A DNA stretch of 64,000 bases, taken from assembly GCA_965208945.1 (NCBI GenBank), contig OZ242366.1, positions 1,619,827 through 1,683,826 on the forward strand, given 5' to 3'. The notes below the pieces were generated by a model that saw only the letters and a list, made by a program, of their open reading frames with translations, searched no databases and was not told where the DNA came from. Every line of letters starts with the position of its first letter. Positions within the stretch are counted from its first letter, which is position 1. This DNA is from Bryobacterales bacterium. GTDB taxonomy: Bacteria > Acidobacteriota > Terriglobia > Bryobacterales > UBA6623. Of this stretch, positions 1 to 64,000 are shown one piece after another. The translations under genes were made by a program, and so were the position numbers.

Positions 1-314
1 GCAGCGGCCAGCGCTTCTCTCAACAGCGGCAACCAGCCCCGGCGGGTTAACCGCCCTGCGGTCCGCCGTAGCACTACCAGGAGCTCACAGTTTGTCTGCT
101 TACTCCCGATTGATGGACAAAACGGTCGTACCGGCGTCACCGAATCCTGTTACTGTTCATGGCCCTCACAGGTCGGCGTACTTATGAGGAGCGGGACGTG
201 CGGACCCCATCATGGCCCGGAACCAGCGCGGTTCCACCTAGAGGTCGGATATATTGGCGCAGACCAACGTTCAGCAAGAAGGAATAGGTGGACATCCCGG
301 GAGCGAACCATATA

Positions 315-409
315 TTGAACAGTACGTTGAGCACGGCAAGCAAGCGCAACGAAGTCCTGGCGGTCGTATCGCGTGCTTCGACCGTTGGGTGGTGAGAAAT
401 GCAGGCTAG
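315..409 (+). repeat. R1 hairpin element, right half only (truncated at its centre)
   Basis: ttgaacagtacgttgagcacggcaagcaagcgcaacgaagtcctggcggtcgtatcgcgtgcttcgaccgt-gggtggtgagaaatgcaggctag matches the right arm of the full copies at 40136-40320 and 47096-47280. The left arm is absent. Confidence 0.85.
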
Positions 410-701
410 TCGCACGGTCATACGCAAAACGATCATCGTTGTCGGGCTGTCTGAACTTTTGCACCGCGATCGGTCCATACTGGAAGCGTTTGCTAATTCG
501 GAAACAGTCCAGGCTCCTCTGCGAAAATGTGCCAACAATGGATGGTGCAAGGCGAGGGGAATGCGATTGCAAGAGGATCGCCTCCCGTCTCGTCCGGGCG
601 ATGGTTCTGTCGGCCGGCCAGCCAGCAGATTCAGATATCGTTCGAACGGCTTCTGGCTTGAGCCATGCGGTTCTCACCGGGAGACGCTTGACGGAGAGAA
701 A

Positions 702-1871
702 GTGACCCAGCGGCGAAATAACGACAAACTTGCGATTACCCTTGGAGTCGAGGAGGAGTTCTTCCTTATCGATCCGGAGACCGGCGATTTGCTCCGCGAA
801 CCCGATGAGGGCATCTACGAGGCCTGCCAGAAAAGGACAGAACGGCACAAGTTCGTTCGCGAGTTTCTGCGGTCACAGATCGAAACGAACACTTGCGTCT
901 GCACGTCGGTCGAGGAATTAAGGTCGGCCATTTGCGAAACACGTCGGATTTTGGTCCAGACAGCCGAAGAGCACGACGCTTCAGTGCTGGCAACCTCCAC
1001 GCATCCGTTCGCTTCTTGGGAGACGCAGGTAGTCACTCCCGGTCAACGATACCGCGATTTCGTGATCGCGTTTCAGGAATCCTTGCGTCGGTTCCTCGTT
1101 GGCGGAATGCACATTCATGCCGGGTTCGGTAACAGGGATTCGCGAGTGCGCATCATGACCGCCCTCCGTCGTTACCTGCCGCTGCTCCATGCCCTCTCCG
1201 GCTCTTCTCCTTTCAACGAGGGTCGCTTGACAGGTTTCAAATCGTACAGGCTGAATCTGGTAGGCAATTTGCCACGAACAGGTCTGCCGAATGCCTTGGC
1301 CTCGTGGGACGAATACGATGACTTGGTGAACGACTACCTTCGAATGCGCTTCATACGGGACGGCAGTGAGTTGTGGTGGGACATCCGGCCGTCACGCTCC
1401 TTTCCAACGGTGGAATTGCGTATCTGCGACATCTGCACGCGCGTCGAAGACGCAATGTGCATCGTTGCCCTTTTCGCATCGCTTGTCCGGTACTTGCTTC
1501 GCCGGGACGAGGAGGGTGCTCTGCCACAGGACCCGCCCATCGAGATCATCGCCGAGAACCGCTGGCTTGCACAGAGGTACGGCGTGATGGCCTTCCTCGG
1601 CGACCCCGAGGAAGGCGGGCGAATGGACATCGATGATTACACGGCTCTGCTGATCGAAGAACTCGCAGACGATGCCCAAGCCCTCGGATGCCACGCCGAG
1701 CTGCGCCATGCCAAAGAAATCGTTCGAGAAGGGACTGGAGCGGACCGGCAGGTCGACCATTTCAGGCTGCGCCGGCTGGAAGGGGATACCGAAGCCGAGG
1801 CATTGCGCTCGGTCGTAAAGCTCGCGGCTGACGAGACGAAGGAAGGAATCGGGCTCGCCGAATTTGCATAA
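702..1871 (+). CDS. carboxylate-amine ligase, YbdK / glutamate-cysteine ligase 2 (GCS2) family
   Basis: ORF 399-1871 contains the family-typical N-terminal block ITLGVEEEFFLIDPETGDL and the later IHAGF...RICD blocks. The first 100 codons start at an ATG inside the R1 repeat and look non-coding. GTG 702 is preceded by ggagagaaa and leaves 12 aa before the conserved block. ATG 561 is an alternative start. Confidence 0.82.
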   Translation: MTQRRNNDKLAITLGVEEEFFLIDPETGDLLREPDEGIYEACQKRTERHKFVREFLRSQIETNTCVCTSVEELRSAICETRRILVQTAEEHDASVLATSTHPFASWETQVVTPGQRYRDFVIAFQESLRRFLVGGMHIHAGFGNRDSRVRIMTALRRYLPLLHALSGSSPFNEGRLTGFKSYRLNLVGNLPRTGLPNALASWDEYDDLVNDYLRMRFIRDGSELWWDIRPSRSFPTVELRICDICTRVEDAMCIVALFASLVRYLLRRDEEGALPQDPPIEIIAENRWLAQRYGVMAFLGDPEEGGRMDIDDYTALLIEELADDAQALGCHAELRHAKEIVREGTGADRQVDHFRLRRLEGDTEAEALRSVVKLAADETKEGIGLAEFA

Positions 1872-2256
1872 CGGCCGCGCGGCGGCACGGCTCGTCAATG
1901 TAGCGAATGCCACCAATGAGCTGAATCGAATCTTTTCGGAGGTGCGTACCGAACAACGATGTCGGCGATCACGCGCGCCCTTGTCACACCCCTGCTCCTT
2001 GTTCTCACATCGTCCAGCGGCTCGGCGGAGAGGAGCGAGTTTCGTGCTTCCGTCGGACCCCGAGGCCCCCGCGCAGAAAGTGACGCTCGACGCTCTACGG
2101 GCTAATGCGAAACCCAAGAAAGTCAACATTTTCCCGAACATGCAACGGAGAACTCACGCTCCAAGCATGTCGGCCTTTCGGCAATCGATAGGCCCGGTGT
2201 CGTACAGATTGGAATGTAAGCCTGCGAGGCAGGCTGAGGCTCGCTGTCCCTGTCAA

Positions 2257-4014
2257 CTATTTCCCGGACACAGGTTTCGCAACGACGGGTGGCCGCGGAA
2301 TATTACCCGGCGGGCGACGTACCGACACGTCTTCGAACAAGAGCGACGGGACGACCAGGGATGCCATGATCCCCGATCGGCGGGAAGGCATCGCGAAACC
2401 GAATGGGCCGAACGACGGGCTGCTATGCCGGAACAGGATGGTGTGGTTGGTAATAGCCTCGGACGCCGCGACGATATCTCGGAAGCTGCTCTCCGACAGC
2501 CCAGTCAGCACAGCCTCGCGAATGAGTTCCTCGCGGCCGTCTGGAAAGACCTTGACCGCGACCACCGCCCTGATCAACCGGCCTCCTCTTGAGCGGCCGC
2601 CCCGCCTTGCCTGGAACCGGCCCGCACCTGGTTCCTGGAGCCGTCTCACGACAATGCCGTACTCCAACTCCCTCTCTTCCAGCAAGGCGAGGAACTCTTC
2701 GGTCATCTCCTCTGCCGTCAGACCACTGCTGGACGTCAGGAGGAGGTTGGACGGGGCCGGGCCGCCAGCCCGCATATGGCCGTTGCTCTGAGGGATCCCC
2801 TCTATCGGATTGCGAGTCGCCAGCAGCGTCTTGAGCATGCCGCGTTGGACGAGCACCGTCTCGCGGGCGGGGACACCTTCGTCATCTACCGCGTAGCCTC
2901 CCCAAAGCAGGCCCTGCTCGTTTTCCCTGAGCGCCGGGTTGTCCATTATTGCCAGGAATCGTGGCAGGACTCGACTGCCAAGCTTGTCCTGGAACGGATT
3001 GGTCAAGCGGTCCCCTACCCGACGCGTCCGCTGGTCGTCCGTGATGGGAGCCTTCTGGACGAGCAGCCGTGGAACCAGAACTTGGCGCACCAGTTCCGCC
3101 GCAGCCTGCCCCTCGAACAGCACGGGCCCTGCGTAGCGTTCGAATACCATTGCCTGCCGAAGGTCCTCGAGCCGCCCGGCCAGCGCCTGGCCTTGCTCGG
3201 CCAGCTCATCAAGGCCAGGGAGGTCGGCCCAAATGCGGCCAAATGCGGTGAACGAGTCGGAAATCTCCGTTCCATCGTCAGCTCGTGTCCCTGCCATTAC
3301 GGTCACCATGGCAGTGGGATCATCGCGGATGAACGACGATCCCTCACTGTTCGCGTACTGGACGCGAACATGCCGCGCACGTGCATCGACCGAAGAGATG
3401 TGGATGTCCGGGTGCTCCCTGAATACAGCCGACATGTCGGTTGTGAGCGAGCGGATAGGGTCTGCCTCCGCAACGGGAAGAGCCGGGCCGCCTTCGTGCT
3501 TGTACGGATCCTCGATGCTGAAGTCCGGCGTTTCCTCGACGACGGTTTCGTTCTGGAGCACAGCGCGCTTCTTCGCGATCCGCTCGAGAGCGTCCTTGTA
3601 TGCGCGGTCCGTCGCCAGCCAGATCGCGCGACGGAGCTCTTCATAGTCGTCTTCCAGGGGCAGCAAAGCAGGACCGAAAGAAATATCCTCTAACGAGGTG
3701 AAGTCCGGTAGGGAGTAGAAGTTGGTGTTGTCAAGATCACGGTCCCCGACCCTGACCTCGACATGCAGGGTTCGGCTTGCACTCTCTCCACTTCTGGAGA
3801 GACCGCCCAAGGATGCTGTGGCGCCAATCGTTGTGACCTCCTGAACAGTGTACGAGACGAAGTACGGCTGTTCCAGTTCGCCCAGCCGCAGTTCGTTCAT
3901 GCTGCGAGACAATTCGTCCTTCATCGCCTGCATCATCACGCTGGGCTGCGCGATGGCCGGGAGCCATGCGATGCACAGCGATAAGAAAAGGGTGTAGATC
4001 CGCGTGCAGTTCAT
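2257..4014 (-). CDS. TldD/PmbA-family (peptidase U62) protein, PmbA-like partner, N-terminal signal peptide
   Basis: 585-aa ORF with signal-like N-terminus MNCTRIYTLFLSLCIAWLPAIAQP. Its C-terminal half resembles PmbA/TldD (GGYAVDDEG, GIPQSNGH...). It is translationally coupled to the upstream TldD-like gene by a 4-nt overlap at 4011-4014. Confidence 0.78.
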   Translation of the reverse strand: MNCTRIYTLFLSLCIAWLPAIAQPSVMMQAMKDELSRSMNELRLGELEQPYFVSYTVQEVTTIGATASLGGLSRSGESASRTLHVEVRVGDRDLDNTNFYSLPDFTSLEDISFGPALLPLEDDYEELRRAIWLATDRAYKDALERIAKKRAVLQNETVVEETPDFSIEDPYKHEGGPALPVAEADPIRSLTTDMSAVFREHPDIHISSVDARARHVRVQYANSEGSSFIRDDPTAMVTVMAGTRADDGTEISDSFTAFGRIWADLPGLDELAEQGQALAGRLEDLRQAMVFERYAGPVLFEGQAAAELVRQVLVPRLLVQKAPITDDQRTRRVGDRLTNPFQDKLGSRVLPRFLAIMDNPALRENEQGLLWGGYAVDDEGVPARETVLVQRGMLKTLLATRNPIEGIPQSNGHMRAGGPAPSNLLLTSSSGLTAEEMTEEFLALLEERELEYGIVVRRLQEPGAGRFQARRGGRSRGGRLIRAVVAVKVFPDGREELIREAVLTGLSESSFRDIVAASEAITNHTILFRHSSPSFGPFGFAMPSRRSGIMASLVVPSLLFEDVSVRRPPGNIPRPPVVAKPVSGK

Positions 4015-5726
4015 TGGAGGCCTCCCGGAGCGAACAGGTGCCCACTCTGCGCCAGGCCCGAGGGTGCTGGCAGAATAGGCGGGCGTTGCTGGGATTTCTC
4101 TTTTCGTTGCACTTCAATCTGGGAGACCAATATCGAAGGTGAGATCGCACTGACCGGGACGCCTCCGGATTCCGCACCGCAAACCCCGTTGAACGTGGCG
4201 CTTTCCTTCCCGCCTGCTGCGATCTTGCTGAATGTTGTGAGCGGTGTGCCGATCAGGTCGACTCCGCGCACGAGTTCCTCACGGCCGTCCAGGTAGATGC
4301 GGTACACCATGGTCGGGAGGACATTGAATGAATTCGGCCGGCGCCGGCCCGTGAATGTGAAGCCCCCCTGGATGGCGTCAAAGAGCAATCCGTACTCCTT
4401 GCCCTCGTCCCGCAACCGCTTTAGGAGCATTGTCTTGAGTTCGCTTTCCGACAGCGGCTTCTCCACTTCGACGAACAGGTTCGACTGCCTCGCAACAGCG
4501 GCGAACCCGGGTTGTTTCCTCCCGTGGCCGTTGGAACCGGAGAACCCCTCGATCGGTTTGCGAGACATGAGGAACCCCTGCAATAAGCCCTGGTCGATAA
4601 CCACCACCCGCTGACCTTTGACTCCCTCGTTGTCAAACCTGAAGGAGCCGGCGAGATCGGTCCCCCCGGCGTGGCGGATGGTCGGATCGAACACGACAGA
4701 GAAAGACTCGGGCAGCACCGATTCGCCAGTCATGTCCTTGAAGGTCTGGGCGTCGTCGGCCTCGCGCTGCCGGTGACCCTCGACACGGTGACCCAGGATT
4801 TCATGGAAAAAGACACCGCTGGCACGTCCGGAAAGAATGGCGGGCCCACTGTACGGTTCCGCAACCGGTGCGATTCTCAGGGCCTGGAGATCGGCGATAA
4901 CCTGTCTGACGGTTTCCATAACTGTCTCTTCGTCGGGCATGCCGTCATCGTTGAAAGCAAAGAACTGCTCATATCGGGGCAGGTTCATCCCATCTTCGGC
5001 CTTCGTCGAACCAAAAACGCCCAACCGGTACGACGTGCGAGAGGTTCTGATACTGGTCCCCTCGCTGTTGACGTACCATCGCGTCTCAGCCACGGTCGAG
5101 AAGCTCACTGAACCGGTGTAAATGTGATCGGCCTCGGCGAACGGCGCTGAGTACCGCTTGAGCTTTTCGGCCCACCCGGAGGCTTCTGTCGTGATGGACC
5201 GTGGCGTCTCCCTGAATTCCACTGCCTGCTGCGGGGAAAAGTCGGCAGCCCGGTTTTCTTCATCCACCTTGATCCGGACACTTGCTTCAACCCGGGAAAG
5301 CCGCTCGGTTGCTTGCCTGTATTTTCTGTCCGTCGCAAGCCAGAGGACGGTTTGTAGCGCTTCGGGGTCGGATACCGGTACCTGTGTTCGCGACCGTACC
5401 CGGAAGTCGAATCCCCTGCCGGTTGGATGAGTGTTGTCCAGGTCCTTGTCGCCCACACGAAGATCAATGTCAAGGACACGGTCCTCACTTCGCGAATTCT
5501 GAGAGACCGCACCGAACGAAGCAACTACCGAGGCTCGGTCCTGCTGTGTGATCTCGTAGCTGAGGAAGAAGAGCGGAGGGCTCTCTTCGGAAAGGACCTC
5601 TATGGAGCGATCAAGTTCCGCCGCCATTACGCCGAGCACGTCGACTGCGGCATCTGCGACCCTGATGAATGACAGGAAAGCGATTGTGCACAGCACGATC
5701 CTCTTGAATTGATTGGCGAACTTCAT
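4011..5726 (-). CDS. TldD-like zinc metallopeptidase, signal peptide
   Basis: Contains FHEILGHRVEGHR (HExxxH-type TldD motif) and GFSGSNGHGR. The start was moved to ATG 5726 (MKFANQFKRIVLCTIAFLSFIRVADA, a signal peptide) instead of ORF start 5816. Confidence 0.83.
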   Translation of the reverse strand: MKFANQFKRIVLCTIAFLSFIRVADAAVDVLGVMAAELDRSIEVLSEESPPLFFLSYEITQQDRASVVASFGAVSQNSRSEDRVLDIDLRVGDKDLDNTHPTGRGFDFRVRSRTQVPVSDPEALQTVLWLATDRKYRQATERLSRVEASVRIKVDEENRAADFSPQQAVEFRETPRSITTEASGWAEKLKRYSAPFAEADHIYTGSVSFSTVAETRWYVNSEGTSIRTSRTSYRLGVFGSTKAEDGMNLPRYEQFFAFNDDGMPDEETVMETVRQVIADLQALRIAPVAEPYSGPAILSGRASGVFFHEILGHRVEGHRQREADDAQTFKDMTGESVLPESFSVVFDPTIRHAGGTDLAGSFRFDNEGVKGQRVVVIDQGLLQGFLMSRKPIEGFSGSNGHGRKQPGFAAVARQSNLFVEVEKPLSESELKTMLLKRLRDEGKEYGLLFDAIQGGFTFTGRRRPNSFNVLPTMVYRIYLDGREELVRGVDLIGTPLTTFSKIAAGGKESATFNGVCGAESGGVPVSAISPSILVSQIEVQRKEKSQQRPPILPAPSGLAQSGHLFAPGGLQ

Positions 5727-5881
5727 TGGTTGGTTCCCGAGTACCATGGCGCTAAAGAAGGGCAGTGCGATGGCCGCCATTATCATAAGCGAGCCGTAGT
5801 CGAACTTCGTGGACACCTGAGTGGCATCGCCATGGGGAGTGGAAGGTACAAAGATCGAAACTATCCCGCCCCAGTTTCGTA

Positions 5882-6436
5882 TTGCATCAGGCGAGGTCGA
5901 TCGGTGTGTCTGACACCCTCAATTTCCTCGGCTGGGAGCGATTGGACAACCAATTGCATAGCCACAACCTGAACCAGGACAACCGAGGTCCTGCAGACGC
6001 CGTCATATCTCCAAACTGTCTGCCGATTCGTCAAACATCCATTGTCCGGCCGGCCTTATGGCGTAATGGACTCTGGGAAAGAGCCATCGAGCGGCACGAA
6101 GATCTGAAGTCGAAACACCGTGTGGGAACTTATGGGGCCACCATCGGCGAGAAGCGGTTGTTGGAGTTGACCGACATCATCGACTCTGCGGGTTTCATCC
6201 GAGCCGGAACTCTGGTTCTGTTGGCCGATGACACGCTTCTTACCGCCGGGTCACAATACAGCGAGTCGGCATTGCGCATCACCGCAGGTACGGGGTCCGC
6301 CGCCATCGTCACCCGTATCCGCCTGACGCCGCCAGGGAAAGACCAGCCCAAGGTGCTCTATTTCGACAGTGACGACGAACTACCTAGCGCAAACGGTAGT
6401 ACGCTCTTCGCCGAGCACACCGAAGAATGGCGCTGA
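5882..6436 (+). CDS. hypothetical protein (start uncertain; may begin at GTG 6122)
   Basis: 184-aa ORF in a lower-GC stretch. Only the C-terminal ~100 codons show the GC3-rich codon pattern of neighbouring genes. No recognisable family. Confidence 0.3.
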   Translation: MHQARSIGVSDTLNFLGWERLDNQLHSHNLNQDNRGPADAVISPNCLPIRQTSIVRPALWRNGLWERAIERHEDLKSKHRVGTYGATIGEKRLLELTDIIDSAGFIRAGTLVLLADDTLLTAGSQYSESALRITAGTGSAAIVTRIRLTPPGKDQPKVLYFDSDDELPSANGSTLFAEHTEEWR

Positions 6437-6511
6437 CGGAGGGGTTTCGTGACCCGGATCAAAACCCCGATCAACGGGGATTCCGAGATTGTTGGGAACA
6501 AAAGAGTCAAG

Positions 6512-6587
6512 TGGTGAGACGGCTGGGACTCGAACCCAGGACCCACGGCTTAAAAGGCCGTTGCTCTACCAACTGAGCTACCGTCCC
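6512..6587 (-). tRNA. tRNA-Lys (anticodon UUU), CCA encoded
   Basis: The reverse complement reads GGGACGG-TA-GCTC-AGTTGGTA-GAGC-A-ACGGC-CTTTTAA-GCCGT-GGGTC-CTGGG-TTCGAGT-CCCAG-CCGTCTC-ACCA. This is a full cloverleaf with a 7-bp acceptor stem (one G:U) and anticodon TTT. Confidence 0.95.
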
Positions 6588-6730
6588 GGCGTGGAAGACT
6601 CTTTCCTCAGATTACCACCGCCGCTTCGCCAACCGGAGTTGTTCCAGGCGCCATGGACAGATGACACCCCGCCGCCGACTGGAGAGAGCTTACGTCCCAT
6701 AAACGGGAACTATTCCCGCGTCCCGCCGTC

Positions 6731-9538
<2,808 letters not shown>

Positions 9539-9909
9539 AAACAGCGCCCTCCGGGGAGTTCCGCGGCTGGAAGGGAACTACGAGTTAATTATATGAGACG
9601 AGGCTGGTGGCGGGTCAAAGCAGGTTGTTACACGCTTTGAGCACCTCCCCATGCCGGGGCTAATGGTTTACAGATTGGTAATCGTTCCATTTGAAAGAAG
9701 AGTAAACAGATCGGCACAACCCCGGCAATCGATTGTACTCATGTCACGATGATGAGGAACCGCCATCCGAAGAGGCGCTCGAAATCGCTTTCTGTTGACA
9801 CAACTCTCAAGAATCGGGATTGCCTTCATGTACATAAGCACCAAGCCGCCGGATAAACGGCAGCTACAATAGTCGATCCCAGAAGGCGAGCCTGTCCTCT
9901 GTCCCGAGC

Positions 9910-11322
9910 ATGATCAATCCTGTAATCCTCAGCTTCCTTGCCTTCCTGATTGGATTCACTCTGATCGGGGCATACGCTTCCCGCCGCAAGACAAGCACTA
10001 CCGACGATTACCTGCTGGCAAGCCGCAGCATCGGTCCCTGGTTCACGGCGATGTCCGCCGTGTCAACCAACAACAGCGGCTTCATGTTCATCGGCCTGAT
10101 CGGAACGAGCTACACGATGGGGTTGTCTGCGATCTGGATCATGTTCGGGTGGATCTTCGGTGACTACCTGATGTGGTTTTGGATCCATCGGCGTCTGCGT
10201 GAGAAAAGCGAGGCAGATCATTTCCGCACGATTCCCTCGTTTCTTGGAGCGGCATTGCCGGGCCGTAGGAGCCTGGTTCGAGCCACGGCGGCAGTAGTTA
10301 CGATCACTTTTCTGGGAACGTATGCGGCGGCCCAACTCAACGCCGGCAGCAAGGCGCTGCATGTACTCTTCGGTTGGCCATACGCCGTGGGCGCGATCGT
10401 GGGTGCGGTGATCGTGGTGATCTACTGCTTCGCCGGCGGCATTCGCGCTTCCATTTGGACGGATGTCGCGCAATCGATCAACATGATCATCGCGATCTGG
10501 CTACTGTTCATTCTGGCCCTGTTGGAAGTCGGCGGATTAGGTGGGCTGTGGTCGAAACTGGAAGCGATCGACCCGCAACTGATCAGCCTGAGTCCGCCCG
10601 ATCCGCGCTTTGGTTTCGTGCTTTTCATCTTTGGTTGGTTCGGTGCGGGCATCGGAGTCGTCGGGCAGCCGCACATTATGGTCCGCATGATGTCGATCCG
10701 CTCAGGGCGGGACATCGCCAAGGCGCGGGACATCTATCTGGTTTGGTATTTGCTGTTTTCGTTTGCGTGCTACGGCATCGCGTTCGCCTGCCGCATCTTG
10801 ATACCCGATGTGGGCGCTTTCGATGCGGAATTGGCGCTGCCAACGCTGGCCTCTGCATACCTTCCCGGAGTGTTGGTAGGGCTGGTTCTCGCGGGTTTGT
10901 TCTCGGCGACGATGTCGACAGCGGATTCGCAGGTGCTGTCCTGTTCGGCGGCGCTGACTCAGGACTTGTTCTCTTCGTGGCGTGACTCGTACGCCAAATC
11001 GAAGTTCGCGACTCTGCTGGTGGCGGCGGTCGTGCTGGCCATAGCTCTGTTCGCCAGCCAAAACGTATTTGCGCTGGTCACGCTGTCCTGGTCGGCGTTG
11101 GGCGCTTCGCTCGGTCCGCTGCTCGTGGTGCGCGCCATGCAGTGGCGGATCAACACATCGGCAGCCGCGGGTATGATGGCGGTAGGGCTGGCGGGGGTAA
11201 TCGTCTGGGGCGGCGTTCTGGGGTATGGTGGCGACCTCTATGAGATCATCCCGGGAATGGCGCTCAGCATGGTTGCTTATCTGATCCTGCGGCCTGCTGC
11301 CGGCGCAGATTCATCCGCGTAG
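9910..11322 (+). CDS. sodium:solute symporter (SSF) family transporter
   Basis: 470-aa polytopic membrane protein with SSF-like blocks (FAGGIRASIWTDVAQS, MSTADSQVL). Confidence 0.88.
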   Translation: MINPVILSFLAFLIGFTLIGAYASRRKTSTTDDYLLASRSIGPWFTAMSAVSTNNSGFMFIGLIGTSYTMGLSAIWIMFGWIFGDYLMWFWIHRRLREKSEADHFRTIPSFLGAALPGRRSLVRATAAVVTITFLGTYAAAQLNAGSKALHVLFGWPYAVGAIVGAVIVVIYCFAGGIRASIWTDVAQSINMIIAIWLLFILALLEVGGLGGLWSKLEAIDPQLISLSPPDPRFGFVLFIFGWFGAGIGVVGQPHIMVRMMSIRSGRDIAKARDIYLVWYLLFSFACYGIAFACRILIPDVGAFDAELALPTLASAYLPGVLVGLVLAGLFSATMSTADSQVLSCSAALTQDLFSSWRDSYAKSKFATLLVAAVVLAIALFASQNVFALVTLSWSALGASLGPLLVVRAMQWRINTSAAAGMMAVGLAGVIVWGGVLGYGGDLYEIIPGMALSMVAYLILRPAAGADSSA

Positions 11323-12090
11323 TTCGAGCGAAACGGGGCAGTGGTCAGACCCCTCGACCTCGCTGAGGATCGTGCAGTCCTGAACCTCATCGACGAGGTC
11401 ATCGCTTACGAAGAAGTAGTCGATGCGCCAGCCGATATTCGCGGCGCGAGTGCTGAACAGGTAGCTCCACCAGGTGTAGTGGCCCGCACCGCCGTGAAAG
11501 AGGCGGAAGGCGTCGACGTAGCCGTGGGCTACGAACTGATCCAGACACTCACGCTCTACCGGCAGGAAGCCGGAGTTGTTGCGATTCTCCCGGGGGCGCG
11601 CGAGATCGATTTCCTTGTGGGCGGTGTTGTAATCGCCGGTGATGATCAGCCGTCTCCCTTGACGCCGCAACCGGTTGCAATAGTGCAGGAAAGTATCGTA
11701 GAAGTCGAGCTTGTATCCGAGCCGTTCGAGACCGCGCTGGCTGTTGGGAAAGTAGCAGTTGACAAGCGTGAAGGGCTCGAACTCGGTGATGAGCACGCGG
11801 CCCTCTTCGTCGAAGCGTTCGATGCCCAGCCCAGCAACAGGCTCGGCTTTGAGCGTGACCGGGCTATCGTTGCGGATCCAGGTGGCGACGCCGCTATACC
11901 CTTTTTTCCTGGCTGAGTGGAAGTGGGCATCGTAGCCGTCGGGGTCTTCGAGTTCGGGCGGGAGTTGCTGCGGATGCGCTTTTGTCTCTTGCATGCACAA
12001 GATGTCGGGCTTCTCTGCTTCGAGCCACGCGAGCAGACCTTTGCGGCCGACGGAGCGAAGGCCGTTGACGTTCCAGGTGATGATGCGCAT
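11311..12090 (-). CDS. xth: exodeoxyribonuclease III
   Basis: MRIITWNVNGLRS...CMQETK...SDHCPV is typical of ExoIII/AP endonuclease. The start was moved to ATG 12090; the 53-aa upstream extension of the ORF looks non-coding. Confidence 0.9.
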   Translation of the reverse strand: MRIITWNVNGLRSVGRKGLLAWLEAEKPDILCMQETKAHPQQLPPELEDPDGYDAHFHSARKKGYSGVATWIRNDSPVTLKAEPVAGLGIERFDEEGRVLITEFEPFTLVNCYFPNSQRGLERLGYKLDFYDTFLHYCNRLRRQGRRLIITGDYNTAHKEIDLARPRENRNNSGFLPVERECLDQFVAHGYVDAFRLFHGGAGHYTWWSYLFSTRAANIGWRIDYFFVSDDLVDEVQDCTILSEVEGSDHCPVSLELRG

Positions 12091-12360
12091 CCGGGAGCTT
12101 GAGCGATGGCGGGCGGGATGTTCCCTGAAAGAACCAGACTCCGCCCTTGATGTTCGCACACGGCAGGAGGCTCCGCCGCCGGATGTCGAGAGATGGGTCT
12201 CGATGTCTTCCCATGACCAAGCAGTAGCCCATAGGAACCTGGGACTCACTGTCGAAGGAGTGATTTTCCCAACAGGTCGAGGACTGGATCGAGAATGAAC
12301 CCGGCGGCGGAAGGCGGTCCACGCTACCGGTTTCCGGGGTAGCCTACCAGTTCATTGGGC

Positions 12361-14937
12361 ATGTCTAGACTGATTCCTTGGACGCTACAATGCAGCTTGC
12401 TTCGCCGCTACCGTTTGCTGTCTTGCTCCTGCGTCCGCACGATCCTGGCCGCGTTCTTTGTCTGCTTGTTGGTCCTTCCGGTCCTGGCCGGCCCGTCACG
12501 ACCCTGGCAAGGTGCTTCGGAACTGCGTGAGCTTCTCGATCGGCTGAACACGCTCGGCAGCATTCTCATCCTCGGCGCACACCCCGACGACGAGCGGGAA
12601 ACGATGATCGCCTACTTCGCCCGCGGACGGAACTTGCGGACGGCGTACCTCTCGGCGACCCGTGGCGAAGGAGGGCAGAACCTGATTGGCCCGGAACAAG
12701 CCGAGTTGCTGGGGATCATCCGAACGCAGGAACTGCTTGCCGCCCGCCGGCTCGATGGAGGTGAGCAGTTCTTTACTCGTGCGATTGACTTCGGCTACAG
12801 CAAATCACCCCAGGAAACGCTCTCTTTTTGGAGTAAGGAGCAGGTTCTCGGCGACATGGTCCGGGTGATTCGCCGATTTCGACCGGATGTCATTCTGTCG
12901 CGGTTCTCGCCCAACGCGAGCAGCGGGCACGGCCACCACACGGCGATCGGCCACTTGGCCCGTGAGGCGTACGAGGCCTCGGCTTCTCCGGAACGCTTTC
13001 CAGAGCAGATCGAGCAGGGTTTGCAACCCTGGCAGGCGACACGCCTCTATTGGAGCCCGCCACTGTTCACGCGCTCACAGGAGGAAGCGCAGGCCATGCG
13101 GGCGGACCGTATTCGAATCAATACGGGCGAGTACGACCCGGAGTTGGGAGCCTCGTACGCAGAGATCGGTGGCGTCGCCAGGAGCATGCATCGCAGCCAG
13201 GGTATGGGGACCCGGCAGCGCAAGGGGGACGCACCGGCGTTCTTCGGATATGTGGCAGGTGAGAAGGCCCAACGCGATCTCTTCGAGCAGATCAACACGA
13301 CTTGGGATCGGGTGCCGGGCGCGGAGCGCATGAAGATTCTTCTGGCGAAGGTGCTCGCATCCAACAGGACCGGGAACCGGGATGCCGTGATCGAGGGTCT
13401 TTTCCGGACGTACCAAGCCGTCAAGGCTTTGGACGGCCCGTGGGCGCGTCTTAAAGAGCAGGAGATGGTTCGTGCGATCGAGCTAGCGAGCGGCCTTTGG
13501 ATCGATGCTGCGGCGGAGCGCTGGGATGTCACGCCCGGCTCAGAAGTCGAGTTGACTCTTTCGGCCATGAATCGATCGAGTGCATGGCTGTACTGGGAAG
13601 ACGCCGAGGTTGCAGGGACGGTCACGAGGAATGTGCCCATTGAGGCGCGCCATCTCCGGTCCAACGAGGTGGTGCAGCAAACGGTCCGCATCTCGATTCC
13701 GGAAGAAGCGGAGTATTCTCAGCCGTCCTGGCTGCGGCGGCCGGTCACCGGCAACTCTTATCAGATAGACGATCCCGGCATGATCGGCCAAGCCGAGTCG
13801 CAGCCCCCGCTGAGCGTTTTGTTTCATCTCAAGGGGCCGGACGGTGTGAAGTTCACTGTCAGGCGAGCCGTCATTTTTCGTTGGATCGAGCCGACGGAGG
13901 GTGAGCGCACTCGCCGCGTTGAAGTAGTGCCGCCCGTCGCCGTAAGCCTTGACAACAGCAGTCGAATTTTCCCCGACGCGCAACCCCGTACTGTTGCAGT
14001 CGATTTGGATAGCCATACAGACAACGCAGAGGGCTCCGTCTCGCTGTCCGTTCCCGCAGGTTGGATAGCCAAGCCGGCGTCGCTGCCGTATCGACTCGAG
14101 CGGCGTGGCATGCGGACGACTCTCGTGTTTGACTTGCATCCTCCGAAGAAGTCCATGGGAGGCGCCGTAGTCGCGAACGTGAAGCTGGGAGATCGAACCA
14201 TCAACCACGGTGTTCGCGAGATCAAGTATCCGCATATTCCGCTGCAGGTCGTCTTTCCGCGTGCAGAGATGCGCGTCGAACGAGTCGACCTCAAACTGCT
14301 TGCGAAGAACATCGGGTACGTGATGGGATCGGGCGACCGGATACCCGAAGCGCTCGAGCAACTTGAAGCGGAAGTGACGTTGTTGTCCGATGAAGACGTG
14401 ACGTCCGGGGAGCTAAGTTCCTTCGACACGATAGTTCTGGGAATCAGAGCGTTGCGTACGCGTCCGGGAGTATTGGCGGCCAAGGAACGACTTCTGGGCT
14501 ACATCGAGAACGGCGGTACGCTCATCGTGCAGTACGAAACGCTGTCCCGGCGTGGAGCACCGCTACTGTTGGCTCCGTTTCCTCTCACGCCCTCGCGCGA
14601 ACGGGTCAGCGACGAACGGGCGCCGGTGCGTCTGTTACATCCGCGGCATATTCTGTTGCAGCAACCCAATGCCATTACCGAGAAGGACTTCAAGGATTGG
14701 GTTCAGGAGCGGGGGCTCTATTTCATGACGAAGTGGGACGCGCGGTACGACGCCCTTCTCGCATCGAACGATCCGGGCGAACCGCCGCGTAGGGGCGGCT
14801 TGCTGTACGCGCGCTACGGCAAGGGCGTTTACATCTACACCGGCTATTCGTGGTTCCGGCAGTTGCCGGCGGGCGTGCCGGGGGCTTATCGCATCTTCGC
14901 GAACCTGCTTAGCGCTGGAGCGGCAGCGAACAAATAA
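12361..14937 (+). CDS. PIG-L/LmbE-family deacetylase fused to a large C-terminal region
   Basis: LILGAHPDDE ... HGHH motifs of the LmbE/PIG-L family in the N-terminal ~230 aa, followed by ~600 aa of beta-rich sequence. The region ending TIVLGIRAL...GGTLIVQYE resembles a class-I glutamine-amidotransferase-like fold. Confidence 0.85.
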   Translation: MSRLIPWTLQCSLLRRYRLLSCSCVRTILAAFFVCLLVLPVLAGPSRPWQGASELRELLDRLNTLGSILILGAHPDDERETMIAYFARGRNLRTAYLSATRGEGGQNLIGPEQAELLGIIRTQELLAARRLDGGEQFFTRAIDFGYSKSPQETLSFWSKEQVLGDMVRVIRRFRPDVILSRFSPNASSGHGHHTAIGHLAREAYEASASPERFPEQIEQGLQPWQATRLYWSPPLFTRSQEEAQAMRADRIRINTGEYDPELGASYAEIGGVARSMHRSQGMGTRQRKGDAPAFFGYVAGEKAQRDLFEQINTTWDRVPGAERMKILLAKVLASNRTGNRDAVIEGLFRTYQAVKALDGPWARLKEQEMVRAIELASGLWIDAAAERWDVTPGSEVELTLSAMNRSSAWLYWEDAEVAGTVTRNVPIEARHLRSNEVVQQTVRISIPEEAEYSQPSWLRRPVTGNSYQIDDPGMIGQAESQPPLSVLFHLKGPDGVKFTVRRAVIFRWIEPTEGERTRRVEVVPPVAVSLDNSSRIFPDAQPRTVAVDLDSHTDNAEGSVSLSVPAGWIAKPASLPYRLERRGMRTTLVFDLHPPKKSMGGAVVANVKLGDRTINHGVREIKYPHIPLQVVFPRAEMRVERVDLKLLAKNIGYVMGSGDRIPEALEQLEAEVTLLSDEDVTSGELSSFDTIVLGIRALRTRPGVLAAKERLLGYIENGGTLIVQYETLSRRGAPLLLAPFPLTPSRERVSDERAPVRLLHPRHILLQQPNAITEKDFKDWVQERGLYFMTKWDARYDALLASNDPGEPPRRGGLLYARYGKGVYIYTGYSWFRQLPAGVPGAYRIFANLLSAGAAANK

Positions 14938-15036
14938 CCGGCCCGGTGTACGCCGCTCTCAAGGGAGCGAAAGCGCGCTCAACTGAGAAGGGTTTGCTTT
15001 CCTGGCGAGCTTTGCGCCCTTGTGGGAGAGCGGGTC

Positions 15037-15615
15037 TCAGCCTTCGCGCACCATTTGTTCGAGCGCGACCCGGGGACATATGTTCTGGTGGATGTAGTCG
15101 TTCAGGTTGCGCGCGAGGCCGCGAAGACGTTTTTCGACTGCAGGATCGACGCAGTTGCCTTCTGCGTCGAAGACCTTATGCACCCTCGCGACGGAAACGG
15201 ATCCCGGTAGAACGATCGCCCCGATGTGTGAGCAAACGCTGCGCAAGTGTTCCAACGACTTGACGGCGCCGATGGCTCCGGCAGCGACCCCGAGCAGGGC
15301 TACGGGTTTGCCGCTGAGCATCGACGGGTACCCCAGATGCTCGATGAGCAGCTTGATGACGCTGCTGTAGGAGCCGTGGTATTCGGGCGTCGAGAGAATG
15401 ACACCGGTGGCGGCAGTGACCTTCTCTTGCAGTATCTTGACCAATTCGGGGTCCTGGGTGCCCGGTGTACGCAGGTCAAGGTCGGTGGGGTCGATGACAT
15501 CGACCGCAATGCCGCTGTCCTGAAGAAGTTCGTCCACTGTGACGGCCAATGCATTGGCCGTGGCGTTGCCCGGGCGGCGGCTGCCGATCATTGCAACGAT
15601 TTGGAGTTTCGCCAT
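15037..15615 (-). CDS. NADPH-dependent FMN reductase family protein
   Basis: MAKLQIVAMIGSRRPGNATANAL ... TPEYHGSYS, the flavodoxin-like FMN reductase signature. Confidence 0.85.
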   Translation of the reverse strand: MAKLQIVAMIGSRRPGNATANALAVTVDELLQDSGIAVDVIDPTDLDLRTPGTQDPELVKILQEKVTAATGVILSTPEYHGSYSSVIKLLIEHLGYPSMLSGKPVALLGVAAGAIGAVKSLEHLRSVCSHIGAIVLPGSVSVARVHKVFDAEGNCVDPAVEKRLRGLARNLNDYIHQNICPRVALEQMVREG

Positions 15616-15629
15616 GTCTGTCTCTCGTC

Positions 15630-15988
15630 TTAGCGTCGAGGCGGAGGGAAAAGCACGCGACGAGCCTCTACCCTCAATCCCTCCTGTAAACCATCCGGCA
15701 GCAACTGTCTGCCCAGAGCGCTCAACTCGATTTCAGCGATATTGAGCCAGCTTCCGTGCTTGGGAGTGTAGTGGATTTTGGGGCGTCCGGCCAGCGTCTG
15801 GACATACTCCGGCAGTTAGGCGGCGTGCAATGACTCGATCCCACGTGTATTGAGATTCTCCAGCAGGAGCACGAAGCACCCCTCCTGCGGGTAGCGTTCC
15901 ATGAGTGTGACACAGATCGATCGAGCCTGGTTCTGGCGAGTGCGGCGTTTGCTCACCTCGATGTTACGCGCCGTAACACCGGGCGCCA
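15630..15988 (-). pseudogene. IS630-family transposase remnant (C-terminal part, in-frame TAA, 5' side cut by R1)
   Basis: The minus-strand translation is ...FVLLLENLNTRGIESLHAA*LPEYVQTLAGRPKIHYTPKHGSWLNIAEIELSAL.... The block HYTPKHGSWLN..E parallels HFTPTYASWLNQVE of the intact IS630 transposase at 49866-50954. The reading frame is interrupted by a stop and abuts the R1 copy at 15989. Confidence 0.75.
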
Positions 15989-16173
15989 CTAGCCTGCATT
16001 TCTCACCACGAAGTGAGGTGAAGTGCGTGAGAGGGCCGTCAGGACGAGCCGCGAGCCGCTTGGCGCGCGCAGGCGTACTTGAACCGTACGTTGAGCACGG
16101 CAAGCAAGCGCAACGAAGTCCTGGCGGCCGTATGGCGCGCTTCGGCCGTCGGGTGATGAGAAATGCAGGCTAA
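15989..16173 (+). repeat. R1 hairpin element, complete (~185 bp)
   Basis: Termini are ctagcctgcatttctcaccac ... gtgatgagaaatgcaggcta. The internal sequence is nearly identical to 40136-40320. Confidence 0.9.
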
Positions 16174-16231
16174 GGTTTTTCACGAGTCACGAATCACGGC
16201 TTTTTCCGTGGCTCGTTTGGTGCATGTGGGT

Positions 16232-16256
16232 ACTGAAGCCCTTCAGTCTTGTTTTT
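16232..16256 (+). terminator. terminator-like hairpin plus T-rich tail (copy 1)
   Basis: actgaag-cc-cttcagt followed by cttgttttt. The stem is short, so this is weak. Confidence 0.25.
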
Positions 16257-16469
16257 GCCGCCCCGGCCTGCTAGGCATGAGGACAGGGAGGCGGCCAGGC
16301 GCAGTCCGTGCGGGTCGCGAATCAAGGCGTTCACTAGCCGCAAGTCACTGATTTTAAGGTTTTTACAAGATACGAAGCACGGCTTTTGTTCACGAGTCAC
16401 GAAACACGAATCACGGCTTTTATGTTTTCACGAAACACGAATCACGTGGCTCGAACGATACATGTGGGT

Positions 16470-16493
16470 ACTGAAGCCCTTCAGTCTTTTTTT
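16470..16493 (+). terminator. terminator-like hairpin plus T7 run (copy 2)
   Basis: actgaag-cc-cttcagt followed by c-ttttttt. Confidence 0.3.
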
Positions 16494-16955
16494 GCCGCCC
16501 CGGACGGCGTAGCATGAGGACAGCGAGTCGGGAATCCTGGCCCTCGCGAAGAAAAAAGCGGGCAAAATCGAGGAGGTGAGAGTACGCGCATGCGTCCGCG
16601 GCGAAGTTTGTCCTTCGTGGCGCCGGCCACCCCGGCCGACAGCACAAGCTGCAAGCCGCCCGCGCCGGCAACACGGCCTTTCAGGTTTTTCACGAATCAC
16701 GAGTCACGCAACACGAATCACGGCCTTTATGCTTTTCTCGCTGCTTTCCTGCGCGTTGCGGCGCGGCATGGGGCGGCTATGGGGCGCGGCATGGGCAGGG
16801 CCGCCGTCCCCCGCACCGGCAACACGGCCTGTTAGTTTTCACGAATCATGCAACACCGCATTTATCGCCGTTCGGCTCGCCGTGGGTGCGAAGGGGTCGC
16901 ACAACCGAAAACCGCCGTCCGGACCGCCGTGCCCGCCGCCAGGTCACGGCTTCCC

Positions 16956-16995
16956 TGTTCACGATTGTTCGCCATTGTTCGCTATTGTTCACTAT
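16956..16995 (+). repeat. four tandem 10-bp repeats TGTTCRCNAT followed by a T-run
   Basis: tgttcacgat tgttcgccat tgttcgctat tgttcactat, then tttttt. Confidence 0.7.
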
Positions 16996-17138
16996 TTTTT
17001 TATGGAGGGGATCCTGAACAAGTGTCCGCGCACCGTCCGCCGTTCTTGGTCAGCCTCGCGGCGAGTGCCGTTCTCCGCAGCTCCCGCCGCTCTCCCTCGA
17101 TTGCACAGACATGGGAACGTTTTCTGTTGCTTTGGCAG

Positions 17139-17344
17139 CTAGCCTGCATTTCTCACCACGCGGCGAGGCGAAGTGCATGAGAGGGCCGTCAGGACGAGGC
17201 GCGAGTCGGGCGGAGGAAAAAGGCGCGCGCAGTCGTACTTGAACCGTACGTTGAGCACGGCAAGCCAGCGTTGCGAAGGAAAAGCGAAGTCCTGGCGGTC
17301 GTATCGTGTGCTTCGGACGTCGGGTGGTGAGAAATGCAGGCTAG
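17139..17344 (+). repeat. R1 hairpin element, complete (206-bp variant with cgggcggaggaaaaagg insert)
   Basis: ctagcctgcatttctcaccacg ... gggtggtgagaaatgcaggctag. Ends 16 nt before the start of the next gene. Confidence 0.9.
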
Positions 17345-17359
17345 AATCGATACTTCTCT

Positions 17360-18886
17360 ATGGCGAGGGCCTTTCTTCTGGTGGTGTACGCCTTGAGCGC
17401 ACTGGCTCTGACGTACTCGGCGTGGACGAGCATCACGAGGTATCAGAGCCCATACGGCAACGTACGAGGCGGTCTACCGGGGGGTGAGCCGATCGTGGAA
17501 CGGGTCGTTCTGATCGTGTTGGATGGCATCCGGCTCGACGTTTCGAAAGAAATGCACGAGCTACAGGCGTTGGCCGAACGCGGGTCTGCGGGAACGACGC
17601 GCTCCGCGCAACCGTCGCTCTCCAATCCCAACCGAGCGGTGTTCGTGACCGGGGCGTGGCCAGAAGTGAATGGCGTTACGAACAATAGCTTCTTCCACCC
17701 GCCGCCTATCGACTCGCTTTTCTCTCTCGCCGCGGAGGCGGGTCTGCCGCGAGCCGCCGCCGGGTCGCCCTTCTGGGAGCGCGCCTTTGGTGAATATCTG
17801 GAAGGGAACCTTCTCTTCCAGAAGAAATACTCCCCGCGAGCCGCCGACACGAAAGCCATCGCTGAATGGCAGTCTGACCAGTGCCGTGAAGCTGAGCGGT
17901 TCCTTGCGTCGCGCTCCACGGGCTTGCTCGTCGCCGACATCACAGCCGCTGACGTAGTGGGCCATGATTTCGGTGGCGAATCGGAAGCTTATCGAGAAGT
18001 TGCGCAAGAGGTTGATCACTGTCTTGGCTTGCTCGTGACCGCTCTGGACAATGGACGCACGGCCTTCGCAATCGTCTCCGATCACGGCCACATCGATCGT
18101 CGTGGCGGTGGGGGCCATGGTGGTTCCGAACGGGAAGTCGTTGAGGTGCCCTTGGTCTTCACCGGGCAGGGAATTCGCCAAGCCCGTGGTTGGCAGGCGA
18201 ATGTGGTTGATATCGCACCGACGCTCTGCGTCCTGCTCGGTTTGCCGCTGCCCGCGACGAGTCAAGGAGACGTTCTGTGGCACAGCTTGGCTCTCACCGG
18301 TGATCAATCCGGGCGCTCGAAAATGCGCGCCGACGAGCAGCGAGGCCGCCTTGAAGGGATCCTCAAGGCTGAGCACCTGCGGAGCGCAGCCGGTAGCGGG
18401 CGAGTTTTGTCCTCGGTGACGGCGATCATCCTGGGACTTGCCTGCCTCGGCTGGCTGCTCTTCCGCAGCCGCAGTCCTCTTGTTCTGCTCGCCGGGGCCG
18501 CTGCCTACTTCCTTGCGTATCGGTTCTTGTTCATGGCGCTCGGGCTAGGCTACTCGCTCAGCACAATTAATACTGAAGAGCGGCTCTTTCTCTTTTTTGG
18601 GAAGAATATCCTGTCCGCTGCGCTCGGACTGACCGCGCCTTGGGGCCTGCTGCGCCTTCGGCTCCCGACTGTCAGCCGCGAGGACATGTTTGAAGTCGGC
18701 TGCTTTGTCATGAGCGTGATTACCCTCCAGGTGGCTTGGATTCACTATTCATCGGGCCTCTTCATGGACCATGTTCTTCCTGATATCGACCTCAATCTGA
18801 GGGCCGCCTTGGACCTGATGCAGATGGGATCCGTGGGCGTTATGACAGCGGCGGTGGTTGTGCTGCTGCCCCACGGCAAGAGATAG
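17360..18886 (+). CDS. alkaline phosphatase / type I phosphodiesterase-nucleotide pyrophosphatase family membrane protein
   Basis: N-terminal TM segment, then VLIVLDGIRLD and VSDHGH metal-site motifs of the AP superfamily, then a C-terminal polytopic membrane region. Confidence 0.8.
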   Translation: MARAFLLVVYALSALALTYSAWTSITRYQSPYGNVRGGLPGGEPIVERVVLIVLDGIRLDVSKEMHELQALAERGSAGTTRSAQPSLSNPNRAVFVTGAWPEVNGVTNNSFFHPPPIDSLFSLAAEAGLPRAAAGSPFWERAFGEYLEGNLLFQKKYSPRAADTKAIAEWQSDQCREAERFLASRSTGLLVADITAADVVGHDFGGESEAYREVAQEVDHCLGLLVTALDNGRTAFAIVSDHGHIDRRGGGGHGGSEREVVEVPLVFTGQGIRQARGWQANVVDIAPTLCVLLGLPLPATSQGDVLWHSLALTGDQSGRSKMRADEQRGRLEGILKAEHLRSAAGSGRVLSSVTAIILGLACLGWLLFRSRSPLVLLAGAAAYFLAYRFLFMALGLGYSLSTINTEERLFLFFGKNILSAALGLTAPWGLLRLRLPTVSREDMFEVGCFVMSVITLQVAWIHYSSGLFMDHVLPDIDLNLRAALDLMQMGSVGVMTAAVVVLLPHGKR

Positions 18887-18954
18887 TGTGAGGCTGCGTG
18901 CTCTCAACGGAAGATCTGACATCCTGGTGATTCGGACTCAGTCTGCCAACAACC

Positions 18955-20355
18955 TTGGGCCAACTCGATCTCAGTCTTGAACCTCGTCGGCGGATCTATT
19001 CCGTCACAGAATTGACCGCCGGCATTCGTGATCTGCTCGAAGCAGAGTTCGGCGACATCTGGGTCGCCGGCGAGATCTCGAATGCACGCGCCGCCCACAG
19101 CGGACATCACTACTTCACTCTCAAGGACGGCGCAGCGCAGCTCAGGTCGGTCTGCTTTCGGCAGCACGCACTGTATCTCAAGATCAAACCTCAGAACGGT
19201 TTGGAAGTCATCGCCCGGGGACGCATCGGCGTCTACGAGGCACGTGGTGAGTACCAGCTTTATGTCGAGCACCTCGAACTGCGAGGCTATGGAGCTCTGC
19301 AACTGGCCTTCGAGCAACTCAAGAAGAAGCTCGCGGCCGAGGGGCTGTTTGACGAGGATCGAAAGCGACCGCTACCGAGCCTGCCCCGCCGCATCGGCAT
19401 CGTCACGTCTCCTTCGGGCGCTGCCATCGCCGACATGCTGCGCATTCTGGAGCGTCGCTTTGACGGGCTCCATATACAGCTTTATCCAGTGCAAGTGCAG
19501 GGCGAGGGAGCTGAGGAGCAGATCGCCAATGGAGTGCGCTACTTTAACCGCACACGATGCGCTGATGTAGTGATTGTCGGGCGCGGCGGCGGATCGCTCG
19601 AGGATCTGTGGGCGTTCAACGAAGAGGTAGTTGCGCGCTCCATCGCGGATAGTGAAATCCCGGTTGTCTCGGCCGTCGGCCACCAGACGGACTTCACGAT
19701 CGCGGACTTCGCCGCCGATGTTCGTGCACCGACTCCCTCGGCGGCCGCCGAGTTGGTGGTTCGCCGGAAGCAGGAGTTTCTCGAATTGGTCATCGCCCTG
19801 AAGGCCCGTCTGGCTCAGGCGGCGCGTTACAAACTGGCCACTGCGGGCCGCGATGTCCTCGACCGCCGGATGGAGCAGGCTACGGCCTTGGTGCGGCGAG
19901 AGCTTGCCTCGTCCTCGCAGAAAATGGATGAGCTGACGTTCGCGCTACGGGATTCCATTCTGCGCCGTGTGCGAGACGCGGAGCGGGTGTGGGAACGTCA
20001 CCGGGGCAGGCTCAAACAGCTCGATCTCAGGGTGCGGCTGGCGCGCGGCCAAGCGCGCCTGGATGGCGCCTCTGGGCGGCTTACGGCATTGGCCGTCTGG
20101 CGGCTCGAGCGCGCCGATACGCGCTTGCAGTTGCTGCGGAAAGAGCTGGCTCACCTCAGTCCGGTCGCGATTCTCGGACGTGGATACGCGATCGTTCAAG
20201 CAGAAGACGGCTCGATCGTCCGGGTCGCGGAGCAGACGGACGAAGGGTCGCGGTTGGGTGTGCGGCTTTATCGCGGCCGTCTCAGCGTATGTGTTGAGTT
20301 AGTCGAATCCCAAGACCGTAATTCCCCGCCGGGCAAAGCTGCAGGAACAGCGTGA
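18955..20355 (+). CDS. xseA: exodeoxyribonuclease VII large subunit
   Basis: SVTELTAGIRDLLEAEFGDIWVAGEISN...HHYFTLKD...GIVTSPSGAAI...RGGGSLEDLWAFN is typical XseA. TTG start. Confidence 0.92.
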   Translation: MGQLDLSLEPRRRIYSVTELTAGIRDLLEAEFGDIWVAGEISNARAAHSGHHYFTLKDGAAQLRSVCFRQHALYLKIKPQNGLEVIARGRIGVYEARGEYQLYVEHLELRGYGALQLAFEQLKKKLAAEGLFDEDRKRPLPSLPRRIGIVTSPSGAAIADMLRILERRFDGLHIQLYPVQVQGEGAEEQIANGVRYFNRTRCADVVIVGRGGGSLEDLWAFNEEVVARSIADSEIPVVSAVGHQTDFTIADFAADVRAPTPSAAAELVVRRKQEFLELVIALKARLAQAARYKLATAGRDVLDRRMEQATALVRRELASSSQKMDELTFALRDSILRRVRDAERVWERHRGRLKQLDLRVRLARGQARLDGASGRLTALAVWRLERADTRLQLLRKELAHLSPVAILGRGYAIVQAEDGSIVRVAEQTDEGSRLGVRLYRGRLSVCVELVESQDRNSPPGKAAGTA

Positions 20356-20427
20356 GGGATGGGTGTGTGCCCGAGGGCCACGCTCAGTGAAACGGTATAA
20401 TCGAGTTGAGCTCGCGGGGGATTTCTC

Positions 20428-20994
20428 ATGTTTTCAAGCACCAAGTTGCCGTTGTTGATCGTGCTGGCGGCGCTGCCGGGCTTTTTATCTTGCGTCCAGG
20501 ACGCCACAATGGGTGACGGCGTTATACAGGCGGCATCCGAGATCGAAGAGCGAAAACTGGCGCCCGACTTTACCTTGAAGGACGCGACAGGTCGAGACGT
20601 GACGCTCTCCGACTACCGGGGCAAAGTTGTGCTGCTCAATTTTTGGGCGACTTGGTGCGGGCCCTGCAAGATCGAGATGCCTTGGTTCGTTGCTTTCCAG
20701 CGCAAATACAAGGACCAGGGATTCACGGTGATTGCCGTGTCGCTCGATGAAGAGGGCTGGGACGTCGTCCGACCCTTTGTGGAAGAGTACGGGTTGAACT
20801 TCCCGGTCGTTGTGGGCACTGACGAGATGGCCAACGAATTCGGCGGCGTTGCCGCTTTGCCGACGACCTTCATCATCGACAATGAGGGTTGGATTACGAG
20901 TACGCATATGGGCCTTGTCGGACGGGGCGAATACGAGGAGGAAATAGAGGATTTGCTCTGCTCTCAGTCTGGAGTGTTCTGCGAGGACTCATAG
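20428..20994 (+). CDS. TlpA-family thiol:disulfide oxidoreductase (thioredoxin fold), lipoprotein/secreted
   Basis: Signal-like N-terminus, VLLNFWATWCGPC active site and the typical redoxin length. Confidence 0.88.
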   Translation: MFSSTKLPLLIVLAALPGFLSCVQDATMGDGVIQAASEIEERKLAPDFTLKDATGRDVTLSDYRGKVVLLNFWATWCGPCKIEMPWFVAFQRKYKDQGFTVIAVSLDEEGWDVVRPFVEEYGLNFPVVVGTDEMANEFGGVAALPTTFIIDNEGWITSTHMGLVGRGEYEEEIEDLLCSQSGVFCEDS

Positions 20995-21014
20995 GAGCGA
21001 ATGCGAGGGAGAAT

Positions 21015-21503
21015 TTGAGGCTCTTCTCAAGCCTGATTGCAGCCCTGCTGCTGCCGGGACTGGCCGGCGGAGTGTTGTCGGCTCAGAGCTTTTCGCGGGG
21101 CTTACGAGTCGCATCGATCGTCCCAGGACCGGCAGTGAAGCTGCAACCTGGCGAGACAACCGCGGTGCCGGTCACCGTCCGGATCCGGCCCGCCTATCAC
21201 ATCAACTCGAACGAGCCCGCAGATGAATACCTGATCCCCACGAAGCTGACCTGGGAACCCTCACTACTGGTATGGAAGAGGACGGACTACCCCGAAGCCG
21301 AGATCGTTAACTACTCTTTCTCCAAGAAGCCGCTTGCGGTGTACTCGAACAAAATCGTGATCTTGAGCCACTTCGCCGTACCCGAAAACGTGCCGCCGAC
21401 ACTGACCGAATTGAAGGGGGAGTTTCGTTACCAGGCCTGCAACAATCGAGCCTGCCTGCCTCCGAAAACTGTTGAGGTCAGCGTTCCGGTTTCGCCCCCC
21501 TAG
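21015..21503 (+). CDS. DsbD N-terminal (alpha) domain-like periplasmic protein
   Basis: Signal peptide LRLFSSLIAALLLPGLAGGVLSAQS. The C-terminal FRYQACNNRACLPP block is typical of the thiol:disulfide interchange protein DsbD alpha-domain family. TTG 21015 is preceded by gagggag; the ORF start at 20889 overlaps tlpA and was rejected. Confidence 0.68.
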   Translation: MRLFSSLIAALLLPGLAGGVLSAQSFSRGLRVASIVPGPAVKLQPGETTAVPVTVRIRPAYHINSNEPADEYLIPTKLTWEPSLLVWKRTDYPEAEIVNYSFSKKPLAVYSNKIVILSHFAVPENVPPTLTELKGEFRYQACNNRACLPPKTVEVSVPVSPP

Positions 21504-21533
21504 CCTGGCATGGAGGCGGTTTAGGGACGGGCG

Positions 21534-21902
21534 CTACGCCCAGTACCCCGTCATCAAGCCGAACAAGATTGCCATCAGTCCTCCCACGACGGGGAATGCC
21601 AGGAGCGTCAGAACCAGTCGCCCAAACGATCCCCGTTCGCCCGAGTGAAACGCCGTAGCGGCCTGCACGACGAGAGTCAATGCAAAGACGACGTACCCTC
21701 GAGTTCCGCCATCCAGACACCAGGGGCAATGTGGTCCCGTCGTGTGATGGATGTTGCACTGCGCCGCGGCTCCGTTCCACCAGGCCTGACAGCCACATTG
21801 ATAGAAAAGATCGCAGGCGTTGATGAACAAAAGAGAAGTGACGGTAGCTCCGGAGAGAAAGACCCCGGAACGAGCAGCGACTTTGGCGGCGACGGAATCC
21901 AT
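21534..21902 (-). CDS. hypothetical Cys-rich membrane protein (3 predicted TM segments, CPWC motif)
   Basis: 122 aa with three hydrophobic segments. The loop is ACDLFYQCGCQAWWNGAAAQCNIHHTTGPHCPWC (6 Cys). No family recognised. Confidence 0.55.
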   Translation of the reverse strand: MDSVAAKVAARSGVFLSGATVTSLLFINACDLFYQCGCQAWWNGAAAQCNIHHTTGPHCPWCLDGGTRGYVVFALTLVVQAATAFHSGERGSFGRLVLTLLAFPVVGGLMAILFGLMTGYWA

Positions 21903-21932
21903 GAGATGGATCGGCCGTGTGGTGGGGCCGAT

Positions 21933-23252
21933 CTAGACTTTCTCTGGTACGACGAAGGGCTCGCGATAGTCACGCGACAGCAGCTTGTTGGCGGCATCGC
22001 TGTTCGTGAATTTCTCGGTATTCGGATCAAACTCCAGACGCTGTTTCGTGCGATAGGAGATGTTCGCCATATGACAGAGGGCGGCGGATAAGTGCCCCTC
22101 GACGATGTCCGCGTTCAGGTCGGTGTGCTTGCGTGATTTCACGGCTTTCAAGAAGTTGTCAAAGTGTGGAAAGTAGGCCCAACGCCGCGGTTCGACATAG
22201 AACATCGACGGCCCTAACTCCCGGGTTTCGCCCAAGTGCGTTCGGAAGCCGTTGAGGTCGACCGTCATGTATCCCTTGCTACCGAGGAAAATGTTCCCGA
22301 TCGTGTTCGAACCATGCTGCATGCCGGCTTCTCCGCCGGTGATCAGCCCGCGTACCTCGAAGATCAACTGGGCATCCCCGTAGTCGAAAATTGCCTGCTG
22401 GGTATTTGGTGTCTCCTGGTCATCGTCGTTGATGAAGTGTCCGCCGGATGAGAACGCGACGGGCGGAAGCTCGTTCTTACCAAGACCCCATCGAGCAATA
22501 TCCATTTCGTGGACACCTTGGTTGCCGATGTCGCCGTTTCCGAAGGCCCAATGCCAATGCCAGTTGTAGTGGAAGCGGTTCTCTCGGAAGACAACCTTTT
22601 CGGCGGGTCCTGTCCACAGGTCGTAATCCACCCCCGGCGGAACATCGCCGGGATGCATACTGCCGATCGTCTTGCGTCGCTTGAAGCACAGGCCCTTGGC
22701 CTGATAGATCTCGCCGATGACACCGTCACGCAGCAGCTCGATTGCCTTGACCTTGTGCTCGATGCTGCGGCTCTGAGTGCCGACTTGCACCATCCGCGCG
22801 TATTTGCGTGCGGCTTCGATCATCTTCCGGCCTTCGAAGATGTTGTGGCTGGCCGGTTTTTCGACATAGACATCCTTGCCTGCCTGACAGGCCCAGATCG
22901 TCATCAGCGCGTGCCAGTGGTTCGGCGTGGCGATCGAAACGGCGTCGATCGACTTATCTTCAAGCATCTTGCGGATATTCGCGTATTCAGCCGGTTTGCG
23001 GCCCTGTTCCTTGCGGGTCGCCACCGCCGCTCGCTCCAGGACAGCCTGATCGATGTCTACCAGCGCAGCTACCTCGGCTTCGGGATGATTCACGAAGGCA
23101 GCGATATGCGACTTGCCGCGGCCCCGGAGCCCGACCACTCCCACGGCGATGCGCTCGTTGGCGCCCTTCACCCGGGAATAGGAAGCGGTGCTCAGCACAG
23201 CTGCGGCGCTGCCCGAAGACCTGATAAAACCGCGACGGTCCATGGAATTCAT
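21933..23252 (-). CDS. Gfo/Idh/MocA-family oxidoreductase with twin-arginine signal
   Basis: MNSMDRRGFIRSSGSAAAVL (Tat signal), then IAVGVVGLRGRGKSH (Rossmann fold). The start was moved to ATG 23252. Confidence 0.88.
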   Translation of the reverse strand: MNSMDRRGFIRSSGSAAAVLSTASYSRVKGANERIAVGVVGLRGRGKSHIAAFVNHPEAEVAALVDIDQAVLERAAVATRKEQGRKPAEYANIRKMLEDKSIDAVSIATPNHWHALMTIWACQAGKDVYVEKPASHNIFEGRKMIEAARKYARMVQVGTQSRSIEHKVKAIELLRDGVIGEIYQAKGLCFKRRKTIGSMHPGDVPPGVDYDLWTGPAEKVVFRENRFHYNWHWHWAFGNGDIGNQGVHEMDIARWGLGKNELPPVAFSSGGHFINDDDQETPNTQQAIFDYGDAQLIFEVRGLITGGEAGMQHGSNTIGNIFLGSKGYMTVDLNGFRTHLGETRELGPSMFYVEPRRWAYFPHFDNFLKAVKSRKHTDLNADIVEGHLSAALCHMANISYRTKQRLEFDPNTEKFTNSDAANKLLSRDYREPFVVPEKV

Positions 23253-23358
23253 TGCAATGCCTCCGGCCTGAACGGTTGGCTGCCCCCTGCGCGCAGCCGC
23301 AGGGGGGTACCTCCAAAGCTTAGCATGGGCTCCGAGGCCTTCTTGAGGAGTTGTTGAG

Positions 23359-23840
23359 CTACTCTGCGAATTCCTCCCGGAGCCGTTTCCATGTTTTCGA
23401 AAGAGTTTCCGGCAGAACCCTCGTTTCACCGATGACCGTAACGAAGTTTGTATCGGCCGGCCAGTGAGGGGGAACGTGCATGTGGATATGGTTTGCTACA
23501 TCGGTGCCGGTAGCCTCGTCCATGCTCATCCCGAAGTTGATTCCTGCAGCGCGATACAGCCGGCGCAGCGACGCTTACAGCCGACCGGTCGGGGCCATCA
23601 CCTCTCCCGGCACTTCCGTCGGACATTCTTCGGGCTTCGCGCAATGCCTGTTCGGAACAGCCATGGCATGTCCGTTCGCTTAGGGATTGCGATTCAGGAA
23701 TACGAAGTTCTCGCAAGCTCGATGAACGACATAGTTGTCGGCGTCATTCTCTGATTGAAGAATGTGACAGAAGACACACCCCTTTTCCGCAGTCTCCTGC
23801 TTGAGTAGTCGTAGCGCCAGGGACTCCAGAGACGACCCAT
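23359..23840 (-). pseudogene. HIT-family (Ap4A phosphorylase-like) gene disrupted by one frameshift and two in-frame TAA
   Basis: Three frame pieces read MGRLWSPWRYDYS.., then GCVFCHILQSENDADNYVVHRACENFVFLNRNP*ANGHAMAVPNRHCAKPEECPTEVPGEVMAPTGRL*ASLRRLYRAAGINFGMSMDEATGTDVANHIHMHVPPHWPADTNFVTVIGETRVLPE. The HxHxH histidine triad is retained, but the reading frame is broken three times. Confidence 0.75.
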
Positions 23841-23877
23841 CGGGCAGCCGCCACCTGTTCGGCCTGCGGTCGTGTGA

Positions 23878-24225
23878 TCAGAGAAGCGGGTCGGCGGGTG
23901 GCGTGTGCGAGGAGAGGTCTCCAGTGATCGGTTCCGCAGCGGGCACGGCGCCACCGTTCACAACGTCGCGTAGTTCCTTGCTGGGTTTGAAGAATGGGAT
24001 AGTTTTGGGTGGCACCTCGACTCTTTCGCCGGATTTTGGATTCCGCCCGATGCGCCCTTGCCGCTCCCGTGTTCGAAAACTTCCGAAACCACGAATCTCG
24101 ACCTTCTCACCTTGACGGAGAGACCTCACGACGCTGTCGAGAATCGTTTCGACGATGACCTCGGATTCCTTTCGCGTCACCTCGACGACGCGAGAAACTT
24201 CCTCGATCAAGTCCGCTTTGGTCAT
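23878..24225 (-). CDS. HU/IHF-family DNA-binding protein (IHF-like)
   Basis: MTKADLIEEVS...GEKVEIRGFGSFRTRERQGRIGRNPKSGERVEVPPKTIPFFKPSKELR. Confidence 0.92.
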   Translation of the reverse strand: MTKADLIEEVSRVVEVTRKESEVIVETILDSVVRSLRQGEKVEIRGFGSFRTRERQGRIGRNPKSGERVEVPPKTIPFFKPSKELRDVVNGGAVPAAEPITGDLSSHTPPADPLL

Positions 24226-24416
24226 CTCTGAAAACTCTCCGCTGCTCAGCGTGAACCAGCCCCCATGCCTACGGAATGCATCCTACCATGACTGACTCGG
24301 CAAGATGGGTTCAGGCAGGTGCTATACCGCCGTATGGCATCGGTTATCTCCATCTTTCGCCTGATCAGACTGCGCAACGAATCGAGCGGTCGCTATCGTT
24401 GCGTTCTCCCGAGCCG

Positions 24417-26192
24417 TCAGACTTCGATCTTCGCAACAGCTTCTGCAGGCTCGGAGATTGCAGACGCGTCCTCGACGTGTCTGCGACTAAGGCCGATGCG
24501 GCGTTCGAACTCGTCGATCTTGATGATGCGAAACGAGTAGCTCTCGCCGACTTCGAGTCCCTTTTTCTTGCGGCCTGAGCCCTTGGCGATCTCCAGGTTG
24601 TGGCAAAGCCCTTCGACGCCTGCCGCAAGCTCAACGAAGCAGCCGAATTTCGCCTTGCGAGTGACTCGCCCGACTACCGTATCACCCAGCCCATAGGAAC
24701 TAAAAAACGTTTCCCATACGTTGGGCTGAAGCTGCTTGAGACCGAGCGAAAGGCGGCGGTTCTCTCGATCGATGTGCAAGACCACTGCGGGTACGGATTC
24801 GCCCTTCTTGAGGACTTCCTGAGGGCTTTTGATTTTGCGGTCCCAGGAGAGGTCGGAGGCATGGATGAGACCATCAACTCCTTCTTCGATCTCGACGAAG
24901 GCGCCGTACGGGGCCAAGTTGCGAACCCGCCCCTCGACGACCGTGCCCACGGGGAGTCTCTCTTCCAGCGCGGACCAGGGATCGGGCTCAAGACGCTTCA
25001 CGCTGATGGAAATGCGGCGCTCGGCGTGCTTTACGTCGAGGACGATCACTTCGATCGGATCGCCGACTTTGTAGAGCTTGGAGGGGTGCCGGCAGCGTCT
25101 CGACCAAGTGAGCTCCGAAACATGGACCAAGCCCTCGACACCTGACTCCAATTCAACAAAAACACCATAGTCACTCAAGCCGGCTACCTTCCCGGCTACC
25201 ATCCCACCCGTTTTGTAGCGCTCTCCGACTCCGTCCCACGGGTCGGGCTTCATGTGTTTCAAGCTGAGCGAGACTTTTTCCTTTTCGGCGTCGAAGTGGA
25301 GAACCTTCGCTTGGATCTCCTGTCCCTTATGCAGGATCTCGGATGGTCCTTTAAACCGGCCATAGGAGATGTCGGTGACGTGAATCATCCCGTCAATGCC
25401 GCCTAGATCAACGAAAGCGCCGTAGTCGGTCACGTTTTTGACGGTTCCCGTAACGACGGCCCCTGCCGTCAGTTGCTGAAGGGTCTCTTGCTTGAGGCGC
25501 TGACGTTCCTCTTCGAGAATGCTGCGCCGCGACACAACTACGTTGCCCCTGCGCTTGTTGGTCTTGACAACCCGCACCGCAATCGACCGGCCGACGAGAG
25601 CGTCCAGGTCCCGGACCGGTCTTAGGTCGATTTGCGAACTCGGCAGAAAAGCCGAAATACCGAGATCGACCGCCAGGCCTCCTTTGACCCGCCCGGTGAC
25701 TTGTCCGTGGATCGGCTCCCGGGTTGTCTCCGCTTCTTCGATGATGGACCAGATGCGTGCTTGCAGCGCGCGGCGGTAGGAGAGCGCTGCATATTCGCCA
25801 CCCTCGGCTTGGGTTTGGACAAAAACCTCGATTTCGTCACCCTCTTTGACGATGATGTCGCCCGCCGCATCTCGGAAATCATCGATGGGTGCCAAGCCTT
25901 CCGTCTTTCCCCCAATGTCGATGATCACACCGGCTGGACCGATGCTCACGACGAGGCCCTGGCAGATCTCACCCGGACGCACGTCCCGCAGGTCGTCGTG
26001 TCCCTCGCTCAACTCACCGAGTTCAGAGGGATGAGGCGGGTTGTCTTCGGTCTCGCCAGCCGAATTCGGTTCGGTCGGCATCCCCGGCATTCCCGGCTTG
26101 ATGGATTCGGATGGCCCTTGGAGCGCGGCAACAGGTAACGTCTTGGTTGGCAACTCGCCGCCACGGTCGAAAACATCCGGTTCGCTTGCCAT
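24417..26192 (-). CDS. rpsA: 30S ribosomal protein S1
   Basis: 591 aa with repeated S1/OB domains (G.V..V..YGAFV.L..G.EGL.H.S), preceded by a ~75-aa acidic/Pro-rich N-terminal extension. Confidence 0.94.
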   Translation of the reverse strand: MASEPDVFDRGGELPTKTLPVAALQGPSESIKPGMPGMPTEPNSAGETEDNPPHPSELGELSEGHDDLRDVRPGEICQGLVVSIGPAGVIIDIGGKTEGLAPIDDFRDAAGDIIVKEGDEIEVFVQTQAEGGEYAALSYRRALQARIWSIIEEAETTREPIHGQVTGRVKGGLAVDLGISAFLPSSQIDLRPVRDLDALVGRSIAVRVVKTNKRRGNVVVSRRSILEEERQRLKQETLQQLTAGAVVTGTVKNVTDYGAFVDLGGIDGMIHVTDISYGRFKGPSEILHKGQEIQAKVLHFDAEKEKVSLSLKHMKPDPWDGVGERYKTGGMVAGKVAGLSDYGVFVELESGVEGLVHVSELTWSRRCRHPSKLYKVGDPIEVIVLDVKHAERRISISVKRLEPDPWSALEERLPVGTVVEGRVRNLAPYGAFVEIEEGVDGLIHASDLSWDRKIKSPQEVLKKGESVPAVVLHIDRENRRLSLGLKQLQPNVWETFFSSYGLGDTVVGRVTRKAKFGCFVELAAGVEGLCHNLEIAKGSGRKKKGLEVGESYSFRIIKIDEFERRIGLSRRHVEDASAISEPAEAVAKIEV

Positions 26193-26475
26193 CTCCCCTT
26201 CTGTGCGGCCCTGTTGGCGATTGGCGGCTGCGGAGGCCGGGCTCCTCCAAGGTACTGTTCCGCTCGGGCGGTGTTGCGGCCAGCCCGGTGCTTGTCAAGA
26301 ACTACCTTTGAAAACCGAGACCGACAATAGGTCTTATGCAGAACTCATACTAGCGCGAAGTCCCCCGAAAACACGCTAGATGCGAAATCCTAACCTCTGT
26401 CGGATCACTATAGCCAACACCCGGGTTCATGTCAACGGACCGTGTGCGGTGCCTTACAAGGACGGTTGCCGCGCG

Positions 26476-27552
26476 TTAGGCGGCTTCTGCTGATGGTTCC
26501 GCCGCGGCTTTTGGCTGTGGGCGTTGCTCACGCAGACTCTCGCTGTAGCCTTTGAGAAAGCCGACCGCCGTGGCAACGACCAGTGGCCCGACGACCACGC
26601 CGATGAAGCCGAACACCTGGATGCCCCCGAACACGCCAACGAACACCAGAAGAGCGTTTAGTTGCGCCCGTCCGGCAATCAAGATGGGCCGCACCAAATT
26701 GTCGGCTCCGCTGATGATGATGAAACCCAGAATCAACAGCAAGGCGCCACGACCCATTTGGCCACTGACGATAAGGCCGATCCCTGCAGGAGCCCAAATC
26801 AGCCAAGGGCCCACCACAGGGAGGAAGGCCAGGAAGCCAGAGATGCATCCCCAGAAAACAGCCGACGGTATGCCGATCAGCCAGAAGATGAGACCCGACA
26901 GAAAGCCTTGTATGACCGCGACCATCAAGCCGCTCGAGATCGTCACTGAAATCAACTCAACGACTTCCGCCATCATGCGTTCGCGGTGCCGGGCGCCCAT
27001 CGGAGCGACTTCCTTCAGCATCTGCAGGACATTACGGCCGTCACGGAACAGGTAGAACAGCGCCAGCACCATGACAACCAGGTCAATGATCCAGCCGGCG
27101 ACGTTTCCTGCGAGGCGCGCCGACCCCTCAGCGAGAAATGTGGCCGCTCGCTGTGACAAGTTGCGCACGATGGTGTCGAAGTCACCGAGCGGGATCGGCG
27201 ACTGCGCGAGATAGTTGTCGAAGAACTCCTTGGCCCGCGGGAGCACCTCGACGGTTGGCACCGTTCTCACAACAGCGAGAGCTTCTCTGACGAAGGCCGG
27301 AACCAGCCAGCCGAGAGGGACGAGGATCACCAGGGACACAAAACAGGCCGACGTGAACGCCGCCAGATTCGCACTTTGAATGTTGCGGCAGGCCATCCGA
27401 TGCAGCGGAAACGCGAAGATGCTCAGCACTGTGGCCGAAACAAGAGCCGCCAGGAACGGTTTGCTGACCAGATACAGGCAATAGACAACCAGCCCCGACA
27501 GACTCCACATGATGGCGCTCTGAACGAGTTCCGTGTTGGCGCGTTCTGGCAT
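26476..27552 (-). CDS. AI-2E (PerM/UPF0118) family transporter
   Basis: 358-aa polytopic protein with the characteristic C-terminal FLPVVGPWLIWAPAG block. Confidence 0.87.
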   Translation of the reverse strand: MPERANTELVQSAIMWSLSGLVVYCLYLVSKPFLAALVSATVLSIFAFPLHRMACRNIQSANLAAFTSACFVSLVILVPLGWLVPAFVREALAVVRTVPTVEVLPRAKEFFDNYLAQSPIPLGDFDTIVRNLSQRAATFLAEGSARLAGNVAGWIIDLVVMVLALFYLFRDGRNVLQMLKEVAPMGARHRERMMAEVVELISVTISSGLMVAVIQGFLSGLIFWLIGIPSAVFWGCISGFLAFLPVVGPWLIWAPAGIGLIVSGQMGRGALLLILGFIIISGADNLVRPILIAGRAQLNALLVFVGVFGGIQVFGFIGVVVGPLVVATAVGFLKGYSESLREQRPQPKAAAEPSAEAA

Positions 27553-27592
27553 CTGAGTAGACTATTATCCTCAATTGCCGCCTGGGCGCTGC

Positions 27593-29044
27593 TTATTTGC
27601 GCCAGAAAGCCGGGGTCAGAATCACCAGGACTGTGTAGAACTCGAGCCGGCCCGCGATCATGCATCCGCTCAGCACCCACTTGGCGAGCGCGGGAAGATG
27701 AGCATAGTTGTCGAGCGGACCGACCCCTCCGAGCCCCGGACCGATATTGAACATCGAAGCCGCTACGGCCGCAATGGATGTCAGGACATCAACGCCCATC
27801 GCCGCCAATAACAGGCACGAGGCGAAATTCACAACAAACGCGAGGTAGATCAGGTTCAACAGACTTTGTATGGTTCCTTCCGGGATCACGGCGCCGCCCA
27901 GCCGCACGGAAAAAACCCCGCGCGGCTCCACCATCCTCCTGAACTCCCGATCGACCACTTTGGACAGCAAGAGGATGCGCGCAACCTTCAGACCTCCGGC
28001 CGTTGACCCGGTGCACCCCCCCACGAACATAAGCGCCAACAACATGAGTTGCGCCAACGGATGCCAGACCTCGAAGTCATCCGTGACGAACCCCGTCGTG
28101 GTGATGATCGTGCTGACCTGAAACAACGAGCTTCGGAAGGCGCTCTCGATCGCGTAGCCGTGGTGGAGAACGAGAAGTACGGCAATGACGAGGGTCGAAA
28201 CCACGACCAGCAGCACGTATGAGCGGATTTCAACATCAGCCAGAAACCTTCCCGGTCTGCGCTGGATCCAAAGCCGATACTGCTGCGCGAAGCTGATGCC
28301 CGCGAGCAGCATGAAGAGAATGATCAGGTATTCGACAACAGGGCTTGCGAATCCAGCGATACTGGACTTTCTCGTGGAAAAGCCACCGGTGCCGAGCGTC
28401 GAGAAGGTGTGGCACATCGCTTCATAAGCATCCATGCCCGCAAGCCACAGCACAAAATACAGAACGAGCGTCAGGCTGAAGTAGATCTTCCCCAAGGAGC
28501 GTGCCGTCTCGGCGATTCGAGGTTTGAGCTTCTCGGACGTGGCGCCCGAAAACTCGGCTCGATACAGATGCATGCCGCCGTGCCCTACCAGAGGCAAGAT
28601 GGCAATGCCCAACAGGACGATTCCCATTCCGCCCAGCCAGTGAGAGAAGCAACGCCAAAGCTGCAGGGTCGGCGTCAACGCTTCGATGTCTCCGAGCACG
28701 GTCGCACCGGTCGTCGTGAATCCCGAAGTCGACTCGAACACGGCGTCGGTGAACGTTTCGAAGTTCGGGGAAAACAGGAAAGGGAGACTCCCGAAAAAGG
28801 AGATACATGCCCAGACCGCTACGACGAGCAGCAAGCCTTCGCGCTGACTCAACTCGCGCTCGGGCCGTGGCGAGAAGATGAACAGAATCGCTCCGGCGCT
28901 CGCTGTCGTACACAATGCCCAAGCCATCGTCATGGCGTCGGGCGCTCCCGACAACAGGCCGTATGTTAGTGGAAGAAGCATCGCGCCCGCGAATGCGAGC
29001 AGGAACTGACCGAGAACATACGTGATCGCCGAACGGTGGATCAA
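27593..29044 (-). CDS. trkH: Trk-type potassium uptake protein, membrane subunit
   Basis: 483 aa with repeated M1-P-M2 motifs (SGFTTTGATV, STLGTGGFS, TIITTTGFV, GGCTGSTAGGLK). 4-nt overlap with trkA. Confidence 0.92.
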   Translation of the reverse strand: MIHRSAITYVLGQFLLAFAGAMLLPLTYGLLSGAPDAMTMAWALCTTASAGAILFIFSPRPERELSQREGLLLVVAVWACISFFGSLPFLFSPNFETFTDAVFESTSGFTTTGATVLGDIEALTPTLQLWRCFSHWLGGMGIVLLGIAILPLVGHGGMHLYRAEFSGATSEKLKPRIAETARSLGKIYFSLTLVLYFVLWLAGMDAYEAMCHTFSTLGTGGFSTRKSSIAGFASPVVEYLIILFMLLAGISFAQQYRLWIQRRPGRFLADVEIRSYVLLVVVSTLVIAVLLVLHHGYAIESAFRSSLFQVSTIITTTGFVTDDFEVWHPLAQLMLLALMFVGGCTGSTAGGLKVARILLLSKVVDREFRRMVEPRGVFSVRLGGAVIPEGTIQSLLNLIYLAFVVNFASCLLLAAMGVDVLTSIAAVAASMFNIGPGLGGVGPLDNYAHLPALAKWVLSGCMIAGRLEFYTVLVILTPAFWRK

Positions 29045-30423
29045 CCGACTTTCCTATGGCGTTTGGGCTCAGCGAGGAAGGCGCTCTCCAGTTCGGGAAC
29101 CACACTTTCCAGAGTGAAGAAAATGACGCGGTCGCCGTCCTGAATCGTAGCTTCTCCACGGGGAACGATCACTTGGCCCGTCGGACGGGCGATCGCCCCG
29201 ACGATGGCGCCTCGGGGAAAACGGATGTGGCGCAACTGCTTGCCCACGTACTTCGAGCGCGGTGCGGCGATCAGCTCGATCGCCTCGGCCTCTTCCTCGC
29301 GGAATGTCGTGACGGACAGGACGCGCCCTTTGCGCACGAACTGCAGCGCGCGGTCGACCGCCTCGAGACGTGGGCTGACTGACGTATTGATGCCGAGCCG
29401 CTGCACCATGGGTAGGTAATTGAGCCGATTGATCAGAGGCACTACCTTCTTCGCCCCCAACCTCCGTGCGAGGAGCGAGGCGATGATGTTGTCCTCATCG
29501 TCATTGCTCAAGGCCAGGAACGCGTCCACGCCTTCGATGTTCTCTTCTTCGAGCGTTGTCTGATCGGTGCCGTCGCCATGAATGACGACGGTCTTTTTGA
29601 GGATCGTCGAGATCTTTTCGCATCGCGCCGCGTCTTGCTCGAAGAGCTTGACGTTGACGCCTTTCTTCTCGAGTACCTCAGCCACGCCGATCCCGAGTTG
29701 CTTGCCTCCGACAACGAAGACGCGCGAGATCGATTCTCTGTGCTCCAGCCCCATGAAGCGGAGTACATCGGTCAGGTTCTGCTGCGTGGCCATGATATAG
29801 ATGTGATCCCCGGTCCGGAGGAGCTCCTCACCGTGGGGAATGATCACCTGTTGGCCTCGAAAGATCAGAGCGATCAATGAATCTTTGGGTGGCCCAGCCT
29901 GGTCCAGTTGTTCGAGCGTTTTCCCGTTGAACCAACTGTCGGCATCAACGTTCATCCCGAAGAGCTTCACGGCTCCGCCTGCAAAATCATAAATATCGGA
30001 GACGCCGGGAACACCCACCACGCGCATGATGCGCTCGGCGATGCTGCTTTCCGGATGGATGATCAAGTCGATCTTGAGACCGACCTGTTCGCTGACGCGG
30101 CGCCAGTGCTCGACTTCGTGGGTGCGAATGCGGGCAATCTTGACAAGGTGTCCGGCTTCGGCCTGTGCGATCACGCAGGCCAGCAGATTGGATTCATCCG
30201 AGTTCGTTGCCGCAATGAACATGTCGGCTTCGCCCAAACCGGCTCTCCGCAAGGTTGACACGCGGGAGGCATTGCCCTGCACGATCTTGGCGTCGAGCAG
30301 GTCCTGCAACTGCTCGCTGCGGTTCTTGTTCTCTTCGACAACGACAACTTCGTTACCCTCACGCGCCAGTCGGCGTGCGATCAGCATGGCGACTTGACCA
30401 CCGCCTGCAATGACGACCTTCAT
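29041..30423 (-). CDS. trkA: Trk system NAD-binding subunit
   Basis: MKVVIAGGGQVA... and a second VFVVGGKQLG Rossmann module, plus two RCK_C domains. Confidence 0.93.
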   Translation of the reverse strand: MKVVIAGGGQVAMLIARRLAREGNEVVVVEENKNRSEQLQDLLDAKIVQGNASRVSTLRRAGLGEADMFIAATNSDESNLLACVIAQAEAGHLVKIARIRTHEVEHWRRVSEQVGLKIDLIIHPESSIAERIMRVVGVPGVSDIYDFAGGAVKLFGMNVDADSWFNGKTLEQLDQAGPPKDSLIALIFRGQQVIIPHGEELLRTGDHIYIMATQQNLTDVLRFMGLEHRESISRVFVVGGKQLGIGVAEVLEKKGVNVKLFEQDAARCEKISTILKKTVVIHGDGTDQTTLEEENIEGVDAFLALSNDDEDNIIASLLARRLGAKKVVPLINRLNYLPMVQRLGINTSVSPRLEAVDRALQFVRKGRVLSVTTFREEEAEAIELIAAPRSKYVGKQLRHIRFPRGAIVGAIARPTGQVIVPRGEATIQDGDRVIFFTLESVVPELESAFLAEPKRHRKVG

Positions 30424-30508
30424 TGGATGACGATTACCTGACTACGAGACTAGCACGGGTTCCGATCACGAAATCAGGTTCTTTCGGCAGCGCGGGAAAC
30501 ACGTCGGA

Positions 30509-31810
30509 TCAACTCTCTGATAGCGCTTCGTTCAGAAACGCTTCACAACGGCTTGCAGCGGCAAGAACGAGGTCCTCACGGTCTCTCGGCCCCACGACCT
30601 GGCAGCCCAACGGTAAGCCGTTCTCCGTGCGTCCGAACGGCAGCGACAGAGCGGGTAAGCCCATCGCCGTGATTGGCGCGTTACACCGAGGGTCTCCCGT
30701 GGATGCCAGTCCTTGGGGGGCCGGCCCCGGTGCGGAGGGGATCAACCAGAGCGCTCCATCCCTTGTTGATTCCTCAAACTCGCTACGGGCTGCGGCGACC
30801 GTATCCAACGCCTGACCATAGACTTCGTCGGGCAACGCGAGCCCGTCTTCGACGAGCGCTGCCAGCTTCGTGCCGATTGCCTCGGCATGCTCAAAATAGC
30901 GCTCGCGGTTCTCTCTCGCACCCTCGTAGTTGTTGATCGTCCGAGCTGCCCGCAACAGACCACGGAAGCCCTCGGCCAAAGACCGTTGCTCGATCTGTAC
31001 CCCCGCCGTGCGTAGCCGTTCGAGCAACATTCCAAACCCGCTTTCCATCTCAGGCTCCAAGCCGTCTTCGATGGGCCAGGGGACATTGATAAACTTCAGC
31101 GGTTCGCTCCGAGTCTCGTCCCTCCCATCGCCATCGATCGCCGACCAGAGTAGAGCCATGTCGGCAACCGTCCTGGTGAAGAATCCGGCATGGTCGAGAC
31201 TCTTCGCGAACGGCATGACACCCCCCAACGGCAAGCGGTTGAATGTTGGCTTGAAGCCCACCACGCCGCAGAACGAAGCCGGCCGTAGTACTGACCCCAT
31301 CGTCTGACTACCGATGGAGAACGGTACCATCCCCGCGGCGACAGCAGCCGCCGACCCGCTGGACGAACCTCCGGGCGTGTGTGCCGAGTTGTGCGGATTC
31401 CGGGTCGGCCCTGGATCGAAGTAGGCATAGGCTGTCGTATGCGTCTTGCCCAACACGATCGCTCCCGCTGCGCGCAGTTGCCGGACAAGCGCCGCATCCT
31501 CCGCCGGGACACGGCCTTTGTGTAGCGGCGAGCCCCACTCCGTCGGCATCCCCGCAGTGTCGAAGATATCCTTCACTCCGAACGGGAAGCCATGCAGTGG
31601 CCCGCAGGGACCCTTCCGGGCGAACTCGTGATCGAGCTTCCTTGCCTCCCTGAGCGCCTCGTCGCGCGCAACGTAAGCCCAGGCCTCGATGCGTTTGTCT
31701 TCCGATTCGATACGGTCCAGGCAATCATCTATCAGATCGGCTGCCGCCAGATCGCCGGCCTTCAGCCGAAGGCGCAGGTTCGACAGGGATTCCTCGGTGG
31801 ATACAGGCAT
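30509..31810 (-). CDS. amidase (amidase-signature family)
   Basis: GGSSSGSAAAVAAGM and the GLKPT-like FKPTFNRLP blocks. Confidence 0.9.
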   Translation of the reverse strand: MPVSTEESLSNLRLRLKAGDLAAADLIDDCLDRIESEDKRIEAWAYVARDEALREARKLDHEFARKGPCGPLHGFPFGVKDIFDTAGMPTEWGSPLHKGRVPAEDAALVRQLRAAGAIVLGKTHTTAYAYFDPGPTRNPHNSAHTPGGSSSGSAAAVAAGMVPFSIGSQTMGSVLRPASFCGVVGFKPTFNRLPLGGVMPFAKSLDHAGFFTRTVADMALLWSAIDGDGRDETRSEPLKFINVPWPIEDGLEPEMESGFGMLLERLRTAGVQIEQRSLAEGFRGLLRAARTINNYEGARENRERYFEHAEAIGTKLAALVEDGLALPDEVYGQALDTVAAARSEFEESTRDGALWLIPSAPGPAPQGLASTGDPRCNAPITAMGLPALSLPFGRTENGLPLGCQVVGPRDREDLVLAAASRCEAFLNEALSES

Positions 31811-31830
31811 GAGAGGTTGAACCCCCTGGT

Positions 31831-32844
31831 TTAGGGTTGGCTTGAGGTCGCGCGAGACTCCGCATCTGCCGGCTTTCCAGTTGCTGCCTGAGTCTTCAGA
31901 CGGGCCAGAGTTTTAAGAGTCAGCGCCGCTCGCTCCGAATCGGGATGGCGGGCTATGTAGTCTTCCAGTTCGCGAATGGCTGCGGCCACTTTGCCTTGAC
32001 GGCTGTAGATCTCCGCCAACGTCACCTGCGGAAGGCTGAAGTGGCCGGGATCGATCCCCTTGGCTGTTTGAAGATACTTGATCGCCTGCGCGTTGCTGCC
32101 CAGGAAAAAGTGGTTGAGACCGAGTTGGGAGTTGGCAAGCGCGTCGTCGGGCCGCAGAGTTACCGCGTAGCGATTGTATCCAAGTGCTTCGCTATGGCGT
32201 CCCAGCGCGAGTAGCGCCGCACCCATGTTGACGACAGGACCGAAGGCGTCCGATTGAAGATCCAAGGCTTCGCGGAAATAGTCCTCTGCTTGGGCGTGTT
32301 CGCCATTTTGATACGCGATAGTCCCCAGTTGATTCCAGGCTTCAACGAACTGCGGCGACATCTCAACGGCCTTTTTCAGATGCGCCACGGCGCCCTTGAC
32401 GTCGTGCTTCTCAAGTCGCTGGTTGGCTTTGACAAACTCTGCGCGCGCGTGTCTCGAAACCGAGAGTTCTCGCACTGAGACCGTGTGGTTTTCCATCGTC
32501 TGCCGCTCCCGCGCCTGTTTGGAGCGCTTCACGACAATAGTGATCTCGACGCGATTCTTTTTGTCCGCGAAGCTGGGAGTGACTTCGACCGAGCGGCGTT
32601 GCTCACCCCACTTCGGGTGAAACACGATGAGCGCGTAGCCGCCCGGCTTGATTTTCTTGAAGCGGAAACGGCCCTTGAGGTCGCTGAGTGTCTGCGTGTG
32701 GAAAGGCCGGTCGGCCGACTGCAGGCCGACCCAGGCCGACCGTAGCGGTGGAACGATCCGGCCCCTCAATTCCAGGTCGCTTGCGGCAACCGGAGCGGGA
32801 GTGGTCCCCAGGGCAATCAGCGCCGAAAGAAGCCAGGTTCGCAT
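31831..32844 (-). CDS. secreted carboxypeptidase-regulatory-like domain plus TPR-repeat protein
   Basis: Signal peptide, then a GRFRFKKIKPGGYALIVF beta-sandwich block, then several TPR-like A..Y..AL repeats. Confidence 0.72.
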   Translation of the reverse strand: MRTWLLSALIALGTTPAPVAASDLELRGRIVPPLRSAWVGLQSADRPFHTQTLSDLKGRFRFKKIKPGGYALIVFHPKWGEQRRSVEVTPSFADKKNRVEITIVVKRSKQARERQTMENHTVSVRELSVSRHARAEFVKANQRLEKHDVKGAVAHLKKAVEMSPQFVEAWNQLGTIAYQNGEHAQAEDYFREALDLQSDAFGPVVNMGAALLALGRHSEALGYNRYAVTLRPDDALANSQLGLNHFFLGSNAQAIKYLQTAKGIDPGHFSLPQVTLAEIYSRQGKVAAAIRELEDYIARHPDSERAALTLKTLARLKTQAATGKPADAESRATSSQP

Positions 32845-32847
32845 CGG

Positions 32848-34326
32848 TTACCCTGCCCGCCGCTTCTTCAAGAGCGGAAGTAGAAGGCTCAGGATGGTGG
32901 CCACCATGAAGAAGACGACGATGGAACTGCTGGTCAAGGTGCCCAGCCAATCACCGCGGCCAAGGATCAGTGCGCGCCGCAGGTTTGATTCCATCATAGG
33001 TCCTAGGATCAGCCCCAACACGAGGGGCCCCAACGGCACATCCGCCTTGCGTAACAGGAAACCGACGATCCCGGCCACGAACATCGCCCAGACGTCGACA
33101 ACAGCGTTGTTCAGAGCATACGACCCGATCGCACCGAACATCACGATGCCTGCCCAGAGCCACGGGCTGGGAATCCGCAGGGCGCGCGCCAGCGGCTTCG
33201 CACCGAGCAGACCCACCACCATCATCACGATTGAGGCGAAGGCCATCAGAAACACGATGCTGAAAACGAAATCGCGGTGGTCGCGAAACAGCAACGGTCC
33301 CGGTTGTATGCCGTGAATCAGCAACGCGCCGATCAGTACCGCCGAGACCGCATCTCCCGGGATGCCCAGCGTCAACATGGTCGTCATCGCGCCGCCGATC
33401 GCTCCATTGCACGAGGAGCAACTGGCCGCCAGTCCTTCCAACGATCCCTTGCCGAATGCCTCTTTGTTGCGCGACAAACGACGGGCTTGTTCCCAGGCGA
33501 TCACCGAACCGATATCGCCGCCCGCTGCAGGTACAGCGCCGACGAACGTGCCAATGCCTGCGCCGGTAAACGTCGAGGGCAACATCCGCTTCCATTCCAA
33601 CCACTCAGGCCAGATGCGGCCCAGCTTGGACGGCGCTTGGTCGAGCTTGCCCCAGCGGTCTGAAATCTGAATCAGCACTTCTGCCAATCCGAACAAACCG
33701 ATCATCACGGGCACGAACGAGATGCCGTCCAGAAATTCAGATTGGCCGAAGGTGTAGCGCGGGTAGGCGGTCATCGGATCGAGGCCGACCGTCGCGATCC
33801 CCAGTCCCAGCATGCCGGCCAACATGCCCTTGATCACACGGTCTCCGGATACTCCGGCCATCAGGCTGATTCCGAACAACGCCAACCCGAAATATTCCGC
33901 AGGACCGAACCGCAGCGCGAAGCTTGCGATGGGGAATGCCGCCACCGCGAGGAAGAAGATACTCGTAAGCTGCCCGACGGCCGAGAGCAGAGCATTGATG
34001 CCGAGGGCCAAACCGGCCTGCCCTTTCTGCGAGAGAGCGTAGCCGTCCCACGACGTCGCGATCGAGGCAGGCGTTCCCGGGACGTTGATGAGAATCGCGG
34101 GGATGCCGCCCGCCGGGATTGCTCCGCAGTAGATCCCGAGTAGCATCGCCAGGCCCTGCTCGGCGGATACCCAGAACGTGAGCGGGGTCAGCACCGCTAC
34201 GCCCATGGTCGCGGTCAGGCCCGGCAGGGAGCCGAATATAGCGCCCAGCACGACACCTACTGCGAGAAACAACAGGACTTCCCACTGCAGCACGGCCGTC
34301 AGTCCTGCGAGTAGATCCGCCGTCAT
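32848..34326 (-). CDS. tctA: tripartite tricarboxylate transporter permease, large subunit
   Basis: Polytopic TctA family protein. The start was moved to ATG 34326 (MTADLLAGL...); the 56-aa upstream extension is Arg-rich non-coding-like sequence. Confidence 0.9.
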   Translation of the reverse strand: MTADLLAGLTAVLQWEVLLFLAVGVVLGAIFGSLPGLTATMGVAVLTPLTFWVSAEQGLAMLLGIYCGAIPAGGIPAILINVPGTPASIATSWDGYALSQKGQAGLALGINALLSAVGQLTSIFFLAVAAFPIASFALRFGPAEYFGLALFGISLMAGVSGDRVIKGMLAGMLGLGIATVGLDPMTAYPRYTFGQSEFLDGISFVPVMIGLFGLAEVLIQISDRWGKLDQAPSKLGRIWPEWLEWKRMLPSTFTGAGIGTFVGAVPAAGGDIGSVIAWEQARRLSRNKEAFGKGSLEGLAASCSSCNGAIGGAMTTMLTLGIPGDAVSAVLIGALLIHGIQPGPLLFRDHRDFVFSIVFLMAFASIVMMVVGLLGAKPLARALRIPSPWLWAGIVMFGAIGSYALNNAVVDVWAMFVAGIVGFLLRKADVPLGPLVLGLILGPMMESNLRRALILGRGDWLGTLTSSSIVVFFMVATILSLLLPLLKKRRAG

Positions 34327-34334
34327 CTCCGCAT

Positions 34335-34781
34335 TTACTCCAGCGACACCCGCAGCCCGTATTGGAAGGCGGCCGCGATGGCCGCGGTCAGCACGGCGGC
34401 GACCGTAAGGCTTGCTCGCCACGACTGCACAAGGAATCGCAGGAACAGAACCACGAAAACGAAGGTTCGCAGCGTGAAAAAGCCCGTGCCCCACAGCAGG
34501 AGATAAACGAACGTCAGCCCGACAACCCCGCCGATCACACGCCCGTGCGACAGCACGAAAGCGCTCGCCGAAGACCCGCGCAATGCTTTCAGGAGCAACG
34601 CGGAACTCAGCAGGACCGTGACCACACCAATGATGCGTGGAAAGAAACCGGCGCCGGGAAGCCCTCCGGAATCAGCCGGAAGGGCCGCCGCGCTCACCGT
34701 CAGGTAGACGCCCAGCACCAGGAAAAGCCCTCCGACAACTAAGTCCGTCCGACTTCTCATCCTGCTTGAAGTTCGGCTCAT
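34335..34781 (-). CDS. tctB: tripartite tricarboxylate transporter small subunit
   Basis: 148 aa with 4 hydrophobic segments, positioned between tctC and tctA. Confidence 0.75.
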   Translation of the reverse strand: MSRTSSRMRSRTDLVVGGLFLVLGVYLTVSAAALPADSGGLPGAGFFPRIIGVVTVLLSSALLLKALRGSSASAFVLSHGRVIGGVVGLTFVYLLLWGTGFFTLRTFVFVVLFLRFLVQSWRASLTVAAVLTAAIAAAFQYGLRVSLE

Positions 34782-34791
34782 GCGATTGCGG

Positions 34792-35757
34792 TTAGCGCTC
34801 GAGAGTCAGCAGCTGCGGGATTTCCCTCCCAAAGAACGCGGCCTCCTCGAGCGCGAATTCCCGAAACTCCTTGCGGCCCATGAACACCGCCTCCATGCCG
34901 CGCTCCCTGCACAGCCGCGCCCACTCGGACGAAGAGAAGCCTTTCCGGAACGCCTTCTCGAGCCGCTCCAGGATGGCATCTGGAACACCCCCGGGAGCAA
35001 AAAAACCGCTCCAGGCCGGCGCGCCGAAGTGGTAGCCCAGTTCATAGCTCGTCGGCGTTTCAGGATACAGTTGCGACCGCGACTCATCCAGCACGGCCAA
35101 CGCTTTCAGCCGGCCCGCCTTGACATTGGCAATGGCCTCCCCAGTGCCGGCGATCACCGCGTCCACGTGTCCGCCCAGCAATGAAGCCAACGATCGCGAC
35201 GTGCCGCCGTACGGCACATACGTGACACGAATATCCGCCGCCTGCTCCAGCAACAGCGCGTTGAAGTGCCAGATCGACCCCGTGCCGGCATGGGCCAGGA
35301 TCAGCCCTCCGCGCTGCTTCCTGGCCGCCTCGATGAAGTCCTCGAACGAGTTCCACGGCGCGTCTTCCCGGACGACGAGAACTGCGGGCGTCTTCGAGAC
35401 AAGACAGATCAGGCCCATGTTGTCGGGCCCGACATCCGCGTAACCTAGAGTACGGACGATTGCGATTTCGATCGATGCGTGGCCCAGCGTATATCCGTCA
35501 GGCGCACGGCGCGCTACGTAGGAGAAGGCCAGTGCTCCGCTCGCGCCGGGTTTGTTCTCACAGACGACCGGCACGCCCAGATCCTTTTCGATCAGGCTGC
35601 CCATGAACCGCGAGACGGTATCGGAGATCCCGCCCGGAGAAGCCTGCACGATCAGTTTCAGTTCCTTCGAAGGGTAGGGGCCGTCCCCGTGGCGGCACGA
35701 CACGGCGAAGAGCAAGATCGCGGCGGCTAGGGCCTGCACCGCAAACCGTCTGTTCAT
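34792..35757 (-). CDS. tctC: tripartite tricarboxylate transporter substrate-binding protein (Bug family)
   Basis: MNRRFAVQALAAAILLFAVSC lipoprotein-type signal. Bug/TctC blocks (YPSKELKLIVQASPGGISD, FAPGGVP). The start was moved to ATG 35757. Confidence 0.88.
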   Translation of the reverse strand: MNRRFAVQALAAAILLFAVSCRHGDGPYPSKELKLIVQASPGGISDTVSRFMGSLIEKDLGVPVVCENKPGASGALAFSYVARRAPDGYTLGHASIEIAIVRTLGYADVGPDNMGLICLVSKTPAVLVVREDAPWNSFEDFIEAARKQRGGLILAHAGTGSIWHFNALLLEQAADIRVTYVPYGGTSRSLASLLGGHVDAVIAGTGEAIANVKAGRLKALAVLDESRSQLYPETPTSYELGYHFGAPAWSGFFAPGGVPDAILERLEKAFRKGFSSSEWARLCRERGMEAVFMGRKEFREFALEEAAFFGREIPQLLTLER

Positions 35758-35915
35758 TCCCTGTCCGAGCATCCTCGACAGCATAGTCGAGTGGAGTCCG
35801 GGTCTCAAGTTTGCCGAGGCGGTGGATCGCGATGAGCAGTCGGGCCGGAGACGATCATCGTCAGTCGGCAGAGGAAGACGCTGAGTGCTGCGCCTTCTTG
35901 GGTGTCCGAGTAGTG

Positions 35916-36605
35916 TCAAAGCCGGCAGGCAATGACTCTTGCCGGCAGCACGTTTCTCCAGACAATGGTCGTGCTGACCGTTCGGAAGTAACTGCCCAGG
36001 AGCACGCGAAGGTCGAAGAACTCGACTTTGTGCTTGCCGTTGCCATTGCTCTGGAGCCACCGCAAGCCGTGCAGGTATTGGAATTGCGTGAAAACGCTCC
36101 GCTCATCGAGGAAAGGCATCAGCCCCTGCATGATCTCATGGCAGATGGATTCGTCCATCATGCCGAATCCCAAAGACGAGAGGACAGCGTCAATGCGGCG
36201 GTAACCTCTACGCCGCAGTTCAACCCCGGCGTTTTCTGCACCCGACGCTACGACTTCCAGACGTGGATCGTTGATCTCTGCCTGTAGGTAGTTCACGAAC
36301 CGTGGGTTGATCTCGAACGCCAGAATCCGAGCATCTGTGGGGATCAGTTCGAGGAGCTGGCGCGTCATGACTCCCGTTCCGGGGCCGAATTCGACCACGA
36401 CTTCGGCTTCCTCCAAGGGGAGCGGCTTCACCATGGCTCGCGCCAGATAGCGTGAGCTTGGGATGATGGAAGCCGTGGCGTGGAAGTCGGTGAGCGCCTC
36501 CTGCACGAACGCGATCCGGCTCGCACTGCCTTTGTATCCTTTCCGGGCAGTGCCAACAAGGTGGGAACTCCGAGAACGAGGGTCGATCATATTACAGCCC
36601 TGCAA
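35916..36605 (-). CDS. class I SAM-dependent methyltransferase (RrnaAD / phospholipid N-methyltransferase-like)
   Basis: IIPSSRYLARAM...VVEFGPGTGVMT...ILAFEINPRF. Confidence 0.75.
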   Translation of the reverse strand: MQGCNMIDPRSRSSHLVGTARKGYKGSASRIAFVQEALTDFHATASIIPSSRYLARAMVKPLPLEEAEVVVEFGPGTGVMTRQLLELIPTDARILAFEINPRFVNYLQAEINDPRLEVVASGAENAGVELRRRGYRRIDAVLSSLGFGMMDESICHEIMQGLMPFLDERSVFTQFQYLHGLRWLQSNGNGKHKVEFFDLRVLLGSYFRTVSTTIVWRNVLPARVIACRL

Positions 36606-36782
36606 TGTTGTTGCGCTTGATTGCCGTGTTCAATGTAGCATCAAGTACGCCTCCACGCTCCAGCAGGCTCGCTCGTCCTGACAGACCTCTCCACATTTCG
36701 CCTCGTCGCGAGGTGAGAAACGCAGGTCCCTGATGCTGAGCAAGTCCCTTCTCCAGTAGACTGTCGCTGAGCAACCCTCTGC

Positions 36783-37337
36783 ATGACCGATCTGGAACAA
36801 CTCTTGCATCTCCTCCGGAAGAACTCTCTCCGTTACGGCGATTTTACTCTTGCCTCCGGCCAAAAAAGCAATGTCTACGTGGACGCGCGCCTGACGACCT
36901 TGCGCGCCGAGGCAATGCCGCTGATCGGGCGGGCTTTCCTCGCGAAGTTTCGAGAACGCGGCTGGGAACCCAGGGCCGTCGGTGGGCTCACGATGGGTGC
37001 GGACCCCGTCGTCACCGCAATCGCCCGCGAGTCGCTCGACACCGGCAGGCCCATCAACGCCTTCCTGGTTCGAAAAGAGGCGAAGCGGCATGGGCGGCTT
37101 GGCTCGCTGGTAGGCATCGATGATACCGAGGGCTTGCAAGTCGTCATCGTCGACGATGTGTTCACGACGGGCGGTTCCACGATCAAGGCGATCGAGCGCG
37201 CCAGAGAAGCCGGCATGGACGTGCTCGGTGCGGTTGCGCTCGTCGACCGCGAACAGGGCGGTCGCCGGAACATCGAGGCGATCGGTTGTTCTTTCGACCG
37301 CATACTCACCATGAAAGATTTATTGGGACGGAGTTGA
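36783..37337 (+). CDS. pyrE: orotate phosphoribosyltransferase
   Basis: YGDFTLASGQKSNVYVD ... VVIVDDVFTTGGS (PRPP-binding motif). Confidence 0.93.
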   Translation: MTDLEQLLHLLRKNSLRYGDFTLASGQKSNVYVDARLTTLRAEAMPLIGRAFLAKFRERGWEPRAVGGLTMGADPVVTAIARESLDTGRPINAFLVRKEAKRHGRLGSLVGIDDTEGLQVVIVDDVFTTGGSTIKAIERAREAGMDVLGAVALVDREQGGRRNIEAIGCSFDRILTMKDLLGRS

Positions 37338-37362
37338 TGCGGGCACCGCTCTGATTGCGGGT

Positions 37363-38724
37363 CTACAGAAACGGCATGATCATCGAGAACACCTGGGTCA
37401 GAATCAAGCCCGACACGCCCATGATGGCCAATAACGGAGTCCAGGTCTTCAGGGCCTCCATTTCCGTGAAGCCGGACATTTGTTTGTAGACCCAGAAACC
37501 GCTGTCATTCATCCACGACCCGATCAGTGATCCCGAGCCGATCGCGCACGCCACGTAAACCGGGTGGTAGGGCGGCGGCGACGCGATGATCAGCGGCGCC
37601 ATGATCGACGATACGGTGATCATCGTGACCGTTCCGGACCCCTGAGCGACCTTGATCAGCGCAGCGAGCAACCCGCTCAGCAACAGGAACGGGATACCGA
37701 AGTCGTGCGCCAGGTTACCCAGCATCGTCCCCACCTCGGCCTTCACCAACATACCCCCGAACGATCCACCCGCCGCTGTGATCAAGATGATCAAGCCGCC
37801 GCTTGCGAACGCCGTTTCAACCGGTTTCGCCAACTCACTCAGGCTGTACCCCTTCTGGCTTGCCAGTAAATAGAGCGAAATTGCCGCCGACGCCAGTAGA
37901 GCGAAGTTCGGGTTCCCCAAGAAACCGGTTACGCCCGCGATCGCGCTCGTCTTGTCGATGGCGTTCACCGCCGTGTTGGAAGTAATGAAGATCACCGGCA
38001 GCACGATGGGAAGGATGGACATGAAGAAGCTGGGCAGGCGGCTTTCTTCTTCCTTGGCCAGAGCCTCGAGTTCGGTCAACGTCAGCCCGGCCGTCTCGCG
38101 AAGCGGAATATCCAGCGCGCGGTCGCGGTTTTTTGCAAACAGCCAGCCGACGATCGACATGGGCACGCCGACGAGCGCGCCAACGAGTATCATCATTCCC
38201 AAATCGAAGTCGAGCGTCGCCGCCATCGCGAGTGGTCCCGGTGTCGGCGGAACCAAGCTGTGCGTCACGGCCCCGCCGGCGCAAATGGCCATCACGAAAA
38301 GCACGTAGTTGCCGCCCATCCGCACGCGCATGGCGCGGGCCAGCGGCACCAGCAGATAGAAGACCGTGTCGAAGAATACGGGCACCGAGAGCACGTAGCC
38401 GCTGCTGAGCAAGGAAAGCGAAGCGTTCTTCTTGCCCAGCAGGCGGACGAACACCCTGACAATCCTATCCGCCGCGCCGCTCTCCATCAGGCACTGCCCG
38501 ATCAGCGCCGCCAGCGCGATGACAATCCCGATCCCACCGCATACTCGGCCAAACGCGCCCGCCACTTCGGGCATCACTTCTCCCAAAGCCACCTTCGATG
38601 ACAGCAGCCCCACAATGGTAGCCGCGGTGATCAGCGCCATGAAAGCGTTGATCTTCATGCGGATGATCAAGACGAAGACGACGGCGATCGCGATCGCCAG
38701 TACAGCGAGCGGGTGAATCTCCAT
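37363..38724 (-). CDS. GntP-family permease (gluconate:H+ symporter family)
   Basis: Polytopic protein of about 450 aa with GntP-like N- and C-terminal blocks. The start is taken at MEIHPLAVL (38724). Confidence 0.87.
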   Translation of the reverse strand: MEIHPLAVLAIAIAVVFVLIIRMKINAFMALITAATIVGLLSSKVALGEVMPEVAGAFGRVCGGIGIVIALAALIGQCLMESGAADRIVRVFVRLLGKKNASLSLLSSGYVLSVPVFFDTVFYLLVPLARAMRVRMGGNYVLFVMAICAGGAVTHSLVPPTPGPLAMAATLDFDLGMMILVGALVGVPMSIVGWLFAKNRDRALDIPLRETAGLTLTELEALAKEEESRLPSFFMSILPIVLPVIFITSNTAVNAIDKTSAIAGVTGFLGNPNFALLASAAISLYLLASQKGYSLSELAKPVETAFASGGLIILITAAGGSFGGMLVKAEVGTMLGNLAHDFGIPFLLLSGLLAALIKVAQGSGTVTMITVSSIMAPLIIASPPPYHPVYVACAIGSGSLIGSWMNDSGFWVYKQMSGFTEMEALKTWTPLLAIMGVSGLILTQVFSMIMPFL

Positions 38725-38864
38725 GGCGGGGAATCTTAGCAAGTTGTCATGGGTCTGTCCACTGTTGTTGACGGGAAATCCTTGTTTGCGAGTAGCTTAC
38801 GGCATCGCTGCCCCTTCCTGCGCCCGGTGATTCCCTATACTGGTTTCTGGAGGATCTCAATAAC

Positions 38865-39188
38865 ATGTCGGACGAACACAGTGGAACGAATGTCGTCTGG
38901 TTCCTGACCGGAGCCGCGCTGGGCGCGTCGATTGCCCTGCTGCTGGCTCCGCAAACGGGCACCGAAACACGGCGGCTGGTCAAGCGGCGGGCCGTCGAGG
39001 GCCGAAGCGCCCTGATGCGGGGTGGCCGCGAAGCCTACGAGCACGGCCGGGAACTGTACGAAAAGGGCAAGGAACTTGCCGACGAAGCCAGCGGTGTGGT
39101 CGAGCGCGGCAAGGAAGCGGTTTCCAAGGTGGCAACACGAGTTCGTCCAGCCAAAGGCAGCGACGAAGCGGCGGCGGAGACAACCTAG
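38865..39188 (+). CDS. YtxH domain-containing protein
   Basis: VVWFLTGAALGASIALLLAPQTGTETR is typical of the YtxH N-terminus. Confidence 0.8.
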   Translation: MSDEHSGTNVVWFLTGAALGASIALLLAPQTGTETRRLVKRRAVEGRSALMRGGREAYEHGRELYEKGKELADEASGVVERGKEAVSKVATRVRPAKGSDEAAAETT

Positions 39189-39373
39189 GGACATCGATCC
39201 GGGTATGCGGGGAGCCCGTCAGGGAACAATATCCAAGTCCGGGGACCTTTGGCGAGCCGCAAGCACCGTCGTTGGGAACTACCGGTCGACTGGAAGTCCC
39301 GGCTTTCTCAAGTATGGTTTCGTCGTGCTTTCCCACAGCGGACGTTGTACGGACAGCCTGTCGCGCCAACGCT

Positions 39374-39638
39374 CTAGCCTGCATTTCTCACCACGTGGCG
39401 AGGCGAAGTGGGTGAGAGGGCAGCCAGGACGAGGCGCAAGCCGGGCGGAGGAAAAAGGCGCGCGCAGGCGTACTTGCCAAATCGCCTCCTTCATCCCTCG
39501 GGTCACGAAACACGGCCTCTCCGGTTCACCGGCCATCAGACATTTCTTCTGGAGCGAACTAGGCCCCCGTCAAGGGTTTTCACGAATCACGGCCTTTTCT
39601 CGCGTGCTCCGACCGGCAGGTGGTGAGAAATGCAGGCT
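39374..39638 (+). repeat. R1 long variant (R1b, ~265 bp, different core plus heptamer tract)
   Basis: The left end is the same as R1 (ctagcctgcatttctcaccacgtggcgaggcgaagtg). The core is ..atcgcctccttcatccctcgggtcacgaaacacggcc..ggccatcagacatttcttctggagcgaac..ggttttcacgaatcacggcctttt. The right end is ggtggtgagaaatgcaggc. Confidence 0.85.
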
Positions 39639-39683
39639 CACGGTTACTTCGGACGTTGCGTTACCTCGTATACTCAAGGGGCT

Positions 39684-39917
39684 ATGCCGATTTTCGAGTA
39701 CCATTGCTCCGATTGCGACACGCGGTTCGAGTGGCTCGTGTTGAACCGCCGCGTCGAAGATCCGAGTTGCACCGAGTGCGGCAGTGCGACCGTCAGGAAA
39801 GTCCACTCTACTTTTGCTGCCCAGACGATAAACGGATCGAGTGTGGGAGCGTCGGAGGCTCCTTCTGACGGCCTCTGCAACACCTGCGGCGTGCCGGGCC
39901 CGTGCGCGATGAACTGA
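39684..39917 (+). CDS. FmdB-family zinc-ribbon protein
   Basis: MPIFEYHCSDCDTRFE...CTECGS (CxxC...CxxC). The ATG at 39630 of the listed ORF lies inside R1 and was rejected. Confidence 0.8.
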   Translation: MPIFEYHCSDCDTRFEWLVLNRRVEDPSCTECGSATVRKVHSTFAAQTINGSSVGASEAPSDGLCNTCGVPGPCAMN

Positions 39918-40135
39918 CCGAGATACTCCTCTAACTGGCGACTGAGGTGCTCGATACGGCCGCCATGCCGCGATCGAGTCCACAGCAGAGGCTTACGAAA
40001 GGGAGCGGTGCAGGCATCGTCATCTGCGGATTCTCCATCACGCACCCCCTCACCGCCAAACCGGCCCGGCCTGCCCGCTGCGGTCTCGGAGGCAGCCTGC
40101 AGCGTGAAACGTTGCTGGTCATCCTCGCCATTCAC

Positions 40136-40320
40136 TTAGCCTGCATTTCTCACCACGTGGCGAGGCGAAGTGCGTGAGAGGGCCGTCAGGACGAGGCGCG
40201 CGCCGCTTGGCGCGCGCAGACGTACTTGAACAGTACGTTGAGCACGGCAAGCAAGCGCAACGAAGTCCTGGCGGTCGTATCGTGTGCTTCGACCGTCGGG
40301 TGGTGAGAAATGCAGGTTAG
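40136..40320 (+). repeat. R1 hairpin element, complete (archetype, 185 bp)
   Basis: ttagcctgcatttctcaccac ... gtggtgagaaatgcaggttag. Internal perfect hairpins are gcgcgcgcc-gctt-ggcgcgcgc and acgtact-tgaac-agtacgt. Confidence 0.92.
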
Positions 40321-41831
40321 CAGGCGAGTGAATCTCGATCGATCCGGAGGCCGCCCAGGTTGCCCAGGACAGCGAGAGCAATGCGGCTCGGCTGAAACCA
40401 CTCCCAAGCCAAATCGCGGATCTGAGCGTCTGTCACTTCCTCGATGCTGCGGCCTACTTCGTCAAGAGTCAGGAAGCGGCCCAGGTATTTCTCTTGCCGA
40501 GCCAGGTTTGACATGCGGCTCGAGGTGGATTCAAGACTCAGCAGCAGACTTCCCTTGAGGTGGTCTTTGGCGCGGCGTAGTTCGTCGCTGGCTACCGGTT
40601 TTTCCTTCAGATCCCGGAATTCGGCCGTCACGTGCTCCACGACCGCACGGGCCGTCTCGACCGAGGTTCCTGCGTACACCATCAGACATCCTGCGTCGGC
40701 ATACAGGCTGAAGTCCGAAAAGACCGCGTAGGCCAGTCCCTCGCGTTCCCGGATCTTCAGGAACAGCCGTGAGCTGACGCCGCCGCCGAGAACCGTGTTC
40801 AGGACGAAACTCGCGTAGCGCCTGGGGTCCGCCATGGGATGCGTGGGCACGCCCAGGCACACGTGCGCCTGTTCCAGCGAGGGCTTGTCCCGCATCACGA
40901 CCGCGGGATGCGCTTTCGGAGGGTCGGCGGGCTTTTTGTGCCGCTGCGCCTTGATGCCTTGGAAACGTTCCTCGATCATCTGTGCGAACTGCTGGTGGTC
41001 GAGATTGCCGGCAGCCGTCACGATCAGATTCGCCGGGTTGTAGGTCCGTGCGAAGAACCGCCTCAATTGAGGACGGTTGAAACGGGTGATCGTTTGCTTG
41101 TTCCCGATGATGGGCCGCCCCAGCGAATGACCTTTCCAGAAGTTCTTCGCAAAGGTCTCTTGCAGCAGGTAGTCGGGATTGTCCTCGTCCATCTTGAGTT
41201 CTTCGAGCACGACTCCCTTCTCCTTCGCAATATCCTCCTCTCGGAACAAGGGGTCGCGAACCATGTCGGAAACGACATCAAGGGCGCGAGGCAGGTGCTC
41301 ATCCAGTACTTTGGCTGTGAAAACAACGCTTTCTTTGGTGGTAAAAGCGTCCAGGTGCCCCCCGATCGCGTCGATCGAGCACGCGATTTCCTCGGACGAC
41401 CGCGTGGACGTGCCCTTGAAAACCATGTGTTCAATGAAATGCGTGATGCCGCTCTCATCGTCGGTTTCGTGACGGGAACCGGCGTCGACCCAAAAGCCGA
41501 TGGATACGGAGCGCACGTGCGGCATCCTCTCGGTGATGACGCGCAGGCCGTTCGGTAGAACCGTTTTCTGAACCTCCGGCATGGAATCGCTCGCGGAAAC
41601 CACCGTCGGAATTGCAACGCCGGGAATCAGGAACTGCGGATCGCTTTCGACGATCCCTTCCTCCTGGCTTTGCGAGCGCTGAATGCGCTTCCTGGCGGTT
41701 TCGCGGCGCTTGGCTTCGCGGGCTGCTTGCCGCATCTCGTAACCGTCAAGACGGTCACGAATGGCTGCAAGCAGGTCGGCCTTGCTTGGGCCCGGCAGCG
41801 GCAGCTTGAGCTGGCGTTCGCTTTTTGCCAT
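40317..41831 (-). CDS. M16-family (pitrilysin/insulinase) zinc peptidase
   Basis: GITHFIEHMVFKGT (HxxEH inverted zinc motif). There is an unusual ~90-aa Lys/Arg/Glu-rich N-terminal extension. The start is ATG 41831 or 41855. The stop codon TAA lies in the terminal TA of R1. Confidence 0.87.
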   Translation of the reverse strand: MAKSERQLKLPLPGPSKADLLAAIRDRLDGYEMRQAAREAKRRETARKRIQRSQSQEEGIVESDPQFLIPGVAIPTVVSASDSMPEVQKTVLPNGLRVITERMPHVRSVSIGFWVDAGSRHETDDESGITHFIEHMVFKGTSTRSSEEIACSIDAIGGHLDAFTTKESVVFTAKVLDEHLPRALDVVSDMVRDPLFREEDIAKEKGVVLEELKMDEDNPDYLLQETFAKNFWKGHSLGRPIIGNKQTITRFNRPQLRRFFARTYNPANLIVTAAGNLDHQQFAQMIEERFQGIKAQRHKKPADPPKAHPAVVMRDKPSLEQAHVCLGVPTHPMADPRRYASFVLNTVLGGGVSSRLFLKIREREGLAYAVFSDFSLYADAGCLMVYAGTSVETARAVVEHVTAEFRDLKEKPVASDELRRAKDHLKGSLLLSLESTSSRMSNLARQEKYLGRFLTLDEVGRSIEEVTDAQIRDLAWEWFQPSRIALAVLGNLGGLRIDRDSLAC

Positions 41832-42187
41832 GGCTCTCAAAACATCCTGACACAATCATGATCCAGGAGAACTTCCGATCGCAAGCTCCGAGGTTGCGGG
41901 TGCATCCATCGATCCGGTGTCACAACAGTGGGAGTGCGGCGTCTTGTGTGGTTTTGTTACTGAACGTTGTATTGATCGTCTCTCCCCCTTTATAACCCGA
42001 TAGCCCGAGGAATGCAGGTTGGAGTCGCACTGAAAATGCATCTTTTTGATATGGAAGGGGATAGAAACCCTTCGCTGAAGTGGTCACGGATTCGGTGGTT
42101 CTGTCGAGGACTCACTGCCGGGTTCCGGCCCGGCGGGTTAGAATGGCGGCCGGGTTCTGCGAAGTATCGGCAAGGGGAGTTTTCGGC

Positions 42188-43465
42188 ATGGAGAAGGAAT
42201 ACGCCGTCGAGTTGGCTACCTCGAATTTGCGGTTCGGAGCTGGCGCGACACGCGAAATCGGGATGGATTTGGCCGACCGGGAAGTCAAGTCGGTTCTACT
42301 GCTGACGGACGGCAACCTGGTTGACCTGCCGCCCGTTGTGACTGCGCGGGAGTCCTTGGAGCAAAACGCGGTCAGCTACATCCTGTTTGACCGGGTTCGT
42401 GTCGAGCCGACCGACGAGTCGTTTCGCGAGGCGATTCAGGTGGCGTCCGGACAGCCGTTTGACGCCATCGTGGCGGTGGGCGGCGGTTCTGTGATGGATA
42501 CGGCGAAGGCGGCGAATCTGTATTCGAGCCAGCCCGCCGGTTTCCTGGACTATGTGAATCCGCCGATCGGCAAGGGACTGCCTGTGCCGGGGCCGCTGAA
42601 GCCGCTGTTCGCCGTGCCGACGACGGCGGGAACAGGGAGCGAGACTACGGGTGTGGCCATCTTCGATTTCGTGGAGATGCATGCGAAGACGGGAATCGCT
42701 CACCGCAGGCTCAAGCCGACGCTGGGGATTCTCGATCCCGAGAACACCCGGACGTTGCCCCCCCAGGTTGCGGCTTCAACAGGGCTTGACGTTCTGAGTC
42801 ACGCGATCGAATCGTACACGGCGATGCCCTACACCGACCGGCCGCGGCCCGAGCGGCCGCTGGTTCGCCCGGCGTATCAGGGGTCGAATCCGATCAGCGA
42901 TCTATGGTCGCTCGAGGCGTTGCGCATGGTGCGGGAGTACCTGCCGCGGGCGGTTGAAGACCCAGGCGACGACGAGGCCCGCGGGATGATGCTGCTCGCG
43001 GCGTCCTATGCGGGAGTGGGCTTCGGGAATGCCGGCGTGCATTTGCCTCACGGCATGTCGTATCCGGTGTCGGGGATGGTGAAGAGCTATCGGCCGCCGG
43101 GTTATCAGGTGGACCATCCGTTGGTGCCGCATGGCATTTCCGTGATTCTGAACGCGCCGGCGGTGTTTCGGTTTACCGCTTCCGTGAATCCCGAACGGCA
43201 TCTCAGGGCGGCCGAGGTTTTGGGCGCCGGCGTGGCGGGCGCCAGGTCCCGGGACGCCGGGAAGATTCTCGCCGATACGATCACCGGATTCATGCAGCGG
43301 CTGGACGTTCCGAACGGATTGAGCGCGCTCGGCTACGACAGTTCTCATATTCCCGCTCTGGTCGAAGGGACCTTGCCGCAACACCGGGTCACAAAGCTTT
43401 CGCCGCGGCAGGCGGACCGCGAAGATTTGGCGCGCTTGTTTGAAGACGCCATGGTGGCCTGGTAG
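42188..43465 (+). CDS. iron-containing alcohol dehydrogenase family (hydroxyacid-oxoacid transhydrogenase-like)
   Basis: AVGGGSVMDTAKA, PTTAGTGSE and the GVHLPHGMSYP metal-site blocks. The start was moved to ATG 42188. Confidence 0.9.
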   Translation: MEKEYAVELATSNLRFGAGATREIGMDLADREVKSVLLLTDGNLVDLPPVVTARESLEQNAVSYILFDRVRVEPTDESFREAIQVASGQPFDAIVAVGGGSVMDTAKAANLYSSQPAGFLDYVNPPIGKGLPVPGPLKPLFAVPTTAGTGSETTGVAIFDFVEMHAKTGIAHRRLKPTLGILDPENTRTLPPQVAASTGLDVLSHAIESYTAMPYTDRPRPERPLVRPAYQGSNPISDLWSLEALRMVREYLPRAVEDPGDDEARGMMLLAASYAGVGFGNAGVHLPHGMSYPVSGMVKSYRPPGYQVDHPLVPHGISVILNAPAVFRFTASVNPERHLRAAEVLGAGVAGARSRDAGKILADTITGFMQRLDVPNGLSALGYDSSHIPALVEGTLPQHRVTKLSPRQADREDLARLFEDAMVAW

Positions 43466-43488
43466 GCTTCCGGCTCGTACGTGATCGT

Positions 43489-43961
43489 TTAGCCTGCATT
43501 TCTCACCACGTGGCGAGGCGAAGTGCGTGAGAGGGCCGTCAGGACTAGCAGCCCGTGTCTAAAGTCCCGTGGAAGGCGCGGCGGGCTCCTGCGGTCGCTC
43601 GGCGCGAAGTGAGGAGGATGGCGATCCGGGTGATCTCCTCCGACGAACGACAAAGCCGACGGCCGCAAATGTCCGTCGCCCAAAGGGTTACGCGCCGCTT
43701 CCGCTCGGCCGCGCGGAGAGCGAGGCGCCACGTTCCTGGCACGGCTAGGCGTTACGCCAATGGTGCCGGGGCGCGTAACGCCGCCCGCGTGACTTTAGAC
43801 ACGGGCTGCTAGGCGCAAGCCGGGCGGAGGAAAAAGGCGCGAGCCGCTTGGCGCGCGCAGGCGTACTTGAACAGTACGTTGAGCACGGCAAGCAAACGCA
43901 ACGAAGTCCTGGCGCTCGTATCGTGTGCTTCGACCGTCGGGTGGTGAGAAATGCAGGTTAG
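43489..43961 (+). repeat. R1 element interrupted by the R3 MITE
   Basis: The R1 left arm runs to ..gggccgtcaggac (43545). R1 resumes at ggcgcaagccgggcggaggaaaaagg (43812) and ends gtggtgagaaatgcaggtta. Confidence 0.9.
43546..43811 (+). mobile_element. R3 MITE (~262 bp plus TA duplications), nested in R1
   Basis: Terminal inverted repeats are TA-gcagcccgtgtctaaagtccc ... gggactttagacacgggctgc-TA. An uninterrupted R1-type site caggacTAggcgcaagccggg exists at about 55896-55916. Confidence 0.8.
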
Positions 43962-44036
43962 GCCGCCACGCTTCGGCTCGACGCAGAGGGCCGGCCGGAC
44001 CGGTCGCTACAATGAGCCGCTGATGCGGGAGCCGTT

Positions 44037-44426
44037 GTGATGGACCGGGAACGATTCGAGGCTTTGGTCGAGGATGCCTGGGATGCAATCCCCGACGAGT
44101 TCCGCGAGCGGTTCGACAACTTGGCGATCTTCGTTGAAGACGAGCCTTCCCGGGAGCAACTCGAATCGGCGGGTGTCGCGCCGGGGCATACCTTGCTGGG
44201 ACTGTATCAAGGGGTGCCGTTGTCACGGCGGGGGTTCGGGTACACCCTGACCATGCCCGACCGCGTGACGCTGTTTCAGGGTCCGATCGAGCGGGCGGCG
44301 CCTTCCTGGCGGGATGTCCCGCAGGTGATTTATGACACGCTGTGGCACGAGCTGGCCCATCATCTGGGCATGAATGAGAAGGAAGTGCGTGCCGCGGAGC
44401 GCCGGCGAGGGCGCTGGTTGCAGTAG
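44037..44426 (+). CDS. small zincin-like metallopeptidase family protein
   Basis: 129 aa with a C-terminal HELAHHLG motif and an acidic N-terminal half, typical of the small 'metallopeptidase family protein' class. Confidence 0.78.
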   Translation: MMDRERFEALVEDAWDAIPDEFRERFDNLAIFVEDEPSREQLESAGVAPGHTLLGLYQGVPLSRRGFGYTLTMPDRVTLFQGPIERAAPSWRDVPQVIYDTLWHELAHHLGMNEKEVRAAERRRGRWLQ

Positions 44427-44492
44427 GCCGCCGGTTTCAGCGCCGCCGGCCCCGGGAATGATCGAACGGATCGTTGTTGACCGCGCCTGCGG

Positions 44493-44610
44493 ATAGCCTG
44501 CATGTCTCACCACGTGGCGAGGCGAAGTGCGCGGGAGGGCCGTCAGGACGAGGTGCGCCGCTTGCGCCAGTAACGCGGCATGTAATGTTTTCACGAATCA
44601 CGGCGTTTGC
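44493..44610 (+). repeat. R1 fragment (left arm plus short heptamer tract, no right end)
   Basis: atagcctgcatgtctcaccacgtggcgaggcgaagtgcgcgggagggccgtcaggacgagg ... gttttcacgaatcacggcg. Confidence 0.75.
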
Positions 44611-44653
44611 ATCGCCGTATCGCCTGTGCCGGGCATGGGTTCATCCATGCGGC

Positions 44654-47008
44654 CTATGGGGCCGGTTCCAGCAGCAGCTTGTTCGCGGTGTTGGCTTCCA
44701 CGGCTTCGCGGCTGTAGACGAGCGGGGCGTATTCGTAGTTCCCCCAGAGGTCCACAAGGTCGCCGTAGTGGGGGCTTTCGGGTTGACCGGATTGGCCGGG
44801 GACGCTGGTGAAGACGGAGCGGTCCCAGTCGGCGAAGTCGAGGATGTGGCGGTAGGATGCGCCGTGCACCTGCGTATAGTTGGGTCCCGGTGCGCGGTTG
44901 GGTGTGTAAGCGTCGCCGCCGCGCTCGACCGGGCCTCGGTTGAAAACGGCGGCGCGGGCTTTGGTATTGGCGAGCGGATGCTCGAATGTGGCGAGATGGA
45001 TCGAGCCCCAGCGCCAGTTTGCCGCATCGTCACCGAGGACTTCCTTCGTCCTTGCGAATGCCGTTTCCAGTGATTCGGTGATGACGCGGTTGCGCTGGCC
45101 GGCCGGCGCGCGTTCCAACAGGTCGAATAGCGTGGGCAGCTTGATGTTGCGGGCAACGAGTTCGCGGGCTTCGGGCGGCAGTTCGGTCTCGACGAACTTC
45201 GGCGCCAGGGTTTCCTCCTGCCAGATCTCGTAGAGCGGAGCGGCTTGAGAGTTGCGGTCGAGCACATGGTCCCACTCCTCGAGCATCTTGCGGGCCTGCT
45301 GAAAGTCTGCTGATCCGCCTTGCGGAAGCTGCTTCAACATGCCGATCAGGCGGCGTGCGGGGAGTGACATCTCGTCGTGTTGGAGCTTCTTGAAGTCCTC
45401 GATCGTGAATTTTTTGGCTTGCCTCAGCACTTCGTCGACACGCCGGAACCGGTAGGGCTCGGACCAGTCGAAACCCATGTCGTAGGGATGGTTTTCGGGT
45501 CGAATGTTGTGGTTCGAGGTGGCGATGTAATGTTGCGCCGGATTGTGGATTTGGGGGAGCTGGTCGACGGTTCGGAAGCCGGCCCACTCGTGCTTGCCGG
45601 TGTGACCTGCGACAGGGAAGAGGCCCTTCCAGTTGGGTCGGATGGGCACGTGGCCGGCGGGGATCCAGCCGATGTCGCCATCCACGTCGGCGTAGACGAT
45701 GTTCTCGGGAGGGATCTTCCAGCGCGCCATGGCTTCCACGAAGTCGTCCCAGTTTTTGACGCGGTCCGTGGCGAGGCTGCCCAGGTAGCCGGCTGTGCCG
45801 GGCTCCGTTCCGACCCATCGGACGGCGGCGACGCGGTTCTTCTCCTTGTCCTCCCAGATGACCGGGCCGTGTCGCGTGTATTTGAGCTCGACCTCGACAG
45901 CCTCTTGATCTCTGACCTGGATCGTCTGCTTTTCGATCTCCATGTCGAGCCATTCGCCCTTGTACAGGTACTGGTTGGGGTTCTGCGGGTTGAGCTTCTC
46001 GATGTAGAGGTCGGCTTGGTCGTGCTGAACGATCGTGAATCCCCAACCGGCGCGTTCGTTGTGGCCGAGCGCCACGCCGGGCAGGGCCGGTTCGCCGCTG
46101 CCGATGACATTCCATCCCGGGCCGACAAGATGGACGAGGTAGCGCAGTGAAGGCAGAATGATCGAGCGATGGGGATCGCTGGCGAGCAGAGGCTTGCCGG
46201 TTTCGCTGAGAGTGCCGTCGACGACCCAGTTGTTGCTGGCGTCTTGCGAGAGGAGCCTGGGGATCCCGGACGCGCCGCGGTAGGTGGCGATCACGCGGCT
46301 GTCAAGTCCGTCCAGGTCGACTTCCGGGTCGGGCTTGAGATCCACGACGGGATCGGTGGGGAAGTACTTCTCGGTGATTTCCGTGCCGAGGCGGGAGACC
46401 ATCTCCGCGCGGGCGACTTCCTGCCGGGCGTTGCGCGTCATCATCAGGCCGGCGATGCGCAGGACGCAGTGCTCGGGCTTCCACTCGCCTGGCTGAAAGT
46501 CAAGCAGCTCGAACTCGATCGGCAAGCGGTCGCCGGCATGGGCGATATAGGCGTTCACGCCTGCGACGAAGGAGGTCGCTATAGCTTCGGTGTCGGGGGA
46601 GTAGCTTTCCCACTCGGCCTGCATGTCGCCTCGATAGCTGACGAGGCGGGCCATGCGGTCGCGCTCGATGTAGTCGGGCCCGAAGACTTCGGACAACTCG
46701 CCGGCGCCGGTGCGGCGCCAGATCTCGATCTGGTAAAGACGGTCCTGCGCGGCCACGAATCCCTGGGCGAAGAACAGATCGTGAACGGTTTCGGCATAGA
46801 TGTGGGCGACGCCCCACTTGTCGCGAAGCACTTCGACGGGTTGTTCGAGCCCGGGAAGCTGCAGCGAGCCTTCAATTTGAGCCAGACGCTTGCGGGATTC
46901 CTCTTCGATCCATGCTTGCGTCTCGGCTTGCGGCTGGTTGAGTTGGCAGCCGAGAGCGGACAAGAGAAGAGCTGTTGCTAGTAAAGTCGGGAAGCGGGAA
47001 GGCGTCAT
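44654..47008 (-). CDS. penicillin acylase family protein (peptidase S45; possibly acyl-homoserine-lactone acylase)
   Basis: Lipoprotein-type signal MTPSRFPTLLATALLLSALGC. The autoprocessing site is ..DASNNWVVDG, and the size fits the family. Confidence 0.9.
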   Translation of the reverse strand: MTPSRFPTLLATALLLSALGCQLNQPQAETQAWIEEESRKRLAQIEGSLQLPGLEQPVEVLRDKWGVAHIYAETVHDLFFAQGFVAAQDRLYQIEIWRRTGAGELSEVFGPDYIERDRMARLVSYRGDMQAEWESYSPDTEAIATSFVAGVNAYIAHAGDRLPIEFELLDFQPGEWKPEHCVLRIAGLMMTRNARQEVARAEMVSRLGTEITEKYFPTDPVVDLKPDPEVDLDGLDSRVIATYRGASGIPRLLSQDASNNWVVDGTLSETGKPLLASDPHRSIILPSLRYLVHLVGPGWNVIGSGEPALPGVALGHNERAGWGFTIVQHDQADLYIEKLNPQNPNQYLYKGEWLDMEIEKQTIQVRDQEAVEVELKYTRHGPVIWEDKEKNRVAAVRWVGTEPGTAGYLGSLATDRVKNWDDFVEAMARWKIPPENIVYADVDGDIGWIPAGHVPIRPNWKGLFPVAGHTGKHEWAGFRTVDQLPQIHNPAQHYIATSNHNIRPENHPYDMGFDWSEPYRFRRVDEVLRQAKKFTIEDFKKLQHDEMSLPARRLIGMLKQLPQGGSADFQQARKMLEEWDHVLDRNSQAAPLYEIWQEETLAPKFVETELPPEARELVARNIKLPTLFDLLERAPAGQRNRVITESLETAFARTKEVLGDDAANWRWGSIHLATFEHPLANTKARAAVFNRGPVERGGDAYTPNRAPGPNYTQVHGASYRHILDFADWDRSVFTSVPGQSGQPESPHYGDLVDLWGNYEYAPLVYSREAVEANTANKLLLEPAP

Positions 47009-47095
47009 GGCAGCCCTATGATACTGCAACTTGTGACGGCCGCAAGAGGTTCGGAATAGGGCATGGCGCCACCCGCTGAGAAGGCTGCGCAGCGG

Positions 47096-47280
47096 CTAGC
47101 CTGCCTTTCTCACCACGTGGCGAGGCGAAGTGCGTGAGAGGGCCGTCAGGACGAGGCGCGAGCCGCTTGGCGCGCGCAGGCGTACTTGAACAGTACGTTG
47201 AGCACGGCAAGCAAGCGCAACGAAGTCCTGGCGGTCGTATCGCGTGCTTCGACCGTCGGGTGGTGCGAAATGCAGGCTAG
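47096..47280 (+). repeat. R1 hairpin element, complete
   Basis: ctagcctgcctttctcaccac ... gtggtgcgaaatgcaggctag. Confidence 0.92.
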
Positions 47281-47415
47281 GCGCGAGCCGGGCTGAGGAA
47301 AAAGACGCGAGCAACAAGGCCTTTCAAGGTTTTTCACGAATCACGAGACACGAGACACGAATCACGGCCTTTTAATCGCCTGCTTCGACCGTCGGGTGGT
47401 GCGAAATGCAGGCTA
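47281..47415 (+). repeat. R1-related fragment (core remnant, 4.5-unit heptamer tract, right terminal repeat)
   Basis: gcgcgagccgggctgaggaaaaag..ggtttttcacgaatcacgagacacgagacacgaatcacggcctttt..cgaccgtcgggtggtgcgaaatgcaggcta. Confidence 0.8.
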
Positions 47416-49113
47416 CCCCTGATACCCCAGGACGAGCAAGGTGACGTCGTCGTCCTGATCGGCGCCGGACGTGAAGACCGATAACTCGTGACGGAGCTTC
47501 TCGTAAAGCTCATCGGAAGGGAGCGCGGCGTTCGCCGTGAGGACTCTTTGCAGCCGCTTCTCTCCGAACCGCTCGCCGGACCAGTTCTTCGCCTCGGAGA
47601 CGCCGTCGCTGTACACGACAAGCTTGTCGCCGGCGGTGAGGTGCGCCTCTGCGACGGGGAACTCCGACTCCGCGAACAGTCCCAGAGGCACGGTGTTGGC
47701 CTTGAGCAGTTCGACCTTACCCTCCGCGCGGACCAGCAACGCCGGGCAATGTCCTGCATTGACCCACTTCGTCAAACCCTCGCGGTTGATCAATCCGTAG
47801 AAGACGGTCGCGAACCGCGCATTCTTGGCGCGCTCGCAAACGTAGCGGTTGATGCGGGAAATCGTTTCGGACAGATGGGCTTCGAGGTTGAAGGCCGAAA
47901 AGAACGCGCCTTGAATCAGCGAAGCGAGCAACGCCGCCGATACTCCTTTGCCTGAGACGTCCGCCAGGACGAAGCCCCAATGATCGTTCTCGTAGCGCGT
48001 GACGTCGAAATAGTCACCACCCACCTGATAGCAGGCCTCGCTGTGTCCTGAGGCTACCAGCCAACCCTCTTTCGGCAAGATCGCCGGCAGCATCGAGAGC
48101 TGGATATCATGCGCGATCGCAAGCTGTTGTTCGAGCCCTTTTTTCTCGCGCTCTTCTTCGAGCAGGCGGGCATTCTCGAGGACGGTCGAGATCTCGATCG
48201 CCAGGGTCTGGAGCAGCTCTCGGTTGCCGGTGGAGAGGTCTTCCCGGTCTCTCTTGGAATCCATGTAGAGCGTGCCGAGAGTGTTTTGCTTCAGGGAGAG
48301 CATGCTTGTCTCGTGCTCTTGACCGATCCGGATCTTGACCAGGGGGACACAGACGGCGCGTCTCAATTTCAGTTCCTGAAAGGTCTTGCCGGCTGCCTCG
48401 TGGTCTGTTCCGCCCGGCGATGGATTGAAACTCATCGAGAGCAGGTCACGGCGCCCGAGCAGCGCTTTTTCGATCAGCCCTCGGGCCACTCGCAGCTCGT
48501 CCTCGGGCAGACTCTTGCTGTATTGGTTCCGGGCGACTCTCACTTCCAGCTCGCCGCTCTTGCCGGTCAGCATGAGGAATCCCCGCTCACAGTCGGTTAC
48601 GGCGAGAGCGGCGTCAACGGCCGCTGTCAGGACATCGTCGAGGGCAAGCGACGACTGCAGGGCGCGCGCTACGGCGAGGACCGCGCTGAGGCGGCCGAGT
48701 TCGCCGGTCGGGCCGTCCTTGGCGGCCGGTATTTCCGCGGCTTTTCGGATGAGCGCGGCAGGCTCCTGCTCTTCACCGACGATCAGGTGGTAGGAGTCCT
48801 TGACCCCGAACTCTACGCGGTCGCCTTGGTCCAGCTTGTGCCGCTCGACCTTGTCGCCGTTGACGAACAGGCCGTGGAGACTGCCGCAGTCTTCGATGAA
48901 ACAGGCGTTGCCCTCGACGAGGATCTGTGCGTGTTTCCGCGAGATGCGGCTGTCCCGCAGAGTGACTTCGCAGCCGGGCAGGCGGCCGATGCGGAAGGGG
49001 CTGCGGTTGACCTCGTAGAAGGTTTTTTTGCCGGCAGCATCCACCAGAGCAAGCTTCAGGGGAGCCTGCTCGGTCAGTCGTTGCGAGCGGGAGCGGAGAC
49101 TGGTGACTGACAT
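47413..49113 (-). CDS. FHA - GAF - PP2C/SpoIIE serine phosphatase
   Basis: FRIGRLPGCEVTLRDSRISRKHAQI (FHA domain), a central GAF-like region, and a C-terminal SpoIIE block (GDYFD...VLADVSGKG...SDG). The start was moved to ATG 49113. The stop TAG overlaps the R1 terminal TA. Confidence 0.88.
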   Translation of the reverse strand: MSVTSLRSRSQRLTEQAPLKLALVDAAGKKTFYEVNRSPFRIGRLPGCEVTLRDSRISRKHAQILVEGNACFIEDCGSLHGLFVNGDKVERHKLDQGDRVEFGVKDSYHLIVGEEQEPAALIRKAAEIPAAKDGPTGELGRLSAVLAVARALQSSLALDDVLTAAVDAALAVTDCERGFLMLTGKSGELEVRVARNQYSKSLPEDELRVARGLIEKALLGRRDLLSMSFNPSPGGTDHEAAGKTFQELKLRRAVCVPLVKIRIGQEHETSMLSLKQNTLGTLYMDSKRDREDLSTGNRELLQTLAIEISTVLENARLLEEEREKKGLEQQLAIAHDIQLSMLPAILPKEGWLVASGHSEACYQVGGDYFDVTRYENDHWGFVLADVSGKGVSAALLASLIQGAFFSAFNLEAHLSETISRINRYVCERAKNARFATVFYGLINREGLTKWVNAGHCPALLVRAEGKVELLKANTVPLGLFAESEFPVAEAHLTAGDKLVVYSDGVSEAKNWSGERFGEKRLQRVLTANAALPSDELYEKLRHELSVFTSGADQDDDVTLLVLGYQG

Positions 49114-49136
49114 CTCCGGGGCTCGATGAGCCGCGT

Positions 49137-49691
49137 TCAGCCGCGCGATCTCGAGCGGCTGCGCGGACGAATTGCCTTGCGGCGCGAAGGGCCCGTCTCG
49201 CCGCCGCGAGACGACAGATCCTCGCTGGGCAGGGTGTTCTGGCAGTCCGCGCAATACCCTCCCACCTCTGTGCGGCTGACGAGTATCTGGAAACCGAAAC
49301 CCGACTCGATCTGCTCGCGCAGGCTGCGGAGAGGATCGCCGAAAAACTCCTGGACCACACCGCAACGAAGGCAGACGATGTGTGCGTGTTCTTGCTTCAG
49401 CCGCGTCTCGTAGTAATGGTGCTCGCCCCCGAAGTGCATCAGGTCGAGTTCGTCGATCAACCCCTCGTTCTTGAGGAGTTTGAGCGTGCGGTAGACGGTG
49501 ACCCGGTTGATCTTGGGGTCTCTTTTGATGGCCAACTCGTAGAGTTGATCGGCGTTGAGATGGTCGTGGGCGTTGTTGATGATCTCGAACAGCAACTCCC
49601 GCTGCCGCGTCAGGCGAATACCGCGCTTGCGGAGAGGAGCCCGTACTGCGGCCGCCGCGTTTGTTTCACGTCCTTCGGGATTTTGTTTCAC
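49137..49691 (-). CDS. fur: Fur-family transcriptional regulator
   Basis: LTRQRELLFEII...VYRTLKLLKNEGLI...HAHIVCLRCG...YCADC. GTG start. Confidence 0.9.
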   Translation of the reverse strand: MKQNPEGRETNAAAAVRAPLRKRGIRLTRQRELLFEIINNAHDHLNADQLYELAIKRDPKINRVTVYRTLKLLKNEGLIDELDLMHFGGEHHYYETRLKQEHAHIVCLRCGVVQEFFGDPLRSLREQIESGFGFQILVSRTEVGGYCADCQNTLPSEDLSSRGGETGPSRRKAIRPRSRSRSRG

Positions 49692-49865
49692 AAGGAGGCC
49701 TCATGTTATCACAGCGGCTGCGGCGGGATCGTTGCACGGACGCGGCGGAAGGCCTCGCGACGCAAGCCGGTGAGAGTGTTGGAATGTGGCGGTTGATGAG
49801 TGAACGGAAAGCTCGGGGCAAACCGCATCACCGCTCGACTGCAGCGGGGACTATTGCCACGGCTG

Positions 49866-56013: not shown

Positions 56014-58677
56014 CTGAGGGCGTTCTCCTCGTGTGCCCTTCTCTTTCTCGCCGCGAGCGTACTGCTGAACCCCGTGGTCGCCTGGCCGCAGGAATCCAAA
56101 GCGGACTGGGCCTCGGGACTGCCCCCGGCGGCTGCCGTGCAGGTCGATTTCTCGCGGGACATCGCCCCCGTCTTCCAGGCGAACTGCGTTGCCTGTCACG
56201 GTCCGGCGCAGCAGATGAATGGTCTCCGCCTCGACAGCCCGGAGCGGGCCTTGCAAGGGGGCTATTCGGGACCCGTCATCAAGCCCGGTGACAGCGCCGC
56301 CAGCAAGCTCGTCCTGCTCGTTGCCGGCGTGCCGGCTCCGGGACACAAGGAAGGTCTTGTCATGCCGCCCGCCGGGGAGCGGCTGAGCGCCGGGCAAGTC
56401 GGTTTGCTGCGGGCATGGATCGATCAGGGAGCGCGGTGGGCGGAAGCCCCGAAGCCGGCCGTCGCTGAGGCGCAAGAGCGATCACCTGCGAACAGCAGCC
56501 ACTGGGCTTTTATTCCGCCGAGCCGGCCGGAGTTGCCCGATGTGCAACAGGGCGATTGGGTCAGGAATCCGATTGATGCCTTCATCCTGCGCCGGCTCGA
56601 GGCGGAGGGCATCCAACCCTCCCCCGAAGCCGACCGAAACACGCTCGTTCGGCGCCTGAGCTTCGATCTGATCGGACTTCCTCCGACCCCCGGGGAAGTG
56701 GCTGCCTTCCTGGCGGACGAGCGCCCCGAAGCCTACGAGGAACTGGTCGGCCGTCTCCTGGATTCGCCGCACTACGGCGAGAAATGGGCGCGTCACTGGC
56801 TCGACTTGGCGCGCTATGCAGACAGCGACGGCTACGAGACCGACCAGCTCCGTCCGAACGCATGGCGCTATCGCCACTGGCTCGTCGAGACCCTCAACCG
56901 GGATATGCCCTTCAATCAGTTCACGATCGAGCAAATCGCAGGCGACTTGCTGCCTGGAGCGACCTTGCGGCAGAGAGTGGCAACCGGCTTTCAGCGAAAC
57001 ACCCTCAGCAACCGCGAGGGCGGCGCCGATCTCGAGGAGTTCCGCACCGAGCAGGTCGTTGATCGCGCGGCCACTCTGGGCACCGTCTGGCTGGGCCTGA
57101 CGGTCGGCTGCGCCCGCTGCCACGACCACAAGTACGACCCCGTCAGCCAGCAGGAGTTCTACCAGCTCTACGCCTTCTTCAACAGCGCCGACGAGCTGAA
57201 CATCGACGCGCCGTTGCCCGGCGAGATGGGCCCCTACCTCAGCACACGGGCCGAGTATGAGAGCAAGAGGCGTGAACTGCTGGCTCCCCTCGAAACCGGG
57301 ATTGCCGAGTTGCAGGCCGCTTGGGAGAAGAGGCTGCTGGAAACCGAGGCGAACCCGGGCCGCGACCACCTTTGGGACCGCGCCTGGGAGGTTCTGGGGC
57401 TGGTATGGGGCGGCGGGCTGGGCGAAGGCCAGCTCGAAGGGCAGCGGATCGTCAATCTCGACCCGTCCCGGCGAACCAAAGACCAGGCCGAGCGCTTGCG
57501 TGACTACTTCATCAAGTACGGCTCCATCATCGACAAGGAGCGCTACGAGGAGCTGAAGCTCAAGGAACTCAGCGGGAAGCTCGCCGAGCTGGCCAAGTCC
57601 TATCCGAAACTCACGCGGGCGCCGACCCTGGTCGAGAACCCCCGGGGACGGCGGACCTACATCCATCTGCGCGGCTATTTTCGCAACCACGGGATCGAAG
57701 TGGCGCCGGGCGCGCCGGCGGTGCTGCACCCGTTGCCCGCCGATCCGGAACCGAACCGTCTCACCCTGGCGCGCTGGATCGTGGCGGACGGCAACCCTCT
57801 GACCGCGCGCGTGACCGTCAACCGGGCCTGGCAGGAGCTGTTCGGCCGCGGCATCGTCTTCACGTCCGACGACTTTGGGCGGCGGGGCGAAAAACCCTCT
57901 CATCCGGAGCTGCTCGATTGGCTCGCCACCGAGTTCGTTCGACAGGGTTGGAGCCTCAAGAAGCTCCACAAGCTGATCGTGATGTCGGCCGCGTACCGTC
58001 AATCGTCGAAGGCACGCCCGGCATTGGACGTGCGGGACCCCGGCAACGTGCTGCTTGCGCGGCAGTCTCGCGTGCGGCTGCCGGCGGAGGCGGTGCGCGA
58101 CGCCTCGCTGGCGGTCAGCGGCTTGCTGAACACCGCGGTCGGCGGTCCCGCCGTGCGGCCCCCTCAGCCGGAAAGCGTCATCATGGAGTCGTTCGAAGTC
58201 CCCTGGGAGGTGGACGAAGGCCCCGACCGGTATCGCCGCGGACTCTACACCTTCATCCAGCGGACCGCCCCGTTCGCCCAGTCGGTGACGTTCGATCTGC
58301 CGGACCCGGGACAAACGTGCAGCCGTCGGGATCGCTCGAATACGCCCCTGCAGTCCCTGACCTTGCTGAACGATCCGGTTTTTTTCGAGGCCGCCCAGGC
58401 GCTTGCCGCGCGTGTCCTGACCGAGCAGCAGGGCGGCTTCTCCGAACGAATCGACTATGCCTTCCGTCTCTGTCTGGCGCGGGAGCCTGACAGCGCCGAG
58501 CGCGATCGCCTGGCGGCCTACCTGCGCCACCAGAGCGGGATTCTCGATCAGGAACCGGACAACCCCGAGGCGATGCTGCCGCTCGAGGTGGAAGGAGTGG
58601 ATCGAAATCAGGGGGCCGCCTGGGTCGCGCTCAGCAGTGTCCTGCTGAATCTCGACGAGTTCATCACGCGGGAATGA
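55846..58677 (+). CDS. PSCyt (CxxCH) - DUF1549 - DUF1553 protein; 5' end uncertain
   Basis: NCVACHGP haem-c motif. DUF1549-like (NPIDAFI..L...G) and DUF1553-like (GCARCHDHKYDP) blocks. The signal-like segment AFSSCALLFLAASVLLNPVVAWPQ starts only at about 56020, and every in-frame ATG/GTG/TTG upstream of it (55759, 55846 ...) lies inside repeat unit A or B (55759 in A, 55846 in B). Confidence 0.82.
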   Translation: MIDLHISPCGEAKWVRGPSGLGASRAEEKGPHRLACATGSVRFFTNHETRNTNHGLLRAFSSCALLFLAASVLLNPVVAWPQESKADWASGLPPAAAVQVDFSRDIAPVFQANCVACHGPAQQMNGLRLDSPERALQGGYSGPVIKPGDSAASKLVLLVAGVPAPGHKEGLVMPPAGERLSAGQVGLLRAWIDQGARWAEAPKPAVAEAQERSPANSSHWAFIPPSRPELPDVQQGDWVRNPIDAFILRRLEAEGIQPSPEADRNTLVRRLSFDLIGLPPTPGEVAAFLADERPEAYEELVGRLLDSPHYGEKWARHWLDLARYADSDGYETDQLRPNAWRYRHWLVETLNRDMPFNQFTIEQIAGDLLPGATLRQRVATGFQRNTLSNREGGADLEEFRTEQVVDRAATLGTVWLGLTVGCARCHDHKYDPVSQQEFYQLYAFFNSADELNIDAPLPGEMGPYLSTRAEYESKRRELLAPLETGIAELQAAWEKRLLETEANPGRDHLWDRAWEVLGLVWGGGLGEGQLEGQRIVNLDPSRRTKDQAERLRDYFIKYGSIIDKERYEELKLKELSGKLAELAKSYPKLTRAPTLVENPRGRRTYIHLRGYFRNHGIEVAPGAPAVLHPLPADPEPNRLTLARWIVADGNPLTARVTVNRAWQELFGRGIVFTSDDFGRRGEKPSHPELLDWLATEFVRQGWSLKKLHKLIVMSAAYRQSSKARPALDVRDPGNVLLARQSRVRLPAEAVRDASLAVSGLLNTAVGGPAVRPPQPESVIMESFEVPWEVDEGPDRYRRGLYTFIQRTAPFAQSVTFDLPDPGQTCSRRDRSNTPLQSLTLLNDPVFFEAAQALAARVLTEQQGGFSERIDYAFRLCLAREPDSAERDRLAAYLRHQSGILDQEPDNPEAMLPLEVEGVDRNQGAAWVALSSVLLNLDEFITRE

Positions 58678-60122
58678 TCATGGATTTTGAACGAATGACG
58701 GACCTCCGGTCCCGCCGGAGCTTTCTTTGGGACTGCGCTTCCGGCGTGGGCATGATGGGGCTGGCTCACCTGCTGGCGCTCGAAGGCCGGACCGCCGATG
58801 CGCGCTCGTCGCTCAATCCGATGGCGCCCCGCGAGCCGCACTTCGAGCCCAGGGCCAAGAGCATCATCTACCTGTTCATGTCGGGCGCCCCCAGCCAGGT
58901 GGACCTCTTTGACCCGAAGCCGAAACTCCGCGAGTGGCACGGCAAGCCGGTGCCCGAATCGTTGCTGAAGGACTTGACCGATACCGTCCTGAAGGGCGGC
59001 ATGGCCATGGGCAGCCCGCGGGAATTCAAGCGCTACGGCCAGGCCGGGATGCACTTTTCCGATTATTTGCCCCACATCGCGCCCTGGGCCGACGACATCT
59101 GCATGATCCGCTCGATGTACACCGAGCACGCCAATCATCACCCGGCGCAATTGCTGATGAACTGCGGCGTCCCCCGCCAGGGCCATCCGTCTCTCGGCTC
59201 GTGGCTGGCCTACGGCTTGGGCAGCGAATCGCAGAGCCTGCCGGGTTTCGTCGTGATGACATCCAGCTCCGGAAAGGGCATCGAGGGCGGCGCGTCGCTC
59301 TGGTCGAACGGCTTTCTGCCGTCCACCTATCGCGGCGTGACGTTTCGCAGCCAGGGCGATCCGATCCTGCACGTCTCCAATCCCGATGGGGTCAGCGATC
59401 GTACGCAGCGTGCCCGCCTCGACATCCTCAAAGACCTCAATGAGCGCCACTACCAGCGGACCGGCGACGTCGAGATCAACTCCCGCATCGCCGCCTACGA
59501 GCTGGCGTTCCGCATGCAAACCGCTACGCCGGAACTGACCGATTTCTCCCGCGAGTCGGAAGACACGCTCGAGATGTACGGCATCAACGATGAAACGACG
59601 CGGCCGTTCGCGACCAACTGCCTGCTGGCGCGAAGGATGGTCGAGCGCGGCGTTCGGGTCGTGCAGCTCTATCACTCCACCTGGGACGATCACAGCGACC
59701 TGAACAAGAACTTGAAGAAGAACTGTGACATGACCGACAAGCCCTCCGCGGCGCTGCTCGCGGACCTCAAGCAGCGGGGCTTGCTCGACGACACGCTCCT
59801 GGTCTGGGGCGGCGAATTCGGACGCACCCCGATGAACGAGTTTCGTCGCGGCAACACGCCGGGCAAGGAGGGCCGCGACCATCATCCGTATTGCTTCAGC
59901 TTGTGGCTGGCCGGAGGCGGCATCAAGGGCGGTCAGGTCATCGGCGAGACCGACGAGTTCGGCTATCACATCGTCGAGGACAGGATTCACGTCCACGACT
60001 TCCAGGCGACCCTGCTGCACTGCCTCGGGCTGGACCATACGAAGCTGACCTACCGGCATCAGGGGCGCGATTTCCGGCTCACGGATGTCGGCGGCGAGGT
60101 GGTGCGGAAGCTGTTGGCCTGA
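58674..60122 (+). CDS. DUF1501 (sulfatase-fold) protein with twin-arginine signal
   Basis: RSRRSFLWDCASGVGMMG Tat signal and DUF1501 blocks (FMSGAPSQVDLFDPKP, GGEFGRTP, GRDHHP). The start overlaps the upstream stop (ATGA). Confidence 0.9.
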   Translation: MIMDFERMTDLRSRRSFLWDCASGVGMMGLAHLLALEGRTADARSSLNPMAPREPHFEPRAKSIIYLFMSGAPSQVDLFDPKPKLREWHGKPVPESLLKDLTDTVLKGGMAMGSPREFKRYGQAGMHFSDYLPHIAPWADDICMIRSMYTEHANHHPAQLLMNCGVPRQGHPSLGSWLAYGLGSESQSLPGFVVMTSSSGKGIEGGASLWSNGFLPSTYRGVTFRSQGDPILHVSNPDGVSDRTQRARLDILKDLNERHYQRTGDVEINSRIAAYELAFRMQTATPELTDFSRESEDTLEMYGINDETTRPFATNCLLARRMVERGVRVVQLYHSTWDDHSDLNKNLKKNCDMTDKPSAALLADLKQRGLLDDTLLVWGGEFGRTPMNEFRRGNTPGKEGRDHHPYCFSLWLAGGGIKGGQVIGETDEFGYHIVEDRIHVHDFQATLLHCLGLDHTKLTYRHQGRDFRLTDVGGEVVRKLLA

Positions 60123-60156
60123 GCATGACCGCGCATCGGGTTTCAGATCGAGTGGC

Positions 60157-60340
60157 TGGCCTGCATGTCTCACCACGTGGCGAGGTGAAGTGGGTGAGAG
60201 GGCCGTCAGGACGAGGCGCGCGCGGCTTGGCGCGCGCAGGCGTACTTGAACCGTACGTTGAGCACGGCAAGCAAGCGCAACGAAGTCATGGCGGTCGTCT
60301 CGCGTGCTCCGACCGTCATGTGGTGAGACATGCAGGCTAA
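60157..60340 (+). repeat. R1 hairpin element, complete, inserted in the 5' end of the second DUF1501 gene
   Basis: tggcctgcatgtctcaccacgtggcgaggtgaagtgggtgagagggccgtcaggacgagg ... cgaccgtcatgtggtgagacatgcaggctaa. Confidence 0.92.
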
Positions 60341-61799
60341 TCCGCGTATCGCAGACCCGGACGGGGCTCTTCCCATCGACACTCGGCGGCGATTTCTCGA
60401 GGAGTGCGCCGGCGGCATCGGTCTCGCTGCGCTCTGGCATCTGATGGCGGGCGAGGGCCGCGCGGCCGGCCCGTTGCCCGCCGTCAATCCGATGGCGCCC
60501 AGGGCTCCGCATTTCGCGCCCACGGCCAGGAACGTCATCTTCTTCTTCATGGCTGGCGCCCCCAGCCAGCTCGACCTGTTCGATCCCAAGCCCGCGATGC
60601 GGAAGTGGCAAGGCCAGGGGTTGCCCGCGTCGATGCAGGACGATCTGGTCGACAACTTCAAGAAGATCGCCAAGATCTGGGCGAGCCCGCGCGAGTTCAA
60701 GCCTTATGGGCAGTCCGGCATCGAGTTCTCCGACTTCGTCCCCCACATGGGAACGTGCGCCGACGACATCTGCATGGTGCGTTCGATGTACACGGACGTG
60801 ACCAACCATCACCCCGGCCAGTTGCTGATGAACTGCGGCGTCCCGATGTTCGGCCGGCCTTCGATGGGCTCATGGGTGACCTACGGGCTGGGCAGCGAGT
60901 CCGCGAACCTTCCCGGCTACGTCGTGCTCACGTCGAAGTCCGGCAAGACCGGCATCGCCGGAGGCACGTCCAACTGGTCGAGCGGGTTTCTGCCCTCGAC
61001 CTATCGCGGTGTCACGTTCCGCAGCAGCGGTGACGCCGTGCTGCACCTGTCCAGCCCCGGCGGCGTCAGCCGCCTCACCCAGCGGGCGCGGCTGGACGCC
61101 CTGCGTGACCTCAACCGCAAGCGCCGCCTCGCGACCGGCGATGTCGAGATCGACTCCCGCATCGCCTCCTACGAGCTGGCGTTTCGCATGCAGGCGGCCG
61201 TCCCGGAATTGCAGGACTTCTCGAACGAACCGCAGTACATCCGCCGCATGTACGGCGTGGACGACGAGAAGACGCGCGCCTTCGGCGCCAACTGCCTGTT
61301 GGCGCGCCGGATGGTCGAGCGCGGCGTGCGGTTCGTCCAGATCTACCATTCGACGTGGGACGACCACAAGGACCTCATCAAGAACCACACCAAAAATTGC
61401 GAGATCACCGACCGGCCCACGGCCGCGCTCCTGAAGGATTTGAAGCAGCGCGGCCTGCTGGACTCGACCCTGGTAGTCTGGGGGGCCGAGTTCGGCCGCT
61501 CGCCGATGAACGAAGTGCGGCTGGCCAGCCCCGACCCGGGCCGCGAGGGCCGCGATCACCACGCCCTCGCGTTCACCACCTGGTTAGCCGGAGGCGGCGT
61601 AAAGCCCGGTCAGGTCGTAGGCAAGACCGACGACATCGGCTTCAACGTAGTGGAAGACAAGATGCACGTCCACGACCTGCAAGCCACCATCCTGCACTGC
61701 CTGGGCCTAGACCACACCCGCCTGACCTACCGCCACCAGGGCCGAGACTTCCGCCTAACCGACATCGGCGGCCAAGTAGCCAAGAAACTGCTGGCCTGA
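60330..61799 (+). CDS. DUF1501 protein, paralogue 2 (start codon lies inside R1)
   Basis: Co-linear with 58674-60122 (FMAGAPSQLDLFDPKP, GAEFGRSP, GRDHHA). Tat motif DTRRRFLEE. The only in-frame start is ATG 60330, because TGA at 60324 closes the frame upstream. Confidence 0.85.
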   Translation: MQANPRIADPDGALPIDTRRRFLEECAGGIGLAALWHLMAGEGRAAGPLPAVNPMAPRAPHFAPTARNVIFFFMAGAPSQLDLFDPKPAMRKWQGQGLPASMQDDLVDNFKKIAKIWASPREFKPYGQSGIEFSDFVPHMGTCADDICMVRSMYTDVTNHHPGQLLMNCGVPMFGRPSMGSWVTYGLGSESANLPGYVVLTSKSGKTGIAGGTSNWSSGFLPSTYRGVTFRSSGDAVLHLSSPGGVSRLTQRARLDALRDLNRKRRLATGDVEIDSRIASYELAFRMQAAVPELQDFSNEPQYIRRMYGVDDEKTRAFGANCLLARRMVERGVRFVQIYHSTWDDHKDLIKNHTKNCEITDRPTAALLKDLKQRGLLDSTLVVWGAEFGRSPMNEVRLASPDPGREGRDHHALAFTTWLAGGGVKPGQVVGKTDDIGFNVVEDKMHVHDLQATILHCLGLDHTRLTYRHQGRDFRLTDIGGQVAKKLLA

Positions 61800-61926
61800 C
61801 CTGCGTTGCTCCAGCCGCCGCCTCCGTCCGTATGGCAGAATTGAAACCCGTCCCATCGCCCGGCTTTGGAATGAGGGCGGCGCGGCGGTCTCTGTTCAAA
61901 ACCGGGAAGATCGGGAGGATCTGAGC

Positions 61927-63933
61927 TTGGAGGGAAGTCGACTCAACTGGATCGCCAGCTTCATCTGGGGCATCGCGGACGACGTGCTGCGCGACCTCTA
62001 CGTCCGCGGCAAGTACCGCGACGTGATCCTGCCGATGATGGTGTTGCGGCGGCTCGACGCGGTGCTCGAACGGAGCAAGAAGGACGTGCTCGATCTGAAG
62101 GCCCGCCTCGACGAGGCCGGGATCGTCGATCAGGACCAGGCGCTGCGCCAGGCCGCCGGTCAGGCGTTCTACAACACCTCGAAGTTCACGCTGCGCGACC
62201 TCAGGGCCCGCGCCAGCCAACAGCAGCTCAAGGCCGACTTCGAGGCCTATCTCGACGGCTTCTCGCCGAACGTCCAGGACATTTTGGAGAACTTCGAGTT
62301 TCGCAATCAGATCCCGAAGCTCTCGAAGGCCGACGCACTCGGCACGTTGATCGAGAAGTTCCTGTCGCAGGACGTGAACCTCAGCCCCCACCCGGTCCGC
62401 TACAGCGACGGCTCGGTCAAGCACCCCGGCCTGGACAACCACGCGATGGGCACCATCTTCGAGGAGCTGGTCCGCCGCTTCAACGAGGAGAACAACGAGG
62501 AGGCCGGCGAGCACTGGACCCCGCGCGATGCCGTGCGCCTGATGGCGAAGCTCGTTTTCCTGCCCGTCGCCGACCGGATCGACTCCGGAACCTATCTGGT
62601 GTACGACGGTGCCTGCGGCACCGGCGGCATGTTGACGGTGGCCGAGGAGACCTTGGCGCAGATCGCCGGACAGCGCGGCAAACAGGTCTCCACCCATCTC
62701 TACGGCCAGGAGATCAACTCCGAGACCTACGCCATCGCCAAGGCGGATCTCCTCCTCAAGGGCGAGGGGGCCGCCGCCGACAACATCGTCGGGGGGCCGG
62801 AACACTCGACGCTCGCCAACGACGCCTTCCCTTCCCGCGAGTTCGACTTCATGCTCTCGAATCCCCCCTACGGCAAGAGCTGGAAGAGCGACATGGAGCG
62901 GATGGGCGGCAAGAAGGAGATGCGTGACACGCGATTCGTGATCGAGCACGCCGGCGATCCCGAATATTCCCTGATCACCCGTTCCAGCGACGGCCAGATG
63001 CTGTTCCTTGCCAACAAGCTCTCCAAGATGAAGCAGCACACGCCGCTCGGCAGCCGCATCGCCGAGGTCCACAACGGCTCGTCGCTCTTCACCGGCGACG
63101 CCGGCCAGGGCGAGAGCAACATCCGCCGCTGGATCATCGAGAACGACTGGCTCGAAGCCATCGTCGCCCTGCCGCTCAACATGTTCTACAACACCGGCAT
63201 CGCCACCTACATTTGGGTGCTCACCAACCGCAAGCCCGACCATCGGCGCGGGAAGGTCCAGCTCATCGACGCCGCGCAGTGGTTCAAGCCGCTCCGCAAG
63301 AACCTCGGCAAAAAGAACTGCGAGCTGTCGGAGGATGACATCGCCCGCATCTGCGACACGTTCCTCGCTTTCGAGGAAACCGAGCAGTCCAGGATCTTCC
63401 CGAACGCCGCCTTCGGCTACTGGAAGGTGACGGTCGAGCGGCCGTTGCGCATCGTAGACATCGACCCGAACCGCGCCTACAAGCCGGCGGAAATCAAGCA
63501 ACTCAAGGAGAGCGGCGAGCGCAACGAAGAAGCGCCGCCCGTCATCCGCAAGATTCACAAGCGGAGCACGAAAGCCGACCCGCTGCGCGGCCGGTTCACC
63601 GCCGTAGTCAACGGCTGGCCCGCCGTGGTCGAGTACGAGCCGGACACCGACATGCGCGACACCGAGCAGATCCCGCTTCAGGAAGCCGGCGGCATCGAGG
63701 CGTTCCTGCGGCGCGAAGTGCTGCCCTACGCCGCAGATGCGTGGTATCAGGCCGACAGCGTAAAGACCGGCTATGAGATCAGTTTCACCCGCTACTTCTA
63801 TAAGCCGAAGCCGATGCGGACGCTGAAGGAGATCCGCGCCGACATCCTGGCGCTGGAGAAGGAGACCGAGGGGCTGCTGAGCGAGATCCTGGGCGAGACG
63901 CGTGAGGGTGCTGTCGGTGACGGCCGCTTTTGA
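61927..63933 (+). CDS. hsdM: type I restriction-modification system, DNA methyltransferase subunit
   Basis: The N-terminal HsdM_N block is FIWGIADDVLRDLYVRGKYRDVILPMMVLRRLD. The SAM motif is YDGACGTGGML and catalytic motif IV is LSNPPYG. TTG start. Confidence 0.93.
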   Translation: MEGSRLNWIASFIWGIADDVLRDLYVRGKYRDVILPMMVLRRLDAVLERSKKDVLDLKARLDEAGIVDQDQALRQAAGQAFYNTSKFTLRDLRARASQQQLKADFEAYLDGFSPNVQDILENFEFRNQIPKLSKADALGTLIEKFLSQDVNLSPHPVRYSDGSVKHPGLDNHAMGTIFEELVRRFNEENNEEAGEHWTPRDAVRLMAKLVFLPVADRIDSGTYLVYDGACGTGGMLTVAEETLAQIAGQRGKQVSTHLYGQEINSETYAIAKADLLLKGEGAAADNIVGGPEHSTLANDAFPSREFDFMLSNPPYGKSWKSDMERMGGKKEMRDTRFVIEHAGDPEYSLITRSSDGQMLFLANKLSKMKQHTPLGSRIAEVHNGSSLFTGDAGQGESNIRRWIIENDWLEAIVALPLNMFYNTGIATYIWVLTNRKPDHRRGKVQLIDAAQWFKPLRKNLGKKNCELSEDDIARICDTFLAFEETEQSRIFPNAAFGYWKVTVERPLRIVDIDPNRAYKPAEIKQLKESGERNEEAPPVIRKIHKRSTKADPLRGRFTAVVNGWPAVVEYEPDTDMRDTEQIPLQEAGGIEAFLRREVLPYAADAWYQADSVKTGYEISFTRYFYKPKPMRTLKEIRADILALEKETEGLLSEILGETREGAVGDGRF

Positions 63934-64000
63934 CACGGCGCACCTGTGGTTTAGTTTTACCCGCTAAACTGCTGCGAGGGTGCCGTTGGTAATGGCCGCC

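Follow-up and report, generated by a model that had tools for sequence, protein, structure and literature searches.

The window, i.e. the whole 64-kb stretch of Bryobacterales DNA analysed here, harbors copies and fragments of a repeat, R1, which were located by nhmmer with a profile derived from four complete copies. Full copies of subfamily R1a are found on the plus strand at 15989..16173 (185 bp, flanks CTAG/CTAA; nhmmer 15990-16172), at 40136..40320 (target duplication TTAG/TTAG; 40137-40319), at 47096..47280 (CTAG/CTAG; 47097-47279) and, between two DUF1501 paralogues, at 60157..60340 (nhmmer match of identical extent, 60157-60340). A full variant of 206 bp lies at 17139..17344 (+, flanks CTAG/CTAG; 17140-17343). 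Subfamily R1b is represented by a 265-bp copy at 39374..39638 (+; 39375-39476 and 39597-39638), in which the R1 arms are combined with a different core with CACGAAT heptads, and a 271-bp copy at 52847..53117 (+; 52849-52934 and 53060-53116). The R1a copy at 47096 directly adjoins what is left of an R1b, namely the right part from its internal CTAG to the right end (47281..47415, +; 47357-47415), and abuts it at this CTAG. The R1 copy at 43489..43961 (+; 43490-43555 and 43833-43960) is split at an internal CTAG by a nested second element, MITE3. Further plus-strand pieces are a right half (315..409, profile positions 91-184; nhmmer 315-408, E 5e-31) preceded by unrelated sequence, a truncated left arm with heptad tail (44493..44610; 44494-44564), a diverged variant with a heptad array at its end (53781..54023; 53806-53981), the left part of an R1b with heptad array (54024..54215; 54024-54121), a solo right end with the right-arm version GTCGGGTGGTGAG (55506..55540; 55506-55539) and two abutting diverged variants (55606..56013; 55639-55769 and 55851-55956).

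According to the original prediction, all copies are co-oriented on the plus strand, with none inverted and with flanking genes on both strands. The location of the genes was confirmed, and so was the plus-strand position of all 16 pieces listed (nhmmer), but one further copy, diverged, truncated and without the right arm, sits on the minus strand (36607..36726; profile positions 5-129, E 7e-22). It is also found in the strain-level relative L080. An overlooked inverted copy had been named as a refuting observation; one such copy thus exists, but the bias is not overturned by this single exception: with nested or abutting pieces scored once, approximately 12 independent loci on the plus strand compare to one on the minus strand (binomial p about 0.003; 0.0018 for 13:1). 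Minus-strand nhmmer matches at plus-strand copies are weak self-matches of the near-palindrome (e.g. score 217 on the plus vs 47 on the minus strand), and 14 matches to the R1 pattern were obtained in the window compared to 0.12 expected from shuffles.

MITE3 is a 265-bp element unrelated to R1, with ends CAGCCCGTGTCTAAAGTC and a CTAG target. The copy nested in R1 (43545..43812, +) shares the polarity of R1; a second one (51016..51282, +) is truncated at its right end beside an IS110-family gene and borders on the left on an IS630-like insertion sequence (49869..51017, -; ends GTGTTCCGTCCCAGAAAT, TA duplication within CTAG). What looked like synteny of L023 with the window is due to this IS630-like element alone. 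Solo heptad arrays of the form (CACGA[AG]N)n-CACGGCCTTT, the module also present inside R1b, are located on the plus strand at 16176-16207, 16386-16455 and 16686-16727 (span 16176..16727), and a tandem duplication of 238 bp was noticed at 16207-16531. For two proteins encoded in the window, no record was retrieved on exact look-up.

R1 is a mobile, non-autonomous DDE transposon (MITE). It is non-coding, 185-290 bp in size, and was found at 183 sites in 645 kb. Two subfamilies, R1a of 185 bp and R1b of about 270-290 bp, can be told apart; the arms are conserved and the core is variable. In 94 full copies, terminal inverted repeats of 17-20 nt (CCTGCATTTCTCACCAC / GTGGTGAGAAATGCAGG) were present; the outer ends read CCTGCA.../...TGCAGG and are flanked by YTAR. 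Identity between the left and the right arm is confined to the first 17 nt, the subterminal arms being different. The target duplication is 4 bp long with the consensus YTAR, CTAG being preferred (position 1, C.60/T.35; position 2, T.84; position 3, A.81; position 4, G.77/A.19). Left and right 4-bp flanks were identical in 53/168 copies compared to 22.2 expected (maximum of 40 in 5000 permutations), and flank bases 1 and 4 covary between the two sides. Since the target context is symmetric, the direction of the element cannot come from the target. An empty site (...CGCAGG CTAG AGCG...) was identified in L072, with its filled counterpart in L069. R1 copies decay, nest in one another and differ in presence or absence among close genomes; they occur in sponge-associated Bryobacterales genomes and in many metagenomes. 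A 4-bp YTAR target duplication is the signature of IS5 (PMC5009759), and judging from this duplication R1 appears to be of the IS5 type rather than of another family with 4-bp duplications.

Regional co-orientation of R1 is far beyond chance. Genome-wide, both orientations are present, and neighbours are concordant. Adjacent R1 pairs were concordant in 97/105 cases in the genome loci (8 discordant, p 1.5e-20), 59 of the 97 being spaced by at least 1 kb, and in 39/44 cases (5 discordant) on independent metagenome contigs. All 14 of the 8-kb blocks with at least two exact R1 matches were strand-concordant, and concordance persists across hundreds of kb. On the complete chromosome OZ241991.1, sampled as 29 blocks of 8 kb, R1 polarity alternates over approximately 12 domains and does not divide into two arms; the simple flip at ori and ter that had been proposed as a check is not supported by this pattern. 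The rule is not absolute, since in L077 opposite R1 copies are situated 3 kb apart within one co-directional gene run. The polarity is shared by other modules. MITE3 has the orientation of the nearest R1 copy in 12 of 14 matches, and the remaining two belong to one element that sits inside a discordant R1 copy but agrees with the main polarity of that block. Heptad modules were oriented as R1 in 136 cases and opposite in 3.

R1 orientation is independent of the direction of the flanking genes. In the R1 frame, tandem contexts were co-oriented in 24 and anti-oriented in 37 cases, 43 were convergent and 31 divergent; the coding-strand bias relative to R1 reverses between two data sets and is not consistent. 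The identity of pairs within the same block (87.2%) is no higher than that of other pairs (88.7%), and as neighbours show no closer resemblance than distant copies do, co-orientation does not stem from local copying. Each R1 copy is an independent insertion. It is extremely unlikely that co-orientation arose by chance or as a by-product of local copying (segmental or tandem duplication, or local hopping with retained orientation) or of the direction of flanking genes. Some copies do abut or nest (47096-47415, 53781-54215, 55606-56013), and the 238-bp tandem duplication might be taken to point in this direction as well. Against this stand the individual flanks and target duplication of each copy, the similarity of distant copies, the 59 concordant pairs at least 1 kb apart, the extension over hundreds of kb, the mixed gene context and a chance probability of about 1e-20.

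R1 is a near-complete palindrome with a G-rich top strand (69 G, 49 C), which folds almost perfectly into a hairpin that includes G-U pairs. The top strand gave the more stable fold in 84/84 copies (-58 vs -46 kcal/mol with DNA and -110 vs -84 kcal/mol with RNA parameters; 9 vs 3 wobble pairs in the consensus). The top strand of MITE3 also folds better than its bottom strand. A strand-specific function of R1, as structured RNA, ssDNA hairpin or polar chromosomal signal, with the orientation in each domain kept by selection, would suit this G-rich hairpin, the conserved arms around a variable core, and the agreement of MITE3 in polarity and folding. Such a function is nevertheless rather improbable, since the orientation is unrelated to flanking transcription, R1 had no match in Rfam (the sole match was a tRNA), and the copies decay, nest, come and go like neutral insertions. 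Furthermore, syntenic relatives with 76-86% protein identity, compared in orthologous regions via a penicillin amidase gene, contain neither R1 nor MITE3.

The hairpin and its strand asymmetry are also reminiscent of the IS200/IS605 family (IS608, ISDra2), in which hairpin-forming DNA is mobilized and orientation is tied to the replication fork via the lagging-strand template. If R1 moved as ssDNA via an HUH/Y1 transposase (IS200/IS605-PATE or REP/RAYT-like) targeting this template, oriented copies would result, with a bias tied to strand polarity as in IS608 (cited in PMC3971601). This model, considered in the original prediction, is very unlikely to apply: IS608 and ISDra2 have neither terminal inverted repeats nor target duplications and depend on a Y1 HUH transposase, whereas the perfect 17-nt inverted repeats and covarying 4-bp YTAR duplication of R1 are foreign to that family and are the signature of DDE cut-and-paste transposition. 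No Y1 or RAYT gene or domain was detected among the window genes.

An unlikely, though less remote, alternative is that R1 lands randomly and that copies oriented the wrong way to the fork are quickly lost or counter-selected, possibly because, on one of the template strands, the more stable hairpin of the top strand is deleterious or prone to deletion. The near-complete palindrome with its better-folding top strand (84/84) would fit, as would the fact that a number of discordant copies have a single arm or are interrupted (36607-36726 in the window, and copies in L052, L058, L010 and L033). However, the youngest class of copies already shows a concordance of 43:2, compared to 58:6 in the oldest, and the lineage-specific insertion L069:7154-7357 agrees in direction with the copies around it. 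Neither a greater age nor a poorer hairpin capability of discordant copies was significant (Fisher p 0.31, Mann-Whitney p 0.33). As a single trait inherited by the whole family, the folding asymmetry does not amount to 84 independent observations, very stable hairpins are formed by both strands, and strong selection at hundreds of intergenic sites is implausible.

R1 orientation is linked to a faint, gene-independent AT skew. At third codon positions, genes co-oriented and anti-oriented with R1 differed by -0.080 (z -4.0; 0/2000 flips), the sign being shared by 4/5 genomes, and the difference was replicated in a set of 98 independent loci, with -0.061 (z -2.9). The two sets gave whole-sequence AT skews of -0.015 and -0.014, and in both of them global k-mer skew exceeded that of random block flips. 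A link to GC skew, which had been suggested as a check, was found neither in whole blocks nor at third codon positions; since replication normally gives a stronger signal in GC skew, this counts against a role of replication. The best skewed hexamer, GTGCCG (z 5.9, context-independent), was rejected as a polar motif because it failed replication (205:183). For OZ241991.1, the best of approximately 400 partitions under a two-arm model fitted AT3 polarity no better than the parameter-free R1 orientation. In a search for ori and ter, no DnaA, ParB, GyrB or FtsK motifs were found in any sampled locus, and tRNA orientation relative to R1 was uninformative with four tRNAs in the whole sample.

Of the three options initially offered (a strand-dependent mechanism, a strand-specific function and a chromosome-arm polarity signal), a chromosome polarity linked to replication fits best, because the bias is regional, gene-independent, common to a second MITE family and tied to strand skew; the simple flip at ori and ter was not supported. 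We infer that replication is the polarity in question and takes effect at the time of insertion, and that the mosaic arose by inversions. An explanation in which the polarity of the replication fork fixes R1 orientation upon insertion, and inversions later scramble it, is given about an even chance. The direction of each R1 insertion would be dictated by its landing place, and nearly all R1 and MITE3 copies within a chromosomal domain of ~20 kb to >1 Mb do share a direction. The positional cue would most likely be the direction of fork movement, read at insertion, with the transposase complex meeting the fork asymmetrically and distinguishing the R1 ends by their differing subterminal arms. 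The alternating domains of OZ241991.1 may represent replichore segments reshuffled by later inversions, which would have moved the MITEs and the composition skew together. The approximately 12 domains count against this fork model, since several unproven inversions are required; so do the lack of a consistent gene-strand bias, the opposite copies in L077, the fruitless search for ori and ter, the hexamer that failed replication, the failure to find a cognate transposase and the little or inconsistent bias seen in other IS5-type families.

A search for a cognate transposase with R1 termini had been suggested. No transposase enclosed by R1 end pairs 0.5-4 kb apart was detected in the 1.2 Mb examined. 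Two candidates for an autonomous R1, 54027-55536 in the window (flanks mismatched, TTAA vs CTAG) and L012 868-2099, contain no transposase. The suggestion of an IS630-like partner was not borne out either: the IS630-like element in the window has the unrelated ends given above and a TA duplication, and the duplication of R1 is 4 bp, not 2.

With IS5 elements and their MITE derivatives, R1 shares the 4-bp YTAR duplication, the preference for CTAG, terminal inverted repeats and intergenic sites; no polarity as strong has been described for IS5, and an R1-ended transposase was not among the sequences searched. Bacterial insertion sequences show family-specific orientation biases relative to replication, and binding of transposase to the beta clamp has a precedent (Gomez et al. 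2014, PMC3971601). In the same survey, strong biases were found mainly in Firmicutes, and IS5-type families showed little or inconsistent bias (PMC3971601). R1 resembles these replication-biased elements (PMC3971601) and the Tn7 TnsE pathway in its non-random orientation with respect to a chromosome-wide polarity, not explained by gene co-orientation; two replication-biased families in one genome can likewise share or oppose their bias. Unlike them, R1 and MITE3 are non-coding with identical outer ends, so that orientation can be neither defined nor selected through a transposase gene; the bias of R1 amounts to ~90-95% locally, occurs in Acidobacteriota, and its link to replication is one that we infer.

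Integron attC arrays (Vibrio VCR) are co-oriented imperfect palindromes of 60-140 bp, extending over >100 kb and folding in a strand-specific manner. In contrast, R1 has its own YTAR duplications, is irregularly spaced among ordinary housekeeping genes and is present on both strands genome-wide; the R1 termini read do not resemble GTTRRRY, and the annotated window genes include no integrase. ERIC, Correia/NEMIS and RUP are, like R1, intergenic imperfect palindromes (100-200 bp) with long hairpins. These MITEs act via the transcripts containing them, whereas the orientation of R1 bears no relation to transcription in its flanks. The literature searched yielded no report of MITEs oriented by replication.

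Cut-and-paste MITEs with identical ends are expected in either orientation, whereas here two unrelated families share one polarity at ~90-95%, in several genomes and in independent metagenomes. More speculatively, and with a low probability, an IS5-type DDE system might read fork polarity near-absolutely and tell apart the two nearly identical ends of its MITEs, so that R1 and MITE3 copies form a built-in, dated record of fork direction, and the approximately 12 domains would be a direct map of recent inversions within replichores of sponge-symbiont chromosomes; alternatively, the copies might have been co-opted as strand-polar signals. Should the cue be something other than replication, the polarity would still call for an explanation and merit further study. 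If it is replication, the range of fork-coupled integration with discrimination of the ends would come to include IS5-type elements and the Acidobacteriota with their weak composition skew, and R1 would offer a testable case of a DDE transposase sensing strand polarity. MITE orientation would then also serve as a practical marker for the layout of replichores and for former inversions in symbionts that have not been cultured.

The short near-palindromic element R1, read here as an IS5-type MITE, has perfect terminal inverted repeats of 17–20 nt (CCTGCATTTCTCACCAC...GTGGTGAGAAATGCAGG) and is flanked on either side by four bases of the form YTAR, the left and right of which covary (CTAG-CTAG, TTAG-TTAG, TTAA-TTAA, TTAT-TTAT). 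Identical 4-bp flanks were found in 53 of 168 copies, compared to 22.2 expected and a permutation maximum of 40 (n=5000). An empty site is present in a related genome (locus L072, ...CGCAGG CTAG AGCG...), and the same place in locus L069 holds a 204-bp R1 copy between decayed duplicates. A 4-bp YTAR duplication is the signature of IS5 (PMC5009759). Terminal repeats and target duplication contradict ssDNA/HUH transposition as the source of R1 orientation, which we regard as very improbable.

The subfamilies R1a (185 bp) and R1b (approximately 270–290 bp) have their arms in common and unlike cores; in R1b, a CACGAAT-type heptad microsatellite precedes the right arm. The co-occurring 'cacgaatcacgg' motif of the original prediction is this heptad module or remnants of it. 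The microsatellite (CACGA[AG]N, 2–5 units, the number differing from copy to copy) ends in CACGGCCTTT and is found within R1b and as solo arrays, its positions in the window being 16176-16727, 47334-47366, 53044-53062, 53987-54018, 54177-54208 and 55776-56008. In a tandem duplication of ~238 bp at 16207-16531, each unit carries a terminator-like hairpin with a T run after it (GGGTACTGAAGCCCTTCAGTCTTGTTTTT). The internal CTAG of R1 is a hot target, in which a second R1 or MITE3 (an unrelated 265-bp MITE with ends CAGCCCGTGTCTAAAGTC and a CTAG target) is repeatedly nested in the orientation of the host copy (window 43545-43812 and 47096-47415, L073:2648-2886 and L001:117-354). Minimal elements of 34–39 bp, consisting of left and right R1 ends back to back (L005:2691-2729, L100:13819-13852, L127:1919-1952 and L170:155-188), may be derived by deletion or be remnants related to excision.

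A search profile derived from four complete copies recovered, all on the + strand, every R1 interval of the original prediction, which had counted at least 16 pieces exclusively on this strand; minus-strand matches at these intervals reflect no more than the weak match of a near-palindrome to itself. The claim that no inverted copy exists did not hold, since a diverged copy without right arm had been overlooked on the - strand (36607-36726, profile search, E 7e-22). With nested or abutting pieces counted once, about 12 R1 loci on the + strand face one on the - strand (p ~0.003). Flanking genes are located on both strands, as had been stated, according to codon-usage gene calls checked against Pfam, and + copies are found within tandem + (e.g. 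43490, 60157) as well as tandem - contexts (e.g. 47097, 53806). At 54027-55536, a BNR-repeat (sialidase-like) gene on the minus strand (54204-55496) has the left part of an R1b on one side and a solo right end of R1 on the other; mobilization of this region as one unit is ruled out by unlike outer flanks (TTAA vs CTAG). The regions 53123-53491, 58674-61799 and 61927-63933 hold a PIN-domain toxin gene located between R1 copies, two tandem DUF1501 paralogues with R1 between them and a planctomycete-type cytochrome (PSCyt/PSD1) gene adjoining, and, at the window end, the gene of a type I restriction-modification methylase (HsdM).

Neither transposase gene of the window is the partner of R1, and no autonomous R1 was found in 1.2 Mb of related sequence. 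The IS630-like element (49869-51017; DDE_3 and HTH transposase at 49866-50954, minus strand) is excluded by its unrelated ends (GTGTTCCGTCCCAGAAAT) and its duplication of TA, here within CTAG. Its insertion point coincides exactly with the left edge of a MITE3 copy, and a 91% identical copy is present in OZ244625.1 (L023:7374-8000). The IS110-family gene (51386-52432, + strand) starts just past a shortened MITE3 right end (..GACACGGGCT|tgtctatt); the region 51283-52432 may represent an IS110-type insertion into the MITE3 terminus.

The exact left-arm 18-mer of R1 matches sponge-associated Bryobacterales MAGs, among them two complete chromosomes, and the right-arm 26-mer matches at least 120 metagenome contigs. 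The window maps to GCA_965243455.1 (contig CBDEVC010000004.1, ~741–805 kb). R1 and MITE3 are absent from the syntenic region of relatives with 76–86% protein identity, so the expansion of these MITEs is confined to the clade that carries R1. In these marine relatives (L201-L205), whose penicillin amidase is 76–86% identical, the gene order SpoIIE-amidase-zincin is conserved and the intergenic gaps are tight. The 18-mer also occurs in contigs assigned to Gammaproteobacteria (L001), Rhodothermales (L037) and Anaeromyxobacteraceae (L068). Of these, L001 and L037, both short and from sponge MAG sets, have clear R1 copies and are probably mis-binned, the alternative being a transfer of R1 to these lineages. 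In L068 the R1 profile gave no match, and the 18-mer match is probably due to chance.

Genome-wide, R1 is found in both orientations, with local agreement. All 14 of the 8-kb blocks with at least two exact 18-mer matches are concordant, and the profile census (79 sequences, 183 sites) yielded 97 concordant and 8 discordant adjacent pairs (p 1.5e-20), 59 of the former at least 1 kb apart. Independent metagenome contigs gave 39:5 at scores of at least 50 and 47:14 with very weak matches included. Heptad modules share the R1 orientation in 136 cases and oppose it in 3 (48:2 among modules at distances above 300 bp from every R1 match). MITE3 follows the nearest R1 copy in 12 of 14 matches; the remaining two correspond to one element, which is nested within a discordant R1 copy and agrees with the main polarity of the block. 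In L077, opposite R1 copies lie 3 kb apart inside one co-directional gene run, and the rule is therefore strong, not absolute.

Local copying, gene direction and chance were tested and ruled out as causes, and we give them practically no weight. Identity is 87.2% within the same block and 88.7% for other pairs (p 0.42), and every copy has flanks of its own. In the R1 frame, 24 tandem contexts are co-oriented and 37 anti-oriented (43 convergent, 31 divergent), and coding-strand bias differs between the two data sets (40:60 vs 55:45). Base composition around R1 is symmetric under reverse complement, giving no influence of the target. Concordance is independent of copy age (43:2 for the best-preserved, 58:6 for the most decayed copies), and the lineage-specific insertion of L069 agrees in orientation with adjacent copies. 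Rapid orientation-dependent loss of copies is unlikely in our estimation.

Third-position AT skew is more negative in genes co-oriented with R1 than in anti-oriented ones (difference -0.080, z -4.0; 0 of 2000 random block flips), with the same sign in four of five genomes, window included. This effect, specified as a hypothesis in advance, was replicated in a set of 98 non-redundant metagenome loci (one-sided p 0.003; difference -0.061, z -2.9). Taken over entire sequences in the R1 frame, AT skew amounts to -0.015 in the first data set and -0.014 in the second. The R1 top strand is therefore slightly richer in T than A, whatever the gene direction. In the two sets, global k-mer strand skew was greater than under random flipping (k=6, 0/300 and 5%; k=8, 0/300 and 1%). 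Among the sources of gene-independent strand asymmetry, only replication is generally regarded as well established. GC skew showed no association with R1 orientation in either data set, an uncommon outcome that argues against replication in its simple form.

The complete chromosome OZ241991.1 shows approximately 12 alternating orientation domains (29 sampled blocks): + from 4.97 Mb across the start of the record as far as 0.20 Mb, - at 0.97–1.18 Mb, + at 1.30–1.85 Mb, - at 1.95–2.90 Mb and several short ones at 3.6–5.0 Mb. In two cases (L052, L058), the boundary lies within one block. Third-position AT polarity per block tracks R1 orientation (p 0.0036), which fits it no worse than does the best of ~400 two-arm partitions. 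No ori markers were found in the sampled loci. The simplest reconciliation would be a replichore polarity later scrambled by inversions that flipped MITEs and skew together.

In each of the 84 full R1 copies, folding is better for the top than for the bottom strand (RNA, -110 vs -84 kcal/mol; DNA, -58 vs -46), the consensus having 9 vs 3 wobble pairs and a G-rich top strand. This asymmetry is one inherited family trait; MITE3 shows a smaller one in the same direction. We take it as suggestive only. A strand-specific function of R1 as the cause of its orientation appears quite doubtful.

The most likely of these readings, at about even odds, is that orientation is set when the element inserts, through the transposition complex meeting the replication fork asymmetrically; the ends would then be distinguished by their unlike subterminal arms. 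Replication-linked orientation has precedents in IS families and Tn7 (PMC3971601); for MITEs, or for IS5-type elements at this strength, the literature searched holds none. The co-orientation of R1 is real, reproducible and moderately surprising, and it belongs with the replication-linked orientation bias of transposable elements, where the link to replication is one that we infer.

What the first reader, a model, noticed from the sequence alone, without database searches (positions are those of the whole stretch)
40136..40320. R1: a ~185-bp TA-flanked element that folds into one long hairpin, much better on the + strand than on the - strand
The archetype copy has 21-bp terminal inverted repeats: (t)tagcctgcatttctcaccac ... 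gtggtgagaaatgcagg(t/c)ta. The arms continue to pair inward. The centre carries two perfect small hairpins, gcgcgcgcc-gctt-ggcgcgcgc and acgtact-tgaac-agtacgt. I paired the 29 arm positions between the terminal repeats and caggac/gtcctg by hand. About 15 are Watson-Crick, 7 are G:T(U) wobbles and 7 are mismatches (one of them A:C). On the complementary strand the 7 wobbles become A:C mismatches. The structure is therefore clearly better for a + strand transcript or + strand ssDNA. That is not expected for a plain DDE-type MITE, whose hairpin is only a by-product of its inverted repeats. I do not recognise the sequence as any known RNA family, REP or IS end.
Basis: seen in the sequence. Interest (0 to 1): 0.7.

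Follow-up and report, generated by a model that had tools for sequence, protein, structure and literature searches.

The report
Hairpin mini-transposon with strand polarity
R1 is a 177-bp non-coding mini-transposon built from the right end of an IS1380-type insertion sequence and copied about once every 4 kb in some soil Acidobacteria; one of its strands folds far better than the other and all intact copies point the same way along the chromosome, which suggests that DNA replication, not RNA function, shapes it.

Summary
The archetype folds at -120.7 kcal/mol on the + strand against -93.1 on the - strand, and the + strand folds better in 66 of 66 distinct canonical copies.

The "TA flanks" are the middle of a 4-bp YTAR target-site duplication. 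A sister genome has the empty site (CACT-TTAG-CAGG), so the archetype is a recent insertion. The element proper is 40140-40316. Its 17-bp termini, and about 45 bp of its 5' arm, match the right end of a 1.7-kb IS1380-family insertion sequence that sits in the same Bryobacterales chromosomes in multiple identical copies with CTAG duplications. R1 is therefore a DDE-type MITE of IS1380, not a Stowaway/IS630-type element and not a known RNA.

It still has unusual features:
- Sixteen of 18 non-Watson-Crick positions favour the + strand.
- Variants that keep + strand pairing reach higher copy number.
- Orientation ignores neighbouring genes (15 sense, 19 antisense) but agrees between neighbours (53:10 and 42:5).
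- Intact young copies split 32:0.
- Orientation tracks a T>A strand-composition polarity.
- The parent IS does not follow this polarity.

I infer a replication-linked, single-strand DNA effect. Orientation-dependent hairpin loss is most likely, and strand-specific mobilisation is the more novel alternative.

The parts
40136..40139 (.). Left copy of the 4-bp target-site duplication (TTAG)
   Evidence: The sister genome L085 has a single TTAG at the empty site. The 4-bp YTAR duplication is shown on 143 elements.
40140..40316 (+). R1 archetype, element proper (177 bp, CCTGCA...TGCAGG); lineage-specific insertion
   Evidence: It is absent from the syntenic locus L085.
40140..40156 (+). Left 17-bp terminal inverted repeat CCTGCATTTCTCACCAC. 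It starts the 5' arm (to about 40192), which is homologous to the right end of the IS1380-family element.
   Evidence: termini table; 42/60 identities with the IS right end read inward, against 34/60 with the left end.
40196..40238 (+). Central module with two perfect mini-hairpins (40196-40217 and 40220-40238). The second shows C:G to T:A compensatory change among copies.
   Evidence: pair columns 124/140: CG 52, UA 8, AU 7.
40300..40316 (+). Right 17-bp terminal inverted repeat GTGGTGAGAAATGCAGG. It ends the 3' arm, a diverged inverted copy of the 5' arm.
40317..40320 (.). Right copy of the duplication (TTAG). Its TTA supplies the TAA stop codon of the M16 peptidase gene on the - strand.
315..405 (+). 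3' half of an R1 copy (right flank CTAG)
15993..16169 (+). Canonical R1 copy (flanks CTAG / CTAA)
17143..17340 (+). R1 variant with two short inserted modules (flanks CTAG / CTAG). The left flank supplies the stop codon of ORF 16576-17142.
36610..36726 (-). Old, partial, diverged copy (79.5% identity); the only inverted copy in the window
39378..39636 (+). Long variant whose centre is replaced by a heptamer-repeat module. It is window-specific (absent in L085) and its flanks do not match (CTAG / CTCA).
43493..43957 (+). R1 copy (flanks TTAG / TTAG) carrying a 24-bp module and a nested second element. The orthologous copy in L085 is a plain 183-bp R1.
43549..43808 (+). Nested 260-bp hairpin element of another family (ends CAGCCCGTGTCTAAAGTC...), inserted at R1's internal CTAG with CTAG on both sides
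44497..44564 (+). 5' fragment of an R1 copy
47100..47276 (+). Canonical R1 copy (flanks CTAG / CTAG) sitting in the remains of an older variant
47281..47412 (+). 3' part of the older heptamer-type variant (L085 has that variant intact). Inferred history: nested insertion, then deletion between the direct 5' arms.
52851..53113 (+). Long heptamer-type variant (flanks TCAG / TTAA)
53806..53938 (+). Diverged partial copy (78% identity)
54027..54105 (+). Isolated 5' arm (left flank TTAA)
55507..55536 (+). Isolated 3' terminus (right flank CTAG). Together with 54027 it brackets a host gene, but the flanks do not match.
55642..55919 (+). Two diverged 5' arms (55642-55677 and 55854-55919) with heptamer modules between them
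60160..60336 (+). Canonical R1 copy (flanks CTGG / CTAA)

Best explanation
R1 is a non-autonomous transposon (MITE) of the IS1380 family.

Shown:
- It is a 177-bp element with 17-bp terminal inverted repeats.
- It inserts at YTAR tetranucleotides (CTAG > TTAG > CTAA > TTAA) and duplicates all 4 bp.
- The archetype copy and several others are lineage-specific insertions with clean empty sites in a sister genome.
- A 1.72-1.73-kb autonomous IS encoding an IS1380-family DDE transposase has near-identical termini and CTAG duplications. It is present in multiple identical copies in the same Bryobacterales chromosomes.
- R1's 5' arm is homologous to that IS's right end for about 45 bp. The 3' arm is a diverged inverted copy.

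Inferred: the IS1380 transposase moves R1 in trans by ordinary double-strand DDE chemistry.

The strand-asymmetric hairpin is real, but it is a DNA-level feature, not an RNA-level one. R1 copies ignore gene direction. They obey a chromosome-wide strand polarity that the non-hairpin parent IS ignores.

My preferred mechanism (about 0.4) is a replication filter. When the strongly folding strand lies on the strand that is single-stranded at the fork, the hairpin promotes slippage deletion between the 4-bp direct repeats, or cleavage. Only one orientation then persists. Master lineages whose mutations weaken one strand's hairpin most (A:C on -, seen as G:T on +) last longer and leave more copies.

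The confidence figure refers to the identity and mobilisation claim. The filter is one of two live sub-mechanisms.
For: Identity:
- Empty site TTAG in L085 against TTAG[R1]TTAG in the window. Reciprocal case at window 39186-39189.
- On 143 elements the two 4-bp flanks match exactly in 64. Positions 1 and 4 agree 108 and 109 times against permutation means of 73 and 86 (maxima 92 and 102).
- L177 ORF: NCBIfam NF033539 at 414 bits (cut-off 180) and Pfam PF13701 at 521 bits.
- L001 has R1 and the IS abutting, each flanked by CTAG.
- Transposases 88-94% identical lie on OZ241991.1, OZ244625.1 and two other Bryobacterales chromosomes, with 8 identical copies in one.
- 14 of 17 IS copies have perfect 4-bp duplications, 13 of them CTAG.
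- Arm homology is 42/60 to the IS right end.

DNA-level polarity:
- Sense against antisense intergenic regions 15:19.
- Nearest-neighbour orientation 53:10 (p = 3e-8), replicated at 42:5 (p = 2.5e-8) in loci chosen through the IS.
- Concordant against discordant copies 122:8; intact young copies 32:0.
- Third-codon-position T>A component on R1's top strand: +0.035 (CI 0.016-0.051) and +0.087 (CI 0.059-0.115).
- IS against R1 orientation: 7 anti, 4 co, 4 mixed loci.
- All lineage-specific insertions in the window and in L085 share the local orientation.

Asymmetry and filter:
- + folds better in 66/66 copies.
- 16 of 18 non-Watson-Crick positions carry G on +.
- Stem transitions per site: C>T 1.41 against G>A 0.41; A>G 1.63 against T>C 0.53.
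- Singletons 13:16 but shared variants 16:6, Mann-Whitney p = 0.029, at independent insertion sites.

Established background:
- From my own knowledge: orientation-dependent deletion of asymmetric palindromes between direct repeats (Trinh and Sinden 1991).
Against: - Trans-mobilisation by the IS1380 transposase is not demonstrated. The Bryobacterales IS termini differ from R1's at 2-4 of 17 positions, although L192 and L193 have an exactly matching right end.
- Only 45% of elements keep a perfect duplication. One window copy (39378-39636) has non-matching flanks.
- Which replication strand carries R1's + strand is unresolved, and the proxies disagree. T>A and a weak, non-significant G>C put + on the leading-strand sequence, that is the lagging-strand template, which would contradict the loss model. 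Highly expressed genes (S15/PNPase in L215; L27/L21/Obg in L220; tRNAs 3 opposite to 1 same) put it on the other strand.
- Both strands still form strong hairpins (DNA -57 against -45 kcal/mol), so a large difference in loss rate is not guaranteed.
- R1 orientation flips at least 10 times along OZ241991.1. That requires many intra-replichore inversions if the cue is replication.
- The frequency-spectrum signal is modest (p about 0.03). Singletons may include assembly errors of low-coverage MAGs.
Confidence: 0.85

Rival explanations
1. Strand-specific mobilisation. R1 is excised, or chooses its insertion orientation, as a single-stranded + strand hairpin exposed at the replication fork. The two ends are brought together by intrastrand pairing. 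The + strand fold is then selected for mobility, and insertion is polar from the outset. This would give a DDE (IS1380/piggyBac-type) MITE a single-strand stage resembling IS200/IS605 behaviour.
For: - Variants that keep + strand pairing reach higher copy number at independent sites, while singletons are balanced.
- Intact young copies are 32:0 concordant, and all lineage-specific insertions share the local orientation.
- The polarity is specific to the hairpin element and absent in the parent IS.
- If the usual keto-rich leading-strand rule holds, T>A and the weak G>C place the + strand on the lagging-strand template.
- Neighbouring copies are not closer relatives, so the cue acts at each insertion rather than through local copying.
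Against: - No DDE transposase of this family is known to use single-stranded substrates.
- The same data fit rapid orientation-dependent loss.
- The direction relative to replication is unresolved, and highly expressed genes point the other way.
- The 4-bp duplications are typical of staggered double-strand target cleavage.
Confidence: 0.22
2. Functional RNA. R1's + strand is transcribed into a structured RNA (an sRNA, a cis-acting stabiliser or terminator, or a processing site) and G:U pairs are maintained by selection on that RNA, as proposed for bcr1, ERIC or Correia elements.
For: - G:U-rich asymmetry.
- Compensatory changes: 32 pairs change on both sides against 13.6 in shuffles.
- Precedent: bcr1 is mobile, transcribed, and keeps its RNA structure by compensatory change (PMC3184786).
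Against: - Orientation is random relative to flanking genes (15 sense against 19 antisense).
- No promoter-like or terminator-like signal.
- No Rfam match even at E = 10.
- Singleton substitutions in resident copies are not biased (13:16), so individual copies look unconstrained.
- Orientation follows a chromosome strand polarity instead.
- The centre of the element is freely swapped between modules.
Confidence: 0.06
3. No selection at all. The asymmetry is a by-product of strand-biased mutation (deamination C>T and A>G on the strand more often single-stranded), accumulating in a family whose copies all share one polarity, or it is a founder accident.
For: - Both C>T and A>G are elevated in stems, as ssDNA deamination predicts.
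- R1's + strand lies on the T-enriched chromosome strand.
- The nested unrelated hairpin element at 43549-43808 also folds better on the same strand (-156 against -136).
Against: - Neutral-site skews are tiny (G>C 0.01-0.02, T>A 0.03-0.09) compared with a 3:1 substitution ratio and a 16:2 consensus.
- Singletons, the direct read-out of in-situ mutation, are balanced (12:10 and 13:16).
- Six mismatches are G:G or G:A, which deamination does not create.
- Unpaired positions show no C>T excess over G>A.
- It does not explain why intact copies are 32:0 concordant.
Confidence: 0.1
4. One reading: an ordinary TA-specific Stowaway-like / IS630-Tc1-mariner MITE.
For: Almost every copy has TA immediately outside GCC...GGC.
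Against: - The duplication is 4 bp: positions 1 and 4 co-vary between the two flanks beyond all 5000 permutations.
- The empty site is TTAG.
- The matching autonomous element encodes an IS1380, not an IS630, transposase.
Confidence: 0.01

Closest known systems
IS1380 family of insertion sequences (ISEcp1, ISPme1, IS1247, IS1380)
   Same: Autonomous relatives of R1 encode an IS1380-family DDE transposase (NF033539 / PF13701). They are 1.7 kb long, end in CC, and make short duplications (4 bp here; 5 bp for IS1247 in PMC3281130). Cassettes in which R1-type ends bracket passenger genes (L184, L176) recall the 3'-adjacent DNA mobilisation (TMos) described for ISPme1 and ISEcp1 (PMC9330008).
   Different: R1 has no transposase. 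Both of its ends are of the right-end type, and its body is a foldback hairpin. I found no description of an IS1380-derived MITE in the searchable literature. The strict YTAR target is not, to my knowledge, a stated family feature.
piggyBac transposons (eukaryotic relatives; IS1380 is used as their prokaryotic outgroup, PMC10813416)
   Same: 4-bp duplication of a TA-centred palindromic tetranucleotide (TTAA for piggyBac, PMC7351741; YTAR including TTAA here). Termini begin with CC.
   Different: The preferred target is CTAG rather than TTAA. Seamless excision and hairpin intermediates, documented for piggyBac (PMC7351741), are untested here. The host is bacterial.
Bacterial MITEs with RNA-level structure (bcr1 of Bacillus cereus; ERIC; Correia/nemis)
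   Same: Small, multi-copy, TIR-bounded and flanked by short direct repeats. They are polymorphic between close relatives and fold into long hairpins with compensatory changes (PMC3184786 for bcr1).
   Different: Those are discussed as transcribed elements that act on mRNA. R1's orientation ignores transcription and follows a chromosome strand polarity.
IS200/IS605 elements and their PATE derivatives; REP/REPIN-RAYT systems
   Same: Works like them in two respects: strand-asymmetric hairpins and an orientation tied to a chromosome strand. For IS200/IS605 this stems from single-strand transposition at the fork (my own knowledge: Ton-Hoang et al. 2010). REPINs are hairpin doublets (PMC3116915).
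   Different: Not a member. R1 has true terminal inverted repeats and a 4-bp target duplication. Its partner is a DDE transposase, not a Y1/HUH enzyme. There is no GTAG/CGTC tag (PMC3733652).
Palindrome instability at replication forks (SbcCD cleavage; slippage deletion between direct repeats)
   Same: A long imperfect palindrome flanked by short direct repeats is the classic substrate. Hairpins form on the lagging-strand template (PMC3315005).
   Different: That work used artificial palindromes in E. coli. Here the same logic would be acting as an evolutionary filter on roughly a thousand natural copies per genome.

Membership tests
MITE (non-autonomous DDE transposon) | Terminal inverted repeats | tested here: met
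   17-bp CCTGCATTTCTCACCAC / GTGGTGAGAAATGCAGG at both ends of every full copy.
MITE (non-autonomous DDE transposon) | Target-site duplication and an empty site in a relative | tested here: met
   TTAG[R1]TTAG against a single TTAG in L085. Reciprocal CTAG case as well. 4-bp duplication statistics on 143 elements.
MITE (non-autonomous DDE transposon) | Small, non-coding, many copies | tested here: met
   177 bp. About 13 insertions in the 64-kb window. 63 copies in about 246 kb of loci chosen independently of R1.
MITE (non-autonomous DDE transposon) | Autonomous element with matching termini in the same genome | tested here: met
   1724-1734-bp IS with termini CCCGGAWATYTCACCA / CCCGCATTTCTCACCA on OZ241991.1, OZ244625.1 and two other Bryobacterales chromosomes. 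It abuts or is nested in R1 in L001, L212 and L213.
IS1380 family (as the source of the ends and the transposase) | IS1380-type DDE transposase in the autonomous relative | tested here: met
   NF033539 at 414 bits (cut-off 180); PF13701 at 521 bits. Homologues are named IS1380 family transposase [Bryobacterales bacterium].
IS1380 family (as the source of the ends and the transposase) | Short (4-5 bp) duplication and CC termini (family features recalled from ISfinder; IS1247 DR 5 in PMC3281130) | tested here: met
   4 bp for R1. 14 of 17 IS copies have perfect 4-bp duplications. The ends are CC...GG.
IS1380 family (as the source of the ends and the transposase) | R1 ends homologous to the IS ends beyond the terminal repeat | tested here: met
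   The 5' arm has 42/60 identities with the IS right end read inward, against 34/60 with the left end.
IS1380 family (as the source of the ends and the transposase) | R1 is actually moved by that transposase | not testable with these tools
   Needs a transposition assay.
IS630 / Tc1-mariner / Stowaway-like MITE | 2-bp TA target duplication | tested here: not met
   The duplication is 4 bp (YTAR). Flank positions 1 and 4 co-vary. The empty site is TTAG.
piggyBac-like behaviour | Specific TTAA target with 4-bp duplication | tested here: inconclusive
   The duplication is 4 bp and TA-centred, but the preferred target is CTAG (55) over TTAG (29), CTAA (15) and TTAA (6).
Known RNA families (Rfam 15, including the acidobacterial motifs) | Covariance-model match | tested here: not met
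   No hit at gathering thresholds in the window. Only chance-level hits at E up to 10 on 39300-40400.
Cis- or trans-acting structured RNA (generic) | Fixed orientation relative to transcription, or its own promoter/terminator | tested here: not met
   15 sense against 19 antisense co-directional intergenic regions. No promoter or terminator signal.
Cis- or trans-acting structured RNA (generic) | A discrete transcript exists | not testable with these tools
   Needs strand-specific RNA-seq or end mapping.
IS200/IS605-derived PATE or REP/REPIN-RAYT | No terminal inverted repeats and no target duplication; Y1/HUH transposase partner; GTAG or CGTC tag for REPs | tested here: not met
   R1 has TIRs, a 4-bp duplication and a DDE partner. 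No GTAG tag is visible at the ends.

The most novel reading that the evidence does not exclude
A DDE transposon of the IS1380/piggyBac lineage has produced a MITE whose mobilisation or integration runs through a single-stranded hairpin of one specific strand at the replication fork. Its insertion is therefore polar with respect to replication. That behaviour is so far known only for HUH (IS200/IS605) transposons.
Probability: 0.2. Interest if true: 0.8.

Novelty: new variant of a known kind. Interest (0 to 1): 0.55.

Why it matters
Three things matter.

1. It defines what appears to be an undescribed MITE superfamily built on IS1380 right ends. It is found in metagenomes from soil, sediment, sludge and sea water. 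In Bryobacterales it has expanded to roughly one copy per 4 kb, with nested insertions, swapped modules and passenger-gene cassettes.

2. Its strict YTAR 4-bp duplication gives a bacterial counterpart to piggyBac's TTAA specificity.

3. The family is a natural experiment of about a thousand copies per genome. An imperfect palindrome has two strands that fold with very different stability. All intact copies obey one chromosome polarity, while the non-hairpin parent IS does not. Mapping the copies against ori and ter on the available complete chromosomes would directly test whether hairpins on the lagging-strand template decide which insertions survive, or whether a DDE-mobilised element can transpose in a strand-specific way. 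It would also provide a polarity marker for genomes whose GC skew is too weak to read.

Tried and rejected
- **Rfam.** Gathering and permissive scans gave nothing beyond a tRNA.
- **Transposases next to single termini.** I looked in L004, L005, L023, L033 and L042 and found none. The 54027-55536 bracket in the window holds a host BNR-like gene with non-matching flanks.
- **TA / IS630 reading.** Rejected by the 4-bp analysis.
- **Sense 3'-UTR element.** Rejected.
- **Local copying (local hopping) as the cause of shared orientation.** Rejected: neighbours are no more similar than distant copies.
- **Bulk GC skew and coding-strand share as replication proxies.** Uninformative.
- **tRNA orientation as a proxy.** Only 5 tRNAs, useless.
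- **'The IS shares R1's polarity, with R1's genuine right-end arm co-oriented with the IS right end'.** This looked true at 4:0 and dissolved with more loci: 7 anti, 4 co, 4 mixed.
- **Splitting transitions into C>T and A>G to exclude deamination.** This does not exclude it, because ssDNA deamination gives both. The argument against mutation bias rests instead on the small neutral-site skews and the balanced singletons.
- **Literal search for the terminal sequence in papers.** No hit.
- **Fuzzy-regex arm search.** Timed out and was replaced by blastn.
- **RNAalifold on the mixed alignment.** It recovered only the outer stem, because the central modules differ. I therefore used the archetype's structure with the count of structure pairs.
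Full report
**Observation.** Folded as RNA, the + strand gives -120.7 kcal/mol (z = -12.8 against dinucleotide shuffles) and the - strand -93.1 (z = -8.6). With DNA parameters the values are -65.6 and -51.5. A mirrored count over 81 positions of the hairpin gives 63 Watson-Crick pairs, 10 G:T, 2 C:A and 6 purine:purine mismatches (G:G, G:A). So 16 of the 18 non-Watson-Crick positions carry a G on the + strand. On the - strand these become C:A, C:C or C:T. Rfam has nothing like it.

**A large, modular family.**
- The terminal 20-mer occurs 21 times in the window, against none expected by chance. blastn finds about 13 insertions in the window.
- Four are canonical 177-bp cores: 15993-16169, 40140-40316, 47100-47276 and 60160-60336. 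The rest are longer variants, fragments and nested composites.
- An alignment of 73 full-length copies from the window and from public genomes shows two conserved outer arms of about 55 nt. The centre is swapped between modules.
- Exact-match scans found the terminus in more than 84 genome blocks and more than 120 metagenome contigs. Most genome hits are Bryobacterales (Acidobacteriota) MAGs, including complete chromosomes.
- In other phyla the same terminus brackets hairpin elements with unrelated interiors. The terminus is therefore the recognised part.

**It is a transposon, and the duplication is 4 bp.**
- A close relative (L085, about 96% nucleotide identity, syntenic over 14 kb) reads ...GCAC TTAG CAGGCGAG... 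The window reads ...TCAC TTAG [CCTGCA...TGCAGG] TTAG CAGGCGAG.... The archetype is thus a lineage-specific insertion.
- The reverse case also exists: the window has an empty CTAG at 39186-39189 where L085 carries an element.
- Across 143 elements the four bases outside CC...GG match exactly in 64. Positions 1 and 4 agree between the two flanks more often than in any of 5000 permutations. The target consensus is YTAR: CTAG 55, TTAG 29, CTAA 15, TTAA 6.
- The 'TA flanks' are therefore the centre of a 4-bp duplication.

**The autonomous partner is an IS1380-family element.**
- Among the metagenome loci, L177 (1897 bp) and L193 carry the same termini around an ORF that scores 414 bits on NCBIfam's IS1380 transposase model (cut-off 180) and 521 bits on Pfam DDE_Tnp_1_4.
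- L001 shows ...GGA CTAG [R1] CTAG [IS, 1724 bp] CTAG... on one contig.
- Proteins 88-94% identical to the L001 transposase are named 'IS1380 family transposase [Bryobacterales bacterium]'. They lie on the same chromosomes that are full of R1: at least 3 copies on OZ241991.1 and at least 8 identical copies on a 5.86-Mb contig.
- Fourteen of 17 IS copies have perfect 4-bp duplications, 13 of them CTAG.
- R1's 5' arm read inward matches the IS right end for about 45 bp (42/60 identities, against 34/60 with the left end). R1 is thus a right end plus a diverged inverted copy of it.
- The literature uses IS1380 as the prokaryotic outgroup of piggyBac (PMC10813416). piggyBac likewise duplicates a TA-centred tetranucleotide (PMC7351741).
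- I found no published IS1380-derived MITE.

**The asymmetry is family-wide and not a chance feature.**
- The + strand folds better in 66 of 66 distinct canonical copies, by 25.9 +/- 5.4 kcal/mol (RNA) or 12.7 +/- 3.4 (DNA).
- Two copies of a subfamily with different inner arms (L020) show the same bias in the same orientation.
- On the archetype's structure, 91% of cells pair. Thirty-two pairs change on both sides, against 13.6 in shuffles (0 of 500 shuffles reach that). Watson-Crick compensation counts equally for both strands, though.
- The strand-specific signal is G:U against A:C. In 45 canonical copies there are 419 G:U cells and 22 A:C cells.
- Stem transitions per site are C>T 1.41 against G>A 0.41, and A>G 1.63 against T>C 0.53.
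- Singleton variants are balanced (13 G:U-creating against 16 A:C-creating). G:U-creating variants reach higher copy number at independent insertion sites: shared variants 16:6, Mann-Whitney p = 0.029.
- So resident copies decay about neutrally, and the bias arises in what gets propagated or retained. Caveats: modest power, and possible assembly errors among the singletons.

**Orientation.**
- R1 does not care about genes. In co-directional intergenic regions it is sense 15 times and antisense 19 times.
- It does care about its neighbours. Nearest-neighbour pairs agree 53:10. In 15 loci fetched through the transposase, and so chosen independently of R1, they agree 42:5.
- In loci with a clear majority orientation, 122 copies are concordant and 8 discordant. 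The 8 are old or fragmentary, and intact young copies split 32:0.
- Lineage-specific insertions in both the window and L085 share the local orientation.
- Neighbours are not closer relatives than distant copies, so local copying is not the cause.
- Third codon positions of surrounding genes, whichever strand they are on, are T-enriched on R1's top strand: +0.035 (CI 0.016-0.051) in 90 loci, and +0.087 (CI 0.059-0.115) in the replication set. G>C is positive but not significant.
- The autonomous IS does not follow this polarity: 7 anti, 4 co, 4 mixed loci.
- Orientation domains flip at least 10 times along OZ241991.1. Under a replication cue this needs many inversions. The multiple identical IS copies in both orientations could provide those inversions (inference).

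**Mechanism.**
- Shown: R1 is an IS1380-type MITE that inserts at YTAR with a 4-bp duplication, and it has been active since the window's genome split from its sister.
- Inferred: the co-resident IS1380 transposase moves it in trans.
- The asymmetry and the polarity point to a single-strand DNA effect tied to replication rather than to RNA.
- My preferred reading (about 0.4) is a filter. Hairpins form on the lagging-strand template (PMC3315005). They promote cleavage or slippage deletion between flanking direct repeats, more so for the more stable strand (my own knowledge: Trinh and Sinden 1991). Only one orientation then persists. Lineages whose mutations weaken one strand most, seen as G:T on the other strand, last longer.
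- The more novel alternative (about 0.2) is that the + strand hairpin is itself the substrate or guide for mobilisation, which would make insertion polar from the start.
- The two readings predict opposite strands on the lagging-strand template. My proxies disagree: T>A with weak G>C points one way, while the orientation of ribosomal-protein and tRNA genes points the other. I cannot decide between them here.
- A functional RNA (about 0.06) and pure mutation bias (about 0.1) are disfavoured, for the reasons listed under the rival explanations.

**Verdict.** It is partly wrong: R1 is not TA-specific, and it does carry a recognisable IS end. R1 is a new MITE family of a known IS family, with two properties that ordinary MITEs are not known to have. 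The available complete chromosomes make their cause directly testable.

Noticed in passing
window 43549-43808 (CTAG at 43545-43548 and 43809-43812); another terminus near 51280: A second, unrelated 260-bp hairpin element (ends CAGCCCGTGTCTAAAGTC...GACTTTAGACACGGGCTG) is nested in an R1 copy at R1's internal CTAG, with CTAG duplicated. It also folds better on the + strand (-156.1 against -136.4 kcal/mol). It is absent from the orthologous R1 copy in L085.
   Followed up: partly
window 16181-16194, 16391-16411, 16429-16442, 16691-16704, 47335-47362, 53044-53064, 53987-54014, 54177-54204, 55778-55798, 55977-55990: Runs of a heptamer repeat (CACGARW)n, usually within GGTTTTTCACGAATCACG...CACGGCCTTTT modules. 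They occur both inside R1 variants and on their own. All ten runs in the window are in the same (+) orientation.
   Followed up: partly
window 43545-43548; L001:169-176; L213 around 5879-5905: The 207-bp R1 variants carry a 24-bp module that creates an internal 'GGA CTAG GCGC' site. This site is a hot spot that has been hit by another R1 (L001; inferred at window 47100), by the unrelated nested element (window 43549) and by the autonomous IS itself (L213).
   Followed up: yes
L184:4669-6093; L176:31-1995; window 54027-55536: R1-type termini bracket passenger genes: a methyltransferase between perfect 45-bp inverted repeats (L184), a hydrolase-like ORF (L176), and in the window a 430-aa BNR-like gene whose flanks (TTAA / CTAG) do not match. 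These look like mobile insertion cassettes or the TMo-type captures described for IS1380 elements.
   Followed up: partly
window 40317-40319 and 17140-17142: Two host genes end in the duplicated target: the TAA stop of the M16 peptidase (40317-41855, - strand) and the TAG stop of ORF 16576-17142. Insertion at a stop codon containing TA leaves the stop intact, because the target is duplicated.
   Followed up: yes
L216 (ERZ21830300 ctg717612c, 3219223-3236668): A third relative, syntenic with window 34-48 kb, has the autonomous IS1380 element itself between the penicillin amidase and Zincin_1 genes. The window has only an R1 fragment there (44497-44564). All 7 R1 copies in that locus share one orientation.
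   Followed up: partly
L060, L061 (Singulisphaera MAG), L018 (Terriglobia), L013, L021/L039 (Verrucomicrobiota), L032, L064: The same 17-20-bp terminus flanks hairpin elements with unrelated interiors in several phyla. Some have one left-end-type (CCCGGAT...) and one right-end-type (CCTGCAT...) terminus. Several short R1-bearing contigs are binned in unlikely phyla (for example L001 as Gammaproteobacteria), which may be binning error.
   Followed up: partly
window 39378-39636 against L085rc ~5480: This window-specific long variant has non-matching flanks (CTAG / CTCA), and the 'empty' site in L085 reads GCTCTCGTGG. Only 45% of all elements keep a perfect duplication. This suggests frequent recombination between copies, or decay.
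   Followed up: no
window 6515-6587 (- strand): A tRNA gene, the only Rfam hit in the window. It lies on the strand opposite to R1's + orientation.
   Followed up: partly
L211:5038-5943; L226:6465-7409: Other transposase genes (IS110-type DEDD; IS1595-type) lie directly beside IS1380 copies, so these sites look like insertion hot spots.
   Followed up: no
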